Of a stretch of DNA of 64,000 nucleotides, positions 1 through 64,000 are shown one piece after another. How positions within the stretch are numbered: position 1 is the stretch's first letter; each line of letters begins with the position of its first letter. The notes under the pieces were generated by a model. The model was not told where the DNA came from and did not search any database. It saw nothing but the letters and a program-made list of their open reading frames with translations. This DNA comes from an uncultured Actinomycetota bacterium (GTDB lineage Bacteria > Actinomycetota > Actinomycetes > CAVWCF01), in NCBI GenBank assembly GCA_963753435.1, contig CAVWCF010000001.1, positions 1,248,001 through 1,312,000 of the forward strand. Reading direction: 5' to 3'. Both the position numbers and the translations under genes were made by a program.

Positions 1-35
1 GTGACCGCCAAGTCCCAGTCAACGAGTTGCGGCAT
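1..35 (-). CDS. 5' fragment of a probable zinc-dependent metalloprotease (Rv3626c-like), running off the window edge
   Basis: Minus strand reads ATG CCG CAA CTC GTT GAC TGG GAC TTG GCG GTC (MPQLVDWDLAV). The VDWxLA N-terminus and the position right after dacB match the conserved dacB-metalloprotease-tilS order. Confidence 0.6.
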   Translation of the reverse strand, partial: MPQLVDWDLAV

Positions 36-53
36 GTGCGGACCGTACGCGGT

Positions 54-1436
54 TCAGCGGCATCCGCACGTGGCCAATGCGGCAGCCACCTGATCGAGGG
101 CATCCCGGGCGGCCAGCGTTGCGCCGGGCGGGACCGCGTCGGCGATCACCGCGAACGCCAGGAGCCGGCCATCCGCGTCGACCACAAGGCCGGCCAGGCT
201 GCTCACGCCGGTCAAGGTGCCCGTCTTGCCGCGGACGAGCCCGGCGCCCGGCTCCGAATCCGTCGTGTCGAACCGTTCGGCCAGCGTTCCGCTGAAGCCG
301 GCGACGGACATCCCGGCTGCGACCGCAGTGGCGTCCGCAGCCGCAACCGTCAGTGTGTCGGTGACCGCCTGCGCCGGCAGCCGGGTGGACCGGGACAGGC
401 CGCTGGCATCGGCGAGCGCGGCACCGGTCACATCAACTCCCAGGCCGGCGACCGTCTGCGTGATGGCCAAGGTCGCGGCGGAACTGGTCCCGGCGGCTCC
501 GGTGGCGATGGCCACGTGCCGACCGAGGGCTTCGGCGTAGTCGTTGTTGCTGGTTTCGAGCATCCGCTCGACCAGCGCCGACAGTTGTGCGGACTCGACG
601 GCAGCCACCTCGGCTGCCTGCGCCGCGTCCGCTGCGCCGCGAGTTGGGGGTCCACTGACGCTCACCCCGGCGCCGGTGAGCGCGGTCGCGAACGCCGCCG
701 CGGCGCGGCCGGCCGGATCGGTCACAACCTCGTCCTCGTCCCGGCTGATGCTGAGCGCCGAAACCGGGGCCACAACCCCGCTGGCGACGTACCCGTCCGG
801 CCACGTTTCGGGGTTGGCGCCGACGAACAGGGAGTCGTCGTAGCGCAACTCGACCGGCCCAGTGATGCCACGAGCGGTGAGCGCGTCGGCCGTGCCGGCA
901 GCCAGTTCGGTGAGCGTGCCGCCGGTCGGGGTGTCCGCAGCGGTCGCCCCGAGTCCGGGGTCACCGCCGCCAACAAGGGTGAGTACCGGCGCCGAGTTCG
1001 GCGGCGTTTGCAGGAGGACCGTCGTCTGGAAGCGGTGCTCCGGCGACAGGGACTGCAAAGCAGCTGTGGCGGTCAGGATCTTCACGACCGAGGCGGAGAT
1101 GAGGGACTGATCCGCGGACGCGCCATAAAGCGAGGTGCCGGTGACGGCGTCCGTCACCGAGACCGAGACGGACTGGCCCAGGTCGGGGTCCGCCAGCAGG
1201 GGGGTGAGCACGGCCGCCAGTCCGGCCGCCGTGGGGAGCGTGGCGGCGTCGCCGACCTGCTGCAGCAACGCTTCGGTGCTTGGGCTCGGGGAAGGCGACG
1301 GCGTGGGTTCGACCCGTTCCGAGTCGTTGTCCCAGGTCCCGGCCCAGAACAACAGGACGGCGGTGATGACGAGCAACACGCCGATCGCCACGAAACGCGT
1401 CCGTGTGGACCAATCCGCGGGGGAGGTAACGCGCAT
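54..1436 (-). CDS. dacB: D-alanyl-D-alanine carboxypeptidase/endopeptidase (PBP4, peptidase S13)
   Basis: SxxK (ASVVK), SNN and KTGTL motifs, DASGLSR motif, N-terminal TM segment, divergent from ppa. Confidence 0.93.
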   Translation of the reverse strand: MRVTSPADWSTRTRFVAIGVLLVITAVLLFWAGTWDNDSERVEPTPSPSPSPSTEALLQQVGDAATLPTAAGLAAVLTPLLADPDLGQSVSVSVTDAVTGTSLYGASADQSLISASVVKILTATAALQSLSPEHRFQTTVLLQTPPNSAPVLTLVGGGDPGLGATAADTPTGGTLTELAAGTADALTARGITGPVELRYDDSLFVGANPETWPDGYVASGVVAPVSALSISRDEDEVVTDPAGRAAAAFATALTGAGVSVSGPPTRGAADAAQAAEVAAVESAQLSALVERMLETSNNDYAEALGRHVAIATGAAGTSSAATLAITQTVAGLGVDVTGAALADASGLSRSTRLPAQAVTDTLTVAAADATAVAAGMSVAGFSGTLAERFDTTDSEPGAGLVRGKTGTLTGVSSLAGLVVDADGRLLAFAVIADAVPPGATLAARDALDQVAAALATCGCR

Positions 1437-1531
1437 GCGCCCTCCTTACGACTCGTGATCAGCGTCCACCGGCGGTACCGGGACCTGCGAACCGGCACAC
1501 TAGGCGGCGCAGCAGCCAGTGAGGAGGGCCG

Positions 1532-2020
1532 GTGGAGTTCGACGTAACGATCGAGATCCCCAAGGGTCAGCGCAACAAGTACGAGGTCGACCACGCGACC
1601 GGACGCATCCGCCTCGACCGGATGCTGTTCACCTCGACCCGCTACCCGGCCGACTACGGCTTCATTGAGGACACCCTGGGTGAGGACGGCGACCCCCTCG
1701 ACGCGCTGGTCCTGCTGGACGAGCCGACGTTCCCGGGGTGCCTGATCTCGTGCCGGGCGATCGGGATGTACCGGATGACCGACGAGAAGGGCGGCGACGA
1801 CAAGGTCCTGTGCGTGCCGGCCGGCGACCCGCGCATGGAGCACCTGCGCGACGTCTACCACGTCGCCGAGTTCGACCGGCTGGAGATCCAGCACTTCTTC
1901 GAGGTCTACAAGGACCTGGAACCGGGCAAGAGCGTCGAGGGCGCCACCTGGGTGGGCCGGGAAGCGGCCGAGGCGGAGATCACCCGGTCCTACGCGCGGG
2001 CGAAGGCAAGCGGCCACTGA
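1532..2020 (+). CDS. ppa: Soluble inorganic pyrophosphatase (family I)
   Basis: EIPKG..NKYE, DGDPLD and DEKGGDDK motifs. GAGGAGG RBS before the GTG. Confidence 0.97.
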
Positions 2021-2083
2021 GCACTGCGCTGGACTGTGCGCCGAAATTCCGGCGTAGCGCTAACAGAGCGGCTCTGATCGAGG

Positions 2084-3376
2084 TCAGGGGCGGGCGAAGC
2101 CGAAGAAGCTGGCCCGGTTGACGCTGGAGATCCGGACGTTGGCACCGGTGTAGGGCGCCTCGATCATCTGCCCGTCGCCGATGTACAGGGCCACGTGGTA
2201 GATCGAACCGGCGTCGGTCGGATCGGAGCCGAAGAACACGAGGTCGCCCGGCCGGGCCTGTGAGGTCGGCACCTTCAAGGACTGGGAGTACTGCGCCACC
2301 GACCAGTGCGGCAACGACACCCCGCCGGCCTGCCAGGCCCGCATGGTCAATCCCGAGCAGTCGAACCGGTCCGGCCCGGCGGCAGCCCACTGGTACGGCT
2401 TGCCGATCTGGGCCCGCGCGTACTCGATAGCCGCCTGCGCCCCGCTGGTCGTCCCGGAACTGCTCCCCCCGGTGAGTGGGGGTGACCACGATGGCGCCGG
2501 CGTAGGTCGCTGCCCGTTGCCGCCGACTACCTCCGGCGCAGGAGCGGCCGACCGGCTCGGGGCCGGGGCCGCCCGGGATGCCCGCTCAGCTGCTGCCTGC
2601 GCAGCGGCGCGCTCGGCGGCCTCCTGGCGTTCACGTTCCTGCCGAGCCAACGCGTCGCGGCGTTGCCGCTCAAGTGCGTCCGTTTGTGCCGTCGCCGCCT
2701 CGAGGTCGGCTTCGGCGGAGTTGCGGGTCTGCTCGATGTTGGCCAGCAGTTGTTGCTGGGTGGCCACCCGTGCTTCGGCGTCGGCCTTGGCGGCGCGCAC
2801 GGCTTCGGCAGCGTTCTTCGCCGCGGCGAGCGCATCGGCAGCCTGGCCGTCGAGGATGGAGTTGACGACCTCCTGCACCCGGACCTGATCGAGCACATCG
2901 CTTTGGTGCGAAGCCACTGCTTCCAGCGCGCTGCTGCGCTCAACGAGCGCCTGCGGACCGGTCGAGTCCAGCAGCGCCGACACCTGACCCAGGTCACCGC
3001 CGGCCCGGTACGCCGAAGCCGCAAAGCGGCCTACTCGGTCACGCGCGTCGGATAGTTCCGCCGCTGACGCGGTGGCGCGCGCTTGCGCCGCGGCAGCCGC
3101 GTCTTGGGCTTGCTGCAGTTGCCAGACGGCACCGTTGTAGGCCTCCACCGCCCGCGCGACATCGGCGCTGAGGCGATCCAGTTCGGCGTCGGCGATCGCC
3201 AACTGGGCGTTGGCCCGACCGACCGTGGCCGCGGCCGCCTCGCCGGCGGCCCGGCTCTCGGCGATCTGGGACTCACTCGGAGCGTCCCCGGGTTCAGCCG
3301 CCGCCGGAGCCGCCATGACCCCGACCGCGATCGCGGCCGCCAAGGGGATGACCAGGCGTCGAACTGACGGCTGCAC
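2084..3376 (-). CDS. Secreted NlpC/P60 peptidoglycan endopeptidase with coiled-coil N-terminus (RipA/PcsB-like)
   Basis: Signal peptide ending AAA-EP, long Ala/Glu/Gln coiled coil, GKPYQW..GPDRFDCSGL, and YHVALYIG..MIEAP. The GTG at 3376 has a GGAGG RBS; the ORF track start is 3424. Confidence 0.92.
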   Translation of the reverse strand: MQPSVRRLVIPLAAAIAVGVMAAPAAAEPGDAPSESQIAESRAAGEAAAATVGRANAQLAIADAELDRLSADVARAVEAYNGAVWQLQQAQDAAAAAQARATASAAELSDARDRVGRFAASAYRAGGDLGQVSALLDSTGPQALVERSSALEAVASHQSDVLDQVRVQEVVNSILDGQAADALAAAKNAAEAVRAAKADAEARVATQQQLLANIEQTRNSAEADLEAATAQTDALERQRRDALARQERERQEAAERAAAQAAAERASRAAPAPSRSAAPAPEVVGGNGQRPTPAPSWSPPLTGGSSSGTTSGAQAAIEYARAQIGKPYQWAAAGPDRFDCSGLTMRAWQAGGVSLPHWSVAQYSQSLKVPTSQARPGDLVFFGSDPTDAGSIYHVALYIGDGQMIEAPYTGANVRISSVNRASFFGFARP

Positions 3377-3470
3377 GAACCCTCCGGGGGAAGAGGCCAA
3401 GCGGGACGCCTCACGTATCGGCATCCAACGCCGGAAACGTTAGGAACGACTAGTCCCCCCAGGGAACTCA

Positions 3471-3530
3471 AATCCCACAAGTCACACCTGTTACACGGCG
3501 CGTCCGGACTGACACGCCGGTGCTACACGA
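3471..3530. promoter_or_regulatory. 9-bp-periodic direct repeats (AATCCCACA/AGTCACACC/TGTTACACG, plus TGCTACACG) upstream of the NlpC/P60 gene; candidate response-regulator (MtrA-type) site
   Basis: Repeats are read directly at 3471-3497 and 3521-3529. The regulator assignment is inference. Confidence 0.4.
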
Positions 3531-3579
3531 GTGTGATTTGTGGCTTTGCGGATGCGCTCGGGCCGCCGCGACGAAGGGG

Positions 3580-4674
3580 TCAGACGTCGGTGGGGATCAT
3601 TGACGTGCCGGACTTCATCCGGTCGCGGAAGGAACCGGCCGGGTATTCGCGGTCCTTCAGCTTCTCCATGAACTCCCGCAACGTGCGGGTGCCGTACGGC
3701 GGCGCCAAGTGGCTGACGACGGACCAATACTTGGCCGCTTCCAGATAGAACGCGACGTTCTTCATCCGCGGGTACACCGTGCCGACTCGGCGCATGCGCG
3801 CGATCGTCTTGTCCCAGGACTCCAGGGTCTGCACTTTGAACTGCGGCTCAGTCCCGAGAACGTCGAACATCATCTCGCCGGCGCTGCGCAGCGTCACGAC
3901 GTTGTCCTCGTTCCACGGCCCGCCGACCGGCAGGATGCGTCCGGCCGCGTCGTCGTCGCACAGCGCGTTGACGATGAACTCAGCCAGGTCTTCGCGCGCG
4001 ATCGGGTTGGTGAGGGAGTACTCACCGTGGTCGAAGATGCGGTACGGCTCGCCGTTCTTAACCGAGCCGAAGTTCACCGACAGGTACGGGTAGTAGGCGG
4101 TCGGCCGCACGATCGTGTACGGGATGCGGCCGAAGTGACCGCCGATGAGTTCCCCCTCCACCTGGAGTTTGTAGACCTGCGGCAACAACTCCGGGCGGTA
4201 GACGCCGTAGTCGGAGATGTGCACGAAACGGCGTGCGCCATGAGCCGCCGCGGCGCGGATCCCGTTGGTCACCGCCACGTAGTCGACCTGGCGACACTCC
4301 TCCGGATCGTTCGGCCGCCGCGAGCTCAACAATGAGATCGCACTGCGGATCGGGTACTGCGCGAACGCCGCCTCGATGTCCTCGGCACGAGTTGGGTCAC
4401 CGACAACGACTGGTACGTCCGGCATCCCGTCCACCGACTGCGTCGACCGCGCCAGGACCACCGGCGTGAAGCCGCGGTCCAGCAGCTCGGGCACCAGGGC
4501 CCGGCCGATGTAGCCACTGCCGCCCAGGACGAGCACATGCTCGCCATCGCCGCTGCCGCGACGCCCGGTCGCGTAGGTCTGCTTGACGGGTGAGTCACCG
4601 AAGACCTCGGCGCGCAGTTCGTCCACGCGGCGCTTGGCGGCGACCGGGTCCACCTGGCTGATGGTGCTGAACAT
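3580..4674 (-). CDS. Atypical SDR/NAD(P)H-binding oxidoreductase, divinyl-chlorophyllide 8-vinyl reductase (BciA/DVR)-like
   Basis: GGSGYIG Rossmann motif. VDY, YTIVRPTAYY, VKNGEPY..F..GE, NPI..EDLA.FI, RILPVGGP, KYW and PPYGTRTLREF blocks follow the remembered BciA/DVR layout along the full length. GAGGAGG RBS. Confidence 0.75.
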   Translation of the reverse strand: MFSTISQVDPVAAKRRVDELRAEVFGDSPVKQTYATGRRGSGDGEHVLVLGGSGYIGRALVPELLDRGFTPVVLARSTQSVDGMPDVPVVVGDPTRAEDIEAAFAQYPIRSAISLLSSRRPNDPEECRQVDYVAVTNGIRAAAAHGARRFVHISDYGVYRPELLPQVYKLQVEGELIGGHFGRIPYTIVRPTAYYPYLSVNFGSVKNGEPYRIFDHGEYSLTNPIAREDLAEFIVNALCDDDAAGRILPVGGPWNEDNVVTLRSAGEMMFDVLGTEPQFKVQTLESWDKTIARMRRVGTVYPRMKNVAFYLEAAKYWSVVSHLAPPYGTRTLREFMEKLKDREYPAGSFRDRMKSGTSMIPTDV

Positions 4675-4757
4675 GCAAACGCCTCCTCGGGTGGTGATAT
4701 CGAAGCGGCCCCACTTTGGCGGCGACAGGGACGTTGGACCCGCCGGTCCGTCCGTCG

Positions 4758-6221
4758 CTACTCCACGATGCGAACCACGCCGCCCCGGCGCGGATCGGCC
4801 GCAGCCGTGACCGCCCCGTCCGGATGGCGTTGCACCGCGTGCACACCGCCGAAGTAGAGGTTGCGCTCCTGCCAGACCCGCACCTCGCCGAGGGCCGCCA
4901 ATGCCGACAGTTGCTCGTCCGTGGCACCCGGCTCCACGTTCACCACTCCGTTGGTGGGGTGCGCTCGGGCTGCCGCAATGGCCTCGGGCAACGACATGCC
5001 GCGGTCGGTCAGGTTCACCGTCATCGCCAGCAATGCGGACCGGATCCGCTCGCTGCCGCCGCTGCCGAACCCCACGAGGGAGCCATCGGCGGCGCGGAGC
5101 AGGCTGGGGGCCATCATCGAAGCGATCCGGCTGCTCGGAGTTGCCGTGTGCAGGCCCCCGGGATGCAGGTCCTCCTCGCCGAGCATGTTGTTCAACTGAA
5201 CCCCGAGGCCCGCGGCGTACTGCCCCGATCCCGAGCCGTTCGACGTGGTCATCGCCGCGATCATCCCGGCGGAGTCCACGACACTGACATGGGTGGTACC
5301 GCGAACGGACATTCGCCGCTGCGTGCGGTGCTGCTCGGTAGCCGTGCGAATTGCCGAAACCTGATTGGCCAGGCCGTCGCTGGTGTCAACCGATCCGGGA
5401 CCAAGCAGTCCGATGGCTGAAGTGATGATGCTGCCGCCGAGGGAGGGGGGTGGATTCGTCAGCAGCGATGCCCCGCTGCGGCTTGCCACCAAGGGCCGGC
5501 GCAGGACCACCCGGTACCGCTGCTGGTCGGCGACGGTCAACAGTCCGCCGCCGGCCGTAACCGTTTCAACCGCGGCAAATCGAAATCGGTCCACACCCCG
5601 GGCCGGAGATGCGGCCAGATCGCCGAGGAAGCTGGCATATGCCGGGTTCCGCAACCGGTCACCGGCGACGGGGTAGCGACCTCCTCCGCCAAACAGCGCC
5701 GCACCCTCGTCGGTGCTGGTGAGGATGTCGCCGATCAGGGTGAACACGTGTTCCTGGGCGGCATCCATCACCGCACCAACATCCGCGAGTTGCTGGGCCG
5801 GGCCGACTACGGATGCCAGCGGGATGGCCCCCCACGCCTCATGGGCATGCAGGTAACCGGCCAAGCAGCCAGGTACGGCTACCGAGGCCGGTCCGACGTG
5901 GAACACCTGGTCGGCGCCGAGGAACCTGACGGTGATCGGGACTAGTGGTGCCCCGGAGCCCGGGGGCGCAGCCGGGGTGTTGGTGAAGAAGTCGCTGATC
6001 CAGGTCTCCCCGTCCGGCGTGTGGACCATGAGAAAGCCGCCACCGGCGAGACTGCTCAAACCCGGCTCGGCTACTGGCGCCGCGAAGCCCGCCGCCAGGA
6101 CTGCGTCGACGGCGTTGCCTCCATCGGCCAGCACGGACGCAGCCGCGTCTGCGGTGCCGACGCTGCCAGCGGCCACGGCTGCGCAGCCCGGTTGACCCGA
6201 CGCGTAGGGCACTGAACTCAC
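4758..6221 (-). CDS. Gamma-glutamyltransferase family protein (Ntn hydrolase)
   Basis: GGNAVDA..A, GGGF, VAVPG, autocleavage site GTTHVSVVD, LNNMLGE, SMMAP, GSGGSERI and ADPRRGG. Start estimated at GTG 6221 or 6212. Confidence 0.9.
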   Translation of the reverse strand: MSSVPYASGQPGCAAVAAGSVGTADAAASVLADGGNAVDAVLAAGFAAPVAEPGLSSLAGGGFLMVHTPDGETWISDFFTNTPAAPPGSGAPLVPITVRFLGADQVFHVGPASVAVPGCLAGYLHAHEAWGAIPLASVVGPAQQLADVGAVMDAAQEHVFTLIGDILTSTDEGAALFGGGGRYPVAGDRLRNPAYASFLGDLAASPARGVDRFRFAAVETVTAGGGLLTVADQQRYRVVLRRPLVASRSGASLLTNPPPSLGGSIITSAIGLLGPGSVDTSDGLANQVSAIRTATEQHRTQRRMSVRGTTHVSVVDSAGMIAAMTTSNGSGSGQYAAGLGVQLNNMLGEEDLHPGGLHTATPSSRIASMMAPSLLRAADGSLVGFGSGGSERIRSALLAMTVNLTDRGMSLPEAIAAARAHPTNGVVNVEPGATDEQLSALAALGEVRVWQERNLYFGGVHAVQRHPDGAVTAAADPRRGGVVRIVE

Positions 6222-6312
6222 GACGGACGACGCTAGTCCAGTAGCTGACCAGTGCTGCGTCGAGCATCCGCAAACAACACCTGGCCGACGATCGCGGCCG
6301 AGTCGAGGTTGC

Positions 6313-7116
6313 TCAAGCGCTACTGAATCGCGGGTCCTCAGCCAGCGGTGGCACTGTTCGCGGAGTCGGCGGCAGGCGCAGCAACCGCGGCCGGATCGCG
6401 AACGCCAGCGCGACAACCACGACGACCAGGCTCAGGGTCATCGGCCACGACCACCGGGAGTCCGTCGCTGCACCGTTGATCGCCAGGACGATGGCCACGA
6501 CCGACAATGCGTTCACCAACGTGGTGAAGCCGTGCATCACCTGCTGCTTGGTCCGCAGCAGCACATCCAGGAAATAGATGGTCAAGAAGACCGTCAACAG
6601 CGTAAGCACGATCACCGGGTCGCGGGTGGCGGCGTACAGGGCGCCTACCGACGCCAGCCCGAGGATCGTTTGCACCGCCTCCTTGGGGCCACCGGTCAGG
6701 TAGACCACCGCCAACAGGGCCACCACCGCGCCGACGGCCCACCACATCCAGCCGGTGTCGCCGTAGACGGCCAGCACATTGAGCCCCAGCGCGAGGCCGA
6801 CCAGCGACGTGAACAGCCAGTCCAGCACGCTTGGCGGCACCCCGATCAGATACCACCGGTCAAGAGTGTTCTGCGCGCTCTCGCAGACGCTGGCGACGAT
6901 CATGACCACCGCTGATGCGTAGAGGAGCGCGGGTCGCTCGAAGATCTGGTCCACGAACGCGCGTTGGTCGGCTACGGCCCAGACCAGCAGCAGCGGCGAC
7001 AGAATCGTGAGCACATGAGCGAGCAACACCCAAACAGCTGTGGGGACCGGCAGGTCGATCTCGGACCGCACCCGCTGCCACGGCCGCGCCGCTACCTGTT
7101 GCACCGCTTGCGCCAC
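6313..7116 (-). CDS. Polytopic membrane protein of unknown function
   Basis: About 7-8 hydrophobic segments with polar motifs AHVLT, CESAQNTLDRWY and QVMHGFTT. Start estimated at GTG 7116, just after the AKR stop. Confidence 0.75.
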   Translation of the reverse strand: MAQAVQQVAARPWQRVRSEIDLPVPTAVWVLLAHVLTILSPLLLVWAVADQRAFVDQIFERPALLYASAVVMIVASVCESAQNTLDRWYLIGVPPSVLDWLFTSLVGLALGLNVLAVYGDTGWMWWAVGAVVALLAVVYLTGGPKEAVQTILGLASVGALYAATRDPVIVLTLLTVFLTIYFLDVLLRTKQQVMHGFTTLVNALSVVAIVLAINGAATDSRWSWPMTLSLVVVVVALAFAIRPRLLRLPPTPRTVPPLAEDPRFSSA

Positions 7117-7139
7117 GCCTACCAGGCTACGACGCGGAC

Positions 7140-8129
7140 CTACCAGGCGTAAGCCTCCGGCGCGGGCCCACCGGGTCCGGGGAAGATTTCGTCCAACTGC
7201 TTCAGAACTGCTTCGTCCAACTTGATGTCCAACGCGCGCAGTGATGCCTCCAACTGGGCGTTGTTGCGGGGACCGATGATCGGGCCGGTGACCGCCGGCT
7301 GGTGCAGCAGCCAGGCCAGGCCGACATCTGCCGGATGCTCGCCCAATTCGTCGCAGAGGTTCTCGTACCGCTGGATCTGCTCGCCATGAAGTTCCAGGCC
7401 GCGAGTCGCCATTGCGCCCGCTGACCGGCCTTCCTTCTGCTTGCGCAGGATCCCGCCGAGGAGTCCCCCCGACAGCGGCGACCACGGGATGACACCGAGG
7501 CCGTAGTGCTGTGCCGCTGGCAGCACCTCAAGTTCCACCTGGCGGCGCAGCAGCGAGTAAACCGATTGCTCGCTGATGAGGCCCAGCATCCCGGCGTCGG
7601 CCGCCTCCTGCATGGATGCGATGTGCCACCCCGCGAAGTTGCTGGACCCGAAGTAGGTCACCTTCCCCTGCTGCCGCAGCACGGAGAACGCCTCCCAGAC
7701 CTCCGTCCAGCTGGCTGAGCGGTCCACGTGGTGCATCTGCAGCAGGTCGATGTGGTCGGTCTGCAACCGCTGCAGGGACGCGTCCACCTGACGCCGGATG
7801 TTCAGCGCAGACAGGCCCCGGTCATTGGGCCACGGCTCCGGCTTACCGAAAGGCACCATCGCCTGGTAGCACTTGGTGGCCAGGACAGTCCGTTCCCGGC
7901 GATCGCCGCCCTGCGCGAACCAGCGACCGATCACCTCCTCGGTGAAGCCCGGATGGGTGTGCCCGCCGCCGTAGATATTCGCGGTGTCGACGAAGTTGAT
8001 CCCCAACTCCAGACCGCGGTCGAGCAGCCGGTGCCCGTCCTGTTCGTCGGTGGTCCAGCCGATGTTCATGGTGCCCAGCACCAACCGGGAGACGCGCAGC
8101 CCACTGCGACCAAGGTTCACGTATTCCAT
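7140..8129 (-). CDS. Aldo/keto reductase
   Basis: LGRSGLRVSRLVLGTM, DTANIYG, VLATK, SLQRLQTDHIDL and GVIPWSPL. Confidence 0.95.
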   Translation of the reverse strand: MEYVNLGRSGLRVSRLVLGTMNIGWTTDEQDGHRLLDRGLELGINFVDTANIYGGGHTHPGFTEEVIGRWFAQGGDRRERTVLATKCYQAMVPFGKPEPWPNDRGLSALNIRRQVDASLQRLQTDHIDLLQMHHVDRSASWTEVWEAFSVLRQQGKVTYFGSSNFAGWHIASMQEAADAGMLGLISEQSVYSLLRRQVELEVLPAAQHYGLGVIPWSPLSGGLLGGILRKQKEGRSAGAMATRGLELHGEQIQRYENLCDELGEHPADVGLAWLLHQPAVTGPIIGPRNNAQLEASLRALDIKLDEAVLKQLDEIFPGPGGPAPEAYAW

Positions 8130-8172
8130 GGGGAGGCACCCTCTCGCACGCGATCACTTCGCGCACGAGGGG

Positions 8173-9813
8173 TCAGCCGGTAGGCGCCTGAACCATCTCG
8201 GCCGTTCGCTCGAACACCTCACGCCGCAGTGCTTCCCCCTGCGCAAGTTGGCTGGGCCGGGTGGGGCGGCGGTCCTTCCAGTACCAACCGGTGACACCGG
8301 CCACCTCGGGTGATGCGGCCAGGTAGATGGCCGTCTGCGCGGCTTCGGTTGGGGTGCGCAGGAGCGGCCGCGTCACGGCCACGAACCAGGCGAAGGGGCC
8401 GGTGACCTCCGCGTAGATGTTCGTCGGGACCAGAGCGCCGGGGGCCACGATGTTCACGGTCACTGCGGCGTCCGCCCACCGCTGGGCCAGTTCCAGCGCC
8501 GCTGCGGTCACGAGCAGTTTGGACTGGTTGTACGCCGCGAATCCGGCGTTGAGATCCACCTGCTTTTCCGGCCATCCCGACGGGCCGTTGAGGTCCTCGA
8601 AGTCCGGGCTGCTGGCCTGGCGATGTGCATCGGAGGACACGAAGAGGACGCGGGCAGACGAGTCCCGCAGGCGTTCGGCGAGCAACGCCGTCAGCAAGAA
8701 GCCGCCCAGATGGTTGGTCGCCAGCGTGCTCTCGTAACCGTGGGGTGTCTCTTCGTAGCGGGCACGGAACACGCCGGCGTTGTTGATGAGTACGTCGATG
8801 CGGGGGCAGGTTGCCTGCAGTTGCTCAGCTGCCGTGCGCACCTGTTCGGGCAACGACAGGTCACACACCAACAACTGGCCGCCGGTCTCCTCAGCGACCG
8901 ACTGACCGTTCACCGCGTCCCGGTCCACGATCACCACCTGCGCCCCGAGGCCGGCCAGGGCCCGAGCCGTTTCGGCCCCGATGCCGTTGGCGCCGCCAGT
9001 GATAACGATCGTTCGGCCGGTCAGGTCGCCGAGCGGAGCGGGTTCGCCCAGCGCCGGTCCGTCCGGATCGACCGGGTGCGGCCACCGGAAGGTGGGGAAC
9101 GGCATCGCCATCGTCGACAGCAGCAGGGCCAGCGCCTGCAGTGCCACGTACAGGCCCAGGTTCTCGTAAGCGGTCACCCAGATCCCCGCGACGACCAGGT
9201 TCGGAGTGTGCGCGAGCAGGACCTTGCGGCTGTTCCACTCGGCGATGTTGTGCTCCGGGGATACGTGGATGTCCCAGTACAGGGCATGCCACAGCCCGAC
9301 GAACGCGCTCAGCACGATCACCAACGTCGCCAGCGTCAGCGCATCAGCCAGGCCACCGGTTCCCAGCCAAGCCTCATACCCGCGCTTGGCCACCAGCCAA
9401 ACGGATCCGAACAGCAACCCCTCGCTGACACCCCAGGCCAGGCCGAAGACCAACGTGTCCGGCCAGACGATCCGTCGACCGTGCGGGCGCGTGCCGGCGG
9501 GCCAGATGAAGCCATACCCGACCAGGACAACGGCCAGGGCGGCCAAGCCCGTGACCCACCACAGCCAGTTGCTGGTCTGGCCGGGCAGAACCAATGGATT
9601 CGCGGCGATGGTCGACACAGTGCCGCTGGCGAACGCGATCGCCCAGGCAGCAGCGAAGTAGGTGCAGGCACGCAACCACGCGGCCCTGGTGTCGTAGCGC
9701 CACACTTCCCGGTCGCGCAGGTAGCGGCGCAGCAGCACGGCAAAGGCGAGCGCGATCAGGGCGGCGATGCCGGCAGCGGGCCAGTTGGCCGCTGCGATGG
9801 TGAAGTCGCTCAT
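8173..9813 (-). CDS. Fusion of an N-terminal multi-TM domain and a C-terminal classical SDR (retinol dehydrogenase/POR-like subfamily)
   Basis: About 240 aa hydrophobic N-terminus, then TGGANGIG, NNAG, TNHLG.FLLT, VSS.AH and YNQSK (YxxxK). Confidence 0.85.
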   Translation of the reverse strand: MSDFTIAAANWPAAGIAALIALAFAVLLRRYLRDREVWRYDTRAAWLRACTYFAAAWAIAFASGTVSTIAANPLVLPGQTSNWLWWVTGLAALAVVLVGYGFIWPAGTRPHGRRIVWPDTLVFGLAWGVSEGLLFGSVWLVAKRGYEAWLGTGGLADALTLATLVIVLSAFVGLWHALYWDIHVSPEHNIAEWNSRKVLLAHTPNLVVAGIWVTAYENLGLYVALQALALLLSTMAMPFPTFRWPHPVDPDGPALGEPAPLGDLTGRTIVITGGANGIGAETARALAGLGAQVVIVDRDAVNGQSVAEETGGQLLVCDLSLPEQVRTAAEQLQATCPRIDVLINNAGVFRARYEETPHGYESTLATNHLGGFLLTALLAERLRDSSARVLFVSSDAHRQASSPDFEDLNGPSGWPEKQVDLNAGFAAYNQSKLLVTAAALELAQRWADAAVTVNIVAPGALVPTNIYAEVTGPFAWFVAVTRPLLRTPTEAAQTAIYLAASPEVAGVTGWYWKDRRPTRPSQLAQGEALRREVFERTAEMVQAPTG

Positions 9814-11505
9814 CCGGTCGGCTCACCATCTTGGGCGCGGAATGCGGAGACCACAGTCGGCAGCGTAGGGAAGATCATGTCGGGGCCGACCTCGTCGAGA
9901 AAACCCGCGCGTTGTAGATCTGCGCGCAGTTCGGTGGTGGCCCGAGCCAGGCCGAACCGAATACCTCGTTCGCCCAAGGTCGAGCGCAAAGTCCGCAGGG
10001 CGGTAATCGCGGTGGAGTCCATCTCCGGCATGGCCTCAGCATTCAGGACGAACCACCGCACCGGCTCGATTTCGAGGTCGATGGCTGTCAGCGCCCGGCG
10101 GAGGAAGTTCTCGGAGTTAGCGAAGAACAGCGGCGCGTCATAGCGGTAGATGACCAGTCCCGGGACTGTCTGCACACCGCGGTAGTCCTCCACGTCATGC
10201 ATTCCGGCCAGCCCCGGCACGAAGCCGAGGACCGCGTCGTGCGGTCGGGCGATTCGTCGCAGCATCGCCAGCAATGACAGCCCGACCGCTACGAGCACTC
10301 CCGGAAGCACGCCGACGGCCAGCACGCCGACCAACGCGGTCAGCGCCAACCAGAACTCGACGCGGCTGTACGCAGCCAACGCGCGGAATGCGGTCCACGT
10401 CGATCAGTCGCAGTGCCGCGTAGATGACCAAGGCGCCCAGCGCGGCCTGTGGGAACTCCGCCAGCAGCCCCCGGCCCAGCAGCAGGATCAGTAGCACGGC
10501 AACAGCAGCCACGATGGAGTGCAGTTGGGTCCGACTGCCGGCGGCATCCCCGATCGCGGTTCGGCTGCCACTGCTGGAGACCGGGAAGCCGGAGAACGCT
10601 CCCGCACCGATGTTGGCCGATCCGAGCGCAAGCAACTCAGTGTTGGCGTCGAGACGTTCACCGCGGCGGGCGGCAAACGCGCGCGCGGTAAGCACGTTGT
10701 CGGTGTATCCGACTATCAAGACGCCCACGGCGGCCGGGAGCAGGTCGAACAGGTCCGCTGCCCCCACCCCAGGCCACCCGGGTACCGGCAACCCCGCGTC
10801 GATCGGGCCAACGACCGCAAGGCCACGGTCGGCCAGACCCAACACCGCAGACAAGGCGGTGGCGAACAGAACGGCCACGAGCGGAGTCGGCAACCAGGGG
10901 CTGGACTCTCGGGCCAGCAGCAGGAACGCCAGCACCCCAGCGGCCACCACGGCAGTGAGCGGGTCCACCTGACCCAGGTTCGCCGCGAACGATCGCAACT
11001 GCTCGAGGGTGCTGTCGCCGGTCACCGCAACGCCGGAGACCCGACTCAGCTGACTGACGATCATCAGCACCGCGACCCCGGCGAGGTAGCCGACCAGCAC
11101 CGGCCGGCTCAGCAGGTCGGCGATGAATCCGAGGCGCAGCAACCAGGCCACCAGGCAAAGGGCTCCGGTAACGATGGCCAGAGCCGCCGCCAGCACCGCG
11201 TATCGACCCGGATCACCGCCGGCCAGTGGGCCGATCGCACCAGCGGTCAGGAGCGCGGTCGTCGATTCCGGACCCACTGACAGCTGTCGGGAAGTCCCCA
11301 GGAATGCGTAGATGACCAGCGAGGGCAGGATCGCCCAGAGGCCGGTCACTGGTGGCAGACCGGCGATCGCCGCATATGCCATCACCTGCGGCACCAGGTA
11401 CGCGGTGACGGTCAAGCCGGCGGCCACATCCGACCGCAGCCAGTCGCGCTGATAGTGCCGAAGCACGAACCAGCCCGCCACCGGAACGGTGGCGGGCTGG
11501 TTCAT
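9810..11505 (-). pseudogene. SulP (SLC26) anion permease with STAS domain, split by a +1 frameshift near 10395 (pseudogene or sequencing error)
   Basis: DVAAGLTV..LVPQ.MAYA, GTSRQLSVGP and SGSRTA in one frame, and YRYDAPLFFAN (STAS) in another. Removing one G from GTGGACC restores ..IDVTAFRALAAYSRVEF.. Confidence 0.85.
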
Positions 11506-11509
11506 CGAA

Positions 11510-12112
11510 CTACTGCAGCCAGCTGGGAACTGTCCGCTCCCACCAGCGGCCCAACCCTAGGTAACGGCCGGCGTAGGCGACCATCAGGAACAACAAGAAG
11601 ACCGCGTAGATGATGTGGTCATCAATGAGCGGGTTGTTCGACGTCTGCTCGACCCCTTCGACCGTGAACTTCTGCCACGGCGCGATCGCGAGGTACATGA
11701 GGAAGAGCAACACCGATGCCCCGATGGCTGCGATTCGCATCGCGATGCCCAGGCACAGGAACACCCCGGCGCCCAGCAGGGCGAGCATGAAGCCCCAGTT
11801 GGCCCAGTTGTTCGGGTCCTGAGACGCCAAGTCCTGGAAGACGCTGGCGAACGGGCCCTCCGGGTTGCTGCCAAATGCCAGGAATCCATACACCGGGCTG
11901 CCATCGCCGGTCCCGAACTGCCATGCGGAATCACTGTTGGTCGCGTAGCCAAGGCCGAAGTTCTTGTCCAGGAACGCCCACAAGAACACAAACCCGAGCA
12001 AGATCCGACTTACCCCGGCAAGGTTCTGCGCTGCCTTGGTGGTGATTCGGTCTTCGCTTGTCTGCTCTAGTGCGGTGTCGATAGCCACGGTTGCCACCTC
12101 CCCAGATTTCAT
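11510..12112 (-). CDS. DoxX family membrane protein (thiosulfate:quinone oxidoreductase large-subunit-like)
   Basis: RILLGFVFLWAFLDK.FGLGYAT, NNPLIDDHIIY and AGRYLGLGRWW. Confidence 0.88.
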   Translation of the reverse strand: MKSGEVATVAIDTALEQTSEDRITTKAAQNLAGVSRILLGFVFLWAFLDKNFGLGYATNSDSAWQFGTGDGSPVYGFLAFGSNPEGPFASVFQDLASQDPNNWANWGFMLALLGAGVFLCLGIAMRIAAIGASVLLFLMYLAIAPWQKFTVEGVEQTSNNPLIDDHIIYAVFLLFLMVAYAGRYLGLGRWWERTVPSWLQ

Positions 12113-12211
12113 ATCCGTAGCAGTGCAAGCCTGACAGGTTTGCTCACCGGATTCCGGGACCTAGGACCGGACTTCATTGGGTATGTCGGCCCGCACTTGG
12201 CTCCGAAGGAC

Positions 12212-12319
12212 TCAGGACGCGACGACAACGAGCGTGCTGAGGAGCACCACGCCCAGCATCGCCACGATCGCGATGACGGCCCACCGCTTCTGCCGGTCGC
12301 GGTCGTTGAAGAACGACAT
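12212..12319 (-). CDS. Small single-TM membrane peptide, 35 aa (MSFFNDRDRQKRWAVIAIVAMLGVVLLSTLVVVAS)
   Basis: Translated by hand; it is below the ORF-track cutoff. Nearly all codons end in G/C. Basic N-terminus followed by one TM helix. Confidence 0.65.
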   Translation of the reverse strand: MSFFNDRDRQKRWAVIAIVAMLGVVLLSTLVVVAS

Positions 12320-12487
12320 GGCCCGACCTTACTGAACCGACCTTGCCAATGGCGCAAACGCGACACAGCGCCAGCAAGTACACGAGAAGTCAGCGTGGAT
12401 GCTTCGGTCAATGCTTGAGTAGCGCCGCCATCGCAGCATCCCAGCCCGGGCCGCTGCCTGAACAAGTCTCGAAGGGCGGTGCTGCGG

Positions 12488-13927
12488 ATGCCAACCCAAC
12501 GGGTCAAGCATCTAACTGAGTCGGAGCGGAGCGCGCGAGGTGCGGAGGCCCGCAGCCGGGTTCCTGCGGACAGCCACCGCCGCTGGGTCCCAGCGGCGGA
12601 CAGGGTGGATCCGGTCAGCATCATCCAGGCGCAGGACGCCACGCGCGATCAGGACTTGGTGCCAGTTCGACACGGGCGCATGTCGCTTTCGCCTTTCGCG
12701 TTCTTCCGCGGCTCGGCCGCGATCATGGCCGCGGACCTGGGCGAGACACCACGAGCCGGCCTCAACGCCCAGCTGTGCGGGGATGCGCACCTGGCCAACT
12801 TCGGGTTGTTCGGGTCACCGGAGCGCCGCCTGCTCTTCGATCTGAACGATTTCGACGAGACCCTGCCCGGCCCAGTCGAGTTCGACCTCAAACGGTTGTG
12901 CGCCAGCCTGGTCGTGGCGTCTCGCCACAATGGCTTCACGGACGCCGACGCGGTCCAGAGCGCCAGGGCCGCCAGTCGTGCCTACCGGCACGCGATGCGG
13001 GACTTCGCCAAGCTCACAAGTTTGGAGGTCTGGTACGCATCGCTGGACATGGAGCGGATCCAGGAGTCCGTCCGCACCTACACCCGCGACGTGGAGTCGA
13101 GAAGCAAAGACCAGGACGTCCGGGATAGGGCCCGGCTGGCACGGCAAAAGGCCAAGGCGTCGGAGCGCAAGGCCCGGGGCCGGACCGGGCTTCAAGCGCA
13201 AGCGAAACTGACTGAGTTGGTGGACGGTGCCCGCCGCATCATCCACGACCCGCCACTGGTGGTGCCGGCTCGGGAGCTTCCACGGCTCTACGGACTCAGC
13301 GCCGACGAACTGAGACTCGCAGTGCAGGAACAATTCCGCGGCTACCGGCGCACGCTTAGCCCGGATCGCCGACTGCTGCTCGAGCGCTATCGATTCGTCG
13401 ATCTGGCTCGCAAGGTCGTGGGCGTAGGCAGCGTCGGCACGAGGGCGTTCATCGTGCTGCTGCAAGGGGCCGCCGATGACGACGTTCTCTTCCTGCAAGT
13501 CAAGGAGGCGCAGACGTCCGTGCTGGAGCCCGTGGTGGGCAAGAGCCAGTACCGCACTTCCGGGGAACGAGTCGTTCAGGGGCAACGGCTCATGCAAGCT
13601 GCCAGCGACATCTTCCTTGGCTGGACGACCGGCAAAGCCGACGGCCGGCACTACTACTGGCGGCAACTGCGGGACATGAAGGGCTCAGCCGACATCGAGA
13701 ACCTGCGGCCAGAAGGGATGCGCTTCTACGGCGAAACCTGCGCTTGGACGCTGGCCCGGGCCCACGCTCGCTCGGGCGATGCCGTGGCCCTGGCCGCCTA
13801 CGCCAAGGGAAAGGGGTTCGACGACGCCCTGGCCGACTTCGCCAATCGGTACGCCGACCAGAACGAACGCGACTTTGCGGCGTTCACGAAGGCAATTGAT
13901 TCTGGACGGCTGGTAGCGCAGGCCTGA
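12488..13927 (+). CDS. DUF2252 domain protein (kinase-like fold)
   Basis: RHGRM..SPFAFFRGSA, CGDAHLANFG, FDLNDFDE, KVVGVGSVG, LQVKEA, RQLRDMK and LARAHARSGD. Confidence 0.92.
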   Translation: MPTQRVKHLTESERSARGAEARSRVPADSHRRWVPAADRVDPVSIIQAQDATRDQDLVPVRHGRMSLSPFAFFRGSAAIMAADLGETPRAGLNAQLCGDAHLANFGLFGSPERRLLFDLNDFDETLPGPVEFDLKRLCASLVVASRHNGFTDADAVQSARAASRAYRHAMRDFAKLTSLEVWYASLDMERIQESVRTYTRDVESRSKDQDVRDRARLARQKAKASERKARGRTGLQAQAKLTELVDGARRIIHDPPLVVPARELPRLYGLSADELRLAVQEQFRGYRRTLSPDRRLLLERYRFVDLARKVVGVGSVGTRAFIVLLQGAADDDVLFLQVKEAQTSVLEPVVGKSQYRTSGERVVQGQRLMQAASDIFLGWTTGKADGRHYYWRQLRDMKGSADIENLRPEGMRFYGETCAWTLARAHARSGDAVALAAYAKGKGFDDALADFANRYADQNERDFAAFTKAIDSGRLVAQA

Positions 13928-13972
13928 CCCACGCGGGACGGCCGAACGGTGGCGTGGAGGCACGGAGGGGCG

Positions 13973-14815
13973 ATGAGTGAACCTGGGCAGATTCGGGGCC
14001 TGTCCGTAGTGGTGACGGGCAACACCCGGGGCTTCGGCCTGGCCGCAACGACGCTGCTGGCGCGCCTCGGGGCGCGAGTGGTTCTGTCGGGACCCGACCG
14101 CGCCGAGAGCGAGCGGGAGGCCGGCAAACTGCGCGACGCGGGCGCTGCTGCAGTCGCAGCCGACGGCGACGTGACCGATCCCGAACAGGTGGCTGCCCTG
14201 GCTGCGACCGCTGTCCACGAATTCGGCGGACTGGACGTGTGGGTCAACAACGCCGCCTTCGATACGCCCGGGATGGCGCGAACGCTGGAGTTCGACCCGT
14301 CAGTCGTGCCCGGGGTCACGGCGGTGAACATCCTCGGTACCTACTACGGCAGTCGCGCAGCCCTGGAGGTGATGGTCCCGCAGGGCCGCGGACTGCTGGT
14401 GAATGTGACCGGCCGCGGCGACGATCTCCGCCCGGCCAGGTACACCTCCGCATATGCGGCGTCCAAGGCCTGGATCCGCTCCTTCACCCGCACCGTTGCC
14501 GCGGAGTATGCGGACTCCGGCGTCCACATCGTGGCTTTCAACCCCGGGATGATGACGACGGGTCGGCTCACGACCGACGCGACCGACTCCGTGCTGGCCG
14601 ACGAGCGGACCATGCGGCTATACGGGTTCATCACACGGGCCATGGCTGACCCACCCGAGGTTGCCGCGAACCGGCTCGCCCGGATGGTGGCCGATGCTCA
14701 GGATGGCGACGTGCCCGGCGAGGTCCGACTGATCACGCCAAGCCGCGTCGTTCGAGGTTTGCTGTCCGAAGGAAGGCGCGCAGCCAGAACCGGCAGCAGG
14801 GTCGTGGAGCGCTAG
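13973..14815 (+). CDS. Classical SDR oxidoreductase, NOL/NYC1 (chlorophyll b reductase)-like subfamily
   Basis: TGNTRGFG, LDVWVNNA, VTGRGDDLRP..TSAYAASK, NPGMMTT..L and ADPPEVAA. GGAGG RBS. The SDR call is solid; the subfamily call is from memory. Confidence 0.8.
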   Translation: MSEPGQIRGLSVVVTGNTRGFGLAATTLLARLGARVVLSGPDRAESEREAGKLRDAGAAAVAADGDVTDPEQVAALAATAVHEFGGLDVWVNNAAFDTPGMARTLEFDPSVVPGVTAVNILGTYYGSRAALEVMVPQGRGLLVNVTGRGDDLRPARYTSAYAASKAWIRSFTRTVAAEYADSGVHIVAFNPGMMTTGRLTTDATDSVLADERTMRLYGFITRAMADPPEVAANRLARMVADAQDGDVPGEVRLITPSRVVRGLLSEGRRAARTGSRVVER

Positions 14816-15798
14816 TCGTTGAGGTCAGCCCGCCACACGTCGTTGTCCTGTGGCCAAGGCGACAGCACCTCGCGGTCGCCGCCGAAGGTCCACAGGGCAC
14901 CTTCGCGGACTTCAAGCAGGAAGTCGCTCTTGCCGGGCAGACCGCCAGGGGTGCCCGCGCCCCATGCCGACTCGCTGACCAGGTTCCAGCCATCCATGCT
15001 GTCTGCGCTCGCGACCGGGTCCCAGGCCCAGACGTCGCTGGCCAGGAACTGTCGCCAGCGCTGCCCCTTCGGTCCGCGGACGTGTCCGCCGATCACGTAG
15101 ACCACACCATCAACGACCGCCGCCTGGTGCCCCGTGCGGGGAGCCCAAGGAGCGTGCCCAAGCAGTTCCCAGGACTCGCCCCGGTCCCGGGAACGCCAGA
15201 CGTCGTTGCGCCGGCCATCCCACGACGGCTGGAACACGGGCCGGTCGTGATCGCCGCCCATGAAGTAGAGCGTCTCGCCGATGCTGACCACCTGCATGCC
15301 GGCACGAGCCATGTCCTCGGGCAACTGGGCCCGCAGGGACCAGGTCTCGCCCAGGTCCGGGCTGACCCACAACTCCGGGTAGAAGATGCGTTTGACGGAG
15401 TTGCGGGCCCCGGCGAACAACAGGAGTTCGTCCCCGAGCATGTGCGTGTGGTGCCCGGCGCGCACGCCCCAGGGAGCATCGGCACAGACCTGCTCCCAGC
15501 TACGGCCCTCGTCCCCGGAACGCCAGACGTCGTTGTAGAAGGTGCGCAGATCCTGACCGGCGATGAGCAGGATCTGCCCGTCTGCGATCTCCACTTCCGG
15601 GTAGCACCGCTTGCCCCAGCCGGGTTTGTCCGACATCAACTCCCAGTGCACACCGTCCGGGCTGCGCCACGTGTCACTGAAGACCTTCGAAGGGCCGGCC
15701 CGTCCGGACAGCAGGTAGAAGTGGCCATCGAGTTGACCCCCGCGCGGCATCGCCCGCTTGCCCCACGCCGACCTTGCCTGCAACCGGGTCCACCGCAT
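14812..15798 (-). CDS. Kelch/BNR (Asp-box) repeat beta-propeller protein without a signal peptide
   Basis: Repeated NDVWRS.D.G.SWE / W.SPD.G.TW and APW..R.GH....YVIGG units. Confidence 0.82.
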   Translation of the reverse strand: MRWTRLQARSAWGKRAMPRGGQLDGHFYLLSGRAGPSKVFSDTWRSPDGVHWELMSDKPGWGKRCYPEVEIADGQILLIAGQDLRTFYNDVWRSGDEGRSWEQVCADAPWGVRAGHHTHMLGDELLLFAGARNSVKRIFYPELWVSPDLGETWSLRAQLPEDMARAGMQVVSIGETLYFMGGDHDRPVFQPSWDGRRNDVWRSRDRGESWELLGHAPWAPRTGHQAAVVDGVVYVIGGHVRGPKGQRWRQFLASDVWAWDPVASADSMDGWNLVSESAWGAGTPGGLPGKSDFLLEVREGALWTFGGDREVLSPWPQDNDVWRADLND

Positions 15799-15843
15799 GA
15801 GGCGCGACTCTAACTAGCGCAAGCACGACCCCGAGCCAAATGC

Positions 15844-16446
15844 TCAAAGGCAGGTGGCGTCACCCCCGGGGAACAGTTGATCCCCGGCGTCGGCATCGTC
15901 AACGACACCCAGAACCAGAGGTGTCGCGGCAGTCACCTCGCCTCCTAAGAAGTCCACAAACTGCGTGGTCGATCCGGCCGCAGCAGCGCTCTCCAGACCA
16001 GTGAACGTGAACTGGCCGTCAGCGCTAGAAGGACCGCCGGGGCCAGCGCCCCAAGCGCCGCCACCTTCCGTCCCGCCCTTGCGGAACTGACCGGACCCCG
16101 GTGTAGCGCTGACGACGACCTGGATGCGGGACCTGGTCGGGGTCTCGAGGCTGTTCACCAGACGCAAAGTGATCCGGGTAACGGTGCCGCCTGACTCCTG
16201 CCCTATCGGTGTGATTGACGCGACCGACACGGCAACCGCATCGGTCGGCGGACACACCTCGCCGGTCGGGCTCGGGCTGCCGGACGCCGCCGAAGTACCG
16301 GCCGGATCATCTGCCGAGGCAGGCGCCGGGGACGACTGCCCTGGTTCGGCAGTTGCGCCCGCCGCACCCGATCCATCAGCAGTACAGGCGGACAGCGCCA
16401 GCAGCACGGACAGAGCCAACCCAGATGCATGAACTCCAGCGATCAT
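15844..16446 (-). CDS. Putative lipoprotein of unknown function
   Basis: Lipobox LSAC after a hydrophobic stretch, Ser/Ala/Pro linker, and a Cys-bounded beta-rich domain. Confidence 0.65.
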   Translation of the reverse strand: MIAGVHASGLALSVLLALSACTADGSGAAGATAEPGQSSPAPASADDPAGTSAASGSPSPTGEVCPPTDAVAVSVASITPIGQESGGTVTRITLRLVNSLETPTRSRIQVVVSATPGSGQFRKGGTEGGGAWGAGPGGPSSADGQFTFTGLESAAAAGSTTQFVDFLGGEVTAATPLVLGVVDDADAGDQLFPGGDATCL

Positions 16447-16518
16447 CGGCTCATCCCTGCCTCGCACCGGAACAGCAAGAGAAGTAGACACCCGCTAGCG
16501 GGCCGGGGGGCGTCAATC

Positions 16519-16546
16519 CCCCATCCGGACTCGTTTCCAGATGGGG
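16519..16546 (-). terminator. Hairpin downstream of tRNA-Thr
   Basis: Minus strand CCCCATCTGGA-AACGAG-TCCGGATGGGG stem-loop about 30 nt past the tRNA 3' end. The U tail is weak. Confidence 0.5.
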
Positions 16547-16574
16547 TCTCCAGGCTGAGCTGCTGGGCGCACGG

Positions 16575-16647
16575 AGCCGCCTATCGGAATCGAACCGATG
16601 ACCTACGCATTACGAGTGCGTCGCTCTACCAACTGAGCTAAGGCGGC
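16575..16647 (-). tRNA. tRNA-Thr(CGT)
   Basis: GCCGCCTTAGCTCAGTTGGTAGAGCG-ACGCA-CTCGTAA-TGCGT-AGGTCATCGGTTCGATTCCGATAGGCGGCT folds as a cloverleaf. CCA is not encoded. Confidence 0.97.
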
Positions 16648-16780
16648 CTGCGCCCGCAGGCGCGGTCGCGAAGCATACCTGCGAACAGGTAGTGCCAATT
16701 CGGTCGATATCCGGCCCGGATCGAACCCGGTGAACCTAGTTCGGCGACGTCGGCCGCAATGGCTCAAGTGGCCGAGCCGA

Positions 16781-17212
16781 CTAGCCCGCGCCTGACTCCC
16801 CGGGCGCAGCCGAACGCAGCATGCAGGTGAGCCGTGCGGTGCAGATCCGTCGATCCTGCTCATCCGTCACGACGATGTCGTAGGAAGCCAGGTTGCTCCC
16901 CTCGGACAGCGGAGTGGCGACCCCGGTGACTACCCCGCTGCGGGCAGCGCGGTGATGGGCGGCCGATACCTCCACGCCAACGGCAACCCGATCCGGACCC
17001 GCGTGCAGGGCTGCTGCCAGGGACCCGAGTGACTCGGCCAAGACAACCGAAGCCCCGCCATGAAGGAGCCCATAGGGCTGGGTGTTCCCGGCGACGGGCA
17101 TACGACCAACGACCCGGCCCGGCTTCGCCTCAACGATCTCAATGCCCATGCGCTCCATGAGCGTTCCATCCGTGGAGATACCCAACCCGGCGAATACCCC
17201 GTCAGCAGCCAT
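16781..17212 (-). CDS. Hotdog-fold (PaaI family) thioesterase
   Basis: NTQPYGLLHGGASVVLAESLGS and VGVEVSAAHHR. Confidence 0.93.
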   Translation of the reverse strand: MAADGVFAGLGISTDGTLMERMGIEIVEAKPGRVVGRMPVAGNTQPYGLLHGGASVVLAESLGSLAAALHAGPDRVAVGVEVSAAHHRAARSGVVTGVATPLSEGSNLASYDIVVTDEQDRRICTARLTCMLRSAAPGESGAG

Positions 17213-17238
17213 GGGCCGAGCCTAAGTGCGGCTCAGAA

Positions 17239-18765
17239 TCAGGTGCAGACGGTGTCAGCCGGCGGCAAAGCGCCGGTCAACAGGTACTCGTCAACTGCGT
17301 CGTCGATGCACCTGCTGCCACGGGTGTACGCCGTGTGCCCGTCGCCGTCGTACGTGAGCAGTGAACCGGACTCCAGTTGATCGGCCAGGTTGATCGACCA
17401 TTGATACGGCGTGGCCGGGTCCCGGGTCGTGCCCACCACCAAGATCGGTTCCGCCCCCGCCGCCGTGATCGGGGCCGGCAGCGACTCCCCACGAACCGGC
17501 CAGTTGATGCAGGACAGGCCACCCCAGGCGATGTACTCACCGAACCGCGGTGACACGGCCGCGAACTCCACCGCGTCGGCACGGATGCTGTTCAGATCGC
17601 CGGACTGGGGTCGGTCCAGGCAGTTGACCGCCACGATGACCTCGTTGGCGTTGTTCGCGTAGCTGCCGTCCTCCTGCCGGTCGGCGTAGATGTCCGCCAG
17701 GGCCAACAGCAGGCCACCATCGCCATCGAAGGCGTTCGCCAAGGCGTCGCGCAGAATCGGCCAACCGGAGGTCTCGTCGTACATGGCGGTGATGACGCCG
17801 AGCACGACCAGCGATTCGGTGACCGGGCGACCCGACTGCGACGACAGCGGCTGCCGATCCGCGGCCGCGAACAGGTCCTCGATCTGCTGCAAAGCCGCCG
17901 ACTTGGGTTCGACGAGCGGGCAGTCGCTGCGGGTGTAGCAGTCGTCGATGAACGCCGCCAGGGCCTGCTCGAAGCCGACCGCCTGCGTCTTGCCGACCTC
18001 GCGGCCGGGAACGGCGGGATCTACCGCGCCGTCCAGCACCAAGCGGCCCACCCGCTCCGGGAACAAGCCGGCGTAGGTGGCCCCGAGGAAGGTTCCGTAG
18101 GAGGCCCCGAAGTAGTGCAGTTGGGCGTCGCCGACCACCGCTCGGATGATGTCCATGTCGCGAGCGGCGTCCTTGGTGCCGATGTGCGGAAGCAGGCGGG
18201 CGCCCTGGGCCTGACAGCCGTCGATGAAGTTCAGCGTGATGGCGACCGCGCCCTGCTCCTCCTCCGGCGTGTCCGGGGACCCGTCGAAGGCAAGAAGCTC
18301 ATCCAGCTCAGCATCGTCGATGCATTCGAGTGGCTCACTGGAGCCGACCCCGCGCGGATCGAACCCGACGATGTCGTACGCCGCGCGGATCTGCCTGGTG
18401 ACGATGCGGTCGGCCGCCGCGGCGTACTCGAGGCCGCTCGAACCAGGTCCACCCGGGTTCACCAGCAGGGAGCCGATCCGCGCGTCCGGGTCGTCGGCGG
18501 GGCGCCGATTGACCTGCAACTGGAGGCTGCCGGCACCCGGGTCGTCGTAGTCCAATGGCACCTCGACGGCTGCGCAGAAGAACCCGTCGCCGCAGTCGGA
18601 CCATTCCGGCGTCTGCGTGTAGAAGGCGGTCAAGTCCGCAGGAGCACTGGCGGTGGCCGCCGGGTTGGGCGACGGCGACGCCGACTCGGCCTGCGTCGAG
18701 CCCAGCGTGCAGCCGCTGAGGAGCAGCGCCGCCCCGACCGCCAGCGCAGCCGACTTGGTGAGCAC
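17239..18765 (-). CDS. Lipoprotein alpha/beta hydrolase, TAP-like peptidase (Hip1/SlpD family)
   Basis: Lipobox LSGC, NPGGPG, FDPRGVG, GASYG nucleophile, DPATP and GHTAY. AAGGAG RBS before GTG 18765. Confidence 0.92.
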   Translation of the reverse strand: MLTKSAALAVGAALLLSGCTLGSTQAESASPSPNPAATASAPADLTAFYTQTPEWSDCGDGFFCAAVEVPLDYDDPGAGSLQLQVNRRPADDPDARIGSLLVNPGGPGSSGLEYAAAADRIVTRQIRAAYDIVGFDPRGVGSSEPLECIDDAELDELLAFDGSPDTPEEEQGAVAITLNFIDGCQAQGARLLPHIGTKDAARDMDIIRAVVGDAQLHYFGASYGTFLGATYAGLFPERVGRLVLDGAVDPAVPGREVGKTQAVGFEQALAAFIDDCYTRSDCPLVEPKSAALQQIEDLFAAADRQPLSSQSGRPVTESLVVLGVITAMYDETSGWPILRDALANAFDGDGGLLLALADIYADRQEDGSYANNANEVIVAVNCLDRPQSGDLNSIRADAVEFAAVSPRFGEYIAWGGLSCINWPVRGESLPAPITAAGAEPILVVGTTRDPATPYQWSINLADQLESGSLLTYDGDGHTAYTRGSRCIDDAVDEYLLTGALPPADTVCT

Positions 18766-18830
18766 GTGAACTCCTTCGCGGTGACCGGGCTGCCGAAGCA
18801 TTCGACGGCGCAGGTCCGTCATCGGATCCA

Positions 18831-20015
18831 TCATGCGTTCACCCGTCGTGGCGAAGTGGCCCGCGCCAGCGCCACCGCCATCGACTCCAGCACCAACTGC
18901 TCATTCGCTTCGGTCTCGCGCAGGGCGGTGCGCGCCGCGGTGACGGCGTCGATGCGCCGCAAGGTGGCCTCCGGGGTGCTGTCCCGCGCGGTGTCGGCGG
19001 CCTCACGGCTCAAGTCGGCGTGCACCGCCTCCTGGCCGGTGGACAACTGCAGCGCCAGGACGTCGCGGTAGAACGCGAGAACGTCCAGCAAAGCCAGGTC
19101 GATGCTGTCCCGGCGCAACCGCTTGCGACGCGCGGCATGGTCCTTCTTCAACTGGTCCAACGGCCCCTTGGCGCCACGGGGCAGGCGCGTGCTGCCCGCT
19201 AGTACGCCCAGCGACGCGGAGAGGTCCGCGACTTCCTGCTCCTCCCGCGGGGCACTGACCAAGTCCGCCTCTTCGCTGGCGGCCTCGACCAGGTTCGCCG
19301 CGACGTCCAAGCAGTCGCCAAGTCGGTCCAGGTGCAGCGGCAGTCGCAGCACCTCCGCCCGCCGCAGCCGGGCACCCTCATCCGTCGCCAGCCGCCGCGC
19401 CCGCCCCACGTGTCCCTGGCACGCCCGGGCCACGAAAGCGGCCATGGCCGGATCGACCTGATCTCGGCGCACCAGGATCTCGGCCACCTCGCCCGCGGTC
19501 GGGGTGCGCAGGCGAATATGGCGGCAACGCGACTGCAGCGTTGGCAGCAGGTCCTCGGTGCTCGGGGCAGCCAGCAGCCAGACCGTCCGCGGTGGGGGTT
19601 CCTCCAGCATCTTGAGCAGCGCGCTGGCAGCGGAGTCGTTGAGCCGGTCCGCGTCCTCGATGCTGATGACGTTCCAGCGGCCATCCGCCGGAGCACGCGC
19701 GGCCCACGCCGTCGCCTCGCGCACCTGCGCCACCTGGATCTGCGACTTCTCCGTGTAAACGTTTCGTACGTCCGGATGCGTTCCAGCCAGCACGGTCCGG
19801 CAGGCGGCGCACTCCCCGCAGCCATGCTCGCGGCACTGCAGAGCCGCCGCCAAAGCTCGCGCCGCGGTGGTGCGACCGGATCCCGGCGGTCCGGTGAACA
19901 GCCAGGCATGCGTCATGGCCGGTCCGGGCTCGGCCGCATCAGCGGCGTCGCGAACGGCTGCGACCAGGCTCTCGATGACCGCCTGCTGGCCAACCAGCGA
20001 ATCAAAGACGCTCAC
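18831..20015 (-). CDS. holB: DNA polymerase III delta' subunit
   Basis: HAWLFTGPPGSGR, Zn module C...CGEC..C, HPD, LLKMLEEP and SRC. Follows tmk. Confidence 0.95.
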   Translation of the reverse strand: MSVFDSLVGQQAVIESLVAAVRDAADAAEPGPAMTHAWLFTGPPGSGRTTAARALAAALQCREHGCGECAACRTVLAGTHPDVRNVYTEKSQIQVAQVREATAWAARAPADGRWNVISIEDADRLNDSAASALLKMLEEPPPRTVWLLAAPSTEDLLPTLQSRCRHIRLRTPTAGEVAEILVRRDQVDPAMAAFVARACQGHVGRARRLATDEGARLRRAEVLRLPLHLDRLGDCLDVAANLVEAASEEADLVSAPREEQEVADLSASLGVLAGSTRLPRGAKGPLDQLKKDHAARRKRLRRDSIDLALLDVLAFYRDVLALQLSTGQEAVHADLSREAADTARDSTPEATLRRIDAVTAARTALRETEANEQLVLESMAVALARATSPRRVNA

Positions 20016-20635
20016 CGGGCCACCCGGGCCGACACGGCCGCGTAGGCGGCCTCGGCGATCTCGTCCGCCGGTCGCGCAGCATCCAGAACCACATAGCGGT
20101 TCGGGTCACTGGCCGCCAGTGCCAAGAAGTGTTGCCGCACCCGGTTGTGGAACTGCAGTGGTTCCGCCTCCAACCGGTCCGTTTCCCCAGCCGCTCGTTG
20201 CAGGCCGGTGACTGGGTCGACATCGAGCAGGACGGTGAGGTCCGGAAGCAGCCCATCGGTTGCCCATTCGGACAGGTTGCGGATCTCGTCCACGGACAAC
20301 TCCCGACCGGCCCCTTGGTAGGCGATCGAGGAGTCCATGTACCGGTCGGTCAGCACCACCGCGCCGCGCCGCAGCGCTGGCCGAACCAGCGTGTCCACGT
20401 GCTGGGCGCGGTCGGCGGCGAACAACAGGGCCTCGGCGCGCGGTGCCAGCCCGTCGGTGTCCCGACTCAAGAGCACCTGGCGGATCGCCGCCCCCACGAC
20501 CGTGTCCCCCGGCTCGAAGGTGGTGACCACCTCGCGGCCGTCCGCACGCAACCGCTGCGCAACCCGGCTGATCTGGGTCGACTTGCCCGACCCCTCCCCG
20601 CCTTCGAAGGCAACGAAAAGGCCCGGCTCGGTCAC
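20012..20635 (-). CDS. tmk: Thymidylate kinase
   Basis: FEGGEGSGKST, LFAADRAQH and DRYMDSSIAYQG. Confidence 0.96.
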   Translation of the reverse strand: MTEPGLFVAFEGGEGSGKSTQISRVAQRLRADGREVVTTFEPGDTVVGAAIRQVLLSRDTDGLAPRAEALLFAADRAQHVDTLVRPALRRGAVVLTDRYMDSSIAYQGAGRELSVDEIRNLSEWATDGLLPDLTVLLDVDPVTGLQRAAGETDRLEAEPLQFHNRVRQHFLALAASDPNRYVVLDAARPADEIAEAAYAAVSARVAR

Positions 20636-20661
20636 GCACGCACCCTAGGCGAGGGTGGCGA

Positions 20662-23304
20662 CTACGACTTCTTGGCCGCCTTCTTGGCGGTCTTCTTCGT
20701 GGCCGACTTGCCGGCGGGCTTGCGAGTGGACTTCTTCGCCGTCCGTTTCGTTGACGGGTTGGCCCGCTTCTCCGCGAGCAGTTCCGCAGCACGCTCCAAG
20801 GTCACCGCCTCCGGGGCGTCGCCCTTGCGCAGCGTGGCGTTGGTTTCCCCATCGGTCACGTAAGGCCCGAATCGGCCTTCCTTCACCACCACCGGCTTTC
20901 CAGTCGCCGGGTCCTCACCCAACTCGCGCAACGGCCCAGCCGCCGCACGACCCCTGGCCTTGGGTTGCGCCAGCAATGCCAGCGCCTCCTCGTTGGTGAT
21001 CGCGAAGATCTGCTCCTCGCTCTCCAGCGAGCGGGTGTCCGAGCCACGCTTGATGTATGGCCCGTACCGGCCGTTGGTCGCCACGATGTCCACACCCTCG
21101 GCGTCCTGGCCCACGAGCCGCGGCTGCGACAACAACCGCACTGCGTCGTCCAACGTCACCGTGTCCAGGCCCATCGAGTCGAACAGCGAAGCCGTCTTGG
21201 GCTTGTCCTTGCTGCCCTCCGCCAGCACCTCGGTCACGTACGGGCCGTACTTGCCGGACTTGGCCAGCAACATTCGCCCGGTCTCCGGATGGGTGCCGAG
21301 TTCCCGGTCGCCGCTGGGGGCGTCCAGCAACTCGATCGCCCTGGCGGGAGTCAATTCGTCCGGTGGCAACTCCTCGGGCACCGAGGCGGTCCGCAGTTCT
21401 CCAGTGGACTCATCCACCTGCTGCAGGTACGGACCGAACTTGCCGACGCGCAGCACAATGCCGTCGGCAATGGGCAATGAGTTGACCGCCTTGGCGTCGA
21501 TCTCGCCAAGGTTGGAGACCATCGGGTGCAACCCCCGGAACCGCTCCGGCTCCCCGTAATAGAAGAGCCTCAGGCTGTCGCGGCGGGCCTCGTCTCCGGA
21601 GGCGATGCGGTCGAGGACCTCCTCCATCTGCGCAGTGAAGTCGTAGTCCACCAACTGGCCGAAGTGCTGCTCCAACAAGCCGACCACGCTGAACGCCACC
21701 CAGGACGGGACCAGGGCGGTGCCGCGCTTGAAGACGTAGCCACGGTCGGTGATGGTGCCGAGGATGGACGCGTACGTGCTCGGCCGGCCGATCCCGCGCT
21801 CCTCCATGGCCCGAACCAGCGTCGCTTCGGTGTACCGCGACGGCGGTGAAGTCTCGTGGCCTTCGGGATTGAGGGTGGCGATCGTCACCGTGTCGCCGAC
21901 GCTCAGCGGCGGCAACCGGCGCTCATCGTCTCCTTCGGCCGGCTCGTCGCGCCCCTCCTCATAGACCGCTAGGAAACCGCGATCGGTGAGCACAGTTCCG
22001 GAGGCGGCGAACTCGACGTCCTCGTCGGCGGCGATGCCACCCAGCCGCAGGGACACGGTCACCCCGGTCGCGTCGTTCATCTGGGACGCGACGGTGCGCT
22101 TCCAGATCAGTTCGTACAGCCGGAACTCGTCGCCGCTCAGCTGGCTGGACAACTCCCCCGGCGTGCGGAACCGGTCGCCGCTGGGCCGGATCGCCTCGTG
22201 CGCCTCCTGCGCGTTCTTGGCCTTGCGTGCGTACTGGCGCGGCGCATCGGGCAGGTTCTGGGCTCCGAAGACCTCCGTCACGGCCGCCCGAGCGGCCGCA
22301 AGCGCCGTGGTCGAAAGCGTGGTCGAGTCGGTGCGCATATAGGTGATGTGACCGTTTTCGTACAGCCGCTGGGCCACCCGCATCGCGGTCTGCGCAGTCA
22401 TGCGCAGCTTGCGGCTGGCCTCCTGCTGAAGCGTCGATGTCATGAACGGCGCCGCGGGCCGCCGCCGGTACGGCTTGTCCTCGACGGACCGGACGGTCAG
22501 GGCCGAACCCTGCAGCGCCGTCGCGAGGGACCTGGCCTTGGTCTCGTCCAGCACCACGATGCCGGCCTTGGCCGCCCCGTCGGAACCGAAATCCCGACCG
22601 GTGGCGACGCGGGTGCCCGCGACGGTGACGAGGCGGGCCGGGAAGGCGCCCGGTTCGCAGAGCGCTTCCAGGTCCCAGTACCCGGCTTGGACGAAGGCGA
22701 TGCGCTCGCGCTCACGTTCGACCACCAAGCGAACAGCGACCGACTGCACGCGACCGGCGGACAGCCGCGGCAACACCTTCTTCCACAGCACGGGGCTTAC
22801 CTCGTACCCGTAGAGACGGTCGATGATGCGGCGGGTCTCCTGTGCGTCCACCAGGTCCTGGTCCAGATCGCGCGTGTTCTGCGCAGCATCCTGGATGGCG
22901 GCCTTGGTGATCTCGTTGAACACCATGCGGCGGACGGGGACCTTCGGCTTGAGCACCTCCAGCAGGTGCCACGCGATCGCTTCGCCTTCGCGGTCCTCGT
23001 CGGTGGCCAGCAGCAGTTCGTCCGCCTCGGCCAGTCGCTGCTTGAGCTCCTTGATCCGGGCCTTCTTCTCCGCGGGCACCACGTACAGCGGCGCGAAGTC
23101 TTCTTCGATGTGGACGCCCAACTTCGCCCACGGCTCCTTCTTCAGGGTGGCCGGAACGTCGGCAGCCCGCTGCGGCAGGTCGCGGATGTGGCCTACCGAG
23201 GCCTGGACCTCGTATCCGGGGCCGAGGTAGCCCTGGATGGTCTTGGCCTTGGCCGGCGACTCCACGATGACGAGGCGGCGGGGAGTGTCGCTTGGGACGG
23301 CCAC
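20662..23304 (-). CDS. topA: DNA topoisomerase I (type IA) with Lys-rich C-terminal tail
   Basis: IVESPAKAK, DEDREGE, SAGRVQ, ITYMRTDS and AHEAIRP, plus actinobacterial GRYGPY repeats. Confidence 0.98.
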   Translation of the reverse strand: MAVPSDTPRRLVIVESPAKAKTIQGYLGPGYEVQASVGHIRDLPQRAADVPATLKKEPWAKLGVHIEEDFAPLYVVPAEKKARIKELKQRLAEADELLLATDEDREGEAIAWHLLEVLKPKVPVRRMVFNEITKAAIQDAAQNTRDLDQDLVDAQETRRIIDRLYGYEVSPVLWKKVLPRLSAGRVQSVAVRLVVERERERIAFVQAGYWDLEALCEPGAFPARLVTVAGTRVATGRDFGSDGAAKAGIVVLDETKARSLATALQGSALTVRSVEDKPYRRRPAAPFMTSTLQQEASRKLRMTAQTAMRVAQRLYENGHITYMRTDSTTLSTTALAAARAAVTEVFGAQNLPDAPRQYARKAKNAQEAHEAIRPSGDRFRTPGELSSQLSGDEFRLYELIWKRTVASQMNDATGVTVSLRLGGIAADEDVEFAASGTVLTDRGFLAVYEEGRDEPAEGDDERRLPPLSVGDTVTIATLNPEGHETSPPSRYTEATLVRAMEERGIGRPSTYASILGTITDRGYVFKRGTALVPSWVAFSVVGLLEQHFGQLVDYDFTAQMEEVLDRIASGDEARRDSLRLFYYGEPERFRGLHPMVSNLGEIDAKAVNSLPIADGIVLRVGKFGPYLQQVDESTGELRTASVPEELPPDELTPARAIELLDAPSGDRELGTHPETGRMLLAKSGKYGPYVTEVLAEGSKDKPKTASLFDSMGLDTVTLDDAVRLLSQPRLVGQDAEGVDIVATNGRYGPYIKRGSDTRSLESEEQIFAITNEEALALLAQPKARGRAAAGPLRELGEDPATGKPVVVKEGRFGPYVTDGETNATLRKGDAPEAVTLERAAELLAEKRANPSTKRTAKKSTRKPAGKSATKKTAKKAAKKS

Positions 23305-23428
23305 GCGTTCCCTTCTTAGAGCACTAGTGGGCGGCGGTAGGGGACAGTAGACGGATGCCGGTTGTCAAACGGCGGCGACCGGGCTGGTCCGCCTGCCCCG
23401 TAGGGGCAGACCCCGGCGCGTCGCGGCC

Positions 23429-24481
23429 TCAGAGTTGCCGAGGGTTGGCCGCGAAGAAGTCCAACATGAGCGCGTTGGCGTCGATCGTGGCCGTGGTCAA
23501 GCCGCAGCATTCCTCACGAGCGGCTGCCGCAGCTCCCGGCCAGGTGTGCCCTCCCTCGGCGATCGAATACTGCTGCACGTCCACGCCGGCGCAGCCGTCC
23601 CAGTCCCGCAGGCTCACATCCGGCGGGGTCTCGGTGTCGGCGAAGTCACCACAACTGGCTCGCTGGGCCCAGGCCGCAGCCACCTCCATGGCGGGCCCGT
23701 TGTAGAAGTCGCCGTTCTCCGGCGCTTCGGCGATCCCGTCGTAGGACACGAAGAAGTCGGCCGTCCCGTGGAAACCCAGGTAGGCGACGGGCCGCCCCTC
23801 CGGGCAGGGCCGGACCAGGTTCGCGCCCGCGATCGGCGCGATGCCGGCCACGACGTCGGAGCTGCAGGCCAACCATGCTGGGAAAGCACCGCCGGCGGAG
23901 ATGCCGGTCGCGTAGACACCGTTCAGGTCCAGACAGGCGATGCCACCCACTTCGGCCAGCAGCGCTTCGACGAACGCGACGTCGTCGGCAGGGGTTTCAA
24001 AGCCGGGCACATTCCAGGCGGCGGGCAACTCCCCCTGCGGAGTAGTGCGCGACAAGCCCTGCGGGGTGAGAACGGCGAACCCACGGGCGTTGGCGTCGGC
24101 CACGAGGCCGGTGTACTGCTCAATGTCGTCGATGGTCCCGCCGGTTCCGTGGAACAGCAGGATGACCTTTGTCGGCTCATCTGCGGAGTAGTCGGACGGC
24201 GCGGTGAATCGATAGGCCCTGGAAACCTCTTGGTCCTCCAGCGTGGCCTCGTATGCCTGTCCCGGCTGGATCTGCCCGGTCGCCGACCCGCACCCCGCGG
24301 ATGCGGCCGCCACCGCGGTGGTATCGGGATCGCCCTTGGTGGCATCCGTTGTGGTGGAGCCCTCAGTCGCAGTAGCCCGGAAGCCGAACACGGCCGCAGC
24401 CAGCACGGCCAGACCAACAAGGCCGAACAACCACGAGGTCCGGGCGTCACCGCCGAACGGGCTGGCAGGGTTGCGGGACAC
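23429..24481 (-). CDS. Membrane-anchored/secreted esterase, PHB depolymerase (LpqC/LpqP) family
   Basis: LFHG.GG, DDVAFV, GISAGG nucleophile, HGTAD and GGHTWPG. Confidence 0.88.
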   Translation of the reverse strand: MSRNPASPFGGDARTSWLFGLVGLAVLAAAVFGFRATATEGSTTTDATKGDPDTTAVAAASAGCGSATGQIQPGQAYEATLEDQEVSRAYRFTAPSDYSADEPTKVILLFHGTGGTIDDIEQYTGLVADANARGFAVLTPQGLSRTTPQGELPAAWNVPGFETPADDVAFVEALLAEVGGIACLDLNGVYATGISAGGAFPAWLACSSDVVAGIAPIAGANLVRPCPEGRPVAYLGFHGTADFFVSYDGIAEAPENGDFYNGPAMEVAAAWAQRASCGDFADTETPPDVSLRDWDGCAGVDVQQYSIAEGGHTWPGAAAAAREECCGLTTATIDANALMLDFFAANPRQL

Positions 24482-24570
24482 GCGAAGAGCATAGGTAGCA
24501 GTGGGCGCCCCGGCCCTTCGGCCGGGGCGCCCACTGCAATTTGGCTTAGCGGATCACCACGATCAGTGAC

Positions 24571-26895
24571 TTAGGACTTGGCGTCCACCCGATCGGCTTG
24601 GTCGCCCACGGAGATCGGCCGGCGCTTGGAAATCCAGACCGAAACAACAACGATCAGCACAGCAGCCCCGGCGATCAGCCAGCGAAGCGCATCGTTCTTG
24701 TCCTCGCCGATAGTCAGCTGAACAGCCAGCGGGGCCACGAGCAGAGCCACCAGGTTCATCACCTTCAGCAATGGGTTGATGGCCGGGCCAGCGGTGTCCT
24801 TGAACGGATCGCCAACTGTGTCACCGATGACGGTGGCGTCGTGCGCATCGCTGCCCTTGCCGCCGAAGTGGCCATCCTCAACATGCTTCTTGGCGTTGTC
24901 CCAGGCGCCACCGGAGTTGGCCAAGAAGACCGCCATGAGCACGCCGGAGGCGATCGCGCCGGCCAGGAACGCGCCCAGGGCACCGATGCCGATGGAGAAG
25001 GCCACTGCGATCGGGGTGAGCACGGCCAACAGGGCCGGTGTGGCCAACTCGCGAAGCGAGTCACGGGTGCAGATGTCCACGACCTTGCCGTACTCCGGCT
25101 TGGCGGTGCCTTCCATGATCCCGGGGATCTCGCGGAACTGGCGACGCACCTCGAAGATGATGGCGCCAGCGGCGCGGGAAACCGCGTTGATCGCCAGGGC
25201 CGAAAAGAGGAACACGACCGAGCCGCCGATGATCAGGCCGACAAGCGTGTTGGGCTGGCTGATGTTGAGGCTGAAGTTCAAGAACTCCGTACCCGTCAGT
25301 TCGTCCAACTCAAATCCTGCGTCGCGCAAGGCCTCAGCCACCGCGGTGTTGAACGACCCGAACAGCGCCGTCGCGGCCAGCACGGCCGTCGCGATGGCGA
25401 TGCCCTTGGTGATGGCCTTGGTGGAGTTACCGATCTGGTCCAGCTTGGTCAGGATGACCGCCCCCTCGCCCTGCACATCGCCAGACATCTCCGCGATGCC
25501 CTGGGCGTTGTCGCTGACCGGGCCGAAGGTGTCCATCGAGACGATGACCCCGACCGTGGTGAGCAGGCCGGTACCCGCCAGGGCCACAGCGAAGAGCGAC
25601 AAGAGGATGACCCCGCCACCGAGCAGGTAGGCGGCGTAGACCGCCGACCCGATGAGGAGCGCGGAGTAGACCGCGGACTCCAACCCCAGCGAGATGCCGG
25701 ACAGGATCACCGTGGCCGGGCCGGTGAGCGAGGTCTTGGCGACGTCGTCCACGGGACGGCGGCCGGTCTCGGTGAAGTACGCGGTCAACTGCTGAATCAC
25801 AACCGCGAGCACGACACCGACGAGCACCGCCAGCAGTGCGAACAGGCGCGGGTCGCCACCAAGGCTGGCGATTTCCTCCGGGGCGCCGGACAACTCCGAG
25901 TAGGTGCTGGGCAGGTACGTGTACGTCAGCGCCACGACACCGGCCACGGAAATGAGTGCCGACAAGAAGAAGCCCCGGTTGATCGCGGTCATGCCGGAGC
26001 GGTCATTCGGGCTGGGGCGCACCGCAAAGATGCCGATCACCGCGGTGACCACGCCGATGGCCGGTACGGCCAGCGGGAACACCAAGCCCTCGGTACCGAA
26101 GGCCACCGAGCCCAGGATCAGGGCCGCGACCAGGGTCACGGCGTAGGACTCGAACAGGTCCGCGGCCATCCCAGCGCAGTCGCCGACGTTGTCACCGACG
26201 TTGTCAGCGATCGTGGCGGCGTTGCGGGGGTCGTCCTCGGGGATGCCCTGCTCGACCTTGCCGACCAGGTCTGCACCTACGTCGGCGGCCTTGGTGAAGA
26301 TGCCGCCGCCGACACGCATGAACATGGCCAGCAGCGCCGCACCGAAGCCGAAGCCCTCAAGGACCTTGGGCGCTTCGCCCTGGTAAACCAGCACGACGAT
26401 CGCGGCACCGAGGAGGCCGAGGCCGACGGTGAACATGCCCGCCACACCACCGGTGCGGAAGGCGATCCGGGTGGCGGCCAGTTCGCCGCTTGTCCGGGCA
26501 GCTGCCGCGACACGCACGTTGCCGCGAACCGCCAGCCACATGCCGGTGTAACCGGTGACGGCGGAGAACAAGGCCCCGACGAGGAAGAAGATCGACCGGC
26601 CCAGGCGCTCACTGTTGGAGTCGGCCGGGAGCAGGAACAGCAGTCCGAAGATGATCACGGCGAACGGCAGGATCGTGCGGAACTGCCGGTTCAGATAGGC
26701 GGCCGCACCCTCCTGCACGCCCTTGGCGATCTCTTTCATGCGGTCGGTGCCCTCATCGGCGGCCAATACCTCGCGGGCCAGCAGGCCCGCAACGCCCAAG
26801 GCCAGAGCCGCGATGATCGCGGCAATGATGACCAGGGTGAGGTTGGTTCCGGTGAGCGACACCTCGTCGCTGATGGCGACGATGGCTGCGGACAT
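24571..26895 (-). CDS. hppA: Membrane proton-translocating pyrophosphatase, predicted K+-independent
   Basis: GGGIFTKAADVGADLVGKVE, EDDPRN..IADNVGDNVGD and GDTVGDPFKDT. GNSTKA has Lys at the position that determines K+ dependence. Confidence 0.96.
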   Translation of the reverse strand: MSAAIVAISDEVSLTGTNLTLVIIAAIIAALALGVAGLLAREVLAADEGTDRMKEIAKGVQEGAAAYLNRQFRTILPFAVIIFGLLFLLPADSNSERLGRSIFFLVGALFSAVTGYTGMWLAVRGNVRVAAAARTSGELAATRIAFRTGGVAGMFTVGLGLLGAAIVVLVYQGEAPKVLEGFGFGAALLAMFMRVGGGIFTKAADVGADLVGKVEQGIPEDDPRNAATIADNVGDNVGDCAGMAADLFESYAVTLVAALILGSVAFGTEGLVFPLAVPAIGVVTAVIGIFAVRPSPNDRSGMTAINRGFFLSALISVAGVVALTYTYLPSTYSELSGAPEEIASLGGDPRLFALLAVLVGVVLAVVIQQLTAYFTETGRRPVDDVAKTSLTGPATVILSGISLGLESAVYSALLIGSAVYAAYLLGGGVILLSLFAVALAGTGLLTTVGVIVSMDTFGPVSDNAQGIAEMSGDVQGEGAVILTKLDQIGNSTKAITKGIAIATAVLAATALFGSFNTAVAEALRDAGFELDELTGTEFLNFSLNISQPNTLVGLIIGGSVVFLFSALAINAVSRAAGAIIFEVRRQFREIPGIMEGTAKPEYGKVVDICTRDSLRELATPALLAVLTPIAVAFSIGIGALGAFLAGAIASGVLMAVFLANSGGAWDNAKKHVEDGHFGGKGSDAHDATVIGDTVGDPFKDTAGPAINPLLKVMNLVALLVAPLAVQLTIGEDKNDALRWLIAGAAVLIVVVSVWISKRRPISVGDQADRVDAKS

Positions 26896-27002
26896 GGGGG
26901 TCCTCTCCACGTGTCTTTATCGGCGCAGGCGGCAACACTGCCCTGCGAGTTTCGGATCACCCGGCTCAGCCGGGTAGGTCGGCGGCGGAGTCTAGCCGCC
27001 GC

Positions 27003-27416
27003 TCAGGAGCGGCTTGGCAACGGCCAGGACATGCGGATGCGCGTGCCGGTGCCGGTGTCGGTGACCTCCAGGTCCTCCACCAACCCGCGCAGCACTGCGA
27101 CGCCAAGGCCCTCGGTCAGATCCACTCCGAACAGGTCGTCGTGGTCGGCCGCGGGCGGGACCGCGCCGGAGCCGCCGGAATCCTCCACAGCTGCCACGAA
27201 CTCCTGGTCGTGCTCAAGTAGCAGGCGCACCGGTACGTCAGCGTCGGCTAGCGCCTGGACGGCGACGGCCCGCGCGCACGCCTCGCCGACCGCCAGGCGG
27301 ACTTCTTCGACCAACTCATCGGGAAGCTCCAAGCGGCGGGCCAAGGCCGTCGCTACTGCCCGAGCGGTGGCGACGTGCCCCGGCTCGGGGGGAAGGTTCA
27401 GGGAGACGACACCCAT
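27003..27416 (-). CDS. ATP-binding anti-sigma factor / Ser kinase (RsbW-like)
   Basis: VRLAVGEAC, V.DSG and GLG..VLRGLV; lies downstream of the STAS gene as in the bldG operon. Confidence 0.88.
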   Translation of the reverse strand: MGVVSLNLPPEPGHVATARAVATALARRLELPDELVEEVRLAVGEACARAVAVQALADADVPVRLLLEHDQEFVAAVEDSGGSGAVPPAADHDDLFGVDLTEGLGVAVLRGLVEDLEVTDTGTGTRIRMSWPLPSRS

Positions 27417-27433
27417 GGCTTCGGTCGCTCCGG

Positions 27434-27775
27434 TCAGGACTCGACCGCGCCGAGCGCGGTCGGCAGGTCCGGGTGGATGTTGAGGACGCCGAGCAGCCCG
27501 GCCAGCTTGAAGGGCCGTTCGACGCGGTCGGAGCCGATCGCCAGGGCGAGCCGTCCGCCGCCGTCGCTCAGGCGTTGGTGGGTGGCCACGATCACGCCGA
27601 GGCCGGTGGAGTCGATGAAGTCCAGGCCGGACAGGTCCACGACCAGCCCCGCTTCGGCCGGCTCGGCGTCAAGCGCCTCGCGCAGCCGCGGCGCGGTGTA
27701 CACGTCCAGTTCGCCGGTGGCGGTGATCACCGCCGGTCCGGACGGACTGTCCTCACGATGCACCTGCAGGTTCAA
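27434..27775 (-). CDS. bldG: Anti-sigma factor antagonist (STAS domain, BldG-like)
   Basis: GELDVYTAPRLRE and DFIDSTGLGV with the phosphoacceptor Ser. TTG start behind GGAGGAGG. Divergent from the helicase, as in Streptomyces. Confidence 0.85.
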   Translation of the reverse strand: MNLQVHREDSPSGPAVITATGELDVYTAPRLREALDAEPAEAGLVVDLSGLDFIDSTGLGVIVATHQRLSDGGGRLALAIGSDRVERPFKLAGLLGVLNIHPDLPTALGAVES

Positions 27776-27838
27776 GTAGGGCCTCCTCCGCGCGGTCAAG
27801 TGAACCATCCGACGGCGGCCAAGGGGAGAATCACGGCG

Positions 27839-30160
27839 ATGTCCCCTTCCGAAAGTCGACCTGCACAGCCGGTGTTGGACGTGCTCGCCGAAGGGCGCTC
27901 CGAGCGGTTGGTGCACGTTCGGCACGTCCCCGGCCGGGTGGGCGAATTCGCTGACTGGCCGGGTTGGCTGGACCCGCAGGTGCTGTGGTCCATGCAGGCA
28001 CGCGGGATCGAGCGGCCGTGGCGGCATCAGGCCGAGGCAGCCGACGCCGCCTGGTCCGGTCGCGACACCGTCTTGTCCACCGGCACTGCCTCCGGCAAGT
28101 CCCTGGCGTACTTGATGCCGGTGTTGACCGCCCTGCGAAATGGGCGGCCGAACGCACCGGGGCGGGCCGCCGACCGGGGGACGGCCATCTACTTGGCACC
28201 GACCAAGGCGCTGGCCGCGGACCAGTTGAGTCTGGTGCAACGACTCGAGGTACCCGGAATCGTCCCGGCAGCGGTCGACGGTGACGCCAACGCCGAGGAG
28301 CGGACGTGGGCCCGGCAGCACGCCAACTACCTGCTGTCCAACCCCGACATGCTGCATCGGTCGTTGCTGCCCGGGCATCGTTCCTGGGAGCGCTTGTGGC
28401 GCCGCCTTGCGTTCGTGGTCGTTGATGAGGCGCACGTCTACCGCGGGGTGTTCGGCTCCGGAGTAGCGGCGACGCTGCGGCGATTGCGACGGGTGGCCGC
28501 CAGCTATGGAGCTGACCCCGTGTTCGTGCTGGCGTCGGCCACGATGGCGCAGCCGGAGGTGCTTGCTGAGCGCCTGATCGGCCGATCGGTCCACGCGGTG
28601 ACTGCGGACGGCTCCCCAGCCGGCGGACTGCAGTTGGCGGTTTGGCGGCCGCCCGACCTGGCCAAACGCGGCGAGAAGGGCGCCCCGGTCCGGCGGGGTG
28701 TGGTTGCCGAGACCGCCGAACTGCTGGCCGACCTGGTCAGCGCCGACGTGCAGACGTTGGCGTTCGTGCGGTCTCGCCGGGCTGCCGAGGCGGTGGCTGC
28801 GGTGGCAGCGGAGACGGTGGCCGAAGCCGATCCGCAACTGCGCGACCGGGTCGCCGCCTACCGCGGCGGGTTCCTGCCCGAGGAGCGCCGGGCGTTGGAG
28901 AACGAGTTGCGCCAGCGGACTCTGCTCGGCGTGGCCACCACCTCCGCCCTGGAACTGGGGGTCGACCTGCCCGGTGTTGACGCCGTCCTGGTGGCCGGCT
29001 GGCCCGGCACCCACTCCTCGCTGCGGCAGCAGGCCGGGCGCGCCGGTCGCACCGGGCAGGAGTCGGTCGCGGTGTTCGTCGCCCGAGATGAGCCGTTGGA
29101 CTCCTACTTCCTGGCGCACCCGGATGCCCTTTGGGACTCCCGGATCGAGACGACGGTGGTGGACCCGGACAACCCGTACGTCCTGGCCGGCCACCTCATG
29201 GCCGCGGCGGCGGAACTGCCGATAACGGCTGCCGACTTGCCGCTCTTCGGCCCGGGAACTGCCGAACTCCTGGACCGGCTCAGTGCGCAGGGGAACCTAC
29301 GAAGGCGGGACACCGGATGGTTCTGGACGGGTCGGGGGCGGCCGGTCGACGCGGTTGACCTGCGCGGCTCCGGGCAGACGGTCCGGGTGGCGGAAGCCGA
29401 CACGGGAAGGCTGCTGGGGACAGTTGCCGCTGGTTCTGCTGATCGCACGGTCCATCCCGGCGCCGTGTACGTGCACCAAGGCGCGGCGTTCCGAGTCGAT
29501 TCCCTGGATCAGGACGCCGCCGTTGCGATCGCCCGCCCGGATGAGTCCGGCGAGTCGACCACGGCCCGAGTCGTGACGGACCTGCGCGTTCTGGGCGAAC
29601 GCGAACGGAGCCGACTGGGCCTGGCCGATCTCGTGCTCGGCGAGGTCGAGGTGACCAGCCAGGTCGTGTCGTACCTGATTCGGCGAGCCGACACCGGCGA
29701 AGTGCTGGGGGAACGGCCCTTGGACCTGCCGGAACGTTCGCTGCGCACCGTGGCGGTCTGGTGGACGCTGCCGGAGGCACTGCGACAGCGGGCCACCGTC
29801 GCCGATGACGCACTAGCGGGCGCCGCACACGCCGCCGAGCACGCGGCAATCGGCCTGCTGCCGCTGTTCGCAACCTGCGACCGGTGGGACATCGGCGGCC
29901 TGTCCACTGCCGCCCACCCGGACACGGGGACGGCGACCGTCTTCGTGCACGACGGCCATCCCGGCGGCGCGGGCTTTGCCGAACGCGGGTTCCACACCGC
30001 TAGGCAGTGGCTTCGGGCAACCGCGGATCTGGTCACCGAATGCCGATGCCAGCATGGCTGTCCGGCGTGCGTGCAGTCACCCAAGTGCGGCAACGGCAAC
30101 GACCCCCTGGATAAGGCCGCCGCAGCCGCACTCCTGCAGGCCTTGCTGGCGGCCGACTAG
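27839..30160 (+). CDS. DEAD/DEAH-box helicase with C-terminal DUF1998 Zn domain (SftH/MrfA-like)
   Basis: TGTASGKS, DEAH, SAT, QQAGRAGR and C.C..GCPACVQSPKC. Confidence 0.94.
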   Translation: MSPSESRPAQPVLDVLAEGRSERLVHVRHVPGRVGEFADWPGWLDPQVLWSMQARGIERPWRHQAEAADAAWSGRDTVLSTGTASGKSLAYLMPVLTALRNGRPNAPGRAADRGTAIYLAPTKALAADQLSLVQRLEVPGIVPAAVDGDANAEERTWARQHANYLLSNPDMLHRSLLPGHRSWERLWRRLAFVVVDEAHVYRGVFGSGVAATLRRLRRVAASYGADPVFVLASATMAQPEVLAERLIGRSVHAVTADGSPAGGLQLAVWRPPDLAKRGEKGAPVRRGVVAETAELLADLVSADVQTLAFVRSRRAAEAVAAVAAETVAEADPQLRDRVAAYRGGFLPEERRALENELRQRTLLGVATTSALELGVDLPGVDAVLVAGWPGTHSSLRQQAGRAGRTGQESVAVFVARDEPLDSYFLAHPDALWDSRIETTVVDPDNPYVLAGHLMAAAAELPITAADLPLFGPGTAELLDRLSAQGNLRRRDTGWFWTGRGRPVDAVDLRGSGQTVRVAEADTGRLLGTVAAGSADRTVHPGAVYVHQGAAFRVDSLDQDAAVAIARPDESGESTTARVVTDLRVLGERERSRLGLADLVLGEVEVTSQVVSYLIRRADTGEVLGERPLDLPERSLRTVAVWWTLPEALRQRATVADDALAGAAHAAEHAAIGLLPLFATCDRWDIGGLSTAAHPDTGTATVFVHDGHPGGAGFAERGFHTARQWLRATADLVTECRCQHGCPACVQSPKCGNGNDPLDKAAAAALLQALLAAD

Positions 30161-30183
30161 CGCTGATTCCAGTCTCGGTGGCC

Positions 30184-30610
30184 TCAACCACCGGGGACAG
30201 CTTCGGCAACCCGCCGAACCTCCCCACCCCACGGCAAGGCGACGGCGACCTCGACGCGGCTGCGCGACGAGTCGGCCCGGCAGGCAAGCAGCCGTGCGCC
30301 GTTGGCCGCCGCTACCCGTTCCCCCAAACCGCAGGCATCAGCAGGACCCCCGACGATTTCGCCCGGGCCGACCTGGCCTCGTGCCGACTTGACCCGTGCC
30401 GACTTGACCCGTGCGGTCGGCAACAGCCAGAGCCGCCAGGTCCGCAGCGGTTCTGGCTCGCTGACCAGACCCGGCCAAGCCGACACCGGTCGCCAGGGCC
30501 GTGGCCAGCAGCACCAAGGCCATGGCGAAGGCCAGCACCAGCACCGTGGCGGAACCGTCCTCGGCGCGGATCAGTTTCTGGCAATGGCGCTTGGGCCCGT
30601 GCGGCTTCAT
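30184..30610 (-). pseudogene. TadE-like pseudopilin (Rv3654c family), interrupted by a +1 frameshift at about 30379
   Basis: EDGSATV prepilin site and ARTAADLAALA in one frame; AC..GERVAAANGARL.AC in another. Deleting one base restores GTGQVGPGEIV. Confidence 0.8.
30361..30414 (-). repeat. 15-bp tandem repeat (about 3 copies, coding GQVGT) inside the Rv3654c-like gene
   Basis: Minus strand GCACGGGTCAAGTCG x2, followed by a degenerate third copy that contains the extra base. Confidence 0.8.
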
Positions 30611-30966
30611 CTGGCCTCCGCGGCCACCGCGGCCGTGCCAACCACTTCGCGGATCGGGGCCACCCGGCCGAGCAGCCCGGACCACCCCAAGGGCCGACGC
30701 ACCTCGACGACCACAAGGCCGGCATCGCCGCGCGCATCAACCGCAACTCCCGGCCAACGGCGGGCGAGGTCCTGACTCACCGCGTCGATCGACCCACCTC
30801 GAGCCAGTTCGCGTGCGGTTGACCTGGCCGCTTCGTCGACCGCGATGTTCGCCGACAGCAGTGCGAGTAGCCCGGCCAGCAGCAGCGTCACCAAGGCCAG
30901 CACCGGCAACACGACCGCCGTCTCAGCGGTCACCGTGCCCGGGTCCGCCCGGACTGCGACTCGCAA
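30607..30966 (-). CDS. TadE family minor pilin (Rv3655c-like)
   Basis: G|TVTAETAVVLP prepilin motif and DEAARSTARELARG. Start uncertain (TTG 30966). Confidence 0.82.
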   Translation of the reverse strand: MRVAVRADPGTVTAETAVVLPVLALVTLLLAGLLALLSANIAVDEAARSTARELARGGSIDAVSQDLARRWPGVAVDARGDAGLVVVEVRRPLGWSGLLGRVAPIREVVGTAAVAAEAR

Positions 30967-31020
30967 CCAGTCCCGCTTTCGGCTCCCACCCCGCCCTCGA
31001 CGCCAAACCCGGCCGGCGGC

Positions 31021-31072
31021 GCGACCGCCGCCCCCGGCGCCGGAAGGGGGCGGCGCCGGGGGCAGTGGCCGC
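31021..31072 (-). terminator. Long GC-rich hairpin directly downstream of the Flp pilin gene
   Basis: 13-bp perfect stem GCCCCCGGCGCCG/CGGCGCCGGGGGC, extended by G-U pairs on the minus strand. Confidence 0.65.
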
Positions 31073-31088
31073 AGGGGTTGGCCGGTAC

Positions 31089-31283
31089 TCAGAACAGGAA
31101 TTCGAAGCCCTTGCGGATCACGTCCCCGATGAGCTCGAGGATCGAGTCGGACGTGAGCACCTTGTAGAGCAGTCCGCCGAAACCGCACGCGGCGACGGTT
31201 CCTACGGCGTATTCGGCGGTTGTGAACCCCTCCTCGGCTGGGGCTGATCGGATCAACTGCCCGACGCGACGCGTCAAGAACAT
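31089..31283 (-). CDS. Flp-type major pilin (DUF4244, Rv3656c-like)
   Basis: EEG|FTTAEYAVGTVAACGF. AGGAG RBS. Confidence 0.92.
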   Translation of the reverse strand: MFLTRRVGQLIRSAPAEEGFTTAEYAVGTVAACGFGGLLYKVLTSDSILELIGDVIRKGFEFLF

Positions 31284-31466
31284 GAGCGACTCCTAGGACC
31301 GGCTTCGGCCGGGACGTCCCCCGCGGTCGCGGCGGCACACGCAGCCCACCGGCTACTGGCGGTGCAGGGAGGTGGTCGCACCCAAGCTGGGGAGGAATCG
31401 AGTTGTGAATCCCTTGTGGACGACGGCGATCGCGACGTCTTGGCGGAGCAAAGGCCGTTGGCCGGC

Positions 31467-32144
31467 CTAGAACAATCCCGATGCGATCCCGGCCACGATC
31501 GGAACCACACCGACGAGCACGAAGGCCGGCAGGAAACACAGGGCCAGCGGGAGGACGACCCGCACGGTCGAGGCGTGCAACCGCGCCTCGACGTCGACGG
31601 CGGCGCCGCGGCGCATGTGGTCGGCGGCACGCTCCAGCGCGTCGGCTAGGCCCGAGCCCGAACTCAGCGACCTGCGCAGCGCGGACCGGGCGATCGCGGC
31701 GGACGACCCACCTACGGAAAGCAGTTCCGACCACGCCGATGTGGCGTCGACCCCGCTATGCAAGGCCCGCGCGGCCTTGGCCAGTGAACCCGCCGTGGGC
31801 TCCCCGAAGCAGCGGCTCACGGATGCCGCGGCGCGGCCAGGAGAAGCGCCGGAGCGAAGACAAGCAGCCATCAGGTCCAGCGCGACGGTCACGTCGGCAA
31901 CCGCTGCCGGCGGCGGGCGGGGCTGAGCCCGCTGCAGCGCCCAGGTCAACACGGAAGCCGCCGCCCAGCCGACCGCCATGGACCAGGGCAGCGGGGCCAG
32001 GAGCAGGGACACCAACCACGCTCCCGCTCGGGCCGGGACAAGCAGTCGGTGCGCGGGCCCCGCGTCGGCAAGCAGCCGACGCAATCGCGCGGCCGGAGTT
32101 GCAGACCAAAGCAGCACCGCCGCGACGGCCAGCGCGGTGCTCAC
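31467..32144 (-). CDS. TadC-like type II secretion system F family protein
   Basis: LDLMAACLRSG and VVLPLALCFLPAFVLVGVVP. The GTG start overlaps the tadB-like stop (GTGA). Confidence 0.88.
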   Translation of the reverse strand: MSTALAVAAVLLWSATPAARLRRLLADAGPAHRLLVPARAGAWLVSLLLAPLPWSMAVGWAAASVLTWALQRAQPRPPPAAVADVTVALDLMAACLRSGASPGRAAASVSRCFGEPTAGSLAKAARALHSGVDATSAWSELLSVGGSSAAIARSALRRSLSSGSGLADALERAADHMRRGAAVDVEARLHASTVRVVLPLALCFLPAFVLVGVVPIVAGIASGLF

Positions 32145-32803
32145 AATCGGGTCAGGACGCGGATCCACCACCAACCGGCGATGTCCAAGGCGACAGCACT
32201 CGCCAGACAGACGCGGCCAATACTCGTGCCGAACAGGAAACCAAGCGGGTCGGCACCGAAACCCCAGCCGAGCAGCACGCCGAGCAGCGGTAGCCCGAGC
32301 AGGACCCTCGACGTCGCCCTGGAGCCGGCCAGCAGCGCTCGTTGCTGCTGACGATGTTTGCGGTCTTCGGCTGCGAGGTCCCCTATCCGTTGCAGCGCTT
32401 CGGCCAGCCCCGCACCGTCTTCGTTCGCAACCTCCACGGCTGCGGCTGCCCACTGGAAGGAGGGCTCGGGGATCTGTCGCAGCCGCGAAGGCACGTTCAG
32501 CCCCAGCGAAGCGGCAGCGACAGCCGGTCCAAGCGCCAGGGCCGTCGGCTCGGTGGCCTCGGCGGCTGCCGCCCGCAACGCCACAGCCAGTGCGGCACCG
32601 GAACGCATCTCCGTTGCGCTGTCCCACCACAGCCGCGGCGCGTCACCCGCCAGCGCCCGTTGGACTCGACGGTCGCGCAGGCGTCGGCGGGGTCGCTGCC
32701 GGCCTTGCCGCATGGACGACAGCAGCACCCGGCGGCGCGGCGCTGCCGTGACGGCAACCCAAGCAGCGCAAGCGGCCAGGCCAGCAGCCAGTTCAGCTGC
32801 CAT
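32141..32803 (-). CDS. TadB-like type II secretion system F family protein
   Basis: EMRSG, GAGLA..L, AGSRATSRVL.GLP and GADPLGFL. Confidence 0.86.
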   Translation of the reverse strand: MAAELAAGLAACAAWVAVTAAPRRRVLLSSMRQGRQRPRRRLRDRRVQRALAGDAPRLWWDSATEMRSGAALAVALRAAAAEATEPTALALGPAVAAASLGLNVPSRLRQIPEPSFQWAAAAVEVANEDGAGLAEALQRIGDLAAEDRKHRQQQRALLAGSRATSRVLLGLPLLGVLLGWGFGADPLGFLFGTSIGRVCLASAVALDIAGWWWIRVLTRL

Positions 32804-33986
32804 CGGAGTGGATGGGTAGTGGTGGCGCGAAGGCACCGAGGCGACGGCGCAGTTGGGCCAGTCCCGGCCCGGGACGCACCCGGTCGGCCTCGAACAGAAC
32901 CGCCGGTTGCACGGAGACCAGGTCGCCATCACGGCAGCAGACACCGATCCCCCATACCGTCCGACGCCCGGACGGGGAGCGCAGCACGTGTACGACTGCG
33001 TCGAGCCCGGCTGACATCTGCGCATGGACGGCCGCGCGAGGCCAACCCGCCGGGGCCGCCAGCGCCTCGATCCGGGCCGGGAGGTCTGCCGCGGAGTTGG
33101 CGTGCACGGTGGCGCAACCACCTTCGTGCCCAGTGTTCAGCGCACTAAGTAGGTCGATCACCTCCACACCGCGCACTTCTCCGACGACGAGCCGGTCCGG
33201 GCGCATCCGCATCGCCTGCCGAACGAGGTCCGTCAACGTCACCGACCCCGCGCCTTCGACGTTGGGTGGTCTTGCCTGCAGTAGCGCCGTGTGCGGATGC
33301 TGCGGGTCGAGTTCGGCGGAGTCCTCGACCACGACGAGGCGTTCCCGCTCCGGCACGAGTTCCAACAGCGTGCTCAGCACGGTGGTCTTGCCGGTCCCAG
33401 TTCCGCCTGTGACCACGTAGGAGGCCCGCGCATTCACCAACGCGGCCAGCCACCGCGCCCCGACCGCATCCAGGCCGCCTTGTCGCACCAAGTCGGCCAG
33501 CGTGAGCACCCGCCGACGCGGGATCCGTAGCGAGAGCAATGCGCCACCACGCGCGACCGGTGGGATTACCGCGTGCAGCCGCACACCGTCGGGCGTGCGC
33601 GCATCCACGAACGGCTGTGCAGCATCCAGGCGTCTACCAGCGGCCGTCGCCAATCGCTGCGCCAAGCGCCGGATGGCTTCGTGGTCGGCGAAACGGACCG
33701 GTGACCGGACCAGGCCCTCGCCGCGATCGACGAACACCTGGTCTGGACCGTTGACCAGGACGTCGGTTACCTCCGGGTCTTCCAGAAGCGGTTGCAGCGG
33801 CCCGGCCCCGAGCAGTTCCGAGCGGACCTCTGCACACAGGCGGCGCGTTTCCGGGCCGCTGAGCACGACGCCCTCGGCGCGAACCGCGGCGACGATGTCG
33901 GGCTCATGCGCGGCAGCACCGGAATCGACCAACCGATCCCGGACCCGTTCGACCAGCGGTCGATCACCCAGCACCCGCACACTCAC
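32793..33986 (-). CDS. tadA: TadA/CpaF pilus assembly ATPase
   Basis: GGTGTGKTT, VEDSAEL, RMRPDRLVVGEVRG and NTGHEG. Confidence 0.94.
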   Translation of the reverse strand: MSVRVLGDRPLVERVRDRLVDSGAAAHEPDIVAAVRAEGVVLSGPETRRLCAEVRSELLGAGPLQPLLEDPEVTDVLVNGPDQVFVDRGEGLVRSPVRFADHEAIRRLAQRLATAAGRRLDAAQPFVDARTPDGVRLHAVIPPVARGGALLSLRIPRRRVLTLADLVRQGGLDAVGARWLAALVNARASYVVTGGTGTGKTTVLSTLLELVPERERLVVVEDSAELDPQHPHTALLQARPPNVEGAGSVTLTDLVRQAMRMRPDRLVVGEVRGVEVIDLLSALNTGHEGGCATVHANSAADLPARIEALAAPAGWPRAAVHAQMSAGLDAVVHVLRSPSGRRTVWGIGVCCRDGDLVSVQPAVLFEADRVRPGPGLAQLRRRLGAFAPPLPIHSDGS

Positions 33987-34819
33987 GCCGCGGCCCCGAG
34001 TTCGTTCAAGTACTGCCGGCAGAACCGGCGCAAGGGGCCGCGTGGCCGCGGCAGGTCCCCGTGCTCCAGCGCCACATCAAGACCGGGTTCGGCGCGCACC
34101 GAACCGGCTAGCGGCAGTCCGACGACCTCCGCGATCACTTGCGCGTCCATGCCCGCCGGAGCCGGACCGCGAACAAGCAGGCGCACGTCCCGCACCTGGC
34201 TGGCCAACTGCTTGCCCGCGGCAGTTGCGGACACGGTTGCCCGGGCTTCTGCGGGCACGACGAGCAGGGCGTGCGCAGCCATCCGGCAGGCCAGCGCGGT
34301 GGCATCGGTTCCGCCCCTGGCCACATCAACCACGATGAGATCGACCACGGAAGCCGCGGTACCGATCACCGCGGCAACCGCTTCCGCCGGGATCGCGACC
34401 GGGTCCCGATCAACAGAGACAACACTCAGACCACCAAGCCTCGGCAAGACGGGCAGCAGTTCCTCGGCCGCAACCGGCTCAGTCAGCGTGACCAGACCCG
34501 GCCACCGCACCCCGGGCGTCTCCTCCATGCCGAGGACAAGGTCCAGTCCGGAGCCACGTTCGTCGACGTCGACCAGGAGCACCTTGGCGCCGTCCTCGGC
34601 GCCGGCCAAGGCCAGTGCGGCTGCTGCCACCGACGCGCCGGCCCCGCCGCGGCCAGCCGCGACGACTACTGCCAGCGCGGTTCGCTCGACGCTGCCACGA
34701 CCCCCGGGCCCGTAGCCCCATGGCCGCGGGTGAGCATCGCCGCTGACCGGTTGCACATCTGCTCGTTGCACCGTGAACACCTCCGGCGCGGACCCTGCTA
34801 TGGCCGGACGTCCGACCAC
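33983..34819 (-). CDS. ssd: Septum-site-determining protein Ssd / CpaE-like ATPase (short N-terminus, start uncertain)
   Basis: GRGGAGAS deviant Walker A, LVDVD..GSGLDLVLG.E..PG.RW and PRGPL..FC. First gene of the tad cluster. Confidence 0.82.
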   Translation of the reverse strand: MVGRPAIAGSAPEVFTVQRADVQPVSGDAHPRPWGYGPGGRGSVERTALAVVVAAGRGGAGASVAAAALALAGAEDGAKVLLVDVDERGSGLDLVLGMEETPGVRWPGLVTLTEPVAAEELLPVLPRLGGLSVVSVDRDPVAIPAEAVAAVIGTAASVVDLIVVDVARGGTDATALACRMAAHALLVVPAEARATVSATAAGKQLASQVRDVRLLVRGPAPAGMDAQVIAEVVGLPLAGSVRAEPGLDVALEHGDLPRPRGPLRRFCRQYLNELGAAA

Positions 34820-35059
34820 GGCGAGGAGAACCGGCTGTGCATAAGTGGGCCCGGTGGCCGCCTGTGGAACTCGGCGACGACGGGAGCGGCGCCCGGAAAG
34901 GCAGAGACCCCCGCCGGGGGGGTTGGCGGGGGTCTAACGACCTGGGCCCGGGGGGAGGGGCCTCCCGGTCGTGCGAGCGAGCTCGCTGAAGTCATCATTG
35001 ACCCCCGACCCGCGGAATGCAAACCGAATCTGTGGACACCAACGCCCTATCCTGAAGCG

Positions 35060-35914
35060 GTGCCCGTGACCCCCCGCGCGGCGGCCTTCTTCGATCTGGA
35101 CAAGACGATCATCGCAAGGTCCAGCGCCCTGGCTTTCAGCACGGAATTTGCCCGCGCCGGCCTCATCAACAGGCGGGCGATGCTGCGCAGCGCCCTGGCC
35201 CAACTCGTCTTCAGCTCTGCCGGCGCCGACCACGACCAGATGGAGCGCCTGCGGGTGGCAATGACCGAACTGGTCACCGGCTGGGACGTGGCGCAGGTCA
35301 GCGCAATCGTCGAAGAGACACTGCACGAACTAATCGAACCGATGATCTACGCCGAGGCCGCGCAGTTGATCGCCGCGCACCAGGCCGAGGGTCGCGACGT
35401 GATCATCGTGTCGTCCTCGGGCCAGGAGGTGGTGGCCCCCATCGCCAACCTTCTTGGCGCAGATGACGCCATCGCCACTCGCATGGTCATCGAGGACGGC
35501 CGCTACACCGGAAACATCGAGTTCTACGCCTACGGCCCGACCAAGGCGGAGGCCATCCAGGTCCTGGCTGCGACCAAGGGGTACGACCTGGCCGCCAGCT
35601 ACGCCTACAGCGACTCGATCACCGACCTGCCCATGCTCAACGCCGTTGGCCATCCGTTCGCGGTCAACCCCGACAAGGAGTTACGGCGCATCGCGATCGA
35701 CCGAGGCTGGGGCGTACTCGACTTCGCTACGCCTGTCGCCCTACGCCGCATGCCAACTGGCGAGGATGTGCGGCATCGCGTGACCGACAGCGCCCATTCA
35801 CTGCACGAACGGATGCAGGACATCCCGCGTTCCCAGCGAGTCGCCGCTGGCGTCGGCGTTGGCGTCGCCGCGGCGGGCCTGGTCTGGTACGCGTCGCGCC
35901 ACCGCCGCGTTTGA
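35060..35914 (+). CDS. HAD-IB family hydrolase (Rv3661/SsgB-activator-like)
   Basis: AAFFDLDKT, VSSS, YAYSDSITD.PML and VNPD, with a C-terminal TM segment. Confidence 0.92.
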   Translation: MPVTPRAAAFFDLDKTIIARSSALAFSTEFARAGLINRRAMLRSALAQLVFSSAGADHDQMERLRVAMTELVTGWDVAQVSAIVEETLHELIEPMIYAEAAQLIAAHQAEGRDVIIVSSSGQEVVAPIANLLGADDAIATRMVIEDGRYTGNIEFYAYGPTKAEAIQVLAATKGYDLAASYAYSDSITDLPMLNAVGHPFAVNPDKELRRIAIDRGWGVLDFATPVALRRMPTGEDVRHRVTDSAHSLHERMQDIPRSQRVAAGVGVGVAAAGLVWYASRHRRV

Positions 35915-35969
35915 CCGGCCGACACGCCGTCGGGGGGTTCCCTCCGACGCCGACGCGTACTAGGAAAGG

Positions 35970-36165
35970 TCCTGTCGACAAGCCGCAAGGCCCGCCGACA
36001 CACAACTGAGACCCGCTTTGGAACCCACGCGGCGGTCCCCCCACGTAACGGGGTGCAGGCGGAACCGGCTGGCCCGACCGTCCGAGCGACCCGCACGCAC
36101 TGTTCCCCAAAGCCGGATTTCATTTGCGGCGCCGAGTGCTAACCCACCCGGCGCCGCACCCATTT
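35970..36165 (+). ncRNA. Ms1 (MTS2823/scr3559-type) RNA-polymerase-binding RNA candidate
   Basis: Syntenic position between the HAD-IB gene and the Fic-like gene. Contains ACCCACGCGG and GCACGC motifs remembered from Ms1 and ends in a strong hairpin at 36125-36158. Ends are approximate. Confidence 0.65.
36125..36165. terminator. Hairpin terminator between the Ms1 candidate and the convergent Fic-like gene
   Basis: TGCGGCGCCG...CGGCGCCGCA 10-bp perfect stem followed by CCCATTT. Confidence 0.65.
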
Positions 36166-36185
36166 CGAAGCCTCTCGCCGCTGGT

Positions 36186-36878
36186 CTATCCCAGCGAATC
36201 GCAGATCTCCCTGGTCTGCCGCGCCCCAACGCGCAACGCGTCGGCACAGTGGATCAGCCAACGTCGCACCCCCGCCGACGTACCGGTGGCGTATTCGGCA
36301 CCGGCCATGCCGTACTCCTGCATCTCCTGGAGATGACCCAACTCGGGAACGGTCACGGAGTGCGGGTCCAAGCCGCGGGCTGTCATCAGCGTCCGCGCCA
36401 ACTGCCGGGCGACCAGACCATTGCCGGTCTCGAAAGGCTGCACGGCGAGCACCTCGGCGTGGGCAACTGCGGCGACCACCACCGCCGGTGCCTGCGTCGG
36501 TTGCACCAGTTGCTGCGCGAGCGCAGCCAGCCGACTGACATCGGCGCCGGGCCGGGGCTGCCCAAGAGCCCCGACGCTGTCGGAACCGGCCGTCGCAAGT
36601 ACATGCATCCGGGCCATCGCCTGAAGCGGTGCCGTTCGCACGACCCCGGCCAGTTCCGGCGTCGACGCCAACAGTTTCAGCGGCGGTTGCGGCCAGCCGT
36701 CCAAGCTCGCGGTGGCCGTGGCAGCCTGCGCCAAGGCCTCCGCGGTGACCCTTGGGTCATGCCGGCGACGAAGCCGCTCGTGCCGCAGCGCCGCGTCGAC
36801 CGCGGCCCGCGCGGCTTCGGTGGCTTCAAACACATCGGGCAAAGCCACGAGGGCCGCGAACGGATCCGGCACCGACAT
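36186..36878 (-). CDS. Fic-domain-like protein (Rv3662c family, degenerate catalytic motif)
   Basis: AAVAHAE...QPFETGNGLVAR (compare HPFxxGNGR) and GLDP..V.VPE.GH. Confidence 0.85.
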   Translation of the reverse strand: MSVPDPFAALVALPDVFEATEAARAAVDAALRHERLRRRHDPRVTAEALAQAATATASLDGWPQPPLKLLASTPELAGVVRTAPLQAMARMHVLATAGSDSVGALGQPRPGADVSRLAALAQQLVQPTQAPAVVVAAVAHAEVLAVQPFETGNGLVARQLARTLMTARGLDPHSVTVPELGHLQEMQEYGMAGAEYATGTSAGVRRWLIHCADALRVGARQTREICDSLG

Positions 36879-36974
36879 GACCGCAGTTGTAGCCGATCCT
36901 GGTTGCCCCCAGCCGCCCGCCCTGATTGCCTAGGCCCGCGCGCTACCCAAGACAGTCGACAAGTGGAGGCACCC

Positions 36975-38936
36975 GTGGCAGACGAGGCGTTGGAAAACCT
37001 GCTCACCGAGAGCCGCAGTTTTCCGCCACCACCGGATCTGGCCGCCAACGCCAATGCCACTGCCGACTTCTACGAGGCCGCGGCCAGCGACCGATTGGAC
37101 TTCTGGGCCGAGCAGGCCGGCCACCTGAAGTGGGAGCAGCCCTGGACACAGGTGCTGGATTGGACTGAGGCGCCCTTCGCCCGCTGGTTCGTCGGCGGGC
37201 GGCTCAACGTCTCGGTCAACTGCCTCGATCGCCATGTGGAGGCCGGTCACGGTGACCAGGTCGCGATCCACTTCGAAGGCGAACCCGGCGACACCCGCAC
37301 CATCACCTACTCCGACCTGCTGGCCGAGGTGAGCCGCACGGCGCACGCGCTGACCGAACTCGGAGTGCGCGCCGGCGACCGCGTCGCGATCTATCTGCCG
37401 ATGATCCCGGAGGCGGCGGTGGCGATGCTTGCCTGCGCGCGGCTGGGAGCAGCGCACTCAGTGGTCTTCGGCGGTTTCAGCGCCGAAGCCCTGCGTTCGA
37501 GGATCGAGGACGCGTCCGCATCCGTTGTGATCACTGCCGACGGCGGCTACCGCCGTGGCAAGCCGATGGCCTTGAAGCCGGCGGTCGATGAGGCGGTTGC
37601 CGGTGCTGAGTCGGTCCGCCATGTGCTGGTCGTGCAACGGACCGGCCAGGAGGTCGACTTCGAACCGGGGCGGGACGTCTGGTGGCATGACATCGTGCCG
37701 CGCCAGTCCGCCGAGCATGCGGCCGAATCCTTCGACGCCGAGCACCCGCTGTTCATCCTGTACACGTCAGGCACCACCGGAAAGCCCAAGGGAATCCTGC
37801 ACACGTCCGGCGGTTACCTGACGCAGGTCGCCTACACCCACCGTGCGGTCTTCGACCTGAAACCGGACACCGACGTGTACTGGTGCAGCGCCGACATCGG
37901 CTGGGTGACCGGGCACAGCTACATCGTCTACGGGCCGCTGGCCAACCGGGCGACTTCGGTCATGTACGAGGGGACCCCGGACACGCCGCACCGCGGCCGT
38001 TGGTGGGAGCTCGTGGAGAAGTACTCCGTTTCGCTCTTCTACACCGCGCCGACGGCGATCCGGACCTTCATGCGTTGGGGAGATGACATCCCCGAGCAGT
38101 TCGACCTTTCCAGCCTGCGGCTGCTTGGCAGCGTCGGTGAACCGATCAACCCTGAAGCCTGGATGTGGTACCGGCGCGTTATCGGCTCGGACCGTTGCCC
38201 GATCGTCGACACGTGGTGGCAGACCGAAACCGGCGCCATCATGATCAGCCCACTGCCGGGCGTCAGTTCCGCCAAACCAGGATCTGCGATGGGGCCGCTG
38301 CCCGGCATCGGCGCCGACGTCGTCGACAAGGACGGCACCCCCGTACCAAATGGCCACGGCGGCTTCCTGATCCTCACCGAACCCTGGCCGTCGATGCTGC
38401 GCGGCATCTGGGGGGACAACCAGCGCTACGTAGACACGTACTGGTCGGAGTATCCGGGCCGCTACTTCGCCGGCGATGGCGCCAAGAAGGACGCTGACGG
38501 TGACCTGTGGCTGCTCGGCCGCGTCGACGATGTCATGAACGTCTCCGGACACCGGATCTCCACGACCGAGGTGGAGTCGGCCCTGGTCAGCCACCCCGCG
38601 GTGGCCGAAGCCGCGGTGGTCGGAGCAGCCGATGAGGTCACCGGCCAAGGCATCGTTGCCTTCGTCATTCCGCGCAGTACCGCGGAGGGCACGACGGAGG
38701 GCCCCGAATTCGTCGCAACGCTGCGCGCACACGTGGCCGCCGAGATCGGGCCGATCGCCAAGCCGCGGCAGATCCTGGTCGTGCCCGAACTACCCAAGAC
38801 CCGCTCTGGCAAGATCATGCGCAGACTGCTTCGGGATGTGGCCGACAACCGCAACCTCGGGGACGTGACCACGCTGGCTGATCCAGCCGTCATGAGTCTG
38901 ATCGAGCAGAAGTTGCCGACCTCGACGGAGGACTGA
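36975..38936 (+). CDS. acs: Acetyl-CoA synthetase
   Basis: YTSGTTGKPKG, GEPIN, DTWWQTETG and LPKTRSGKIMRR. GGAGG RBS before GTG 36975. Confidence 0.97.
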   Translation: MADEALENLLTESRSFPPPPDLAANANATADFYEAAASDRLDFWAEQAGHLKWEQPWTQVLDWTEAPFARWFVGGRLNVSVNCLDRHVEAGHGDQVAIHFEGEPGDTRTITYSDLLAEVSRTAHALTELGVRAGDRVAIYLPMIPEAAVAMLACARLGAAHSVVFGGFSAEALRSRIEDASASVVITADGGYRRGKPMALKPAVDEAVAGAESVRHVLVVQRTGQEVDFEPGRDVWWHDIVPRQSAEHAAESFDAEHPLFILYTSGTTGKPKGILHTSGGYLTQVAYTHRAVFDLKPDTDVYWCSADIGWVTGHSYIVYGPLANRATSVMYEGTPDTPHRGRWWELVEKYSVSLFYTAPTAIRTFMRWGDDIPEQFDLSSLRLLGSVGEPINPEAWMWYRRVIGSDRCPIVDTWWQTETGAIMISPLPGVSSAKPGSAMGPLPGIGADVVDKDGTPVPNGHGGFLILTEPWPSMLRGIWGDNQRYVDTYWSEYPGRYFAGDGAKKDADGDLWLLGRVDDVMNVSGHRISTTEVESALVSHPAVAEAAVVGAADEVTGQGIVAFVIPRSTAEGTTEGPEFVATLRAHVAAEIGPIAKPRQILVVPELPKTRSGKIMRRLLRDVADNRNLGDVTTLADPAVMSLIEQKLPTSTED

Positions 38937-38943
38937 CACCGCA

Positions 38944-40290
38944 ATGGCTGCGCCGCCGCCCCCCGAGGTGCTGTTCGAGCAGCCGTCCTCGCGGGAGCGA
39001 CGCTTCCTCGGCGACATCCTGCGGCAGGAGACCGTCGGCGGCGCGATCATGCTCGCCGCGGCGGCCCTCGGCCTGGTGCTGGCAAACACCGCTGCGGTCG
39101 ACTGGTACCAGTCCGTGCAGAACTACGTCATCGGCCCCGAGGCGCTGAACCTGGACCTGCCGCTGAGTAAGTGGGCGGCGGACGGGCTACTGGCCATCTT
39201 CTTCTTCATCGCCGGGCTGGAACTCAAGCGCGAGGTGGTTCTGGGCAGCCTGCGCCGGCCCGCGGCGGCGGCGGTACCGATCGCCGCGGCCATCGGCGGG
39301 ATGGTTGCCCCGGCCCTCATCTACTCAGCCTGGACCCGACTGGACGGCATCGCGGCTGAGGGCTGGGCCATCCCCACCGCAACTGACATCGCCTTCGCTC
39401 TTGCCATTCTCGCAATCGCCGGCACCCATCTGCCGTCGGCCATGCGCGCGTTCCTGCTCACCTTGGCGATCGTCGACGACGTCCTCGCCATCATCATCAT
39501 CGCGGTCTTCTTCACCGATGCGCTGATCCTCTGGCCGCTGGCGGTCGCGGCCGTGCTGTGCCTCGTCTACTGGCTGCTGCAGCAGCGACACGTTCGGGCC
39601 TGGTACGTGTACGTGCCAATCGCTTTGACCGTCTGGGCGCTGTTCCACGAGTCCGGGGTGCACGCAACGGTCGCCGGTGTCGTACTCGGCCTGCTCACCA
39701 AGGTGCGGCCCGGACCCGGCGAGACCGTCTCCCCGGCGGAGCGGCTGGAACACGACTTGCGGCCGGTGTCGGCGGGCTTCGCGGTTCCGGTGTTCGCCTT
39801 CTTGTCGGCCGGAGTCGTGCTGACCGGAGGCAAGATCGGCAACGTCTTGGCCGACCCCATCTCGCAGGGCGTCATCCTCGGCCTAGTCGTGGGCAAGCTG
39901 ATCGGTGTCTTCAGCGGCGCATTCCTGGTGGCGAAGCTCACGCGCGCTCAGTTGAGCAAGAACCTCGTGTGGGGCGACGTCGCCGGGCTGGCGATGGTCT
40001 CTGGCATCGGGTTCACGGTTTCGCTGCTGATCGCCGAATTGGCGTTCGAGTCCGACCTGACCGAACTGGACAACTCCAAGGTCGGCGTGCTGATCGGATC
40101 CGTCATCTCCGCTGTGATCGCGCTGGTGATCCTGCGGCTACGCAACCGGGTGTACCGACAGTTGGCGGCCGAGGAGACATACTCCGAGACGCCCGACACG
40201 CCTTCCGCCATGCTTGGGGACAACCCGGGCAAGCCAGACGATGCCGGGCCGCAGCCCGGAACGCGCGATGAGAAAGGAGCGTCCCCATGA
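38944..40290 (+). CDS. nhaA: Na+/H+ antiporter
   Basis: DGLLAIFFF..GLELKRE, GWAIPTATDIAF, LAIVDD and GIGFTVSL. Confidence 0.96.
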   Translation: MAAPPPPEVLFEQPSSRERRFLGDILRQETVGGAIMLAAAALGLVLANTAAVDWYQSVQNYVIGPEALNLDLPLSKWAADGLLAIFFFIAGLELKREVVLGSLRRPAAAAVPIAAAIGGMVAPALIYSAWTRLDGIAAEGWAIPTATDIAFALAILAIAGTHLPSAMRAFLLTLAIVDDVLAIIIIAVFFTDALILWPLAVAAVLCLVYWLLQQRHVRAWYVYVPIALTVWALFHESGVHATVAGVVLGLLTKVRPGPGETVSPAERLEHDLRPVSAGFAVPVFAFLSAGVVLTGGKIGNVLADPISQGVILGLVVGKLIGVFSGAFLVAKLTRAQLSKNLVWGDVAGLAMVSGIGFTVSLLIAELAFESDLTELDNSKVGVLIGSVISAVIALVILRLRNRVYRQLAAEETYSETPDTPSAMLGDNPGKPDDAGPQPGTRDEKGASP

Positions 40291-40778
40291 GCGACAGCCA
40301 GAATGGCGCTACCGGCACCGACCGAACACTCTCCGACGCCTCCATCGGCGAACTGGTCTCGCAGGCCACCTCGGACCTACAAGCGCTGGTGCAGTCGAAC
40401 ATCGACCTGGCCAAGGCCGAGATGCGCGAGTCCGCCCAGCGCGGCGCGACCGGCGGCGCCCTGGTCGCCGTTGCCGTGGGGCTCATCGTCCTTGTCGGCC
40501 TACTGCTGACCTTCGCTGCGGTCTACGGGCTGGTGGCCGCCGGCTTGGCCGTGTGGGCCGCGTTCTTGATCATCGCCGGCATCTACCTGCTCATCGCATT
40601 GATTCTGGCTGGGATCGCTGCGGCCTTCTTCAAGCGAATGAAGGGGCCGGAGCAGGCCAAAGCCCAGGCCCAGGAGACCGTCGACGCGCTGAAGAGTTCG
40701 GTGTCCGCAGGCGCGGCGGCAGCGCACGGTGAGCCGGTGCTGCCCACGCCGGAGCCCGCTTCCCAGCCGTCCGCCTGA
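40287..40778 (+). CDS. Two-TM membrane protein (Rv3669-like, 'phage holin' superfamily III)
   Basis: SIGELV....DL..LV..IDLAKAEM followed by two TM helices, in conserved synteny. Confidence 0.85.
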   Translation: MSDSQNGATGTDRTLSDASIGELVSQATSDLQALVQSNIDLAKAEMRESAQRGATGGALVAVAVGLIVLVGLLLTFAAVYGLVAAGLAVWAAFLIIAGIYLLIALILAGIAAAFFKRMKGPEQAKAQAQETVDALKSSVSAGAAAAHGEPVLPTPEPASQPSA

Positions 40779-40783
40779 AGGCG

Positions 40784-41677
40784 GTGCTCCCAGACCCCGT
40801 CCTGCGCCCTCCGGGTTGGTCCCACCGTGAGGTCAGCGCCAACGGCGCCCGGTTCCATGTGGTCGTGGAAGGCAGCGGCCCAGCCGTGCTGTTGCTGCAC
40901 GGCTTCCCCATGTTCTGGTGGACCTGGCGCGAACAGATCCGGGCCCTGGCCGCAGGCGGCTTCACTGCCATCGCGATGGACCTGCGCGGCGCCGGCGGTA
41001 GCGACAAACCACCCCGCGGCTACGACCCGCTGACCCTGGCCCTGGACGCAGCTGGGGTGCTGCGTTCACTGGGACACAACTCTGCGGCCGTGGTCGGCAG
41101 CGGATTCGGCGGCCTGCTGGCGTGGACGTTGTCGGCTGCAGCCCCCGACCTCGTCGACAAGGCCGCCATCGTCTCCAGCCCGCACCCACACGACCTACGC
41201 CGCGCGCTGCGATCGCCGGCCTACCTGCGCTCCAACAAGCACCTGCTGCAGTACCAGGTGCCGATGGCACCGGAGCGATCGTTGGTCGCCGATGACGCCG
41301 CTGAAGTGCACCGGATCCTGACCGAATGGTCCGGTCCAGGTGGCTGGCCGGACGCGGCGGCCGCTGACACCTACCGCCAGGCGATGCTGCAGTCCCCCAC
41401 AGCGTTCTGCTGGATGGAGACGTTCCGGTGGCTGATCCGCAGCCTGCCGCGCTCGGATGGGCGCCGGTGGATGCGTCGTACGGCCGCCCCACTCCGGCAG
41501 CCAGTGCTGCTGCTCGACGGCGCCGACGACCCCTTGACCGCCCCGAACCTGGATGCCAGCCGGTGGCTTGCCGGACCGGTACGCACCCACACCCTGCGCG
41601 ACGTCGGTCACTTCGCCCAGGAGGAGGCCGCCGATCAGGTGTCGACCGCGCTGCTGGAGTTCCTGACCACCGGGTAG
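40784..41677 (+). CDS. Alpha/beta hydrolase, epoxide-hydrolase-like (Rv3670-like)
   Basis: LLHGFPMFWWTWR, DLRG.GGSDKPP and GHF.QEE. The nucleophile elbow reads GSGFGG instead of GHDWGG. Confidence 0.88.
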   Translation: MLPDPVLRPPGWSHREVSANGARFHVVVEGSGPAVLLLHGFPMFWWTWREQIRALAAGGFTAIAMDLRGAGGSDKPPRGYDPLTLALDAAGVLRSLGHNSAAVVGSGFGGLLAWTLSAAAPDLVDKAAIVSSPHPHDLRRALRSPAYLRSNKHLLQYQVPMAPERSLVADDAAEVHRILTEWSGPGGWPDAAAADTYRQAMLQSPTAFCWMETFRWLIRSLPRSDGRRWMRRTAAPLRQPVLLLDGADDPLTAPNLDASRWLAGPVRTHTLRDVGHFAQEEAADQVSTALLEFLTTG

Positions 41678-41699
41678 TCGACCCGGGTAGTCGACCCGG
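41671..41699. repeat. 13-bp tandem duplication CGGGTAGTCGACC x2 spanning the stop codon
   Basis: Read directly at 41671-41683 and 41684-41696. Confidence 0.85.
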
Positions 41700-41731
41700 C
41701 TATTCGAACTGACCAACCCGCCAGGCCTACG

Positions 41732-42904
41732 TCAGACGCACGGCCCGCTGGAGACCTCGGCCCCGGTCCGTACCCCGGCCGCCGCGGCTGGTGCGACCTC
41801 CCCTGTCGAAAGCGCGTAGCCGGTCTCAGCGTCGGTCGTGCTCGCGGCGAAGATCACCCCAACCACTCGACCGTCGGCGGCCAGAAGTGGGCCGCCGGAG
41901 TTGCCCGGACGCACCTCCGCGCGCACGGACACCACTTCCCGGGCCACCGACTCCTCGGAGTAGATGTCCTCACCCAGCGCGCGGATCGTTCCGCGCACGC
42001 GCGCGGGCGTCGCGACGAGCGGGCCGTCGCCGGGGAAGCCGGCTACTACCGCGTCCTCGCCACGCTCGACGTCGGGGTCGAACGCCAGGACCGCGGCAGT
42101 CAATCCCGGTACCGCCAGCACGGCGACGTCGCGATCGGGGTCGAACACCACAACTCGCGCGGCCAAACGCGGGCCCACGCCACTGACCTGAACCAGCGGC
42201 TCCGCCACCCCGGCGACCACGTGCGCATTCGTCATGACCCGTTCGGACGCGTAGACGAAGCCACTGCCCTCCAGGCCGCGGTCGCAGGCGATACCAGTCA
42301 CCTTCACCAGGCTGCCGGCCGCGGCCGCAACAACCGGATCGGCGACGGTCACGTCCGGCTCGGGAACGGGGACGATCTGCTCCAGGCCGAACGGGCCGAA
42401 GACCTTCGGGAAGCCGGACGCGTCCACGACGGACTCGAACGAACTCACCAGGTCCTGGGCCGTCGCCGGCAAGGCCCGGTCCACCGCGGCCAGAACCCTG
42501 GATCGCTGCAGCGGTCCGCCAAGGCCGGGCCCGGTCACCTCCACGAGCAAGCTGGCCACCAGCCAGCACGCCAGCAGCAGGCCGGCGACGCTGATGGCGG
42601 ACCCGCCCAGGGAGTCCACCACCCGCGCCGGGCGTGACTCGACGGAGTCGCGCGCGCGACCGGCCAACGCTGAGCCGAGCAACTGCAGGCCGACGGCGGC
42701 GCCGAGAACGATCGCCACGGCCAGCAACGACTGCACCAACCCCGGCTCGCTGCCGCCCAGGATCAGCGGCGCCAGCCAGAGGCCGAGCGCGCCACCGATC
42801 AGGAAACCGACCAATCCGGCCGCACCCACGAGCAACCCCTGGCGGTAGCCCATCAGGCCGGCCAGAACCACCCCGGCGATCAACAGCAGGTCGACGGGAG
42901 TCAT
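41732..42904 (-). CDS. marP: MarP family membrane serine protease (CvpA domain + trypsin domain)
   Basis: Four TMs, then EGSGFV, TNAHVVAG, D.A.L and PGNSGGPL. Confidence 0.92.
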   Translation of the reverse strand: MTPVDLLLIAGVVLAGLMGYRQGLLVGAAGLVGFLIGGALGLWLAPLILGGSEPGLVQSLLAVAIVLGAAVGLQLLGSALAGRARDSVESRPARVVDSLGGSAISVAGLLLACWLVASLLVEVTGPGLGGPLQRSRVLAAVDRALPATAQDLVSSFESVVDASGFPKVFGPFGLEQIVPVPEPDVTVADPVVAAAAGSLVKVTGIACDRGLEGSGFVYASERVMTNAHVVAGVAEPLVQVSGVGPRLAARVVVFDPDRDVAVLAVPGLTAAVLAFDPDVERGEDAVVAGFPGDGPLVATPARVRGTIRALGEDIYSEESVAREVVSVRAEVRPGNSGGPLLAADGRVVGVIFAASTTDAETGYALSTGEVAPAAAAGVRTGAEVSSGPCV

Positions 42905-43551
42905 CGTTGCTCCGGCAGGGGCACGACACGTTCGATGTCCCAGGGCAGTTCCCAGTTCCCTAGGCGCAACAGGCGGTCCAGCAGGCCGCCGGTGAAACCC
43001 CACACGACCATGTCGCGTACCCCGAACGCCGGCCCCACGTATCCGGACGGGTGCCTGATCCGGAAGCGGTTGTCGGGGTTGGTCAGCTCAGCGATGGAGA
43101 CGCGGTGCACGGCGCGCACCTCGTCGGGATGGCCCGGGCTCACGGTGGTGGGTTCGGGCCACCAGCCAAGAACCGGGGTAACGACGTATCCGCTTACCGG
43201 AACCCAGAGCGCGGGCAGCTCGGCGAAAACCCGGACCCCCGCAGGATCCAGGCCGGTCTCCTCCTGAGCCTCACGAACCGCAGTCGCCACCGGCCCCGCG
43301 TCGTCGGGATCCTGCGCGCCACCCGGGAACGCTGGTTGCCCGCTGTGGATTCCGCCGGAGGTGGCCCGCTGAATCAGTAGTACGTCCGGCCCCTGCGCAC
43401 CGACGCCGAAGAGGATCAGGACCGCCGATGCGCGGCCGGCTCCCGGTGACGGCGGCAGGAACCGCGAGAGGTCCTCGGGGCGCACTGACGCCACCGACTC
43501 CGCCAGGGGCAACAACCAGTCGGGCAGATGCGGCGCCGTCGACGAAGTCAT
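42901..43551 (-). CDS. Nudix hydrolase, CoA pyrophosphatase family
   Basis: SAVLILF, HSGQPAFPGG..DP.D.....A.REAQEETGL and VWGFT. Confidence 0.92.
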   Translation of the reverse strand: MTSSTAPHLPDWLLPLAESVASVRPEDLSRFLPPSPGAGRASAVLILFGVGAQGPDVLLIQRATSGGIHSGQPAFPGGAQDPDDAGPVATAVREAQEETGLDPAGVRVFAELPALWVPVSGYVVTPVLGWWPEPTTVSPGHPDEVRAVHRVSIAELTNPDNRFRIRHPSGYVGPAFGVRDMVVWGFTGGLLDRLLRLGNWELPWDIERVVPLPEQR

Positions 43552-44279
43552 CAGGCTGCCGGTTTCGTGCCCTTGAGCATTCGCGCGGCCTTGACCGGAT
43601 CCGTCTCGCCCTCCCCGAAGGCCGGACACAACTGGCTGATCGGGCAGGCCCCGCACGCCGGCCGGCGGGCGAAGCAGCAGCGGCGCCCGTGCCAGATGAG
43701 CCGATGCGACAGCTCGGTCCACTCCTTTCGCGGATACAGGGCCATGAGGTCGGCCTCGACCCGATCGGGATCCGTGTGCGCGGTCAGGCCGAACCGCCGC
43801 GACAGCCGGCCCACGTGGGTATCCACGGTGATGCCGGGAACACCGAATGCGTTGCCGAGCACCACGTTCGCCGTCTTGCGACCGACACCGGGCAGCGTGA
43901 CCAGATCGGCCAGCCGGGCCGGCACCTGGCCACCGAATCGATCGCACAGCGCCTGCGACAGGCCGAGGATCGAGTTGGCCTTGGACCGGAAGAAGCCGGT
44001 GGACCGGATCAGTTCTTCCAGCTCGGCGCGGTCGGCTGCAGCGAACTCCGCGGCGGAGTGGTACCGATCGAACAAGGCCGGCGTCACCGCATTGACCCGC
44101 TCATCGGTGCACTGCGCCGACAGGACGGTGGCCACCAAGAGTTGCAGCGGATCCGCGAAGTCCAACTCGCAGTGGGCGTCCGGGTAGGTCTGGGCCAACT
44201 CCCGGCCGATCCGCCGGGCCCGGCGCACCAGCGCCAACCGGGTTTCGCCGGTGGGGGTGCTCGAGTCGGCCGGATTCAC
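43551..44279 (-). CDS. nth: Endonuclease III
   Basis: [23 protein letters not shown] and the FeS motif C-x6-C-x2-C-x5-C. Confidence 0.97.
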
Positions 44280-44389
44280 CCGAGCAGCGTAAGCGGCGCG
44301 CTCAATCGGCCATTCGTTCTGCCCCGTCCGGGTGAGGCGGGCTCAAGGCGGTTCCCCACTTCCCCGACGCTCATCCCAGGAGGGACACA

Positions 44390-44923
44390 ATGCCGACTTC
44401 ACGCCGCCGCGAGCAGCCACAACGCAGCGCCGCCTTCGCCGGGCTGAGCCTGGATGAAGTGCGCACGTACCGCCGTGGACTGATGGACGAGGAGAGCCGC
44501 GTCTCGTATTGGCGCAGGCTCGTGCAGGCAAGGCGACAACTCCTGGAGAGCTTGGCCAATACCGGGGCTGAACCCAACACCGTGGGTCGCCTGGAGGCCT
44601 TGTCCGGCGCTCTGACGGAAACCCGACCGGCGTCGGGGCGGCTGGCATACCTGAACGTCGCGGTCCCCGAAGGCACCCCACCGCTGCCGGACCTGGAGCG
44701 GCTTTGGGCCGCGGACCCAGCACCTGCCAACCCCGCGGCCGCCGCCGCGCTGGCCAAGGACTTAGCCGCCGCTGAGGAGGCCTTGACCGCCTACCGGCAG
44801 ACCGTGCACCAGCGGCTGGATGAGACCACCGGTGAGTTGGTCGCCCGGTACGCGGAGGACCCAACGTCCTGCTTTGCCGCCCTGCCGGATCCCCCCGCGA
44901 CTGCGGTTGCGCTGCACGCCTGA
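44390..44923 (+). CDS. RsiG/AmfC-like coiled-coil protein (putative anti-sigma factor)
   Basis: LSLDEVR..R.....EE..VSYWRRLVQAR and a second helix EEALTAYRQTVHQRLD....ELVARY. AGGAGG RBS. Confidence 0.72.
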   Translation: MPTSRRREQPQRSAAFAGLSLDEVRTYRRGLMDEESRVSYWRRLVQARRQLLESLANTGAEPNTVGRLEALSGALTETRPASGRLAYLNVAVPEGTPPLPDLERLWAADPAPANPAAAAALAKDLAAAEEALTAYRQTVHQRLDETTGELVARYAEDPTSCFAALPDPPATAVALHA

Positions 44924-44988
44924 CCGCGTTGCGCCAGCATGGCGCCTGGTCGTGGGAGACTCCGAGCGGCCAATCAGGGAGGCGGGCA

Positions 44989-45663
44989 GTGAGCGACGTG
45001 CTGCGGCGGGCGCCGCTGTTCGCCGGACTCAGCGACGACGAGGCTGCGTCGCTGACCGAGCAACTGCGCGAGGTATCCGTTCGAAAGGGCGAGATCCTGT
45101 TCCGCGGCGGCGATCCGGGCGACCGGCTATTCGTGATCCTCGACGGCAAGGTCAAGTTGGGCATCACCTCATCGGATGGCCGCGAGAACCTGCTCGCGGT
45201 CCTTGGTCCGGGGGAGATGTTCGGTGAATTGTCGCTGTTCGACCCGGGCCCACGCACGGCCACGGCGACAGCGCTGACCAACGCCAAATTGACCTCGCTG
45301 GGGCGCGACCGCCTCAACACCTGGCTGAGCGGGCAGCCCGAACTGGCCAGCGCGTTGCTGCAAGCGCTGGCCCGACGGCTGCGGCGTACCAACGAGCAGA
45401 TGGGCGACCTCGTCTTCTCCGACGTGCCTGGACGGGTGGCCAAGGCGCTGCTGGACCTGGGCGAGAAGTTCGGCACGCCCACGGAGGACGGGCTGCACGT
45501 CGTCCACGACATGACCCAGGAGGAGCTGGCCCAACTCGTCGGCGCCTCTCGGGAGACGGTCAACAAGGCTCTGGCCGACTTCGGAAACCGCGGCTGGATC
45601 CGACTGGAGCCCAGGGCGGTCTACTTGCTGGACCTGCCCCGGTTGACCCGACGCGCCGCCTGA
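44989..45663 (+). CDS. crp: cAMP receptor protein (Crp/GlxR)
   Basis: GELSLFDPGPRTATA, LVFSDVPGRVAK and TQEELAQLVGASRETVNKAL. Confidence 0.96.
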   Translation: MSDVLRRAPLFAGLSDDEAASLTEQLREVSVRKGEILFRGGDPGDRLFVILDGKVKLGITSSDGRENLLAVLGPGEMFGELSLFDPGPRTATATALTNAKLTSLGRDRLNTWLSGQPELASALLQALARRLRRTNEQMGDLVFSDVPGRVAKALLDLGEKFGTPTEDGLHVVHDMTQEELAQLVGASRETVNKALADFGNRGWIRLEPRAVYLLDLPRLTRRAA

Positions 45664-45687
45664 GCGGGGCGCCGACGCCCGAAACCT

Positions 45688-45715
45688 GGCCTAGACGTCC
45701 AGGCCTAGACGTCCA
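45688..45715. repeat. 14-bp tandem duplication GGCCTAGACGTCCA x2 spanning the MBL gene stop
   Basis: Read directly at 45688-45701 and 45702-45715. Confidence 0.85.
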
Positions 45716-46470
45716 GACCCAGGTAGTGCATCTGGGCGGCAACCGATCGACCGGCAGCCGGCCACAGATGCTCCGGCACGTCCAGGTAGCAGACGGACAC
45801 GACCTCTTCGACTGTTCGGGCGCCGGCGGCCACGGCTTGACGCACCTGCTCCAGGCGATCGGCACGGTGCTCGCGGTACATCCGCAGGACGCCGACGGGA
45901 TCGGTGATTACCGGGCCATGCCCCGGTAGTGCGGCCGTCAACTGCGCCGCCGCCGTCAGCTCGTGCAGAAGTTGCAGTGAGTCCAGGTAGTCGCCCAGCG
46001 ACCCCTCCGGATGATCGATCAGCGAGGTGCCGCGTCCCAGCACCGTGTCGCCGGTCAGCACGAGGCGCTCCGAAGCAATCAAGAAGCAGACCGAGTCGCG
46101 GGTGTGGCCTGGGGTGGCGAGAACGTCGATCTGCAGGCCCGCGGCGGAGATCCTGCTCGGCAGCTCGGCCGTTCGCAGCGCCGGGTCAGCCGCCAGCAGC
46201 GGTGCACCCGCCGACCTCGCGAACTCCGCTGCGGACGCGGAGTGGTCCGCGTGCGAGTGCGTGAGCAGGACCGCAGCGACCCGCCTGCCGGCAACAACGT
46301 CGGCCACCTGCGACAGGTGATCGGGCTCCTCCGGGCCGGGGTCGACGACAACCACCTCGGCGGACGCGGGTGTCGCCAGGAGCCAGGTGTTGGTGCCGTC
46401 CAGACGTCAGCGGTCCGGGGTTGTCTGCGGTCACGCAGACCGCCACCGCACCGAAGTCGGTCGGCGTCAT
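45705..46470 (-). pseudogene. MBL-fold metallo-hydrolase (LACTB2/Rv3677c-like), +1 frameshift at about 46404
   Basis: THSHADH, PGHT, GD.VLG and PGHG. Removing one base from ACG-T-CTG restores the conserved NPGPLTLDGTNTW. Confidence 0.85.
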
Positions 46471-46952
46471 GATCGCGCCTCGGGCAAGCCCGTCGGGGCG
46501 GCGGCGAGTACGTGGGCGGCCTTGGCGTAGCCGCGCAGCGAAACGAGGGTGGCGCTGGTGGGTCGCATCAGCGGCAGCCCGAATGCATCGGCAGGGCGCA
46601 CCCAGAACAAATCGACCGCCTCACTCGTACGGTTGCCGGCTTCCTGATCCGGTGGGGCCGCGGCAACGAAAAATCTCGCGTCGTAGCGCAACGGCCGCCC
46701 GTGCGGGGTGACCCATCGGGACCAGGGCCGCAGTTCCGCACGGCTCAGCCGCACCCCGACCTCCTCGAAGACCTCGCGGATGGCCGTGTCCACGAGGTCG
46801 GCGTCGGAGTCCTGAACGGCCCCACCTGGAAACACGGCCATTCCGGGAGCGAACGCCATGGTGTCGGCTCGCCGTTGCATCAGCACGACCAAGCCCGCCT
46901 CCGTGTCGCGCAAGAGGACGACGGTGGCCGCGTCGCGAGGGGTGCCGCTCAG
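46467..46952 (-). CDS. Nudix hydrolase (NUDT19-like), probable CTG start
   Basis: PRDAATVVLLRD, FAPGMAVFPGG, AIREVFEEVG and WVTP....RYDARFF. The conserved N-terminus lies upstream of the first canonical start (46913). Confidence 0.85.
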   Translation of the reverse strand: MSGTPRDAATVVLLRDTEAGLVVLMQRRADTMAFAPGMAVFPGGAVQDSDADLVDTAIREVFEEVGVRLSRAELRPWSRWVTPHGRPLRYDARFFVAAAPPDQEAGNRTSEAVDLFWVRPADAFGLPLMRPTSATLVSLRGYAKAAHVLAAAPTGLPEARS

Positions 46953-47413
46953 CCGCCCACCTCGACGATCAACTCCACCTCGACCGGTGAACCGAGCGGC
47001 AACTCGGCCACCCCTACCGCGCTGCGGGCGTGCACTCCGGCGGCTTCGAACGCCGCGCCGAGCAACTCGCTCGCACCGTTTGCGACGGCCGGTTGACCGG
47101 TGAAGCCCGGCGCGCTGGCCACGAAGACCACGACCTTGACGACACGGGTCACCGCGGACAAGTCCCCGACCTCCGCGGCCACAGCCGCCAACCCGTTCAG
47201 CGCAGCGATCCGCGCCAATTCCGCGGCCCGCTCGGCGGTGACTTCGGCGCCAACGGCACCGGTGGCCGGCAGCGCGCCATCGACGAAGGGAAGCTGCCCG
47301 GCCGTGAACACCAGCGGACCCGTGCGAACCGCCGGGACATACGCGGCAACGGGTGCGGCAACCGCCGGCAACTCAAGGCCGATGTCGGCAAGTCGCTGCT
47401 CCGGTGTCTTCAC
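46949..47413 (-). CDS. RidA/YjgF family protein (Rv3678c-like)
   Basis: PVAAYVPA, GQLP, VANGAS, HARSAVGV and PVEVE. Confidence 0.93.
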   Translation of the reverse strand: MKTPEQRLADIGLELPAVAAPVAAYVPAVRTGPLVFTAGQLPFVDGALPATGAVGAEVTAERAAELARIAALNGLAAVAAEVGDLSAVTRVVKVVVFVASAPGFTGQPAVANGASELLGAAFEAAGVHARSAVGVAELPLGSPVEVELIVEVGG

Positions 47414-47565
47414 GATCGTTCCCGCTTCAGATAGGCGACCAGCTGGTCCGAACTCGGACCGGGGACAACCTGAACCAACTCCCAGCCGTCCTGGCCCCAG
47501 GTGTCCAGGATCTCCTTGGTGGCGTGGATCAGCAGCGGCACCGTTACGTACTCCCATTGCGTCAT
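47410..47565 (-). CDS. DUF4177 small protein (Rv3678A-like)
   Basis: WEYVTVPLLIHATKEILDTWGQDGWELV..YLKR. Confidence 0.9.
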   Translation of the reverse strand: MTQWEYVTVPLLIHATKEILDTWGQDGWELVQVVPGPSSDQLVAYLKRERS

Positions 47566-47618
47566 GGCCGTGAGGCTAGCCCCAGGACTCAAGCGGCGGT
47601 TCGCTCTACGCTCGAACC

Positions 47619-48608
47619 GTGGATCGGTCCCTCGCACACGTACGTCTGCACGTCGTGACCGGCAAAGGCGGCACCGGCAAGACGAGCGTGGCGGCGGCCT
47701 TGGCGCTTGCCTTGGCCGCCGATGGGCGCACGACCCTGCTGTGCGAGGTCGAAGGCCGACAGGGCATCGCCCAGGTGTTCGACACTGCACCGCTGCCCCA
47801 CAGCGAGACCCAGATCGCATCGGCTCCCGGCGGGGGGCGGGTCTTCGCGGTGGCGGTGGATCCGAAGGAAGCCCTGCGCGACTACCTGCAGTTGTTCTAT
47901 CGGTTGGGCCCGGCCATGGGCATGCTGGACCGCGTCGGTGCCGTGGACTTCGTCACCACGATCGCGCCGGGGCTTCGGGATGTGCTGTTGACCGGGAAGG
48001 TGTACGAGGCGACCGGGGCCCGACGCAAGGGACGGCAGCGCTACGACGCCGTCGTGGTGGACGCGGTACCCACCGGCCGGGTGGGCCACTTCCTGAATGT
48101 GAACGCGGAGGTATCCGGGCTGGCCCGGGTCGGACCAGTGCACAAGCAAGCGGAATCGATCATGCGGCTGCTCAAGTCCGATACGACCGCCGTGCACATG
48201 GTCACGCTGTTGGAGGAGATGCCCGTTCAGGAGTCCATCGACGCCATCGCCGAACTTCGGGGGTTGGGACTGCACATGGGCGCCGTCGCGGTGAATCGGG
48301 TGCGCAGTTCCCCGCTCAGCAAGGCCGATCTGCGCGCAGCCGCCAACGGCACGATGGACGCCGACCGGATCAGCCAAGGGCTAACCGACGCGCGCCTGGA
48401 TCACCGATCGCATCCGGTGGGGCCGACGGCCGCTGCGCTGATCGAGGAAGCCGCGGAACTGGCTGAACGCATCGAGCTGCAGCGGGCCCAGCGCAAACGC
48501 CTGGAGGGGACCGGGCAGCCGCTGATCGACCTGCCCGAGGTGCGCTCCCCCGGAACTCTCGCCGCGGTGCACGAACTCGCCGAGACGATCCGCGAGGGCC
48601 TGCGATGA
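47619..48608 (+). CDS. ArsA/Get3-like ATPase (Rv3679-like)
   Basis: TGKGGTGKT, APGLRDVLLTGK, D..PTG and EEMPVQE. Confidence 0.92.
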   Translation: MDRSLAHVRLHVVTGKGGTGKTSVAAALALALAADGRTTLLCEVEGRQGIAQVFDTAPLPHSETQIASAPGGGRVFAVAVDPKEALRDYLQLFYRLGPAMGMLDRVGAVDFVTTIAPGLRDVLLTGKVYEATGARRKGRQRYDAVVVDAVPTGRVGHFLNVNAEVSGLARVGPVHKQAESIMRLLKSDTTAVHMVTLLEEMPVQESIDAIAELRGLGLHMGAVAVNRVRSSPLSKADLRAAANGTMDADRISQGLTDARLDHRSHPVGPTAAALIEEAAELAERIELQRAQRKRLEGTGQPLIDLPEVRSPGTLAAVHELAETIREGLR

Positions 48609-49738
48609 ACGCGCGAATAGACGTCGACGAACTACTGGCGGACCCGCACACGCACACCATCGTTTGCTGCGGTAGCGGCGGGGTCGGCAAGACGACGACG
48701 GCCGCCGCCCTCGGCCTGCGGGCGGCCGAGAACGGTCGGAACGTGTGCGTTCTGACCATCGACCCGGCCCGGCGCCTTGCGCAGGCGATGGGCCTCGATG
48801 GCTTGGACAACACGCCAAGAAGCGTCGGCGGGACGTCGGGCGGCGGTCGCCTCGACGCGATGATGCTGGACATGAAGCGCACCTTCGACGAGATCGTCGA
48901 GGCGCATGCCGACCCGGTGCGGGCCAAACAGATCCTGGAGAACCCCTTCTACCAAGCCCTGTCCACCAGCTTCGCCGGTACGCAGGAGTACATGGCCATG
49001 GAGAAGCTGAATCAGCTTCGCCACGAAGCGATCGCTGAAGGGACCTGGGACCTGATCGTGGTGGACACCCCGCCGAGCCGATCGGCGTTGGACTTCCTCG
49101 ACGCCCCGAAACGGCTCGGGACGTTTCTGGACAGCCGCTTCCTGCGCTTGCTGCTGGCGCCGGCGCGCGGGTCCGGACGAGGAGCCTTGCGAGCGTTCTC
49201 GGCCAGCTTGGGTGCGGTCACCGGAGTGCTGCACCGCATCCTTGGCGCCCAGTTGCTCGCGGACTTGCGGACCTTCGTTTCCGCGCTGGATGCGATGTTC
49301 GGCGGTTTCCGCGAACGCGCGGAGGAGACCTACTCGGCGCTGCAAGCCCCGGGTACCGCGTTCCTCGTCGTCGCGGCCCCCGAACCGGACGCACTGCGGG
49401 AGGCCTCGTACTTCGTTGATCGGCTGGCGACCGAGCAGATGCCGCTGGTCGGCCTCGTGCTGAACCGAGTCACCGTGAGCGAGGCTCGGGGGCTGAGCGC
49501 CGAGCGGGCCGGTGGCGCCGCCGCTGGGCTGCGCGAGCAGGGATCGGACGCAACCCTGGCCGGCCTGCTGGAAGTGCACGCGGACCGAATGCGACGCATC
49601 GATCGCGAGAAGACGCTGATTGCGGGGTTCGCCGCGGTGCACCCGTCGGTGCCCCAAGCGGTGTCACCGGCGTTGGCCGGTGACGTTCACGATCTGGACG
49701 GTCTGCGTCAGGTTGGTGAAGCGCTGGCGCGAACCTGA
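48605..49738 (+). CDS. ArsA/Get3-like ATPase (Rv3680-like)
   Basis: GSGGVGKTT, TIDPARRLA, GTQEYMAMEKL and DTPP. Confidence 0.93.
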   Translation: MNARIDVDELLADPHTHTIVCCGSGGVGKTTTAAALGLRAAENGRNVCVLTIDPARRLAQAMGLDGLDNTPRSVGGTSGGGRLDAMMLDMKRTFDEIVEAHADPVRAKQILENPFYQALSTSFAGTQEYMAMEKLNQLRHEAIAEGTWDLIVVDTPPSRSALDFLDAPKRLGTFLDSRFLRLLLAPARGSGRGALRAFSASLGAVTGVLHRILGAQLLADLRTFVSALDAMFGGFRERAEETYSALQAPGTAFLVVAAPEPDALREASYFVDRLATEQMPLVGLVLNRVTVSEARGLSAERAGGAAAGLREQGSDATLAGLLEVHADRMRRIDREKTLIAGFAAVHPSVPQAVSPALAGDVHDLDGLRQVGEALART

Positions 49739-50067
49739 GCGGTCTCGCGCGGCAGCACGATGGTGTGCGGCGCCCGCTGCCTGGGCACGCTTCGCTCGTA
49801 CTCGTCCTTGGCCGACATGAGCAGTTCGCGCCAATCGTCCACATCGGGGCGGCGGCGCAGCAACGCCCGTCGCTCACGCTCAGTCATGCCGCCCCAGACA
49901 CCGAACTCGATGCGGTTGTCGAGGGCGTCAGCCAGACATTCGGTACGAACCGCGCAAGTCATGCACAGCGACCGGGCTCGGTTCTGCGCCGCACCCTGTA
50001 CGAACAGTGAATCCGGATCGGTCCCCCGACATGCGGCCCGCGCCGTCCATTCCGCCGCCAAATCCAT
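49708..50067 (-). CDS. whiB4: WhiB family Fe-S transcriptional regulator (WhiB4/WblA)
   Basis: Four Cys, DSLFVQGAAQ and EFGVWGGMTERERR. Divergent from ponA2. Confidence 0.92.
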   Translation of the reverse strand: MDLAAEWTARAACRGTDPDSLFVQGAAQNRARSLCMTCAVRTECLADALDNRIEFGVWGGMTERERRALLRRRPDVDDWRELLMSAKDEYERSVPRQRAPHTIVLPRETAQVRASASPT

Positions 50068-50074
50068 GATCACA

Positions 50075-50200
50075 ACGTAGGGACCGAGTACCTAGCGGTG
50101 TAGGCCCGAAAGTATCAATATCAAATAGTGCTTTCTAACTACTTCTAGTGAACATTCCGCGAACGTGCGCCAGCCCGGAGGCCACGTACCCTTATGGATC
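50075..50200. promoter_or_regulatory. AT-rich divergent promoter region between whiB4 and ponA2
   Basis: AAAGTATCAATATCAAATAGTGCTTTCTAACTACTTCTAG is markedly AT-rich against the roughly 70% GC background. Confidence 0.55.
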
Positions 50201-52585
50201 ATGTCAGCGACCGATGGTGGTGACACCGGGAAACGCGTCGGCCTCTTCGTCGGGGTCGCCGCGCTGTCCGGTGTGCTCGCGGCCGGGTTGATGCTGCCGG
50301 CCGTCGGCGCTGCGGGCGTGGCCGCCCGGTCCGTGGTCGGCGACTTCGAGGCCTTGCCCGCCTACCTGCAGACCCCGCCGCTGCCGCAACGCTCCGTGAT
50401 CCTGGCCGCTGACGGCAGCCGGCTGGCCACCTACTACGCCGAGAACCGCATCGTGGTGCCGCTGGCGGAGGTGGCTCCGGTCATGCAGGAAGCCGTCCTG
50501 GCTATCGAGGACTCCCGGTTCTACGAACACAACGGCGTCGACATCAAGGGCACGGTGCGTGCGCTGGTGGCCAACCTGGAATCCGGTGCGGTGTCCCAGG
50601 GTGGTTCCACGCTGACCCAGCAGTACGTGGAGAACCTGCTGGTGATCAACGCCGACACCGAGGAAGAGCGCGACGCGGCTCGGGCCCGAAAGGTCAGCGC
50701 CAAGGTCCAGGAGGCGCGATACGCGATCGGCCTGGAGAAGCGCTTCACCAAAGACCAGATCCTCGAGGGCTACCTGAACGTCGCCTACTTCGGCAACGGC
50801 GCCTACGGCGTTGAGGCGGCATCGCGCACCTACTTCTCCAAGCCGGCCGCCGACCTGACCCTGATCGAGGCGGCCCTGCTCGCCGGCATCGTGCAGCAGC
50901 CGAACACGTTCAACCCGATCGACAACCCCGAGGCGGCGCAGAACCGCCGAAACGTCGTCCTACAGCGGATGGCCGACCTTGGCCTTGCCGACCCGGTCGA
51001 GGTGGACGCCGCCCAGGCAACCCCGGTTACCGACACCCTGCGCCCGTCGGAGGTCTCCAACGGGTGCACCTCGTCGGTGGCACCGTTCTTCTGCGACTAC
51101 GTGATCCAGGTGGTCCGAAACAACGAGATCTTCGGCGCGACCGAGAACGACCGCGAGGCGCTGTTGCGCCGCGGCGGGCTGACCATCCGCACCACCCTCG
51201 ACCTGAAGGCCCAGGCCGCGGCCCAAGAGGCCGTCGACAACTACATCCCCCGCGAGGACCCAAGCCGCAAGGCCGCGGCGATCGCCATGGTGGAACCGGG
51301 CACCGGCCAGATCCAGGCCATGGCCCAGAACCGAAACTGGGGCACCGAGGGCATCGGCAACACCACGTACAACTACGCCGTCGACCGCGCTTACGGCGGA
51401 ACGGTGGGCATGCAGGCCGGGTCCACGTTCAAGCCGTTCGTAGCCGCGGCCGCGCTGGAGCAGGGCTTCTCCGAGACGCAGCGCATCTCCTCGCCGTCGA
51501 AGAAGACGTTCTACAACTTCCGCAACTGCGCCACCGGCATCAAGTACGAGCCGTACACCGTGCGCAACTCCACCGGGTCGGGTTCGTTCAACCTTCGTAC
51601 CGGAACGGCGCTGTCGGTCAACACCTTCTACGTCGGCCTGGAGGAGCGCATCGGCCAGTGCCGCCCCGCGGAGATCGCCGAGTCGATCGGGGTGACGACC
51701 GGTTCCGGCGAACCACCGGCCCGGGTGCCCAGCTTCACGCTGGGGACGGCCCCGGTGTCACCCTTGACCATGGCCGAGGCCTACGCCTCGTTCGCGGCTC
51801 TGGGTACCCACTGCGACAGCATCGCGATCCTCGACATCACCGACCGCGACGGCCGCTCGTTGCCGGTGCCCGGCGCCAACTGCACGCAGGCCCTGGATCA
51901 GAAGGTGGCTTCGGAGGTCACCGAACTGTTGGCCGGTGTGATCGACGGCAGCATCAGTGGACGGACCGGGCGGGCGATGTCCCTGGGTCGGCCGGCCGCC
52001 GGCAAGACCGGAACCATCAATGACAACGCCGCGGTCTGGTTCGTCGGGTTCACGCCGGACCTCGCCGCCGCAGTTTGGGTGGGCGACCCCCGCGGTGGCA
52101 CCAAGTACCCGATGGAGAACCTGACCATCAAGGGCCAGTACTACCGCCAGGTGTTCGGCAGCACCCTGCCGGGCCCGATCTGGAAGCAGGCCATGTCCGG
52201 CGCGCTGGCCGGATCGCCCCCGGCGCCGTGGCCGTCGCTGGATCCGCGTCAGGTGGCCGGCGTGCCGGTCAAGGTCCCGCAGATCTACGGACTGCAGCCG
52301 ATCGATGCCGTTTCGCGATTGGCCGAGGTCGGACTGGTCGGACAGGTCAGCGACCAGCCGATCAACTCCAACGCGCCGCTGGGGACGGTCGCCGGTTCGT
52401 CGCCACGCTCGGGGGCGTCGGCCCAGTCCGGCGACACGATCACCATCCTGCTGTCGAACGGCGAGCCACCCAGGCCCAGCCCCACGCCGCGACCGCAGAC
52501 CGCAAGCCCCACGCCGACGCCGTCCACGACCGGGTCGGTTGCGCCGCCACCGCCGGCGACTCCTACTCCGGCCCCGTCGGGCTAA
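50201..52585 (+). CDS. ponA2: Class A penicillin-binding protein with PASTA domain (PonA2)
   Basis: EDSRFYEH, QGGSTLTQQ, GSTFK, SVN and KTG motifs, C-terminal PASTA domain and Pro-rich tail. Confidence 0.94.
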   Translation: MSATDGGDTGKRVGLFVGVAALSGVLAAGLMLPAVGAAGVAARSVVGDFEALPAYLQTPPLPQRSVILAADGSRLATYYAENRIVVPLAEVAPVMQEAVLAIEDSRFYEHNGVDIKGTVRALVANLESGAVSQGGSTLTQQYVENLLVINADTEEERDAARARKVSAKVQEARYAIGLEKRFTKDQILEGYLNVAYFGNGAYGVEAASRTYFSKPAADLTLIEAALLAGIVQQPNTFNPIDNPEAAQNRRNVVLQRMADLGLADPVEVDAAQATPVTDTLRPSEVSNGCTSSVAPFFCDYVIQVVRNNEIFGATENDREALLRRGGLTIRTTLDLKAQAAAQEAVDNYIPREDPSRKAAAIAMVEPGTGQIQAMAQNRNWGTEGIGNTTYNYAVDRAYGGTVGMQAGSTFKPFVAAAALEQGFSETQRISSPSKKTFYNFRNCATGIKYEPYTVRNSTGSGSFNLRTGTALSVNTFYVGLEERIGQCRPAEIAESIGVTTGSGEPPARVPSFTLGTAPVSPLTMAEAYASFAALGTHCDSIAILDITDRDGRSLPVPGANCTQALDQKVASEVTELLAGVIDGSISGRTGRAMSLGRPAAGKTGTINDNAAVWFVGFTPDLAAAVWVGDPRGGTKYPMENLTIKGQYYRQVFGSTLPGPIWKQAMSGALAGSPPAPWPSLDPRQVAGVPVKVPQIYGLQPIDAVSRLAEVGLVGQVSDQPINSNAPLGTVAGSSPRSGASAQSGDTITILLSNGEPPRPSPTPRPQTASPTPTPSTTGSVAPPPPATPTPAPSG

Positions 52586-52621
52586 GCGATGCGGTTGGGC
52601 AGGCGGAGGTAAGCCACCCGA

Positions 52622-53095
52622 CTAGCCCAGCCCCAACCGCTTCTTGACCGCAACGGCCACTGCGGCGCCGTCGGCCCGGCCCATGGTTGCCGGCTGCACC
52701 TGCTTCATGACCGCACCCATGGCTTTGCCACCACTCAGCCCCGCCGACTCCGCCGCCGCAACTGCGTCCTCGATGAGCGCGGTCAGTTCCGCCTCCGTCA
52801 ACGGTTCGGGCAGATACCGCGCCAACACCTGCTCTTCCAGGCGCTCGCGTTCGGCCAACTCCACCCGGCCGGCGTCGTCATAGGCGGTCGCCGCCTCGCG
52901 GCGCTTCTTCACCTCACGGCTCAACACGGCGACCACGTCCGCATCGGACAACTGCCGCGCCTCCTTGCCGGCCACCTCTTCGTTCGTGATCGCCGTAAGC
53001 GCCATGCGAAGAGTGGAGACCGTCGGCTCGTCCTTGGCACGCATCGCCGCGGTCAGGTCGGACTTCAGTTGTTCCTTCATCGTGGTCACGGGCAC
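52622..53095 (-). CDS. GatB/YqeY domain protein
   Basis: DL..AMRAKD, EVKKRREA..Y, YLPEPL and MG.VMK..GRADG. Confidence 0.93.
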   Translation of the reverse strand: MPVTTMKEQLKSDLTAAMRAKDEPTVSTLRMALTAITNEEVAGKEARQLSDADVVAVLSREVKKRREAATAYDDAGRVELAERERLEEQVLARYLPEPLTEAELTALIEDAVAAAESAGLSGGKAMGAVMKQVQPATMGRADGAAVAVAVKKRLGLG

Positions 53096-53149
53096 ATCGT
53101 GGCACTACGCGTTCGCGCCAACGCAGGCGTCTGGGACGATGACCCGGCC

Positions 53150-54049
53150 ATGCCTGCCCCTCGCCGCGTTCTTGCCGCCGTTGCGGGCGCCGGCGCCCTT
53201 GGCTTGGGCTATTCGCTGGCCGAGGCGCGCGCGCACCGATTGCGACGCTTCGCCGTCCCCGTTCTAGCCCCCGGGCAACGCAGCGTTCGGCTGCTGCACT
53301 TGTCCGATTTGCACCTGACGCCGTGGGACGGCCACCGGGTTCGCTGGCTGAAGTCACTGGCTGATCTGCGCCCAGACCTGGTGGTGGTTACCGGCGACTT
53401 CCTGGCGCACCGCGATTCGGTGCCGATCGTGATGGAGGCACTGGGTGGACTGTTGGACGTCCCCGGCGCCTTCGTCTTCGGCTCCAACGACTACTACGCA
53501 CCCGCGCTGAAGAACCCCGCCCGCTACCTGTTCCCGGATACCGGCAAACGCAAGCATGGGCGGCAGTTGCCGTGGCCGGAACTGGAGTCCCAACTCAGCG
53601 CCGCGGGCTGGCACAACTTGACCCACCGTCGCGTGCGGATCCAGGTCGGGACGACAGCCGTGTCCTTGCGCGGCGTGGACGATCCGCATCTGGGCCGAGA
53701 TGAATACACCCAGGTGGCCGGCCCGGCGGATCCGGATGCGCTGGCGATCGGTGTCACCCACGCCCCGTACGCACGGGTCCTGACCGCGATGGCCGAAGAC
53801 GGGATGCAACTGATCCTCGCCGGGCATACCCATGGAGGGCAGTTGTGCGTGCCGGGCTGGGGCGCGCTGGTCACCAACTGCGACCTGCCCCCCAGGCATG
53901 CCCGCGGCCTGAGCCGCGTGGGTCACGCTGTTCTGCACGTGTCCGCCGGTGTGGGCACATCGCCCTTCACGCCTGTCCGCTTTGCCTGCCCGCCGGAGGC
54001 CAGCCTGCTCACCCTGCGGCCGCATGAGGGGCCGAATCGGCCCGATTGA
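53150..54049 (+). CDS. Metallophosphoesterase (Rv3683-like)
   Basis: SDLH, TGD, FGSNDY, TH.P and GHTHGGQ. Confidence 0.93.
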
Positions 54050-54096
54050 TCGCGTTGGGGACGGGTCCGGCCCTCGGATACAGTGACGCCTCGCAT

Positions 54097-54170
<74 letters not shown>

Positions 54171-54193
54171 CGATGTCGAGTAGCGCAGCGATC

Positions 54194-54586
54194 TCAATCG
54201 CTCGCGACTTCGCGCAGCATCTTTCCTAGCTGGGCATAGCGCTGCGCGCCGAGGCGCTCGGCGTAGCGCTCCTCGACCCGGGCCACGGCCTCCTCGAACC
54301 GAGCGTTCAACTCATTCCCACGCCCCGACCTTCGGACCAGCCAGGCCCGCCCGTCTGCGGGATCGGGCGTCCGCTTGATCAAACCCTCAGCTTCCAGCCC
54401 TTCGATCGCTTCGGCCATCGCCTGCTTGCTGATGCCGGCGCGATCAGCAAGGTCCTGCTGCCGGGCACCGGCAGCAGGGATCAGTTGGAGCAACCGGATC
54501 CGCCGCAGCCCCAGATGCGCCAGTTCCTCGGGTAGGACAGCGCCAAGCTCAACAGCGGTACGCGCCTGAACAGCCTCAAGAAGCAC
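54194..54586 (-). CDS. MarR family transcriptional regulator (start uncertain; the reading frame extends to about 54650)
   Basis: [31 protein letters not shown] winged-helix signature. Confidence 0.9.
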
Positions 54587-54629
54587 CAGCAGATGGTCTG
54601 GCGATGCAGGGTCGATGTCGAACTCCCAG

Positions 54630-54670
54630 TGGTCAATCTTCTTGACTAAAATGGTCAGGTAGGTTGACGA
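54630..54670. promoter_or_regulatory. Tandem palindromic operators GTCAA-N5-TTGAC and GTCAG-N5-TTGAC between the divergent marR and SDR-RCCR genes
   Basis: Perfect inverted repeat at 54632-54646 and a one-mismatch copy at 54654-54668, flanking TAAAAT (54647-54652). Confidence 0.75.
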
Positions 54671-54700
54671 TACTCCGGGATCGCGAAGAAGGGGAACGGC

Positions 54701-56344
54701 ATGCGGGTACTTATCGTCGGTTGTGGGCTGGTCGGCAAGGAGTTGGCTCAGCAACTCCGGGCGGATGGCCACCACGTCATCGGCACCACCACGACTCCCG
54801 GCAAGGTCACCGCGCTGCAGCAGGTGTGCGACGACGTTGCCGTGCTCACCGGCGCCGACACCGCGGCCGTGCACGCCGCCGCCAAGGACGTCGACGCGAT
54901 CGTGGTAACCGCCGGTCCCGCCGCCGCCCAGGCCATGACGGTCGAGCAACGGCAGAAGACCTACCGCCGTGTCCTTGTCGACACCGCCGAGTCGGTGTCG
55001 AGTGTGCCCGGCGACCCCTACCTCGTGATGCTGTCATCCCTGTCGGTCTACGGGGACGCGGCCAACCACCTGGACGTCATCGACGAGTCCAGCCCCCTGT
55101 CAGACAGCGAGGACCCAAGCCCGGCCATGTTCCAAGAGGCGGAGCGCACCTACCGCAACGCCGCCGCGGATCGGCTGGCGATCTTCCGCTGCGCCGACAT
55201 CACCGGTGGCGAGGATCCGCCGATCATGGACAAGCTGCGCATGGCCCATCAGGTCTTGGGTGGTTCGGTGCCGTTCCACGACGAGGCGCTCTTCTACCGC
55301 GTCCACATGCTCGATGTGGTCGGAGCCGTGAAGTACGCCCTCGACCGCCGCTTCACCGGCACCTACAACCTCACCCACGCCGAGGTGCCGCCGCCCATGC
55401 AGCCGTACTTCGATGCCCTGTGCGCCCTGGACGGCCTGCCGCCGCTGCAGTACCGCAACGAGTTGACGGCACCTACCAAGCCGGTATCCGTGGACGCCCT
55501 GCTGGCCACTGGCTTCACCCTCGCCCACACGCAGGTTGAGGAGATGCCGGCCGCGGACGCGGTCGCACCGCCGAGCGCACTCACCGGCATCGACCGGACG
55601 GGCCGAGAGATGGTCACGGCCGTTCTCGATCGACTCATCTCGGAACTGGAACTCACTGAGGAAACATCTGCGGACGGCCAGCCCGTGCTGCCGATCACCG
55701 CAGTCGGTGGCGTCAAGGACGGGCAGCGAATCGGCGAGTTCCGGGTGTTCTCCCGCCCGGGTGGTCCCCGCGTCGTCTACAGCGCGCTCTCAATCGACGA
55801 CTTCGGCATGGACACCCACCAGGTCTACGCATTCACCGGCGCGGACAGTGCGGTACCGCACCTGTTCGTCGACACCGCGATCTCGCCCAACACCGATGGC
55901 ACGTTCCACTTCGGCCTGGACCTGGTTGCGCGGGTCGATCTGGCCGCTTCCTTCGACTACACGCAGGCCGTGTACGGAGAACTCACCGACGTCCGGGGCG
56001 ACGCCCTAGCCACACCCGGCGTCCTGCCGGTCCCGTCGCTCGGCCCGTTGCAGTGGTCGCTGCGCTCACCCTGGATGCTCGCAGCCATCGCCGCGCCCGG
56101 TGACCTGAAAGCGCTCGCTCCCGCGGTGGATGCCTACGTTGACCAGTGGCTGAACCTGGTCAAGTCGGGGCTGCCGGAGGCCGCGGCCGCCGACGCGCAG
56201 TGGCAGAACGTCGCTGAGCGCGACCGACGCAATCGCGCCGCAATCTTCTCCCCCGCGGCCAACCCGGTCTGGTTCCTGCTGGACCGGCTGGTGGGCGCCG
56301 AGCAGTCGGCCGCCATGCGGGCGCTGCTTACCGCGCAGGACTGA
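54701..56344 (+). CDS. Fusion of an atypical NAD(P)-binding SDR/epimerase domain and a red chlorophyll catabolite reductase (RCCR)/ferredoxin-dependent bilin reductase-like domain
   Basis: N-terminus GCGLVG..GTTT, SS.SVYG, FRCADITG. C-terminus AFT..DSAVPH..VD, F.LDL..RVDL....DY...VY, SPW, Y..QWL and ERD..NR parallels remembered RCCR blocks. Confidence 0.72.
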   Translation: MRVLIVGCGLVGKELAQQLRADGHHVIGTTTTPGKVTALQQVCDDVAVLTGADTAAVHAAAKDVDAIVVTAGPAAAQAMTVEQRQKTYRRVLVDTAESVSSVPGDPYLVMLSSLSVYGDAANHLDVIDESSPLSDSEDPSPAMFQEAERTYRNAAADRLAIFRCADITGGEDPPIMDKLRMAHQVLGGSVPFHDEALFYRVHMLDVVGAVKYALDRRFTGTYNLTHAEVPPPMQPYFDALCALDGLPPLQYRNELTAPTKPVSVDALLATGFTLAHTQVEEMPAADAVAPPSALTGIDRTGREMVTAVLDRLISELELTEETSADGQPVLPITAVGGVKDGQRIGEFRVFSRPGGPRVVYSALSIDDFGMDTHQVYAFTGADSAVPHLFVDTAISPNTDGTFHFGLDLVARVDLAASFDYTQAVYGELTDVRGDALATPGVLPVPSLGPLQWSLRSPWMLAAIAAPGDLKALAPAVDAYVDQWLNLVKSGLPEAAAADAQWQNVAERDRRNRAAIFSPAANPVWFLLDRLVGAEQSAAMRALLTAQD

Positions 56345-56345
56345 A

Positions 56346-57215
56346 GTGCGGCGCGGACCCGCTGACGGAGACTGGGTCGCAAGCCCACTACGGGACAACT
56401 GGTACCAGTCCAGTTCCTATTGGGCCTCGACGTTCGGCCTCGTCACCACCGTGGACGAGGACGGCCAGACCAACGTTGCTCCGTACCAACTGTCGTTCCC
56501 GTTCGAAGTGATCGGCGGGCGCGCGGTGCTGTTGATATCGCGCCCGGACTCAAACACGGCGCGCAACCTGCGCCGTACCGGCGTGTGCGCCATCAACTAC
56601 GTGGAGGCCAAGCGCAAGGAGCTCAAGCGCATCGTCGCTCTCGGCTTCCCTGGTCAGACAACGGCGGAGAAGAGCCCAGACAACCCGTACTCACTGACCG
56701 GCAGCCCAACTCCCGGTCGGTCGCCCGACGGCCGGCGGTTCCCCCATCTGCTCCAAGAGGCGTTCCAGGTATACGAGTGCACGTGGGACACCGAACAGCC
56801 GCTGCACGCCGACCAACCGGCGCCGGCCTACTTCGTGCTGCGGCTGGACGGGATCCTGCTTCGGGAGCGGTGGGCCAAGAACCTGGAGGACGGGGGCCGG
56901 GCAATGCCCCGGCTGCCAATCACGTACGGGTTCCGCGGGGGCACCAGATTCTGGTTCGCCAAGGTGCGCAAGCCGTTCTGGATCGACACCCCCACCGATC
57001 GTGGGCCCAAAGAGGAGGCGATCCTCTACGAGGCCAACCGAATCGACCCGGACGTCCGGTTCACCCGGGAGGCGTGCCAGCAGTTGACGGGAGTGCCGCG
57101 ACCGTTTCTGAAGATGGCGCTGAAAGGCATCGTCAAGAAGGCCAAGGAACGTGGGCTGACCGAGGTCGACGTCGACTTCGTCCGCGAAGTCGACGAGCAG
57201 CGCCGGGCCGGCTGA
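56346..57215 (+). CDS. Flavin-reductase-like (split barrel) domain fused to a C-terminal PCP_red (BchB/ChlB C-terminal)-like three-helix domain
   Basis: LVTTVDE.G.TNVAPY, SNTA.NL..TG...INY and YEC. C-terminus FT.EA...L..VP.PFLK.AL..I...A.E.G..EV..D.V. Confidence 0.72.
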   Translation: MRRGPADGDWVASPLRDNWYQSSSYWASTFGLVTTVDEDGQTNVAPYQLSFPFEVIGGRAVLLISRPDSNTARNLRRTGVCAINYVEAKRKELKRIVALGFPGQTTAEKSPDNPYSLTGSPTPGRSPDGRRFPHLLQEAFQVYECTWDTEQPLHADQPAPAYFVLRLDGILLRERWAKNLEDGGRAMPRLPITYGFRGGTRFWFAKVRKPFWIDTPTDRGPKEEAILYEANRIDPDVRFTREACQQLTGVPRPFLKMALKGIVKKAKERGLTEVDVDFVREVDEQRRAG

Positions 57216-57226
57216 ACTAGAAGCCG

Positions 57227-58645
57227 TCAGCCGGCAGGTCGCCATCTCGATACGGCACAGGTTCCGGTGGCGCTGCGTCGGGCCTGTTGCAGTTCCACCT
57301 CGGCGCCGCTGGCGTCGGCGAGGCTGCGCACGATGGCCAGCCCGAGCCCGGATCCGGTCCGTTCGGACGTGCCGCGCCAGAAGCGGTCGAAGGCATGCGC
57401 CCGCTCCGCCGAGCTCAATCCGGCGCCGGCATCCTCGACCGATACCTCGATCCAGTCACCTGCTCGTTTCAAGCCGACGTGCAGTTCGCTGTCCGGAGGT
57501 GCCGCCTCAAGCGCGTTGTCGAGGTAGTTGTCGAGCACCTGGCCGACGCCATCGGACACCGACCACACCAGCCACGAGCCCGCAGCGTCGGCGGTGTCGG
57601 TGGTGATGGACACACCCCGCTCAGCCGCCAACGCCTCCCAATCGCTGACGCGCTGCCGAACCGCCACGGCCACGTCTACCTGCTCTCGCTCCTGATCACC
57701 GCGGTCGGCGCGGGCCAAGGCGAGGAGTCCTTCGACGAGTCGCTGCATGCGTTCGACGTCACCGGCCATCTGCTCCAGGGCTTGCGCCGACGCCTCCGGG
57801 TCGCGGTCAGCAAGTTCCTGGGCTGTCTCGATCCGCATGCGCAGAGCCGTCAGCGGACTACGCAGCTGATGGGAGGCGTCGCCGGCGAAGTTGCGCTGCG
57901 CGGCCACGACGGTCTCCACCCGTTGGGCCATCGTGTTGAAGGATTGAGCGACGTCGCCGAGTTCACCAATCGCCTGTGGATCAACTCGGGCACCAAGATC
58001 GCCACCGGCAATCGCCTCCGAGGTCTGCCGCAGGCGGCTGAGTGGCTCGGTCACAAGCCGCGCGATCAGAACCGCGATAAACGCTGCCGCCACCAGGGTG
58101 ATGAGGGCAACGACCAGCAGTCCGCGGACCCGTTCGTCGACGGCCTGGTCCACCTCCGCAGCCGGATAGGTGATGCGCACTGTTCCCAAGATGTCCGCGC
58201 CGGAGCGCACCGGAACGGCCACGTAGAGCAGGTCCTCACCGGCAGAGTCGGACGGCCGCTGGCCCGCAACCGCCTCCCCGCTGAGGGCAGCCGCTATCTC
58301 CGGGCGATTGGTGTAGTCCTGCCCCAGGTCGGTGCCATCGGAAGTGACCACCGCAATGCCGGCCGCGTCGGTGACCACCACGCGCGCACCGGTCGCCGTG
58401 GAGTACTCCGACACCACCGAGGTCACCTCGTTCAGCCCTGCGGGGTCGCCACCGCCCAGTACGTCCTCGGCCTGGCCGGCGATTGTGAACGCGTCTCGCT
58501 GCAACCCGGTGACGATCCGATCGCGTTCGACACCACGAAGATGCGACGCAAGCGGGATGTTCTGGACCAACAGCACCGTCGCGGTGAACGCGACCATCAC
58601 TGCCACCAGTACCCATCGAAACGATGCCCGGCGCCAACTGCTCAT
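57227..58645 (-). CDS. Two-component sensor histidine kinase (HAMP, HisKA, HATPase)
   Basis: Two TMs, HAMP domain, DASHQLRSPL, NYLDNA, D.GAG, FDRFWR and GSGLGL. Confidence 0.95.
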   Translation of the reverse strand: MSSWRRASFRWVLVAVMVAFTATVLLVQNIPLASHLRGVERDRIVTGLQRDAFTIAGQAEDVLGGGDPAGLNEVTSVVSEYSTATGARVVVTDAAGIAVVTSDGTDLGQDYTNRPEIAAALSGEAVAGQRPSDSAGEDLLYVAVPVRSGADILGTVRITYPAAEVDQAVDERVRGLLVVALITLVAAAFIAVLIARLVTEPLSRLRQTSEAIAGGDLGARVDPQAIGELGDVAQSFNTMAQRVETVVAAQRNFAGDASHQLRSPLTALRMRIETAQELADRDPEASAQALEQMAGDVERMQRLVEGLLALARADRGDQEREQVDVAVAVRQRVSDWEALAAERGVSITTDTADAAGSWLVWSVSDGVGQVLDNYLDNALEAAPPDSELHVGLKRAGDWIEVSVEDAGAGLSSAERAHAFDRFWRGTSERTGSGLGLAIVRSLADASGAEVELQQARRSATGTCAVSRWRPAG

Positions 58646-59328
58646 TGCGGCGTACCCAACCGAAAGCCGACGCCGCGAACCGCCTCGACCCAGCTCGGAT
58701 CTCCAAGCTTGCGCCGGATGGCTGCCACGTGTGCGTCGACTGTCTTCGTCGGCCCATACCAGTGGGCATCCCAAACGTGTTCCAGGATCTCGGTCCGGCG
58801 CCGCAGCGCACCAGGATCCTCGGCGAGGAAGGCGAGCACCCCGAACTCCTTCGGGGTCATGGCGACTTCGGCGCCGTCGAGGAAGACGCGTTGGGTGCGG
58901 CGGTCGATCGCCAATCGACCCAGCTCCTGTTGTGTCGACTGCTCCGCCAGCGGTGCCGACCCCGACCCTGCCCGCGCCCGTCGGGATACGGCTCGAACCC
59001 GGGCCACGAGTTCCCGCAACCCGAAGGGCTTCACCAGGTAGTCGTCCGCGCCCAGCTCCAGCGCCAACACTCGGTCGAACTCCTCAGACCTGGCGCTGAC
59101 CACCACGATCGGGACGTCCGAAGTCCGCCGGATCTCCCGAGCCACGTCTTGACCGTCAAGGTCGGGTAGGCCCAGATCGAGCAGGACGACATCCGGCGTT
59201 GCAGCTGCGACAGCTGCCAGCCCACTGCGACCGTCCCGAACGTGCTGGACCTCGAAACCGGCCGACTCCAGGCCGGCCACGGTTGACGCCGCAATCCCGG
59301 AGTCGTCCTCCACCAGCAGAACTCGCAC
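58642..59328 (-). CDS. OmpR family response regulator
   Basis: LLVEDD, LLDLGLP, GADDYLVKPF and TVDAHV..IRRKL..VRGVGFR. Confidence 0.95.
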   Translation of the reverse strand: MRVLLVEDDSGIAASTVAGLESAGFEVQHVRDGRSGLAAVAAATPDVVLLDLGLPDLDGQDVAREIRRTSDVPIVVVSARSEEFDRVLALELGADDYLVKPFGLRELVARVRAVSRRARAGSGSAPLAEQSTQQELGRLAIDRRTQRVFLDGAEVAMTPKEFGVLAFLAEDPGALRRRTEILEHVWDAHWYGPTKTVDAHVAAIRRKLGDPSWVEAVRGVGFRLGTPQ

Positions 59329-59501
59329 CCACACATGATGCCGGTGCCATGGGCCCATCCCTGGTCACGGCCGCGGGTTCCTGGGCCGAATCTTGGGAAT
59401 TCTTGGACGTTTCTTGGACAAGCGGCACCCAGAACCACGCCGATGCATCCATAGCGTCGGCACTGCCGATCGAAACACCCGATGGCAGAGGAGGAAGACC
59501 A

Positions 59502-59936
59502 ATGGATGCAAAGCTCGCAGTGGGCCTGTCCGTAGCGGGGATCTTGGTGGCAGCCGGTTCGGCTGCCGCGGTCAACGCCCGGGTCCTTGAGTCACAGGAC
59601 GACTCACCAATCGGAAGCGCCGAGGACTTCGTGGTGCAGACCGATTCACCGTCACCGCAGCCGACGCCGACACTGACCGAGGTCATCACGATCCCGCCCA
59701 GCCCGGCGCCGTCCGCGACACCCAGCACCGCAGCGAGCAGCCAGTCGACTCGTTCAGCGGCCCCAAGTTCTTCACCGAGCCCCAGCGCCAGCGCCTCCGA
59801 CGACGACCGCTACGACGACAACGGCGGCGACCGCGACGACTCCGACTCCGACGACGACAGCTATGACGACAACGGCGGCGACCGCGACGACTCCGATGAC
59901 GACAACTCCGGGTCCGGTTCCCGAGACGACGACTGA
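59502..59936 (+). CDS. Exported low-complexity protein with a Ser/Pro linker and an Asp-rich repeated tail
   Basis: GAGGAGG RBS, signal/TM segment ending SAAA-VN, and two copies of SDDDxYDDNGGDRDDSD. Confidence 0.75.
   Translation: MDAKLAVGLSVAGILVAAGSAAAVNARVLESQDDSPIGSAEDFVVQTDSPSPQPTPTLTEVITIPPSPAPSATPSTAASSQSTRSAAPSSSPSPSASASDDDRYDDNGGDRDDSDSDDDSYDDNGGDRDDSDDDNSGSGSRDDD
59796..59897 (+). repeat. 51-bp in-frame tandem repeat (2 copies)
   Basis: TCCGACGACGAC(C/A)GCTA(C/T)GACGACAACGGCGGCGACCGCGACGACTCCGA(C/T) at 59796-59846 and 59847-59897. Confidence 0.9.
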
Positions 59937-59947
59937 GAAGGACGGAA

Positions 59948-60310
59948 ATGGCACTCGGCAGGTTGAAGTTCCGGCGGCGACCGCACCCGGCGCGCGGCGC
60001 CCGGATCATCACCGGCGGGATGTCTGCGGCGGCAATGATCGCGCTGTCGGGTGCCATGACCAGCCAAGTGGTGGCGACCGCCACAGCGACACAGCCCGTA
60101 TCAGCGGAACTGGAGCCGGCGCCGACAGCGACTCCGGCCGCGCCGGAGCCGCAACACGTGGTCATTGTGCGCAAGTACGTGTACGCGCCGACGCCCTCAG
60201 CTCCGGCAGCCAAACCGTTGCCACAAGCCGTGACCGCACGGGCGGGCGCTCCTGCGCCCGCCAACCCGGCCCCGCCGGCGGACGCCACCTCGGGCGGTTC
60301 CGGTGGCTGA
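59948..60310 (+). CDS. Small membrane-anchored Pro/Ala-rich protein ending in DATSGGS; candidate ApbE flavinylation substrate
   Basis: Basic N-terminus with RRR, one hydrophobic helix, an unstructured linker, and a C-terminal D-x-x-S-G-x-S motif. The stop overlaps the apbE start. Confidence 0.7.
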   Translation: MALGRLKFRRRPHPARGARIITGGMSAAAMIALSGAMTSQVVATATATQPVSAELEPAPTATPAAPEPQHVVIVRKYVYAPTPSAPAAKPLPQAVTARAGAPAPANPAPPADATSGGSGG

Positions 60311-61249
60311 GACGGCACAGACGTCGGTGGTTCGCGCGACGTTCACGCAGGTCATGGGCGGCAGCGCGTCCGCCGTGGTCGTGGGACCGGACTCCGCAGT
60401 CGGTCCCGCGCCAGCGGAGTTGCTCGCCCGGGCCGAAGCCCGGCTGCGGGAACTGGAAAGCAAGTGGACGCGCTTCGATGCCCGCAGCGAGTTGTCCCAA
60501 CTGGCCAGCGCCAATGGTCTCCCGGTCGCGGTCTCAGCGGACACCCGCGCGCTCGTCGCCGCCATGGCCGACGCCTGGGCCATGACCGGGGGCCTCGTTG
60601 ATGCATCCGTCCTGCCCGCAGTCCTGAGCGCCGGGTACACCAGGAGCGCGCTGGACTCCCAAGTGGCCGCCAGCCAGCCGAAGTGGGCGTGGGTGGGGGC
60701 CGATTGGCGGCAGGTCGTGATCGACGAATCCGCCGGCACGGTGACGCTTCCCCCCGGTTTGGCGCCGGACCCCGGCGGTATCGGTAAGGGACTGGCCGCA
60801 GATCTGGTCGTGGCCGAATTGCTGCAGGCCGGCGCAGCGGGCGCGCTCATCGAGATCGGCGGCGATCTGCGCTGTGGCGGCCAGCCGCCTCGGGTAGACG
60901 GATGGTCAGTGGACGTGGACCACCCGCTGCACGACGGATCGTTGACGAACGTGACCATCCATGAAGGTGCCGTCGCCACCTCAAGCATCATGAAGCGGCG
61001 ATTCGTGAACGGATCCGGCAAGCCGAGCCATCACCTCATCGGCCGCGACGGCCAGCCCGCCAACCACGGTCTCGCTACGTGCACCGTGGTCATCGGCACC
61101 GGCGTGTTGGCCGAGACGCTGGCCAAGGTCCCGATGCTGGCCGGTGAGGAGTCCGGCCTAGCGCTGCTGGAGCAATACGAAGTGCCGGCGCTGGTGGTCC
61201 GGCTGGACGGGACTGTTGCCAAGACAACCGGTTGGGGGCGAGTAGGGCG

Positions 61250-61253
<4 letters not shown>
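60303..61253 (+). CDS. apbE: FAD:protein FMN transferase
   Basis: MG, W.RF...SELS, DPGGIGKG..AD, IGGDLR, VATSS and HHLI. No evident signal peptide. Confidence 0.92.

Positions 61254-64000
<2,747 letters not shown>

Follow-up and report, generated by a model that had tools for sequence, protein, structure and literature searches.

BciA (DVR), represented by AT5G18660 and by the BciA proteins of Chlorobaculum tepidum and Rhodobacter sphaeroides, is an NADPH-dependent 8-vinyl reductase described from phototrophs (PMC3931815, PMC13297055, PMC3595025). BciA requires chelated Mg, and one source states that data assigning binding or catalysis to particular BciA residues do not exist (PMC3931815). 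The plant PAO/RCCR route of chlorophyll breakdown, as described in a recent preprint, has no vinyl-reduction step (bioRxiv 10.64898/2026.03.19.712979). That preprint predicts, for more than 400 genomes with Nocardioidaceae as one of the main families, an RCCR-type pathway for chlorophyll a, shows its early steps in Shewanella acanthi, and reports that RCCR and SGR (Mg-dechelatase) homologues are mutually exclusive. Its main text does not mention vinyl, BciA, operon, gene cluster, cupin or maleimide; its supplements may list the genomes and genes discussed below. Another study, in its accessible part, used RCCRs and related sequences only as an outgroup (PMC10151467). Dedicated vinyl reduction of linear tetrapyrroles in a bacterial catabolic route is described for BilV of gut bacteria, a functional analogue. 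BilV belongs to the flavin-dependent Old Yellow Enzymes and has bilirubin as its substrate, whereas the protein described here is an SDR associated with a route that includes oxygenases (bioRxiv 10.64898/2026.06.10.731317).

The window analysed here is a 64,000-nucleotide stretch of the genome of an uncultured actinomycetote. On its minus strand it carries an intact gene for an atypical SDR whose nearest characterized family, in trees and in Atlas, is BciA/DVR. The gene and its landmarks are as follows.

3580..4674, minus strand: BciA-sister atypical SDR, 364 aa, an intact ORF
4682..4688, minus strand: Shine-Dalgarno sequence GAGGAGG, 7 nt ahead of the ATG, read from the letters
4728..4742, minus strand: 15-bp element with exactly two copies in the genome, this one and one ahead of the orthologue of the pathway FAD monooxygenase
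Protein residues, N-terminal half: arm 1-44; glycine motif G51-G57 (G51GSGYIG57); R76; S154-D-x-G-x-Y159 loop; Q166xxK169
Protein residues, C-terminal half: R190PT; N223PI; G251GPW254; Y316W..H322..PYG

In the window's genome the gene lies between genes for a gamma-glutamyltransferase and an NlpC/P60 protein. The former ends a same-strand run that begins with a multi-pass membrane domain fused to a classical SDR (8173-9813), continues with an aldo-keto reductase and a membrane protein, and stops 83 bp before the BciA sister. Beyond this run, a SulP sulfate permease is split between two overlapping frames (10195-11505 and 9810-10379), which suggests a frameshift.

Family libraries and fold comparisons place the protein among SDRs in general. 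Pfam gives matches to NAD_binding_10 and Epimerase, and NCBIfam gives no match near a cut-off. A BciA-type NCBIfam match at E 1e-15 is absent even for true BciA; hence, such libraries cannot decide BciA membership. The AlphaFold model (pLDDT 89) has an SDR fold, with block-mean pLDDT of 89-93 over residues 11-40 of the N-terminal extension. Foldseek matches the model to NDUFA9 at E 1e-14, sequence identity to NDUFA9 and other SDRs being 17-22%, and VIA-align scores (Z 22-26) are tied over many SDRs, NDUFA9 and sugar epimerases among them, so that the fold match is uninformative on function. We looked for a solved BciA structure and found none. A database search returned 118 proteins, the best 99 of which (the query aside) are 47-75% identical to the window protein and mostly about 365 aa long. 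Named members among these 99 belong to Nocardioides and Mumia, and many of the 99 are automatically labelled "divinyl chlorophyllide a 8-vinyl-reductase".

The sequence-only reading of this stretch had described motifs colinear with BciA/DVR, two rewritten loops and an N-terminal extension of about 40 aa, and alignment bears out all three. The window protein is 31% identical to a protein of the green sulfur bacterium Prosthecochloris, named DVR by one source, over 323 aa (E 8e-50), in colinear order through to the C-terminus, where KYW..PPYGTRTLREF aligns with the KYY..PSYG..LR.F of BciA across a 13-residue gap. S154DYGVYRP161 aligns with SAICVQKP, and YYPYLSVN with FFKS[LI]AGQ; the CKPIS and ESML motifs are likewise rewritten in the family. 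SDxGxYxP and RPTxYxP are present in all of the best 99 of the 118 homologues and SA[IFY]C in none, whereas SAICVQ[KR]P is kept in 120/120 Chlorobi-type BciA proteins. The rewritten loops are a trait of the whole family. The extension is family-wide too: the glycine motif starts at a median residue 50 in the family as against 19 in Chlorobi BciA, giving about 30 extra residues, or about 40 when measured against the shortest BciA.

Family and BciA share the columns G51/G54/G57, R76, R119, D131, S154, P161, Q166 and K169, as well as RPT, PI, GGP and P.xG. Among these, G51, G54, G57, R76, D131, S154, Q166, K169 and RPT belong to the cofactor side, R76 being an invariant NADP-type Arg after strand 2. 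Neither has the SDR catalytic Tyr. Both cysteines that are invariant in BciA (columns C115 and C157) are replaced in the family, which also lacks the BciA signatures SC[LM]xSR, SA[IF]C, FFKS and C[KN]PI. New invariants are D155, G157, Y159, P196, H216, N223 and W254, together with W317 and H322, which are invariant except in one frameshifted row. The loop was earlier called an active-site loop. That it is rewritten stands; "active-site" is drawn from SDR alignments, and the BciA study reports no data that would assign such roles to individual residues (PMC3931815).

Where does the family belong? Our main tree has 59 rows, comprising family members, BciA (from Chlorobi, from proteobacteria and from a profile search of 50% clusters) and other atypical SDRs found in genomes; most of the BciA rows from the profile search are unnamed and were assigned to BciA by motif. 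The outgroup of 11 rows consists of unnamed atypical-SDR or epimerase-like proteins, with no annotated NDUFA9 or Ycf39 among them. BciA forms one clade of 28 rows (support 99/96) with the window's family outside it, and the family forms a separate clade of 13 rows (100/99). In a third set the SAIC loop is retained, together with the NPI, the GGPxxxxN and the short C-terminus of the window's family. All three join against the outgroup at 96/90, and a 28-row analysis groups the family with BciA against other SDRs at 100/99. AU tests (28 of the 59 rows, LG+G4) rejected trees in which the family joins the Chlorobi and eukaryote-type BciA rows (p-AU 0.0009) and trees that unite the family with BciA without the SAIC group (p-AU 0.006). 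Rooting the supergroup on the family's branch, which makes the family earliest, passed the test (p 0.07), so that more than one branching order of the family, the SAIC group and BciA fits the data.

On this sequence evidence, the family is a sister lineage of BciA, neither a BciA nor a generic SDR. A phylogeny had been proposed as a check on the sequence-only reading, and its outcome sets the family with BciA and apart from the other atypical SDRs; NDUFA9, NmrA and other atypical or extended SDRs have the same fold, and those generic SDRs that were placed in the tree lie outside the BciA-like supergroup. The identification as a BciA/8-vinyl reductase is not supported: the family lies outside the BciA clade, both invariant cysteines are replaced, and chlorophyll a is already 8-ethyl. 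Individual proteins show further variety. One (P0262) combines the SAIC loop with the RPTAYFPY of the window's family, to which it is sister, and another (P0260) is a divergent family member of 485 aa with an SDTGVY loop and a long C-terminal tail. The SAIC-loop group in Gammaproteobacteria (L042-L045, P0107, P0241, P0262) is a second non-phototroph BciA-like lineage; ChlM is absent from 4/4 of its hosts, all of which carry RCCR-like and DUF4437 genes.

The hosts carry no sign of photosynthesis among the markers sought. Photo_RC, which covers type II reaction centres, and ChlM were found in 0/43 host genomes (39 of the family, 4 of the SAIC group), and the window's genome, 98% complete, lacks CobN/Mg-chelatase H. 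In contrast, true BciA tracks ChlM: among 13 proteobacterial genomes with a BciA match, 11 have ChlM, and all 11 intact BciA genes are in these. The two others hold one broken BciA gene and one distant outgroup match; the broken gene (G339:C6:3,396,747-3,397,464) is probably a relic of lost phototrophy. A match to Mg-chelatase ChlI at one related locus, between UPF0102 and DprA genes, was taken to be the unrelated ComM. Stray matches to chlorophyll genes in non-phototrophs have been described (PMC8262859). The family is rare, being present in 2/41 related genomes and, among 401 actinomycete genomes, in the window's genome only. The database label "8-vinyl-reductase" on its members would wrongly suggest chlorophyll synthesis in these genomes.

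The genes beside the BciA sister differ between hosts. In the 10-kb flanks of 43 loci, neighbours vary and there is no universal partner; recurrent GntR-aminotransferase, LeuB and PknG blocks look like genus synteny and were discounted. At six loci the gene adjoins some of a set comprising a DUF4437 double cupin, a membrane protein, an acyl-CoA ligase, an HMG-CoA-lyase-like protein, CaiB and an isochorismatase, and at four it lies behind a maleate-isomerase-like gene. The window's genome carries these partner genes elsewhere. The DUF4437 protein is matched in 41/45 genomes (two entries being one genome), and in the DUF4437-type regions of the window's genome RCCR-like genes stand beside an alpha/beta hydrolase and a Rieske oxygenase.

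RCCR-like genes, matched by PF06405, follow the family closely. PF06405 is present in 44/48 genomes, made up of 39/43 family hosts, 4/4 SAIC-group hosts and one genome without the BciA sister (G976), as against 0/14 controls and 0/205 other actinomycetes. Two PF06405 genes in the window's genome exceed the cut-off. In an even sample of 251 Nocardioidaceae, 8 genomes have the BciA sister, 9 have DUF4437 and the same 9 have RCCR-like genes, all 8 lying within the 9; these carriers are kin (4 of the 8 are Mumia), and the co-occurrence is no formal test. Since one Nocardioidaceae genome has RCCR-like genes without the BciA sister, the latter is accessory. Four family hosts lack RCCR-like genes (G052, G072, G075 and G077), and in two of these (G075 and G077) the family gene is on contigs of 2-3 kb. 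One RCCR-less host is a single-chromosome deltaproteobacterial record in which the family gene follows a UbiD-like fragment; by eye, this ORF (L034:9231-11083) reads as the C-terminus of a UbiD-family decarboxylase, and a vinyl-arene substrate is conceivable at this locus. The BciA sister is 20-22 kb from an RCCR-like gene in two genomes, one of them N. alcanivorans, where it lies 22 kb away at the end of the block. It is 48-49 kb away on the same contig in four more. In Mumia and N. gilvus it is more than 200 kb from the cluster or on another contig.

The RCCR-like genes belong to a block of 50-60 kb that is conserved among N. gilvus, N. alcanivorans and Mumia sp. DW29H23, and in a Pseudomonadales genome most of the genes are on one contig. 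Pooled over the blocks, some of which lack individual genes, the cluster comprises two RCCR-like genes, a third RCCR-fold paralogue, an esterase, a Rieske oxygenase, SDRs, an ABC transporter, a sortase, maleate-isomerase-like genes, amidases (nitrilase, hydantoinase-like, isochorismatase), an FAD monooxygenase, aldehyde dehydrogenases, CoA transferases, C-C lyases of the HMG-CoA-, CitE- and isocitrate-lyase families, a RipB-like hydratase and a GntR/FCD regulator. It resembles the plant PAO/RCCR and prokaryotic RCCR-type pathways in joining RCCR-like reductases to a Rieske oxygenase and alpha/beta hydrolases in heterotrophs, and differs in its three RCCR-fold paralogue groups and its long downstream catabolic arm. 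The RCCR-like profile matches plant (Arabidopsis) RCCR at E 2e-19 as against E 5e-7 for haem-type bilin reductases. Two other members weigh against a simple analogy with plants. The Rieske gene, two genes from RCCR-like 2, matches VanA_C; PF08417 (PaO) is found in 0/4 of its orthologues at E 0.1 and in 2/30 of its Atlas neighbours. The alpha/beta hydrolase whose gene separates RCCR-like 2 from the Rieske gene matches PF12740 (E 1e-7 to 6e-3) and is weakly chlorophyllase-like (PF07224 at E 1e-3, below the cut-off, in 1/4 orthologues); its best solved matches are polyester hydrolases. For the cluster SDR, considered as a possible NYC1/NOL-like enzyme, the 120 closest homologues bear generic names only.

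The window's genome has the pathway scattered across more than ten sites, and one of these is within the window. The main pieces elsewhere are at C1:1,560,000-1,586,000, C1:66,000-87,600 and C2:126,920-127,774. Related genes in the window are the following.

6313..7071, minus strand: membrane protein of no Pfam family, 32% identical to a gene in the Pseudomonadales RCCR cluster
54701..56344, plus strand: fusion of an NAD(P)-binding domain and an RCCR-fold domain, the NAD(P)-binding part being an orthologue of the gene after RCCR-like 1 in the clusters (38-54% identity)
56346..57215, plus strand: split-barrel flavin-binding protein 1 bp behind the fusion, with PNPOx_N at E 3e-5 and, at the C-terminus, PCP_red at E 0.03, below the cut-off

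By HHalign, the RCCR-fold domain of the fusion matches the RCCR-like family at 98%, and Arabidopsis RCCR takes Foldseek ranks 1-7 against its model (E about 1e-9). This gene is 50 kb from the BciA sister. This arrangement (54194-57215) could feed electrons to an RCCR-type domain without a ferredoxin. An ORF within 54194-54949, divergent from the pair, is MarR-like by eye. From its sequence, the membrane protein at 6313..7071 is a possible pathway member.

Is the BciA sister expressed together with the cluster? The palindrome GATCATATATGATC, allowing up to 5 mismatches, is present in either orientation upstream of the gene at 28/32 loci, 27 of which score at least 14 bits. We spotted it by eye in the output of motif sampling and then tested it; the sampler itself gave only coding-sequence matches. 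Its matrix has 27 matches in 180 kb of RCCR-cluster DNA from three genomes and 2 in 264 kb of control flanks, one of the latter being ahead of a maleate-isomerase-like cluster gene. All but one of the 27 cluster matches are at most 250 bp from a called gene start, including those of both RCCR-like genes, DUF4437 and the GntR/FCD regulator; two pairs of matches overlap, and one match is the N. alcanivorans BciA sister's own site, which was outside the training set. These counts are to be read with the caveats that part of the palindrome may be a leaderless -10 box and that AT-rich sites favour intergenic DNA. In the same three genomes, the sortase and several secreted proteins without Pfam families are under this palindrome, possibly for surface pigment capture.

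We propose the palindrome as a predicted operator common, in Nocardioidaceae, to the BciA sister and the RCCR-cluster operons. In the window's genome it has five weak matches, none of them before the BciA sister, and motif sampling over 26 pathway gene heads of that genome gave no clear common motif. There, the 15-bp element may weakly suggest a lineage-specific operator; it was found post hoc, and allowing up to 2 mismatches it has 18 further sites in the genome, 2 of them ahead of pathway genes. An IclR-like palindrome precedes the RCCR-like 2, CaiB and flavin-reductase operons of the window's genome.

With its co-occurrence with RCCR-like genes, its linkage to them in several genomes and the shared Nocardioidaceae palindrome, the BciA sister is very probably a member of the RCCR regulon. 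On balance, it is somewhat more likely than not an NADPH-dependent reductase of a C=C bond conjugated to a pyrrole ring, acting on a chlorophyll-derived substrate in a predicted bacterial breakdown pathway. The vinyl group remaining in chlorophyll a is that at C3, because C8 is already ethyl, and we tentatively suggest, as a choice that may well prove wrong, that this C3 vinyl is the specific target. The sequence-only reading had envisaged a repurposed enzyme acting on scavenged pigments or their breakdown products; that part gains from the link to RCCR-like genes, and the 8-vinyl reductase identity attached to it is not supported.

A plausible route would begin with removal of phytol by the esterase, opening of the ring by the Rieske oxygenase and reduction of the red catabolite by the RCCR-like enzymes. 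The BciA sister would then move hydride from NADPH, using the glycine motif, R76 and K169 and no catalytic Tyr, to the remaining vinyl. Pheophorbide, RCC, pFCC or a fragment of ring A might present the C3 vinyl as its natural target, with a methine bridge as the second candidate bond. After C3 reduction, ring A would yield the methyl-ethyl fragment that ring B also yields, and this could pass to the cluster's imide/amide hydrolases, maleate-isomerase-like enzymes, CoA transferases and C-C lyases; from general enzymology, these enzymes would fit the conversion of alkyl-pyrrolinones and maleimides to branched dicarboxylates. The rewritten loops, with two Cys lost and D155, Y159, H216, W254 and H322 new, may reflect a change of substrate, from the Mg-chelated ring that BciA requires to one that is metal-free or ring-opened. 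One source refers to bacterial reduction of the C3 vinyl in chlorophyll a (PMC12860425); there the reduction is anaerobic, in contrast to the RCCR cluster, which relies on oxygenases.

An alternative explanation, which we regard as unlikely, keeps the gene in the same regulon and changes the tetrapyrrole: the substrate would be the vinyls of haem-derived bilins, or the 8-vinyl of scavenged divinyl pigments (divinyl chlorophyll, chlorophyll c2, protochlorophyllide). RCCR and bilin reductases have one fold in common, yet by E value the cluster reductases resemble RCCR more closely, by twelve orders of magnitude. A 106-aa gene of the ABM family, which includes IsdG-type haem oxygenases, adjoins RCCR-like 1, and haem oxygenase and FecCD genes lie upstream at one locus, although that haem oxygenase has no match in the window's genome. 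This alternative also draws on the SAIC-type group, which retains the BciA loop and tracks RCCR-like genes in 4/4 hosts, and on BilV, which provides gut bacteria with a dedicated bilin vinyl reductase. Against this, the conserved core of RCCR-like 2, esterase and Rieske oxygenase is what chlorophyll breakdown needs. Less likely again is that the pathway degrades a nitrogen heterocycle that is not a tetrapyrrole, with the RCCR fold recruited to it and the SDR serving as an ene-reductase or ketoreductase. Generic catabolic families do dominate the cluster (VanA-type Rieske, hydantoinase-like, nitrilase, isochorismatase, CaiB, acyl-CoA ligase, cupins), and the nearest Rieske enzymes of solved structure have saxitoxin precursors, methylxanthines and dicamba as substrates. 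However, unrelated chlorophyll-linked families converge in one genome set, namely three RCCR-fold paralogue groups, the BciA sister and the weak PCP_red match, and the preprint reports loss of chlorophyll a by RCCR-type Shewanella, its HPLC showing early steps only.

A stand-alone, generic atypical SDR that looks like BciA and simply travels with the cluster would account for the differing neighbours among the 43 loci, for library matches to generic SDRs only, for best folds tied between NDUFA9 and sugar epimerases, and for the position between gamma-glutamyltransferase and NlpC/P60 genes in the window's genome. We consider this very improbable, since gene and cluster occur together across several actinomycete lineages and in a Pseudomonadales genome, and since in Mumia and N. 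gilvus the cluster palindrome is kept at a gene more than 200 kb away or on another contig.

The pathway idea itself is already in the preprint. A link between the BciA sister and the RCCR pathway was not found in the literature searched, mostly open-access: titles and abstract openings gave nothing on DUF4437, on RCCR with Nocardioides or on non-phototroph BciA relatives, and the accessible parts of two further papers hold nothing on the family (PMC9306834, PMC13446030).

What would the family mean for pigment turnover? About a billion tonnes of chlorophyll are turned over yearly, and the bacterial role is described as unknown (bioRxiv 10.64898/2026.03.19.712979). Sedimentary chlorins without the C3 vinyl are reported, and the passages concerned, in the accessible part of the source, name no enzyme (PMC12860425). 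In cultured Nocardioides and Mumia the family offers a soluble candidate vinyl reductase encoded by a single gene, which co-occurrence and a predicted operator tie to a defined gene cluster. The family is also relevant to where BciA came from. One study infers BciA to be a late innovation outside Terrabacteria (PMC11194577); the closest relatives of BciA found here are non-phototroph lineages linked to pigment breakdown. The boldest reading, which we think rather doubtful, is that the protein would be the first 3-vinyl reductase of chlorophyll catabolism, in a complete, co-regulated chlorophyll-mineralizing route, and that phototrophs recruited BciA from such heterotrophic relatives. If so, 3-vinyl reduction would be a step that is absent in plants, and a chlorophyll-making enzyme would have arisen from pigment-eating bacteria, with the window's lineage and the SAIC-type group as its heterotrophic relatives.

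Follow-up and report, generated by a model that had tools for sequence, protein, structure and literature searches.

One of the closest counterparts of the gene set described here is the plant PAO/phyllobilin pathway (PAO and RCCR; structure 2zxk, profile PF06405), which likewise pairs a Rieske oxygenase with an RCCR-fold reductase and has an esterase and a short-chain dehydrogenase/reductase (SDR) alongside. The same fold is found in the ferredoxin-dependent bilin reductases (FDBRs), including those of the pre-PcyA gene clusters of non-photosynthetic bacteria, in whose published account RCCR relatives serve as an outgroup only (PMC10151467). A preprint, 'Chlorophyll a degradation in Prokaryotes' (bioRxiv 10.64898/2026.03.19.712979), reports RCCR-type sets in non-phototrophs, one-third of them Actinomycetota, that are mutually exclusive with SGR; its test strain was Shewanella acanthi, with products followed to pheophorbide. 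According to the same text, chlorophyll turnover is about a billion tonnes per year, and next to nothing is known of the route taken by prokaryotes. Here we analyse a window, that is, the whole 64-kb stretch of DNA under study, from a non-photosynthetic sediment bacterium. Most of the five genes flagged in it belong to a conserved, genome-dispersed set built around relatives of RCCR, the enzyme by which plants render opened chlorophyll harmless.

The flagged genes and their setting

An earlier note on this DNA had singled out five chlorophyll-pathway-like genes in two accessory blocks. All five open reading frames are real and were recovered by an ORF finder with the starts given there; for 13973 the program begins at a GTG at 13949, and the public protein is the 280-aa form. 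The genes lie in two non-core stretches, and the remaining backbone is standard actinobacterial.

3580-4674, minus strand: DVR-like atypical SDR
8173-9813, minus strand: membrane domain fused to an SDR
13973-14815, plus strand: classical SDR
16573-16647: tRNA-Thr, bordering a non-core stretch
54097-54171, plus strand: tRNA-Pro, bordering the right accessory block
54194-54949, minus strand: MarR-family regulator (Pfam MarR at aa 153-202), divergent from 54701
54632-54668: two inverted repeats, GTCAA-N5-TTGAC at 54632-54646 and a one-mismatch copy at 54654-54668
54701-56344, plus strand: extended-SDR and RCCR-fold fusion
56346-57215, plus strand: flavin split barrel with PCP_red-like tail

As had been claimed, the genome (2.17 Mb, 98% complete) is devoid of photosynthesis genes: Photo_RC and DPOR/nitrogenase profiles gave no match, with positive controls, which rules out a remnant of photosynthesis. 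A special single island in the window is likewise ruled out, because related genes occupy more than ten places in the genome and the five are unlinked in the closest relative, G001. That they share one 64-kb window is mostly chance, in keeping with the earlier caveat that a link between blocks about 40 kb apart could be coincidence.

ORF 54701 combines an NAD(P)-binding extended-SDR domain (aa 1-295) with an RCCR/ferredoxin-dependent bilin reductase fold (aa 296-547). In the predicted model (pLDDT 91.7) the α/β/α FDBR fold extends across the whole C-terminal domain, which belongs to the RCCR/FDBR superfamily and matches Arabidopsis RCCR (2zxk) with Z 22.1, rmsd 3.1 and 238 aligned residues, and PebA (2x9o) with Z 21.9. 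The RCCR-like label is thus upheld by structure comparison, although Pfam is blind to it (no PF06405 match at E≤1). Sequence identity to plant RCCR is 18% only, and an RCCR-like paralogue from the operon described below is matched at E 2e-53. Whole-protein Foldseek returned the epimerase domain alone, and the RCCR domain appeared at rank 43 of a wide search.

Only one base separates 54701 from 56346, a flavin-binding split barrel with a C-terminal PCP_red-like tail. The PCP_red-like designation stands as a weak match (E 0.033) that falls short of the PF08369 cut-off (14.7 versus 32.5 bits); five of 11 family members match this profile, at best with E 9e-6, and BchB tails score E 0.1-1.3. A DPOR subunit is ruled out by the split-barrel N-domain and by a genome without PF00148. 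ORF 56346 is likely a flavin-based electron supply; a gene of this type follows the fusion in three of the 80 loci of the 54701 N-domain family. The MarR gene probably starts near 54600, and the inverted repeats are likely MarR operators, as predicted from their sequence; a sigma-70 and terminator scan returned no site. Parts of 54.9-57.2 kb are matched at 97-99% identity by RNA contigs from four estuary metatranscriptomes. These say nothing on expression, because the contigs are spread about evenly across all 17 kb compared and DNA is possibly present.

For 3580, the DVR-like label proved sound in the form of a sister clade of BciA/DVR. Its family forms a clade of its own (support 100/100), which rules out nesting within canonical BciA, and joins the BciA-type clade at 98/96, with other atypical SDRs more distant. 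The tree has long-branch outgroups, and its canonical side is recognised from names in databases, a copy on a Rhodobacter plasmid and a eukaryotic sequence rather than from an assayed enzyme. Identity to BciA/DVR is about 30%. Names such as 'divinyl chlorophyllide reductase' on its relatives in databases, JGI included, are no sign of phototrophy, and no photosynthesis gene lies within 6 kb of the two plasmid-borne BciA-like matches inspected. ORF 3580 is likely a vinyl or side-chain reductase of a tetrapyrrole.

The POR label of 8173 failed. The protein scores 69 bits on the LPOR profile, far under the cut-off of 331 (TIGR01289), and its best match is a PRK06196/06197 SDR, so that POR is ruled out. 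It consists of an uncharacterised membrane domain (about aa 30-245), in which H188, H202, D181 and K197 are invariant and H176 is present in 86% of rows, and an RDH/PRK06196-type SDR. An Rce1-like match (score 0.83) is a lead only.

The NOL-like label of 13973 found no confirmation. The protein is a generic classical SDR with a YxxxK motif, and its atlas matches are generic SDR clusters only. None of 120 relatives among the matches listed bears the name NOL or NYC1, and no plant sequence was returned. In a quick tree, 13973 and the operon SDRs fall into two separate supported clades whose mutual relation is unsettled. Of the five genes, it is the weakest link to the set.

The core operon and related clusters

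The core of the set lies 260 kb from the window, at 1565-1571 kb of contig C1, in the order RCCR–esterase–Rieske oxygenase–RCCR–β-barrel–SDR. The earlier note had proposed a dispersed heterotrophic pigment toolkit, and had asked for ring-opening or dephytylating candidates in the genome; the Rieske oxygenase and the esterase, in one operon with two RCCR-like genes, are such candidates. The idea of a toolkit is supported by this operon and by co-distribution, whereas the window is not its seat, holding satellites only; of the labels given there, POR is mistaken and NOL unproven.

Altogether the genome encodes six RCCR/bilin-reductase-fold paralogues with pairwise identities of 13-34%, all six of which keep D407. 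Three operon-type paralogues match the RCC_reductase profile (PF06405), two of them above its cut-off, and one paralogue exceeds the Fe_bilin_red cut-off. The operon Rieske protein is of the VanA type, its best solved relatives being SxtDIOX/SxtT, NdmA and DdmC; the iron-site residues E153, D157, H160 and H165 are invariant in 11 rows, nine of which contain the Rieske domain. The PaO domain PF08417 was matched by none of these 11 members and nowhere in the genome, with a positive control. Heme oxygenase is absent from the genome, again with a positive control, and the Rieske protein is therefore the evident ring-opener. The esterase, an α/β hydrolase with an invariant Ser-Asp-His triad (S153, D211 and H256 in 14 rows), is nearer to PETases; the genome's own copy does not match the Chlorophyllase profile PF07224, and six of 14 relatives match it weakly (best E 1e-4). 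No solved chlorophyll b reductase or chlorophyllase appeared among the structure matches, which excludes nothing. The barrel protein matches DUF3598/BFA1 with Z 17, and its single barrels match nitrobindin and bilin lyases with Z 11-13. Searches of the genome for HCAR/BciB gave no match (control positive in four of 14), and neither did those for SGR Mg-dechelatase, a search that was silent in control genomes too. Amidase, maleate-isomerase-family, CoA-transferase and lyase genes are also present elsewhere in the genome.

In Nocardioides the gene set is gathered into one 55–85 kb cluster. The operon order is the same in genomes G121, G139 and G249 and in two Nocardioides, and operon members recur at loci of Woeseiaceae and Microbulbifer (Gammaproteobacteria) and of Chloroflexota. 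Across the 80 loci of the 54701 N-domain family, 55 carry an RCCR-like domain and 25 have no RCCR-like gene; the 8173 N-domain is present at eight, every one RCCR-bearing. Four of the five flagged genes lie in or beside such clusters elsewhere. In G139 a DVR-like gene lies some 2.4 kb away from the RCCR fusion, in N. dubius one lies about 3 kb from the cluster end, and others are found at the edge of Nocardioides clusters; such orthologues occur in eight of 40 RCCR-bearing genomes, at none of the 80 loci, and next to cluster genes on none of 14 metagenome contigs, most of them short.

The window families are also co-distributed with RCCR genes, as the toolkit idea implied. Among 400 genomes sampled from the host's class, orthologues of 3580, 13973 and 56346 occur in three, four and three, respectively, all within the ten RCCR-positive genomes, counts that come from non-independent kin and from few lineages with a shared habitat (one genus for 56346, two families for 13973). 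The 8173 N-domain is present in 14 of 25 RCCR-positive genomes versus none of 25 others, and 13973 in six of 25 versus none of 25, mostly in two families. A neighbouring Kelch gene was found in none of five RCCR-positive genomes. Matching DNA comes from sediment, freshwater, runoff and estuary samples (four studies, the possible source excluded).

Candidate substrates and a proposed route

It is quite probable that the set serves tetrapyrrole catabolism. That chlorophyll is the main substrate has about an even chance, because the Rieske protein is not of the PaO family and no SGR or HCAR was found; no result sets chlorophyll apart from bilins of heme or phycobilin origin. It is roughly a balanced call that the five genes are dispersed satellites of a conserved bacterial set that opens, reduces and consumes tetrapyrroles, the most probable ones being breakdown products of chlorophyll derived from algal detritus.

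The strongest rival, unlikely yet substantial, is that the same set acts mainly on biliverdin, bilirubin, phycocyanobilin or tetrapyrroles generally, the chlorophyll-like names reflecting shared ancestry. The 54701 fold is equally near PebA (Z 21.9) and RCCR (22.1), one paralogue passes the Fe_bilin_red cut-off, the barrels resemble nitrobindin and phycobilin lyases, an ABM-family gene adjoins an RCCR-like gene in Nocardioides, and the 56346 split barrel weakly matches HupZ. Vinyl groups, moreover, are present on heme-derived bilins too. On the other hand, the genome is without heme oxygenase, three operon-type paralogues score on RCC_reductase, the conserved esterase suits esterified chlorins better than heme, and the habitat is rich in algal detritus.

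It is improbable that the cluster degrades an N-heterocycle other than a tetrapyrrole, or an aromatic compound, and that the RCCR fold has been co-opted for different chemistry. The VanA-type Rieske protein would fit, amidases, maleate-isomerase-family proteins and CoA transferases are general to heterocycle catabolism, and Nocardioides clusters degrade other cofactors, for example lumichrome (PMC12746152), a pathway that, as described there, is a different one and is ruled out as this system. However, the known enzymes of the fold (FDBRs, RCCR and CPOX) use tetrapyrroles, as set out in PMC10151467, and three independent tetrapyrrole-related families converge here (RCCR fold, DVR sister clade and PCP_red-like tail).

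Slimmer still are the chances that only the 54701-56346 pair belongs to the pathway and that 3580, 8173 and 13973 are unrelated accessory genes of habitat-sharing kin: the five genes are dispersed over contigs C7, C8 and C6 in G001, and 13973 lies outside the operon SDR clade with relatives in Chloroflexota and archaea, but the 8173 N-domain sits within clusters in three phyla, 3580 adjoins the fusion or cluster edges in unrelated families and the Kelch neighbour does not follow RCCR, which leaves this alternative live chiefly for 13973.

From the homology, folds, gene order and co-occurrence observed directly, we infer the following route for tetrapyrrole catabolism. The pigment would be imported by an ABC system, the phytyl or methyl ester removed by the Ser-Asp-His esterase and the ring opened by the Rieske oxygenase. 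Bridges, vinyl and carbonyl groups may then be reduced by several RCCR-fold enzymes, the DVR-like enzyme and SDRs, with the 54701-56346 pair as a putative bilin reductase that draws on NAD(P)H and flavin and is controlled by MarR, and the double β-barrel protein as a candidate bilin holder. Further oxidation would yield maleimide-type units, which could enter central metabolism via amidases, maleate-isomerase-family proteins, CoA transferases, hydratases and HMG-CoA/citryl-CoA-type lyases. Because these downstream genes are CoA-dependent, the pigment would supply carbon and nitrogen and not just be detoxified. Further-reaching and rather less likely is a dedicated bacterial pathway for complete chlorophyll mineralisation in aquatic and soil Actinomycetota, Gammaproteobacteria and Chloroflexota, in which Rieske opening would be followed by a battery of RCCR-fold reductases, among them a fusion supplied with NAD(P)H, and by pyrrole breakdown that depends on CoA.

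Comparison with described systems

Since the set points to particular enzymes and to type strains in culture (Nocardioides dubius, N. agri, Microbulbifer spp. and Halioglobus japonicus), a prokaryotic chlorophyll route can be put to the test directly. The set also provides the RCCR family with a bacterial home and a DVR relative with a role outside photosynthesis, and possibly adds a bilin reductase that needs no ferredoxin. The literature searched, with most subscription papers outside its scope, holds no description of this cluster; the bioRxiv preprint is a presence screen whose main text is without operon, synteny, neighbourhood or co-localisation terms.

With the 8-vinyl reductase BciA/DVR, 3580 has in common the QxxK and RPT motifs and the glycine-rich loop, but it differs in an altered motif after the catalytic-region Ser, in its separate clade and in a host without chlorophyll synthesis genes. 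Whereas pre-PcyA clusters, as described in PMC10151467, serve chromophore synthesis and encode heme oxygenase, globins and V4R proteins, the present genome is without heme oxygenase and the content of the set is catabolic. Unlike in the plant pathway, the Rieske protein is not of the PaO family, six RCCR-fold paralogues are present, one of them fused to an NAD(P) domain, and neither HCAR nor, in a search equally silent in controls, SGR was found. Plants stop at phyllobilins, whereas the bacterial set has attached genes for breakdown to CoA esters.

The flagged genes in their window

All five ORFs flagged by the earlier note are present in the source genome (actinobacterial, 2.17 Mb, 68% GC, 98% complete). 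The window covers C1:1248001-1312000, and the ORFs lie at window positions 3580 (-), 8173 (-), 13973 (+), 54701 (+) and 56346 (+). They fall into two stretches of non-core genes, with tRNA-Thr and tRNA-Pro at the borders, in an otherwise ordinary backbone (topA, tmk, holB, tad, acs, nth, crp, ponA and ask/asd-type genes). As the note had supposed, photosynthesis genes are missing: the genome search, whose controls responded, returned no reaction-centre and no DPOR-type genes. Further window features are:

6313-7071 (-): membrane protein of uncharacterised type, encoded between GGT and an aldo-keto reductase; it has one paralogue (E 7e-33) and may be a further member of the gene set
23429-24481 (-): esterase of the PHB depolymerase type, carrying a membrane anchor at its N-terminus
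30338-34819 (-): cluster of Tad/Flp pilus-type genes that belongs to the usual backbone
60303-61849 (+): in the right accessory block, after a two-component pair, genes for an ApbE flavin transferase and a ferric-reductase-like membrane protein

The RCCR likeness of 54701 is borne out by structure. Pfam is blind to the domain and reports an epimerase domain only; in a confident model (pLDDT 91.7), residues 296-547 align with Arabidopsis RCCR (Z 22.1, rmsd 3.1, 238 residues, 18% identity). The N-domain is likely an atypical SDR, because Ser140 and Phe144 are invariant at the positions of the extended-SDR YxxxK motif in an alignment of inferred register. Two stand-alone paralogues of this domain occur at C1:1360621 (E 1e-86) and C2:34301 (E 6e-72). 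The 56346 gene starts one base past the end of 54701 and encodes a flavin split barrel; its claimed PCP_red character persists as a weak tail, the sole match in the genome search, matching in 5 of 11 family members but staying below the cut-off (best E 9e-6). A divergently oriented MarR gene is separated from this pair by a stretch with two inverted repeats.

The proposed DVR likeness of 3580 was upheld: it forms its own clade (support 100/100), sister to BciA/DVR-type sequences at ~30% identity, in a tree with long-branched outgroups. Assignment of 8173 to the POR family was rejected (69 versus 331 bits); what sets it apart is a membrane domain at the N-terminus, in which His, Asp and Lys residues are conserved. 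The 13973 protein is a classical SDR, and none of its 120 listed relatives carries the name chlorophyll b reductase.

The operon and its conservation

Outside the window, at C1:1565-1571 kb, an operon encodes in order an RCCR-like protein (over the cut-off), an α/β hydrolase, a Rieske oxygenase, a second RCCR-like protein (nearest paralogue of the 54701 C-domain, E 2e-53), a 323-aa protein and an SDR. Six RCCR-type-fold proteins are found in the genome, with mutual identities of 13-34%. The modelled 323-aa protein (pLDDT 74, residues 75-117 poor) adopts the DUF3598/BFA1 double-barrel fold (Z 17), and each barrel resembles nitrobindin and bilin lyases (Z 11-13). The operon surroundings, C1:66-87 kb and C1:1349-1352 kb hold genes for ABC transport, nitrilase-type and metal amidohydrolases, isochorismatase, aldehyde dehydrogenases, CoA transferases, MaoC hydratases, PrpD-family proteins, HMG-CoA/citryl-CoA-type lyases and two Amdase-family (maleate-isomerase-like) proteins. 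Other loci on the same contig are:

C1:501860-507414: one run of pyruvate:ferredoxin oxidoreductase, a DHOD-like gene and an Fe_bilin_red protein whose tail weakly matches PCP_red (E 0.022); a possible source of reduced ferredoxin for bilin reductases
C1:808567-810215: second Rieske-oxygenase gene, lacking the Rieske cluster section with the iron site kept, then a further RCCR-like gene; G001 (the closest relative) and G002 share the truncated form
C1:824679-825922 and 890617-891720: two 84-aa paralogues, PCP_red-like by eye with no Pfam match, one with ferredoxin and DUF169, the other adjoining the paralogue of membrane protein 6313-7071
C1:894716-895561: may encode a seventh paralogue of the FDBR fold, matching a local profile at E 6e-4 and nothing in Pfam
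C1:1539678-1540689: ABM-family protein and hydrolase, whose homologues directly adjoin an RCCR-like gene in Nocardioides clusters

The pieces scattered here have homologues that are gathered into one cluster in Nocardioides dubius (~55 kb) and N. agri (~85 kb), and the core operon order is repeated in three other genomes (G121, G139 and G249). By manual count, an RCCR-like domain is encoded at 55 of the 80 loci surrounding members of the 54701 N-domain family, including those of Woeseiaceae, Microbulbifer, Halieaceae, Thalassomonas, Chloroflexota and Polyangiales; the 25 lacking it are mostly from Streptosporangiales and kin. At these 80 loci the 8173 N-domain occurs eight times, 56346 three times, 13973 once (weakly) and 3580 never. 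The DVR-like gene lies ~2.4 kb from the 54701-type fusion in G139, ~3 kb outside the cluster in N. dubius and, in N. agri, ~7 kb from an Amdase gene at the cluster edge; on 14 metagenome contigs, mostly short, it had no cluster neighbours.

Co-occurrence with RCCR

Phylogenetic profiling, as the earlier note advised, agreed with its link. Among 400 genomes sampled from the class, ten carry PF06405 (RCC_reductase), and all orthologues of 3580 (three genomes), 13973 (four) and 56346 (three) fall inside these ten. The nominal p values (1e-5, 2e-7 and 1e-5, respectively) are overstated, because the carriers span few lineages (three families for 3580, two for 13973 and a single genus for 56346) and scoring was limited to 5-6 candidates per genome. 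A selected panel comprised 25 RCCR-positive genomes and 25 others, for five of which the judgement rested on the locus alone. In this panel the N-domain of 8173 occurred in 14/25 versus 0/25 and 13973 in 6/25 versus 0/25; a small control, the Kelch neighbour of 13973, was found in 0/5 RCCR-positive genomes. The 3580 gene was present in 8/40 RCCR-bearing and 0/10 other genomes and is therefore an accessory member. The suggested link stands at genome level for four genes, the fifth, 13973, joining only loosely; in a quick tree it fell in a supported clade separate from that of the operon SDRs. The sharing of one window by the five is mostly chance, since the flagged genes sit on separate contigs in the closest relative.

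Substrate and relation to known systems

The gene set is real, conserved, uncharacterised and predicted to be catabolic. The known enzymes of the RCCR/FDBR fold take tetrapyrroles as substrates, following an oxygenase reaction (described in PMC10151467). Together with the relative of DVR, the barrel protein and the PCP_red-like tails, this makes tetrapyrrole catabolism a likely function.

Chlorophyll is a candidate substrate. It would fit the RCC_reductase matches, the Rieske oxygenase standing where a heme oxygenase would, the conserved esterase and the habitats (sediment, freshwater, estuary). However, the RCCR-like domain of 54701 resembles PebA equally (Z 21.9), and the esterase is closer to PETases. 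The genome scan the note called for did yield the Rieske oxygenase and the esterase, but no PaO domain (0/11 Rieske rows, none in the genome), no HCAR and, in an uncontrolled search, no SGR. The absence of SGR is expected, because RCCR-type and SGR-type genomes are reported to be mutually exclusive (bioRxiv 10.64898/2026.03.19.712979). RCC excreted by algae is a plausible bacterial food; some algae are described as excreting it in PMC9306834, where RCCR is treated as a streptophyte innovation.

RCCR-type gene sets have been reported in Actinomycetota, in a preprint whose main text holds no gene-order analysis (bioRxiv 10.64898/2026.03.19.712979), and our literature searches found no published description of this cluster. 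As predicted from its genes, the set resembles the plant PAO-RCCR couple in its mode of working, whereas its corresponding proteins fall outside the PAO, chlorophyllase, POR and BchB families. All steps past ring opening would follow from family chemistry, with the maleamate and maleate routes as a model. In contrast to the plant pathway, the predicted route appears to run past phyllobilins.

Follow-up and report, generated by a model that had tools for sequence, protein, structure and literature searches.

The window analyzed in this work is a stretch of 64,000 nucleotides from a bacterial, probably actinobacterial, genome of 2.17 Mb (68% GC, 98% complete). Directly after a tRNA-Pro gene it contains a divergent marR gene, two palindromes and two genes, here named A and B, which are separated by 1 nt (Table 1). 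This layout, already described in the initial annotation, was confirmed from the coordinates. No ATG, GTG or TTG codon of marR was found between the operator-like palindromes and the conserved PDH motif; the putative start is an ATC codon behind GGGAG, and the earliest in-frame GTG is located at 54586. Consensus sequences of sigma-70 promoters and of terminators were looked for at the locus and none was found.

Table 1. Features of the marR-A-B locus. Coordinates are positions in the window.
Feature	Coordinates	Strand	Size or basis
tRNA-Pro(CGG)	54097..54171	+	
marR, MarR-family repressor, divergent	54194..54616 (start uncertain)	-	Pfam MarR_2 E 7e-11; homolog N-termini
Operator-like palindrome 1, GTCA-N7-TGAC	54632..54646	.	
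Operator-like palindrome 2, GTCA-N7-TGAC	54654..54668	.	22 bp after palindrome 1
Gene A, whole	54701..56344	+	547 aa
Gene A, N-terminal atypical extended-SDR Rossmann domain	54701..55540	+	PF01370 E 3e-8; PDB 3gpi E 5e-6; alignment
Gene A, C-terminal RCCR/FDBR-fold domain	55583..56344	+	profile, model, acid-site alignments
Gene B, whole	56346..57215	+	289 aa, GTG start
Gene B, flavoredoxin/MTH152-type split barrel (predicted FMN-binding) and linker	56346..57032	+	
Gene B, C-terminal PCP_red-like helical module	57033..57215	+	

The tandem arrangement of the two GTCA-N7-TGAC sites is the only one among the 35 such sites of the genome, where about 0.02 would be expected. For 14 related A genes, 150 nt of upstream sequence were checked for such sites. 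Among the six A genes with an adjoining marR, four have two perfect sites, one has a single site and one has two sites with a mismatch, and no palindrome was found in the 150 nt upstream of the eight genes where no marR was seen. Because the palindromes are conserved beside related marR genes, we regard them, on sequence conservation, as part of a real regulatory unit to which MarR would bind. The repressor-operator anatomy proposed earlier is thus upheld by a MarR_2 winged-helix domain and by conserved putative operators in the divergent spacer. At two of the eight A loci where no marR was seen, a LysR gene is found instead.

A mobile island inserted at tRNA-Pro was considered and is not supported, as no duplicate of the 3' end of the tRNA was found and the GC and GC3 values of A and B resemble those of their neighbours. 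At least 0.2 of the words were found in eight sequencing runs from five studies (sediment, freshwater, runoff and estuary), one of these runs being possibly the source. Contigs from an estuary RNA library overlap marR, A and B in part and in small shares, so that expression of these genes is putative.

Domains of the A and B proteins

Residues 1-280 of A form an atypical extended SDR domain, in which the GxGxxG Rossmann motif is present and which scores 33.8 bits against PF01370, above the Pfam cut-off of 20.9. The YxxxK catalytic motif is absent from the alignment, S...F being found at those positions, and SDR activity is therefore uncertain.

The C-terminal domain of A (residues 295-547) alone found nothing in Pfam or the PDB in single-sequence searches, so that it was placed by profiles and a structure model only. 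The match of residues ~300-547 to RCC_reductase (PF06405), which the initial annotation proposed to look for, was not obtained with A itself, which does not reach the Pfam gathering score. A family profile of 33 sequences (the query and 32 of 44 homologs) had RCCR as its best match, which is weak (E 0.014). Nine of the 33 members matched PF06405 at E<=1 (best 6e-5), and one matched PF05996, the FDBR bilin synthases, at E 0.1. The ESM features of the domain lie near the PF05996 and PF06405 clusters alike, at 0.94.

The structure model of the domain (pLDDT 95.6) aligned with RCCR at Z 21.9, with an rmsd of 2.9 over 231 residues and 20% identity, and with the bilin reductases HY2, PebB, PebA, PcyA and PebS at Z 21.5, 21.4, 21.2, 21.1 and 18.9, respectively. 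These were followed by 8xks_P, a chain of a chloroplast motor complex (Z 18.4), and by coproporphyrinogen oxidase (Z 14.4), with unrelated folds at 5.5 or less. Ten matches reached Z>=8, and all but one of them belong to RCCR, the bilin reductases or the coproporphyrinogen oxidases. With such a model we consider it certain that the domain has the alpha-beta-alpha RCCR/bilin-reductase fold, and the RCCR-like domain of the earlier reading stands in this sense; in the model, the choice between RCCR and FDBR is a tie. A is a variant on this fold, short of RCCR membership.

In RCCR, Glu154 and Asp291 are the catalytic acid positions (numbering deduced from the chain offset). D391 of A aligns with Glu154 and provides an acid there; N521, mapped through the R2 proteins described below, lies at the Asp291 position, so that the second acid is absent. 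(N521 is N228 in the numbering of the acid-site count.) In the A-clade set, Asp occupies the Glu154 position in 51/51 sequences, and D391 and the His/Asp/Arg residues near it are all invariant (51/51). The Asp291 position is Asn in 47/51; the four exceptions are stand-alone R1 proteins from the training set, and Asn is thus found in 47/47 true A-clade members.

The model of B is a split barrel of the flavoredoxin type (Foldseek E 2e-8), and the fold search placed it close to flavoredoxins and monooxygenase reductases. Its sequence scores below the cut-off of PF01613 (flavin reductase), although the fold itself is found. A HugZ/HupZ-type heme enzyme was also considered for B and rejected, because it matched at E 0.3-0.5 only and the fold search favours flavoredoxins.

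The C-terminal ~55 residues of B had been assigned to PCP_red. B alone does not reach this family (E 0.033, 14.7 bits against a gathering score of 32.5), whereas a profile of 19 tail sequences does reach ChlB/BchB, with E 3.6e-8, and 28 of 99 members matched PCP_red at E<=0.1. A PCP_red-like domain at the C-terminus of B is therefore retained, but not its meaning as the second of two independent chlorophyll-pathway domains. The tail also occurs on DUF169 proteins, as stand-alone ORFs of 66-74 aa and on another family of flavin reductases, which is present at 29 of the 80 B loci; because of this spread over several unrelated proteins it is not independent evidence of chlorophyll chemistry, and we regard it as a reused module rather than as proof of a chlorophyll role.

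Distribution of A, B and the RCCR-like subfamilies

A midpoint-rooted tree of 67 of 270 sequences, with no plant sequences, separated the SDR-linked clade of A (95/98), a stand-alone group R1, and a group R2 with the subclade R2' (99/96). The profile of R2, a sister subfamily to that of A, matches RCCR with E 4e-22 over most of its length, R2 aligns with the family of A at 99%, and R2 paralogs pass the PF06405 gathering score. R1 proteins have an acid at the Glu154 position in 171/183 cases and Asp at the Asp291 position in 161/183, while in R2 the second acid is kept in 36/36 and the RCCR alignment has Ala at the Glu154 position. The link between SDR and RCCR-like domains takes several forms: a fusion is found in Actinomycetota and Myxococcota, a split version in L092, L093 and L192, and a pair of adjacent genes in the gammaproteobacterial loci L183 and L185, whose RCCR-like proteins (n=2) have a differing acid pattern, Gln/Asp. 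On these sequences, the gain of an SDR partner and the loss of one acid coincide in a single clade, which makes them one event and not a trend. The host genome has six RCCR-like genes in all. Two paralogs of the SDR stand alone, and no RCCR-like gene was found beside them.

The complete unit of marR, A and B recurs in three loci (L006, L007 and L087), as the gene-neighbourhood survey suggested in the initial annotation might show, but among 16 metagenome loci of the A clade B follows A in only 5; two further loci stop short of the position where B would lie. A and B are loosely paired. One of the five loci with B after A is a near copy of the host locus. R2' is located directly downstream of B in L005-L007. 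B was not matched in G001 and G002, genomes with the A clade that are 88% and 58% complete.

B could be a passenger, the unit being marR and A, with the position and co-occurrence of B owed to shared ancestry and habitat. Of the 80 B loci, only four have an RCCR-like gene in their flanks and 76 have none, and most B genomes are related Gammaproteobacteria, which would fit. Against it, B adjoins RCCR-like genes in Actinomycetota and also at L068, in a myxobacterium, and within a single order sample of 121 genomes R2' was found in 23/23 genomes with a strong B match and in 7/98 of the others. We consider a passenger role very improbable.

Among the 50 B genomes searched, out of 77 listed, 48 have an RCCR-like gene, 43 detected with the A profile and five more with R2'; these counts, like those of the order sample, are inflated by kinship among the genomes. 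As background, the A profile, which is less sensitive, matched in 5/60 relatives of the host genome, two of these five being the only B carriers, and 0/200 genomes of the class of G064. In eight small genomes, R2'-type genes escaped the A1 profile and were found by a direct query, so that absences based on A1 are weak, including the 0/200 class control.

The Rieske/RCCR-like gene cluster

The neighbours of stand-alone RCCR-like genes were surveyed at 64 loci, many on short contigs and some near-duplicates, with results for 8131 of 8344 BLAST queries. The most frequent are the uncharacterized u6 (43 loci), a Rieske oxygenase (42) and R2, a second RCCR-like gene (28). They are followed by HMG-CoA-lyase-like and acyl-CoA-dehydrogenase-like genes (22 each), an esterase (21), a CoA transferase and a C-N hydrolase (19 each), SDR (18), ALDH (16) and cyclic amidohydrolase (15), and the least frequent of those listed are Amdase and LeuC-like (10 each) and isochorismatase (9). 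The host genome carries this core cluster ~260 kb from marR-A-B, and in G062 and G063 marR-A-B lies inside the cluster, followed by R2'. The marker u6 is present in 11/11 tested genomes with the A clade and also in G070, and the u6 query used found it in 0/20 other B-carrying or order-sample genomes. The two genes are therefore not the self-contained pathway that had been proposed; marR-A-B is probably an accessory of a larger Rieske/RCCR/amidase cluster. The tetrapyrrole theme of that proposal is supported by the fold of A and by the cluster.

The pairing of Rieske and RCCR-like proteins echoes, by analogy, plant PAO/RCCR. On the other side, the oxygenase is not of the PaO family by Pfam: VanA_C was found in 3/3 proteins and PaO (PF08417) was reported for none of the three at E<=0.05, the nearest structures being SxtDIOX and NdmA. 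The esterase is cutinase-like, with cutinases, PETases and other esterases but no chlorophyllase among its best 60 PDB matches, and the fold of A also occurs in 8xks_P. The Pfam family of the esterase, PF12740, was once named Chlorophyllase2.

These observations bear on a rather unlikely explanation, in which the RCCR fold serves a new purpose and a different flat N-heterocycle, such as a product derived from a flavin, pterin, indole or alkaloid, is degraded by the cluster and this module. Besides the absence of PaO and chlorophyllase matches, it draws on neighbours that are generic N-heterocycle enzymes (Rieske, amidase, allantoinase-like, UbiD) and on a riboflavin kinase-HAD gene next to the paired SDR and RCCR-like genes of L183 and L185. 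It has to be set against the structure matches of A, nearly all in RCCR, bilin reductases and coproporphyrinogen oxidases, against the extent of RCCR covered by the R2 profile, and against the RCCR acid positions kept across R1.

Proposed role and comparison with known systems

We put at about one half the probability that A reduces an open-chain tetrapyrrole intermediate at the expense of NAD(P)H, with B as a flavin electron shuttle, within a repressor-controlled accessory module. The putative core catabolic pathway for ring-opened tetrapyrroles is probably undescribed. The core cluster, which lies at another place in the genome and includes the Rieske oxygenase, two stand-alone RCCR-like proteins, the esterase, amidases, isomerase/racemase-fold proteins, the CoA transferase and the HMG-CoA-lyase-like protein, would open the ring and dismantle the pyrroles. 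From established family chemistry, the order may be Rieske ring opening, RCCR-fold reduction, imide/amide hydrolysis, isomerization or hydration, CoA activation and lyase cleavage, which would suit alkyl-pyrrole fragments. MarR would occupy the two palindromes until released by a pathway intermediate. The RCCR-fold domain of A may hold the intermediate, with hydride from the Rossmann domain and a proton from D391, and the Asn at the second acid site would fit a departure from the ferredoxin-driven radical route. B would relay electrons of NAD(P)H through FMN to enzymes of the RCCR-like type, the likeliest acceptor being R2', with which it co-occurs, and its PCP_red-like tail may be a docking module.

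A different division of labour, distinctly unlikely in our opinion, keeps the tetrapyrrole substrate but lets the RCCR-like domain of A only bind or channel it, B being a general flavin reductase for flavin monooxygenases of the pathway and not a donor to RCCR-like enzymes. The Asn at the second acid position throughout the A clade, the likeness of B to monooxygenase reductases, and the luciferase-like monooxygenases that flank B in 15/80 loci are in its favour; the invariance of D391 and its nearby His/Asp/Arg, and the tracking of R2' by B across genomes, argue against it.

The full combination is tentative, and on balance somewhat unlikely: that aquatic heterotrophs of at least three phyla mineralize chlorophyll catabolites or bilins aerobically by an undescribed pathway, that A is the first RCCR/bilin-reductase-fold enzyme in which a fused NADPH module replaces ferredoxin and one catalytic acid is lost, and that the tailed flavoprotein B, with its PCP_red-like module, donates electrons to the other RCCR-like enzymes.

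Plant RCCR detoxifies opened chlorophyll, by the ferredoxin-dependent reduction of RCC to pFCC. Few named genes are known for microbial chlorophyll and bilin disposal in water and sediment, and the larger conserved cluster probably enables bacteria without photosynthesis to degrade pigments of the chlorophyll or bile type. The enzymes of the locus are small and soluble, its repressor has a defined operator and could report the inducer, and its genes may serve as markers in surveys. A member of the bilin-reductase fold that works without ferredoxin would, if confirmed, widen the chemistry of this fold and be relevant to how plant RCCR arose. Neither the operon nor the cluster was found described in the literature covered, which mostly excludes subscription journals; supplementary trees may include these proteins.

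According to PMC13193486, RCCR, FDBRs and coproporphyrinogen oxidase, the families with the fold of A, all bind tetrapyrroles, and FDBR activity is poorly predicted by phylogeny. HY2 has two Asp proton donors (PMC11879140), and plant RCCR is treated as a charophyte innovation in PMC9306834. In PMC10151467, bacterial RCCR-related sequences served as an outgroup and pre-PcyA is present in heterotrophs. In contrast to FDBRs and pre-PcyA, the recurring neighbour families scanned here include no globin or heme oxygenase.

A has the fold of Arabidopsis RCCR (2zxk/3agb; PF06405) and an acid at the Glu154 position, but it is bacterial, non-photosynthetic and fused to an NAD(P)-binding SDR, has Asn at the Asp291 position and does not match PF06405. 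As in plant PAO/RCCR, the bacterial RCCR-like relatives are paired with a Rieske oxygenase, but one of VanA_C and not PaO type. A likewise shares its fold with the FDBRs (HY2 6kme, PebB 6qwq, PebA 2x9o, PcyA 2g18), with Z values tied with RCCR, whereas identity is 11-16% and the relatives of A have catabolic neighbours. The tail profile of B reaches PCP_red of ChlB/BchB (PF08369; 2xdq, 2kru, Asr4154 2l09) with E 4e-8 to 3e-5, but the tail is carried by a flavoprotein, lies below the Pfam cut-off and recurs outside this family. Finally, B has the split-barrel fold of the flavoredoxin/MTH152 family (1eje, 3bnk, 2d5m; NbaA 4z85), from which it differs by an identity of at most 20% and by the added PCP_red-like tail.

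RCCR-like genes elsewhere in the genome

The core cluster, a putative catabolic cluster, lies elsewhere in the genome from which the window was taken (G000; see the table). It comprises genes for R2, an esterase, a Rieske oxygenase, R1, the neighbour family u6, an SDR and two Amdase-family proteins, together with those for a C-N hydrolase, an HMG-CoA-lyase-like protein, two ALDHs, a CoA transferase, an MFS protein and an IclR protein. The sole lead for u6 is weak and comes from ESM, which points to DUF3598/BFA1 barrels (0.87). The double C-N hydrolase is seen as two overlapping ORFs of 489 and 175 aa, possibly reflecting a frameshift.

A divergent sixth RCCR/FDBR-like gene (hhalign, 92.8%) was also observed in G000; upstream of it are a dihydroorotate-dehydrogenase-like gene and a 1221-aa ORF, which we take to resemble pyruvate:ferredoxin oxidoreductase. 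A second oxygenase + R1 pair was observed as well, and its oxygenase gave a VanA_C match and no Rieske match in the domain scan.

Coordinates of the features discussed. Positions of the window are those of the whole stretch.
Feature	Position	Remarks
Core cluster	G000:C1:1563000-1586000	Loci L001, L165
Overlapping C-N hydrolase ORFs	L001:12102-14028	Core cluster
Locus of the sixth RCCR/FDBR-like gene and the preceding genes	L195:2861-8412 = G000:C1:~501900-507400	
Second oxygenase + R1 pair	L002:6493-8213 = G000:C1:~808500-810200	
marR start region	Window 54586-54630	
Sensor kinase + response regulator and the ORFs after them	Window 57227-61849	Kinase and regulator convergent; sensor kinase from domain scan
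RCCR-like gene with adjoining extended SDR and riboflavin kinase-HAD genes	L183:8070-17580; L185:4630-13024	Gammaproteobacteria
Stand-alone PCP_red-like ORFs, 66-74 aa	L178:13977-14174; L187:~5826-6030; L193:8638-8859	

The marR start and the genes downstream of B

Within its start region, marR has no canonical start codon ahead of the conserved PDH motif, and an ATC is found 6 nt downstream of GGGAG; a contig of another study also spans this region, with 2 differences. Downstream of B, the ORFs that follow the response regulator presumably resemble a flavin transferase (ApbE) and a membrane protein of the ferric-reductase kind.

Related loci in other records

B is present at 64-66% identity in four records titled Bifidobacterium breve (L057, L060, L071 and L084). 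These records are probably mislabelled; in L071 and L084, B and B2 are arranged as in freshwater actinobacterial loci.

The stand-alone PCP_red-like ORFs are preceded by amine oxidase and DUF1015 genes, and in two of the three loci DUF1838 follows. In the gammaproteobacterial RCCR-like gene, the sheet acid site, one of two acid positions compared across RCCR subfamilies, is occupied by Gln (L183 and L185), and L183 additionally holds UbiD decarboxylases and a DUF169-PCP_red fusion.

Follow-up and report, generated by a model that had tools for sequence, protein, structure and literature searches.

What might a bacterium do with a protein in which an SDR domain is continued, within the same chain, by a domain with the fold of the plant enzyme RCCR? 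This question is raised by a gene of 547 codons in the 64,000-nucleotide stretch of DNA analysed here (the window), which comes from an uncultured Actinomycetota bacterium. With reference to the literature, chlorophyll is produced at roughly a billion tonnes per year and its disposal by bacteria has been described as largely unknown (bioRxiv 10.64898/2026.03.19.712979). The same preprint reports 1,193 prokaryotic structural homologues of RCCR ('SH-RCCR'), with Actinomycetota as the largest group, and for those of heterotrophic Actinomycetota and Pseudomonadota it proposes a role in chlorophyll a degradation; it counts genes per genome, and the words 'fusion' and 'epimerase' occur zero times in its main text. 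RCCR has also been followed across plants and algae (PMC9306834), and relatives of RCCR have served as an outgroup (PMC10151467). Our literature search, which was thin on subscription journals, found no work on an SDR-RCCR fusion or on its gene cluster; the fusion appears to be new, and its component folds are known.

Integrity of the fusion gene

The fusion gene (54701..56344, + strand; 547 aa), delimited by its open reading frame, its database relatives and the structure model, begins with ATG and runs through 547 codons with zero internal stops, at a GC content of 0.665 compared with 0.65-0.72 across the remainder of the window. Full-length relatives made up 46 of 60 database matches, with 98-100% query coverage and 53-95% identity, and those that carry a name are annotated as epimerases. 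The sequence-only reading had described one uninterrupted SDR-RCCR frame, and these observations bear it out. The linker between the two domains (residues 279-296, 55535..55588, + strand) reads EEMPAADAVAPPSA, exactly as that reading gave it; it was modelled at a pLDDT of about 81-95, within a whole-chain model of pTM 0.82, and it is the natural split point in three loci where the two parts are separate genes (L015, L016 and L029).

The integrity of the linker was judged on two assembled public contigs. Contig X1, from a DNA run that may be the source sample itself, covers 54150-55824, and contig X16, from an RNA library of another study, covers 55405-55791 and differs from the fusion gene at six listed positions, all of them silent; both cross the linker without a gap, and no stop codon was found in it. 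RNA-library contigs match parts of the fusion gene, which we read as presence only, with no implication of transcription. Nor are the homologues always two genes, as 13 of the 80 best loci, out of 109 in genomes, have both parts fused in a single frame. A chance read-through or an assembly join of two genes could be argued from the three loci with two genes and from two frameshifted loci (L013 and L037), but since 46 relatives from Actinomycetota and Myxococcota keep the frame over its full length, at identities as low as 53%, and since the contigs are gap-free, we dismiss this explanation as having a negligible chance of being right. The SDR-RCCR fusion is genuine and conserved, and is no artefact of assembly.

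The SDR domain

Residues 1-278 (54701..55534, + strand) form an atypical extended-SDR domain according to Pfam, PDB comparisons and the model. The domain scored 33.8 bits against the Pfam family Epimerase (cut-off 20.9), and its top PDB sequence match was 3gpi (E 1.2e-5); by profile it also lies near 3ius, and both of these proteins are uncharacterised. All 50 listed structure matches were SDR-fold proteins with Z of 23.9-25.6, and the domain combines a Rossmann fold with the extended C-terminal subdomain of extended SDRs. BLVRB and ChuY were found neither among these 50 listed structure matches nor among the 30 listed sequence matches.

On reading the sequence of the domain, no YxxxK motif was found, in agreement with the earlier description of a Rossmann domain without it. 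The position where the YxxxK helix is inferred to lie reads S140-x-x-x-F144, invariant in 35/35 fused proteins, and when fused and unfused members of the family are taken together S140 is kept in 52/52 rows, with F or Y at position 144 in 52/52. Across the same 52 rows T29, T31, R84, Y88, S113, S140, E148, R163 and D172 are invariant. From the YxxxK position and these invariant residues, the domain represents a distinct atypical SDR family with a conserved pocket of its own. It carries GxGxxG, followed by T29-T32 and K35, with no acid ending strand 2, and position 35 is K or R across the family. By the general rules for SDRs, threonines and a K/R with no acid after strand 2 indicate NADP(H), and on these grounds the domain probably prefers NADP(H).

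The RCCR-fold domain and its acid residues

The C-terminal domain (residues 297-547, 55589..56341, + strand) was assigned from its model and from profiles to a divergent subfamily of the RCCR/FDBR fold. No Pfam family was matched up to E 0.5, the gathering cut-off of the RCCR family PF06405 was not reached, and NCBIfam returned nothing; a stand-alone sister protein from the host cassette described below scored 19.1 against PF06405, whose cut-off is 24.9. The AlphaFold2 model of the domain is of high confidence (pLDDT 96.4, pTM 0.93) and has the alpha/beta/alpha sandwich of the RCCR/FDBR fold. Arabidopsis RCCR occupied Foldseek ranks 1-9 (E 1.1e-10 to 2.9e-8, TM 0.69-0.74) at a sequence identity of 16-18%, followed by PebA, HY2, PebB, PcyA, PebS and coproporphyrinogen oxidase, and the list also includes a PcyA-like motor subunit. 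Full-length fold searches gave lists filled by SDR matches, and PDB sequence searches with a single protein or with a full-length profile missed RCCR. With a profile of the domain itself, RCCR came first though weakly (E 0.024) when only fused and split rows were used, reached E 5.7e-6 when stand-alone sister proteins were added, and E 8e-20 when the profile was built on all groups. An RCCR-like domain had been proposed from the letters alone; the predicted fold upholds this proposal, and an unrelated fold was not what the model gave.

Two acid positions deserve attention. In two profile alignments, the PHLFVD block of the domain aligns with the plant PNFVVE block, so that Asp391 (55871..55873, + strand), a central-strand acid invariant in 35/35, stands opposite the Glu, just as had been predicted. 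At Asn521 (56261..56263, + strand), in a column where other bacterial RCCR-like groups keep Asp, the second acid is indeed replaced, again in 35/35, and of the plant residues it stands opposite Asp291 in one alignment and Asp293 in another. RCCR residues are numbered here for a full-length protein of 319 aa, which shifts them by 43 positions; on this numbering the counterpart of Asp391 is Glu154, and Glu154 and Asp291 have catalytic roles in RCCR. Besides Asp391, the residues D371, H373, Q374, H387 and D407 are invariant in 35/35. The net charge of the RCCR-fold domain lies between -1 and -19 in all listed groups, and fused domains are not separable from unfused ones by it.

In the FDBRs, which proceed by one-electron radical steps with ferredoxin as the electron source, only the first Asp is essential in PebA, while PebB needs both aspartates (PMC6755814). 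In PcyX, Pre-1 and Pre-3, all of them active, the second acid position is taken by Pro, Ser or Arg (PMC13446030). Going by these precedents, a protein may stay active after losing the second acid. Asn521 of the fused clade could equally signal lost activity.

Distribution and phylogeny of fused, split and unfused forms

Among the best 80 of the 109 genome loci, the 13 in-frame fused genes include one that is cut by a contig end; a further two are fused and frameshifted (L013 and L037), three are split into coupled genes in which the second start overlaps the first stop, 61 hold the SDR alone, and one is truncated early on where its contig stops. Fused forms were seen in assemblies of Actinomycetota and Myxococcota, none of them from a cultured strain. 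Cultured carriers of unfused forms are Nocardioides agri MAH-18, N. dubius JCM 13008, Halioglobus japonicus, Microbulbifer spp. and Actinoplanes italicus DSM 43146. RCCR/FDBR proteins were expected to be single-domain, and this is mostly so, as the best 150 representatives are mostly 230-300 aa in length or shorter fragments. Other architectures were also noticed, namely a Rieske oxygenase fused to a two-Asp RCCR-like domain (P0285) and a protein with two RCCR-like domains and an NAD(P)-binding domain (P0192).

The trees come from quick or FastTree runs on hand-chosen rows, from which duplicates and frameshifted loci (L013, L037, L095 and L036) were excluded. In a quick tree of 107 RCCR-like domains, the largest set (59 rows) has no first acid and retains the second Asp; an SDR-adjacent and an esterase-adjacent group belong to it. 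Both Asp are retained in 21 rows, many of which stand directly behind a Rieske gene. The fused group comprises 25 rows, with Asp at the first position and Asn at the second in the 24/24 rows that cover it, and in the last two rows the pair is Glu and Asp. A second tree, of 36 rows, unites the fused and split domains in a single clade (SH-aLRT 100) next to the two-Asp, Rieske-adjacent group. Because the fused clade stands beside the two-Asp group in the trees, the fused domain is an extra paralogue, a duplicate of the Rieske-coupled RCCR-like protein, and not the usual neighbour of the SDR. The split loci nest within the actinobacterial fused clade (SH-aLRT 99), and an AU test did not reject fused monophyly (p 0.216). 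A secondary fission of the fusion is the favoured origin of the split genes, judging by these trees.

The local three-gene unit

The fusion gene lies in a three-gene unit flanked by tRNA-Pro(CGG) (54097..54171, + strand). Upstream and divergent is a gene for a MarR-family regulator (54194..54616, - strand), whose start at 54616 was inferred to be an ATC after GGAG. Between this gene and the fusion are two GTCA-N7-TGAC palindromes (54632-54646 and 54654-54668), a likely MarR operator. Single boxes of this kind were seen 35 times genome-wide, where 36 are expected, and over its 2.17 Mb the genome has no tandem pair other than 54632..54668. The boxes stand upstream in 7/7 loci with a MarR gene and also in L008, and are absent from the other 11 of the 19 loci. 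These motifs suggest that a MarR repressor is likely to control the three-gene unit through the GTCA-N7-TGAC boxes. A search for a sigma-70 promoter and a terminator found neither.

The downstream gene (56346..57215, + strand) encodes a split-barrel flavin-binding-like domain and a PCP_red-like tail, all below Pfam cut-offs and with the tail weak, and its family counts 391 matches. This flavin-barrel gene occurs in 4 of the 351 genomes of the class, all of them RCCR carriers, and in one of the five fusion carriers among the 351, and of 16 fused loci checked for it, 3 have it next to the fusion. It is accessory, being part of the system and not required by the fusion. Its presence in only 1/5 fusion-carrying genomes of the class sample removes it as an obligatory electron donor.

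Genomic context and co-occurrence

An RCCR-fold gene accompanies 38 of the 61 stand-alone SDR loci, and in five of five genomes checked from the 23 loci without one, two such genes lie elsewhere in the genome. In the 351 genomes of the class, RCCR-like genes were detected in 10 (2-8 each), the esterase in the same 10 and the SDR in 9 of the 10, and the remaining 341 hold none of the three. The 10 genomes belong to five families, and profile rows were drawn from several of them, which means that the count is not independent; the informative part of the co-occurrence is the 341 genomes without the genes.

The host genome harbors five RCCR-fold domains and three SDR-family genes. Its cassette (L082) lies at 1,563-1,575 kb of contig C1, about 260 kb from the fusion, and encodes in order an HMG-CoA-lyase-like protein, a CN-hydrolase, an acyltransferase, an RCCR-like protein, an esterase, a Rieske-VanA oxygenase, an RCCR-like protein, an unknown protein, a classical SDR, another unknown protein and an arylmalonate-decarboxylase-like protein. 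The core order of CN-hydrolase, RCCR-like, esterase, Rieske and RCCR-like genes also appears in L116, L117, L118 and L123, parts of the cassette are found in Chloroflexota (L041) and Gammaproteobacteria (L039, L040 and L045), and this cassette, with its amidase-type first gene, recurs in three phyla. One genome (G365) packs the fusion, a Rieske gene and three additional RCCR-like genes into 19 kb of a single contig. Genomes of Nocardioides agri, Microbulbifer and Halioglobus each combine three RCCR-like genes with a Rieske gene and a stand-alone SDR, compared with 4-9 RCCR-like genes in fusion carriers.

Frequent neighbors in the clusters are CoA-transferase III, MmgE/PrpD, MaoC hydratases, a RipC/CitE-like lyase, a LeuCD-like hydratase, a PrpB-like lyase, an amidase, a hydantoinase-like amidohydrolase, ABM proteins and ABC or TonB transport, and catabolic genes of the maleate and itaconate type are near the cassette. 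The downstream catabolic enzymes fall below NCBIfam equivalog cut-offs or match only broad subfamilies; five cassette genes have no family, and the cassette gene of family 49 gave no PDB sequence match. Genes at the loci were called by a simple script that missed some, such as the MarR gene of the window. The SDR-RCCR fusion belongs to a larger conserved catabolic system.

When the cluster enzymes were compared with the plant chlorophyll pathway, none of 10 cluster Rieske proteins matched the PaO family up to E 0.1, and all 10 matched VanA_C, with SxtDIOX, SxtT and NdmA as best PDB sequence matches. The Pfam family Chlorophyllase (PF07224) was matched by 12 of 19 cluster esterases (best E 8.8e-8), and PETase-like by 19 of 19, with cutinases and PETases as PDB matches. 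No Staygreen Mg-dechelatase was found in the host genome in a search whose positive control also matched nowhere. Heme oxygenase was likewise not found in the 98% complete host genome, where the control was positive in 3/14, and its absence disfavors bilin pigment synthesis. A Fer2 search of the host genome gave two weak matches inside long frames and no clearly separate small 2Fe-2S ferredoxin.

Discussion

Tentatively, and at slightly less than an even chance, we read the fusion as a two-site reductase, SDR plus RCCR-fold, that would act in the bacterial breakdown of chlorophyll-type tetrapyrroles after ring opening. This reading is drawn from the cluster order of esterase, Rieske oxygenase and RCCR-like protein, which mirrors chlorophyllase, PAO and RCCR of plants, and from the lower genes, which would suit substituted maleimides and maleates. 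Such maleimides and maleates are oxidation products of chlorophyll (PMC9620498). That the cluster serves tetrapyrrole catabolism in general is probable; that its substrate is derived from chlorophyll, with the full route present, is plausible and falls a little short of even likelihood.

In the proposed mechanism, a pheophorbide-like ring would first be trimmed and opened by the cluster esterase and the Rieske oxygenase, and the RCCR-like protein encoded next to the Rieske gene, with both acids, would reduce the opened product in the manner of the plant PAO/RCCR couple. The fused RCCR-fold domain, with Asp391 as its one acid, would then bind the linear tetrapyrrole and carry out a PebA-like two-electron reduction, the electrons coming from an outside one-electron carrier. 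Subsequently, the SDR domain, as the usual SDR of this route, would give an NADPH hydride to the same or the next intermediate, comparable to BLVRB and ChuY, and fusion or translational coupling would hold the two sites at 1:1. Finally, the amidase, the imidase-like and maleate-isomerase-like enzymes, the hydratase and the lyase would route the pyrrole fragments to central metabolism, and the MarR repressor would act on the unit via the GTCA-N7-TGAC boxes. Consecutive reduction of one tetrapyrrole by the fusion, which was among the suggestions of the sequence-only reading, is our best guess. For the hydride step, BLVRB is itself an SDR (PMC10461185), and ChuY, which resembles BLVRB, catalyzes NADPH-dependent reduction of anaerobilin (PMC10404700). 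As the 50 structure matches listed for the SDR domain include neither protein, the precedent holds by analogy only.

Other explanations were weighed against this reading. The RCCR-fold domain may be no reductase and may instead bind, orient or isomerize a tetrapyrrole, leaving the SDR as the sole redox catalyst of the same pathway. The acid residues speak on both sides of this proposal: the second acid is Asn in 24/24 fused-clade rows compared with Asp in 21 sister and 59 other-group rows, and PebB requires both aspartates (PMC6755814), whereas several active FDBRs dispense with the second acid (PMC13446030) and the invariance of Asp391, D371, H373, Q374, H387 and D407 in 35/35 suggests a pocket under catalytic constraint. 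Genomes with a stand-alone SDR also manage on three RCCR-like genes, so that the fused one is an add-on. On balance, we regard a non-reductase domain as rather unlikely. We give about the same low credence to a cluster that degrades another N-heterocycle, such as a pyrrole natural product or an alkaloid, with the RCCR fold recruited away from tetrapyrroles. Maleate-, amidase- and CoA-type genes are common to many heterocycle pathways; the Rieske proteins lack a PaO match, the esterase is generic, and five cassette genes are without a family. Nevertheless, all the listed significant structure matches of the C-terminal domain are tetrapyrrole enzymes or their homologues, and three to nine paralogues per genome with differing acid patterns fit stepwise work on one large substrate.

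The other suggestion made from the letters, that the fusion supplies NAD(P)H directly, would have the SDR feed its reducing power to a bilin in the RCCR pocket and make the protein a ferredoxin-independent bilin reductase. The whole-chain pTM of 0.82 suggests a defined arrangement of the domains, the split versions are still coupled by overlapping start and stop, and the genome has no clearly separate small 2Fe-2S ferredoxin by the Fer2 search, all of which could favor it. However, NAD(P)H is a hydride donor and FDBR chemistry is a radical one-electron process (PMC6755814), and the chain has no flavin or Fe-S domain between its two parts. The flavoprotein-like neighbor was not found in 4/5 fusion-carrying genomes of the class sample and is adjacent in 3/16 fused loci, and the SDR family stands alone in 61/80 loci with the same invariant pocket residues. 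The suggestion is weakened by this stand-alone occurrence and by the lack of a mediating domain, and direct feeding of the RCCR site is unlikely, to the extent that we give it little credence.

Comparison with known systems brings the fusion close to them in some respects and sets it apart in others. With plant RCCR/ACD2 (PDB 2zxk, 3aga and 3agb; PF06405) it shares the predicted fold and the central-strand acid, and its sister proteins are also partnered with a Rieske oxygenase; it differs in being only 16-18% identical, in having no Pfam match, in its second acid, which is Asn, in its fusion to an SDR, and in its host, a heterotroph with five such domains. Its fold is also like that of PebA and other FDBRs (PF05996; 2x9o, TM 0.69), and its one-acid pattern resembles that of PebA (PMC6755814), but no heme oxygenase was found in its genome and the context is catabolic rather than one of pigment synthesis. 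BLVRB and ChuY have the SDR fold and a conserved Ser ending strand 5 in common with the fusion, in which the catalytic YxxxK is lacking, and hydride transfer to a bilin is proposed here by analogy with them; the SDR domain of the fusion differs in being larger, of the extended type, with 3gpi and 3ius as its nearest relatives in sequence.

What the finding means for these bacteria can be put as follows. The fusion carries no annotation beyond that of an epimerase, which gives no sign of its RCCR-fold domain, and it leads into a conserved cluster in which a candidate enzyme can be named for every step. It may work as one of the enzymes in a complete, clustered pathway for opening, reducing and mineralizing chlorophyll-type tetrapyrroles, though we hold this with not quite even confidence; such a pathway would comprise three to nine specialized RCCR-fold paralogues together with a Rieske oxygenase, an NADPH SDR and a lower route for maleimides and maleates, and would be spread over Actinomycetota, Gammaproteobacteria, Chloroflexota and Myxococcota, with expansion in actinobacterial genomes of 1.4-1.7 Mb. 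Since cultured carriers of the unfused genes exist, the question of the pathway is directly testable. The four acid patterns provide a natural series for the FDBR mechanism, and if our reading is true, the fusion would be the first pairing of radical FDBR chemistry and hydride SDR chemistry in one chain.

Other fusions and oxygenase copies with RCCR-like partners

We observed that the RCCR-fold domain is also joined to other partners, since the protein representative P0285 (642 aa) carries it together with a Rieske-VanA oxygenase, while P0192 (826 aa) holds two RCCR-like domains followed by an NAD(P)-binding domain at the C-terminal end. P0192 is a separate, independent RCCR-Rossmann fusion, with its domain order reversed as compared with the SDR-RCCR fusion. 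Among the relatives of the latter, frameshifts were noticed within the gene in loci L013, L037 and L095/L101, representing either sequencing errors or decay.

The Rieske cluster-binding segment is absent from the second copy of the cassette oxygenase, found at L091:8567-10212 (about 808.6-810.2 kb of contig C1 in genome G000) and at L126:8120-9826, and in both loci it is directly followed by a divergent RCCR-like gene with Asp at both acid positions. The same pair was detected in genome G001.

Remaining genes of the cassette and the window

The two-domain CN-hydrolase gene of the cassette was called as two pieces, both in the own genome (L082:17101-18835) and in G001 (L123:14558-16314), which is either a real split or a sequencing indel. 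For a cassette gene of 323 aa without an assigned family (L082:11207-12175), the Atlas lead was DUF3598/BFA1 at 0.87, under the 0.9 level, and a PDB sequence search with its product gave no match.

The divergent MarR-family gene facing the fusion appears to start with ATC preceded by GGAG (window 54614-54616, minus strand), and none of the differences listed for the public DNA-run contig X1 falls at this start base. In L107 (G006, contig C21), the flavin-barrel gene is accompanied by a paralogue of 26% identity, which is encoded on the other strand at a distance of 1.3 kb. A two-component system, then ApbE and a ferric-reductase-like membrane protein, occupy window 57227-61849, and no link of these genes to the fusion was seen in other loci.

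Possible electron supply, transport and gene numbers

A flavin/Fe-S oxidoreductase pair (Fer4_20 with Pyr_redox; DHODB Fe-S) at L086:6309-10539 and 15621-16457, which adjoins an FAD monooxygenase and lies close to a second copy of the SDR, could be a candidate source of low-potential electrons. In Nocardioides loci (L011:6773-7417, L027:20288-20893 and related ones), the ABC transporter of the cluster is accompanied by members of the neocarzinostatin family, by large uncharacterized proteins and by a sortase, a set possibly capturing a hydrophobic substrate at the surface.

Nine RCCR-like genes were recorded in a Polyangiales genome, and 7-8 in each of G015, G051 and G077 (L112-L114), which is a big share for genomes of 1.4-1.7 Mb.
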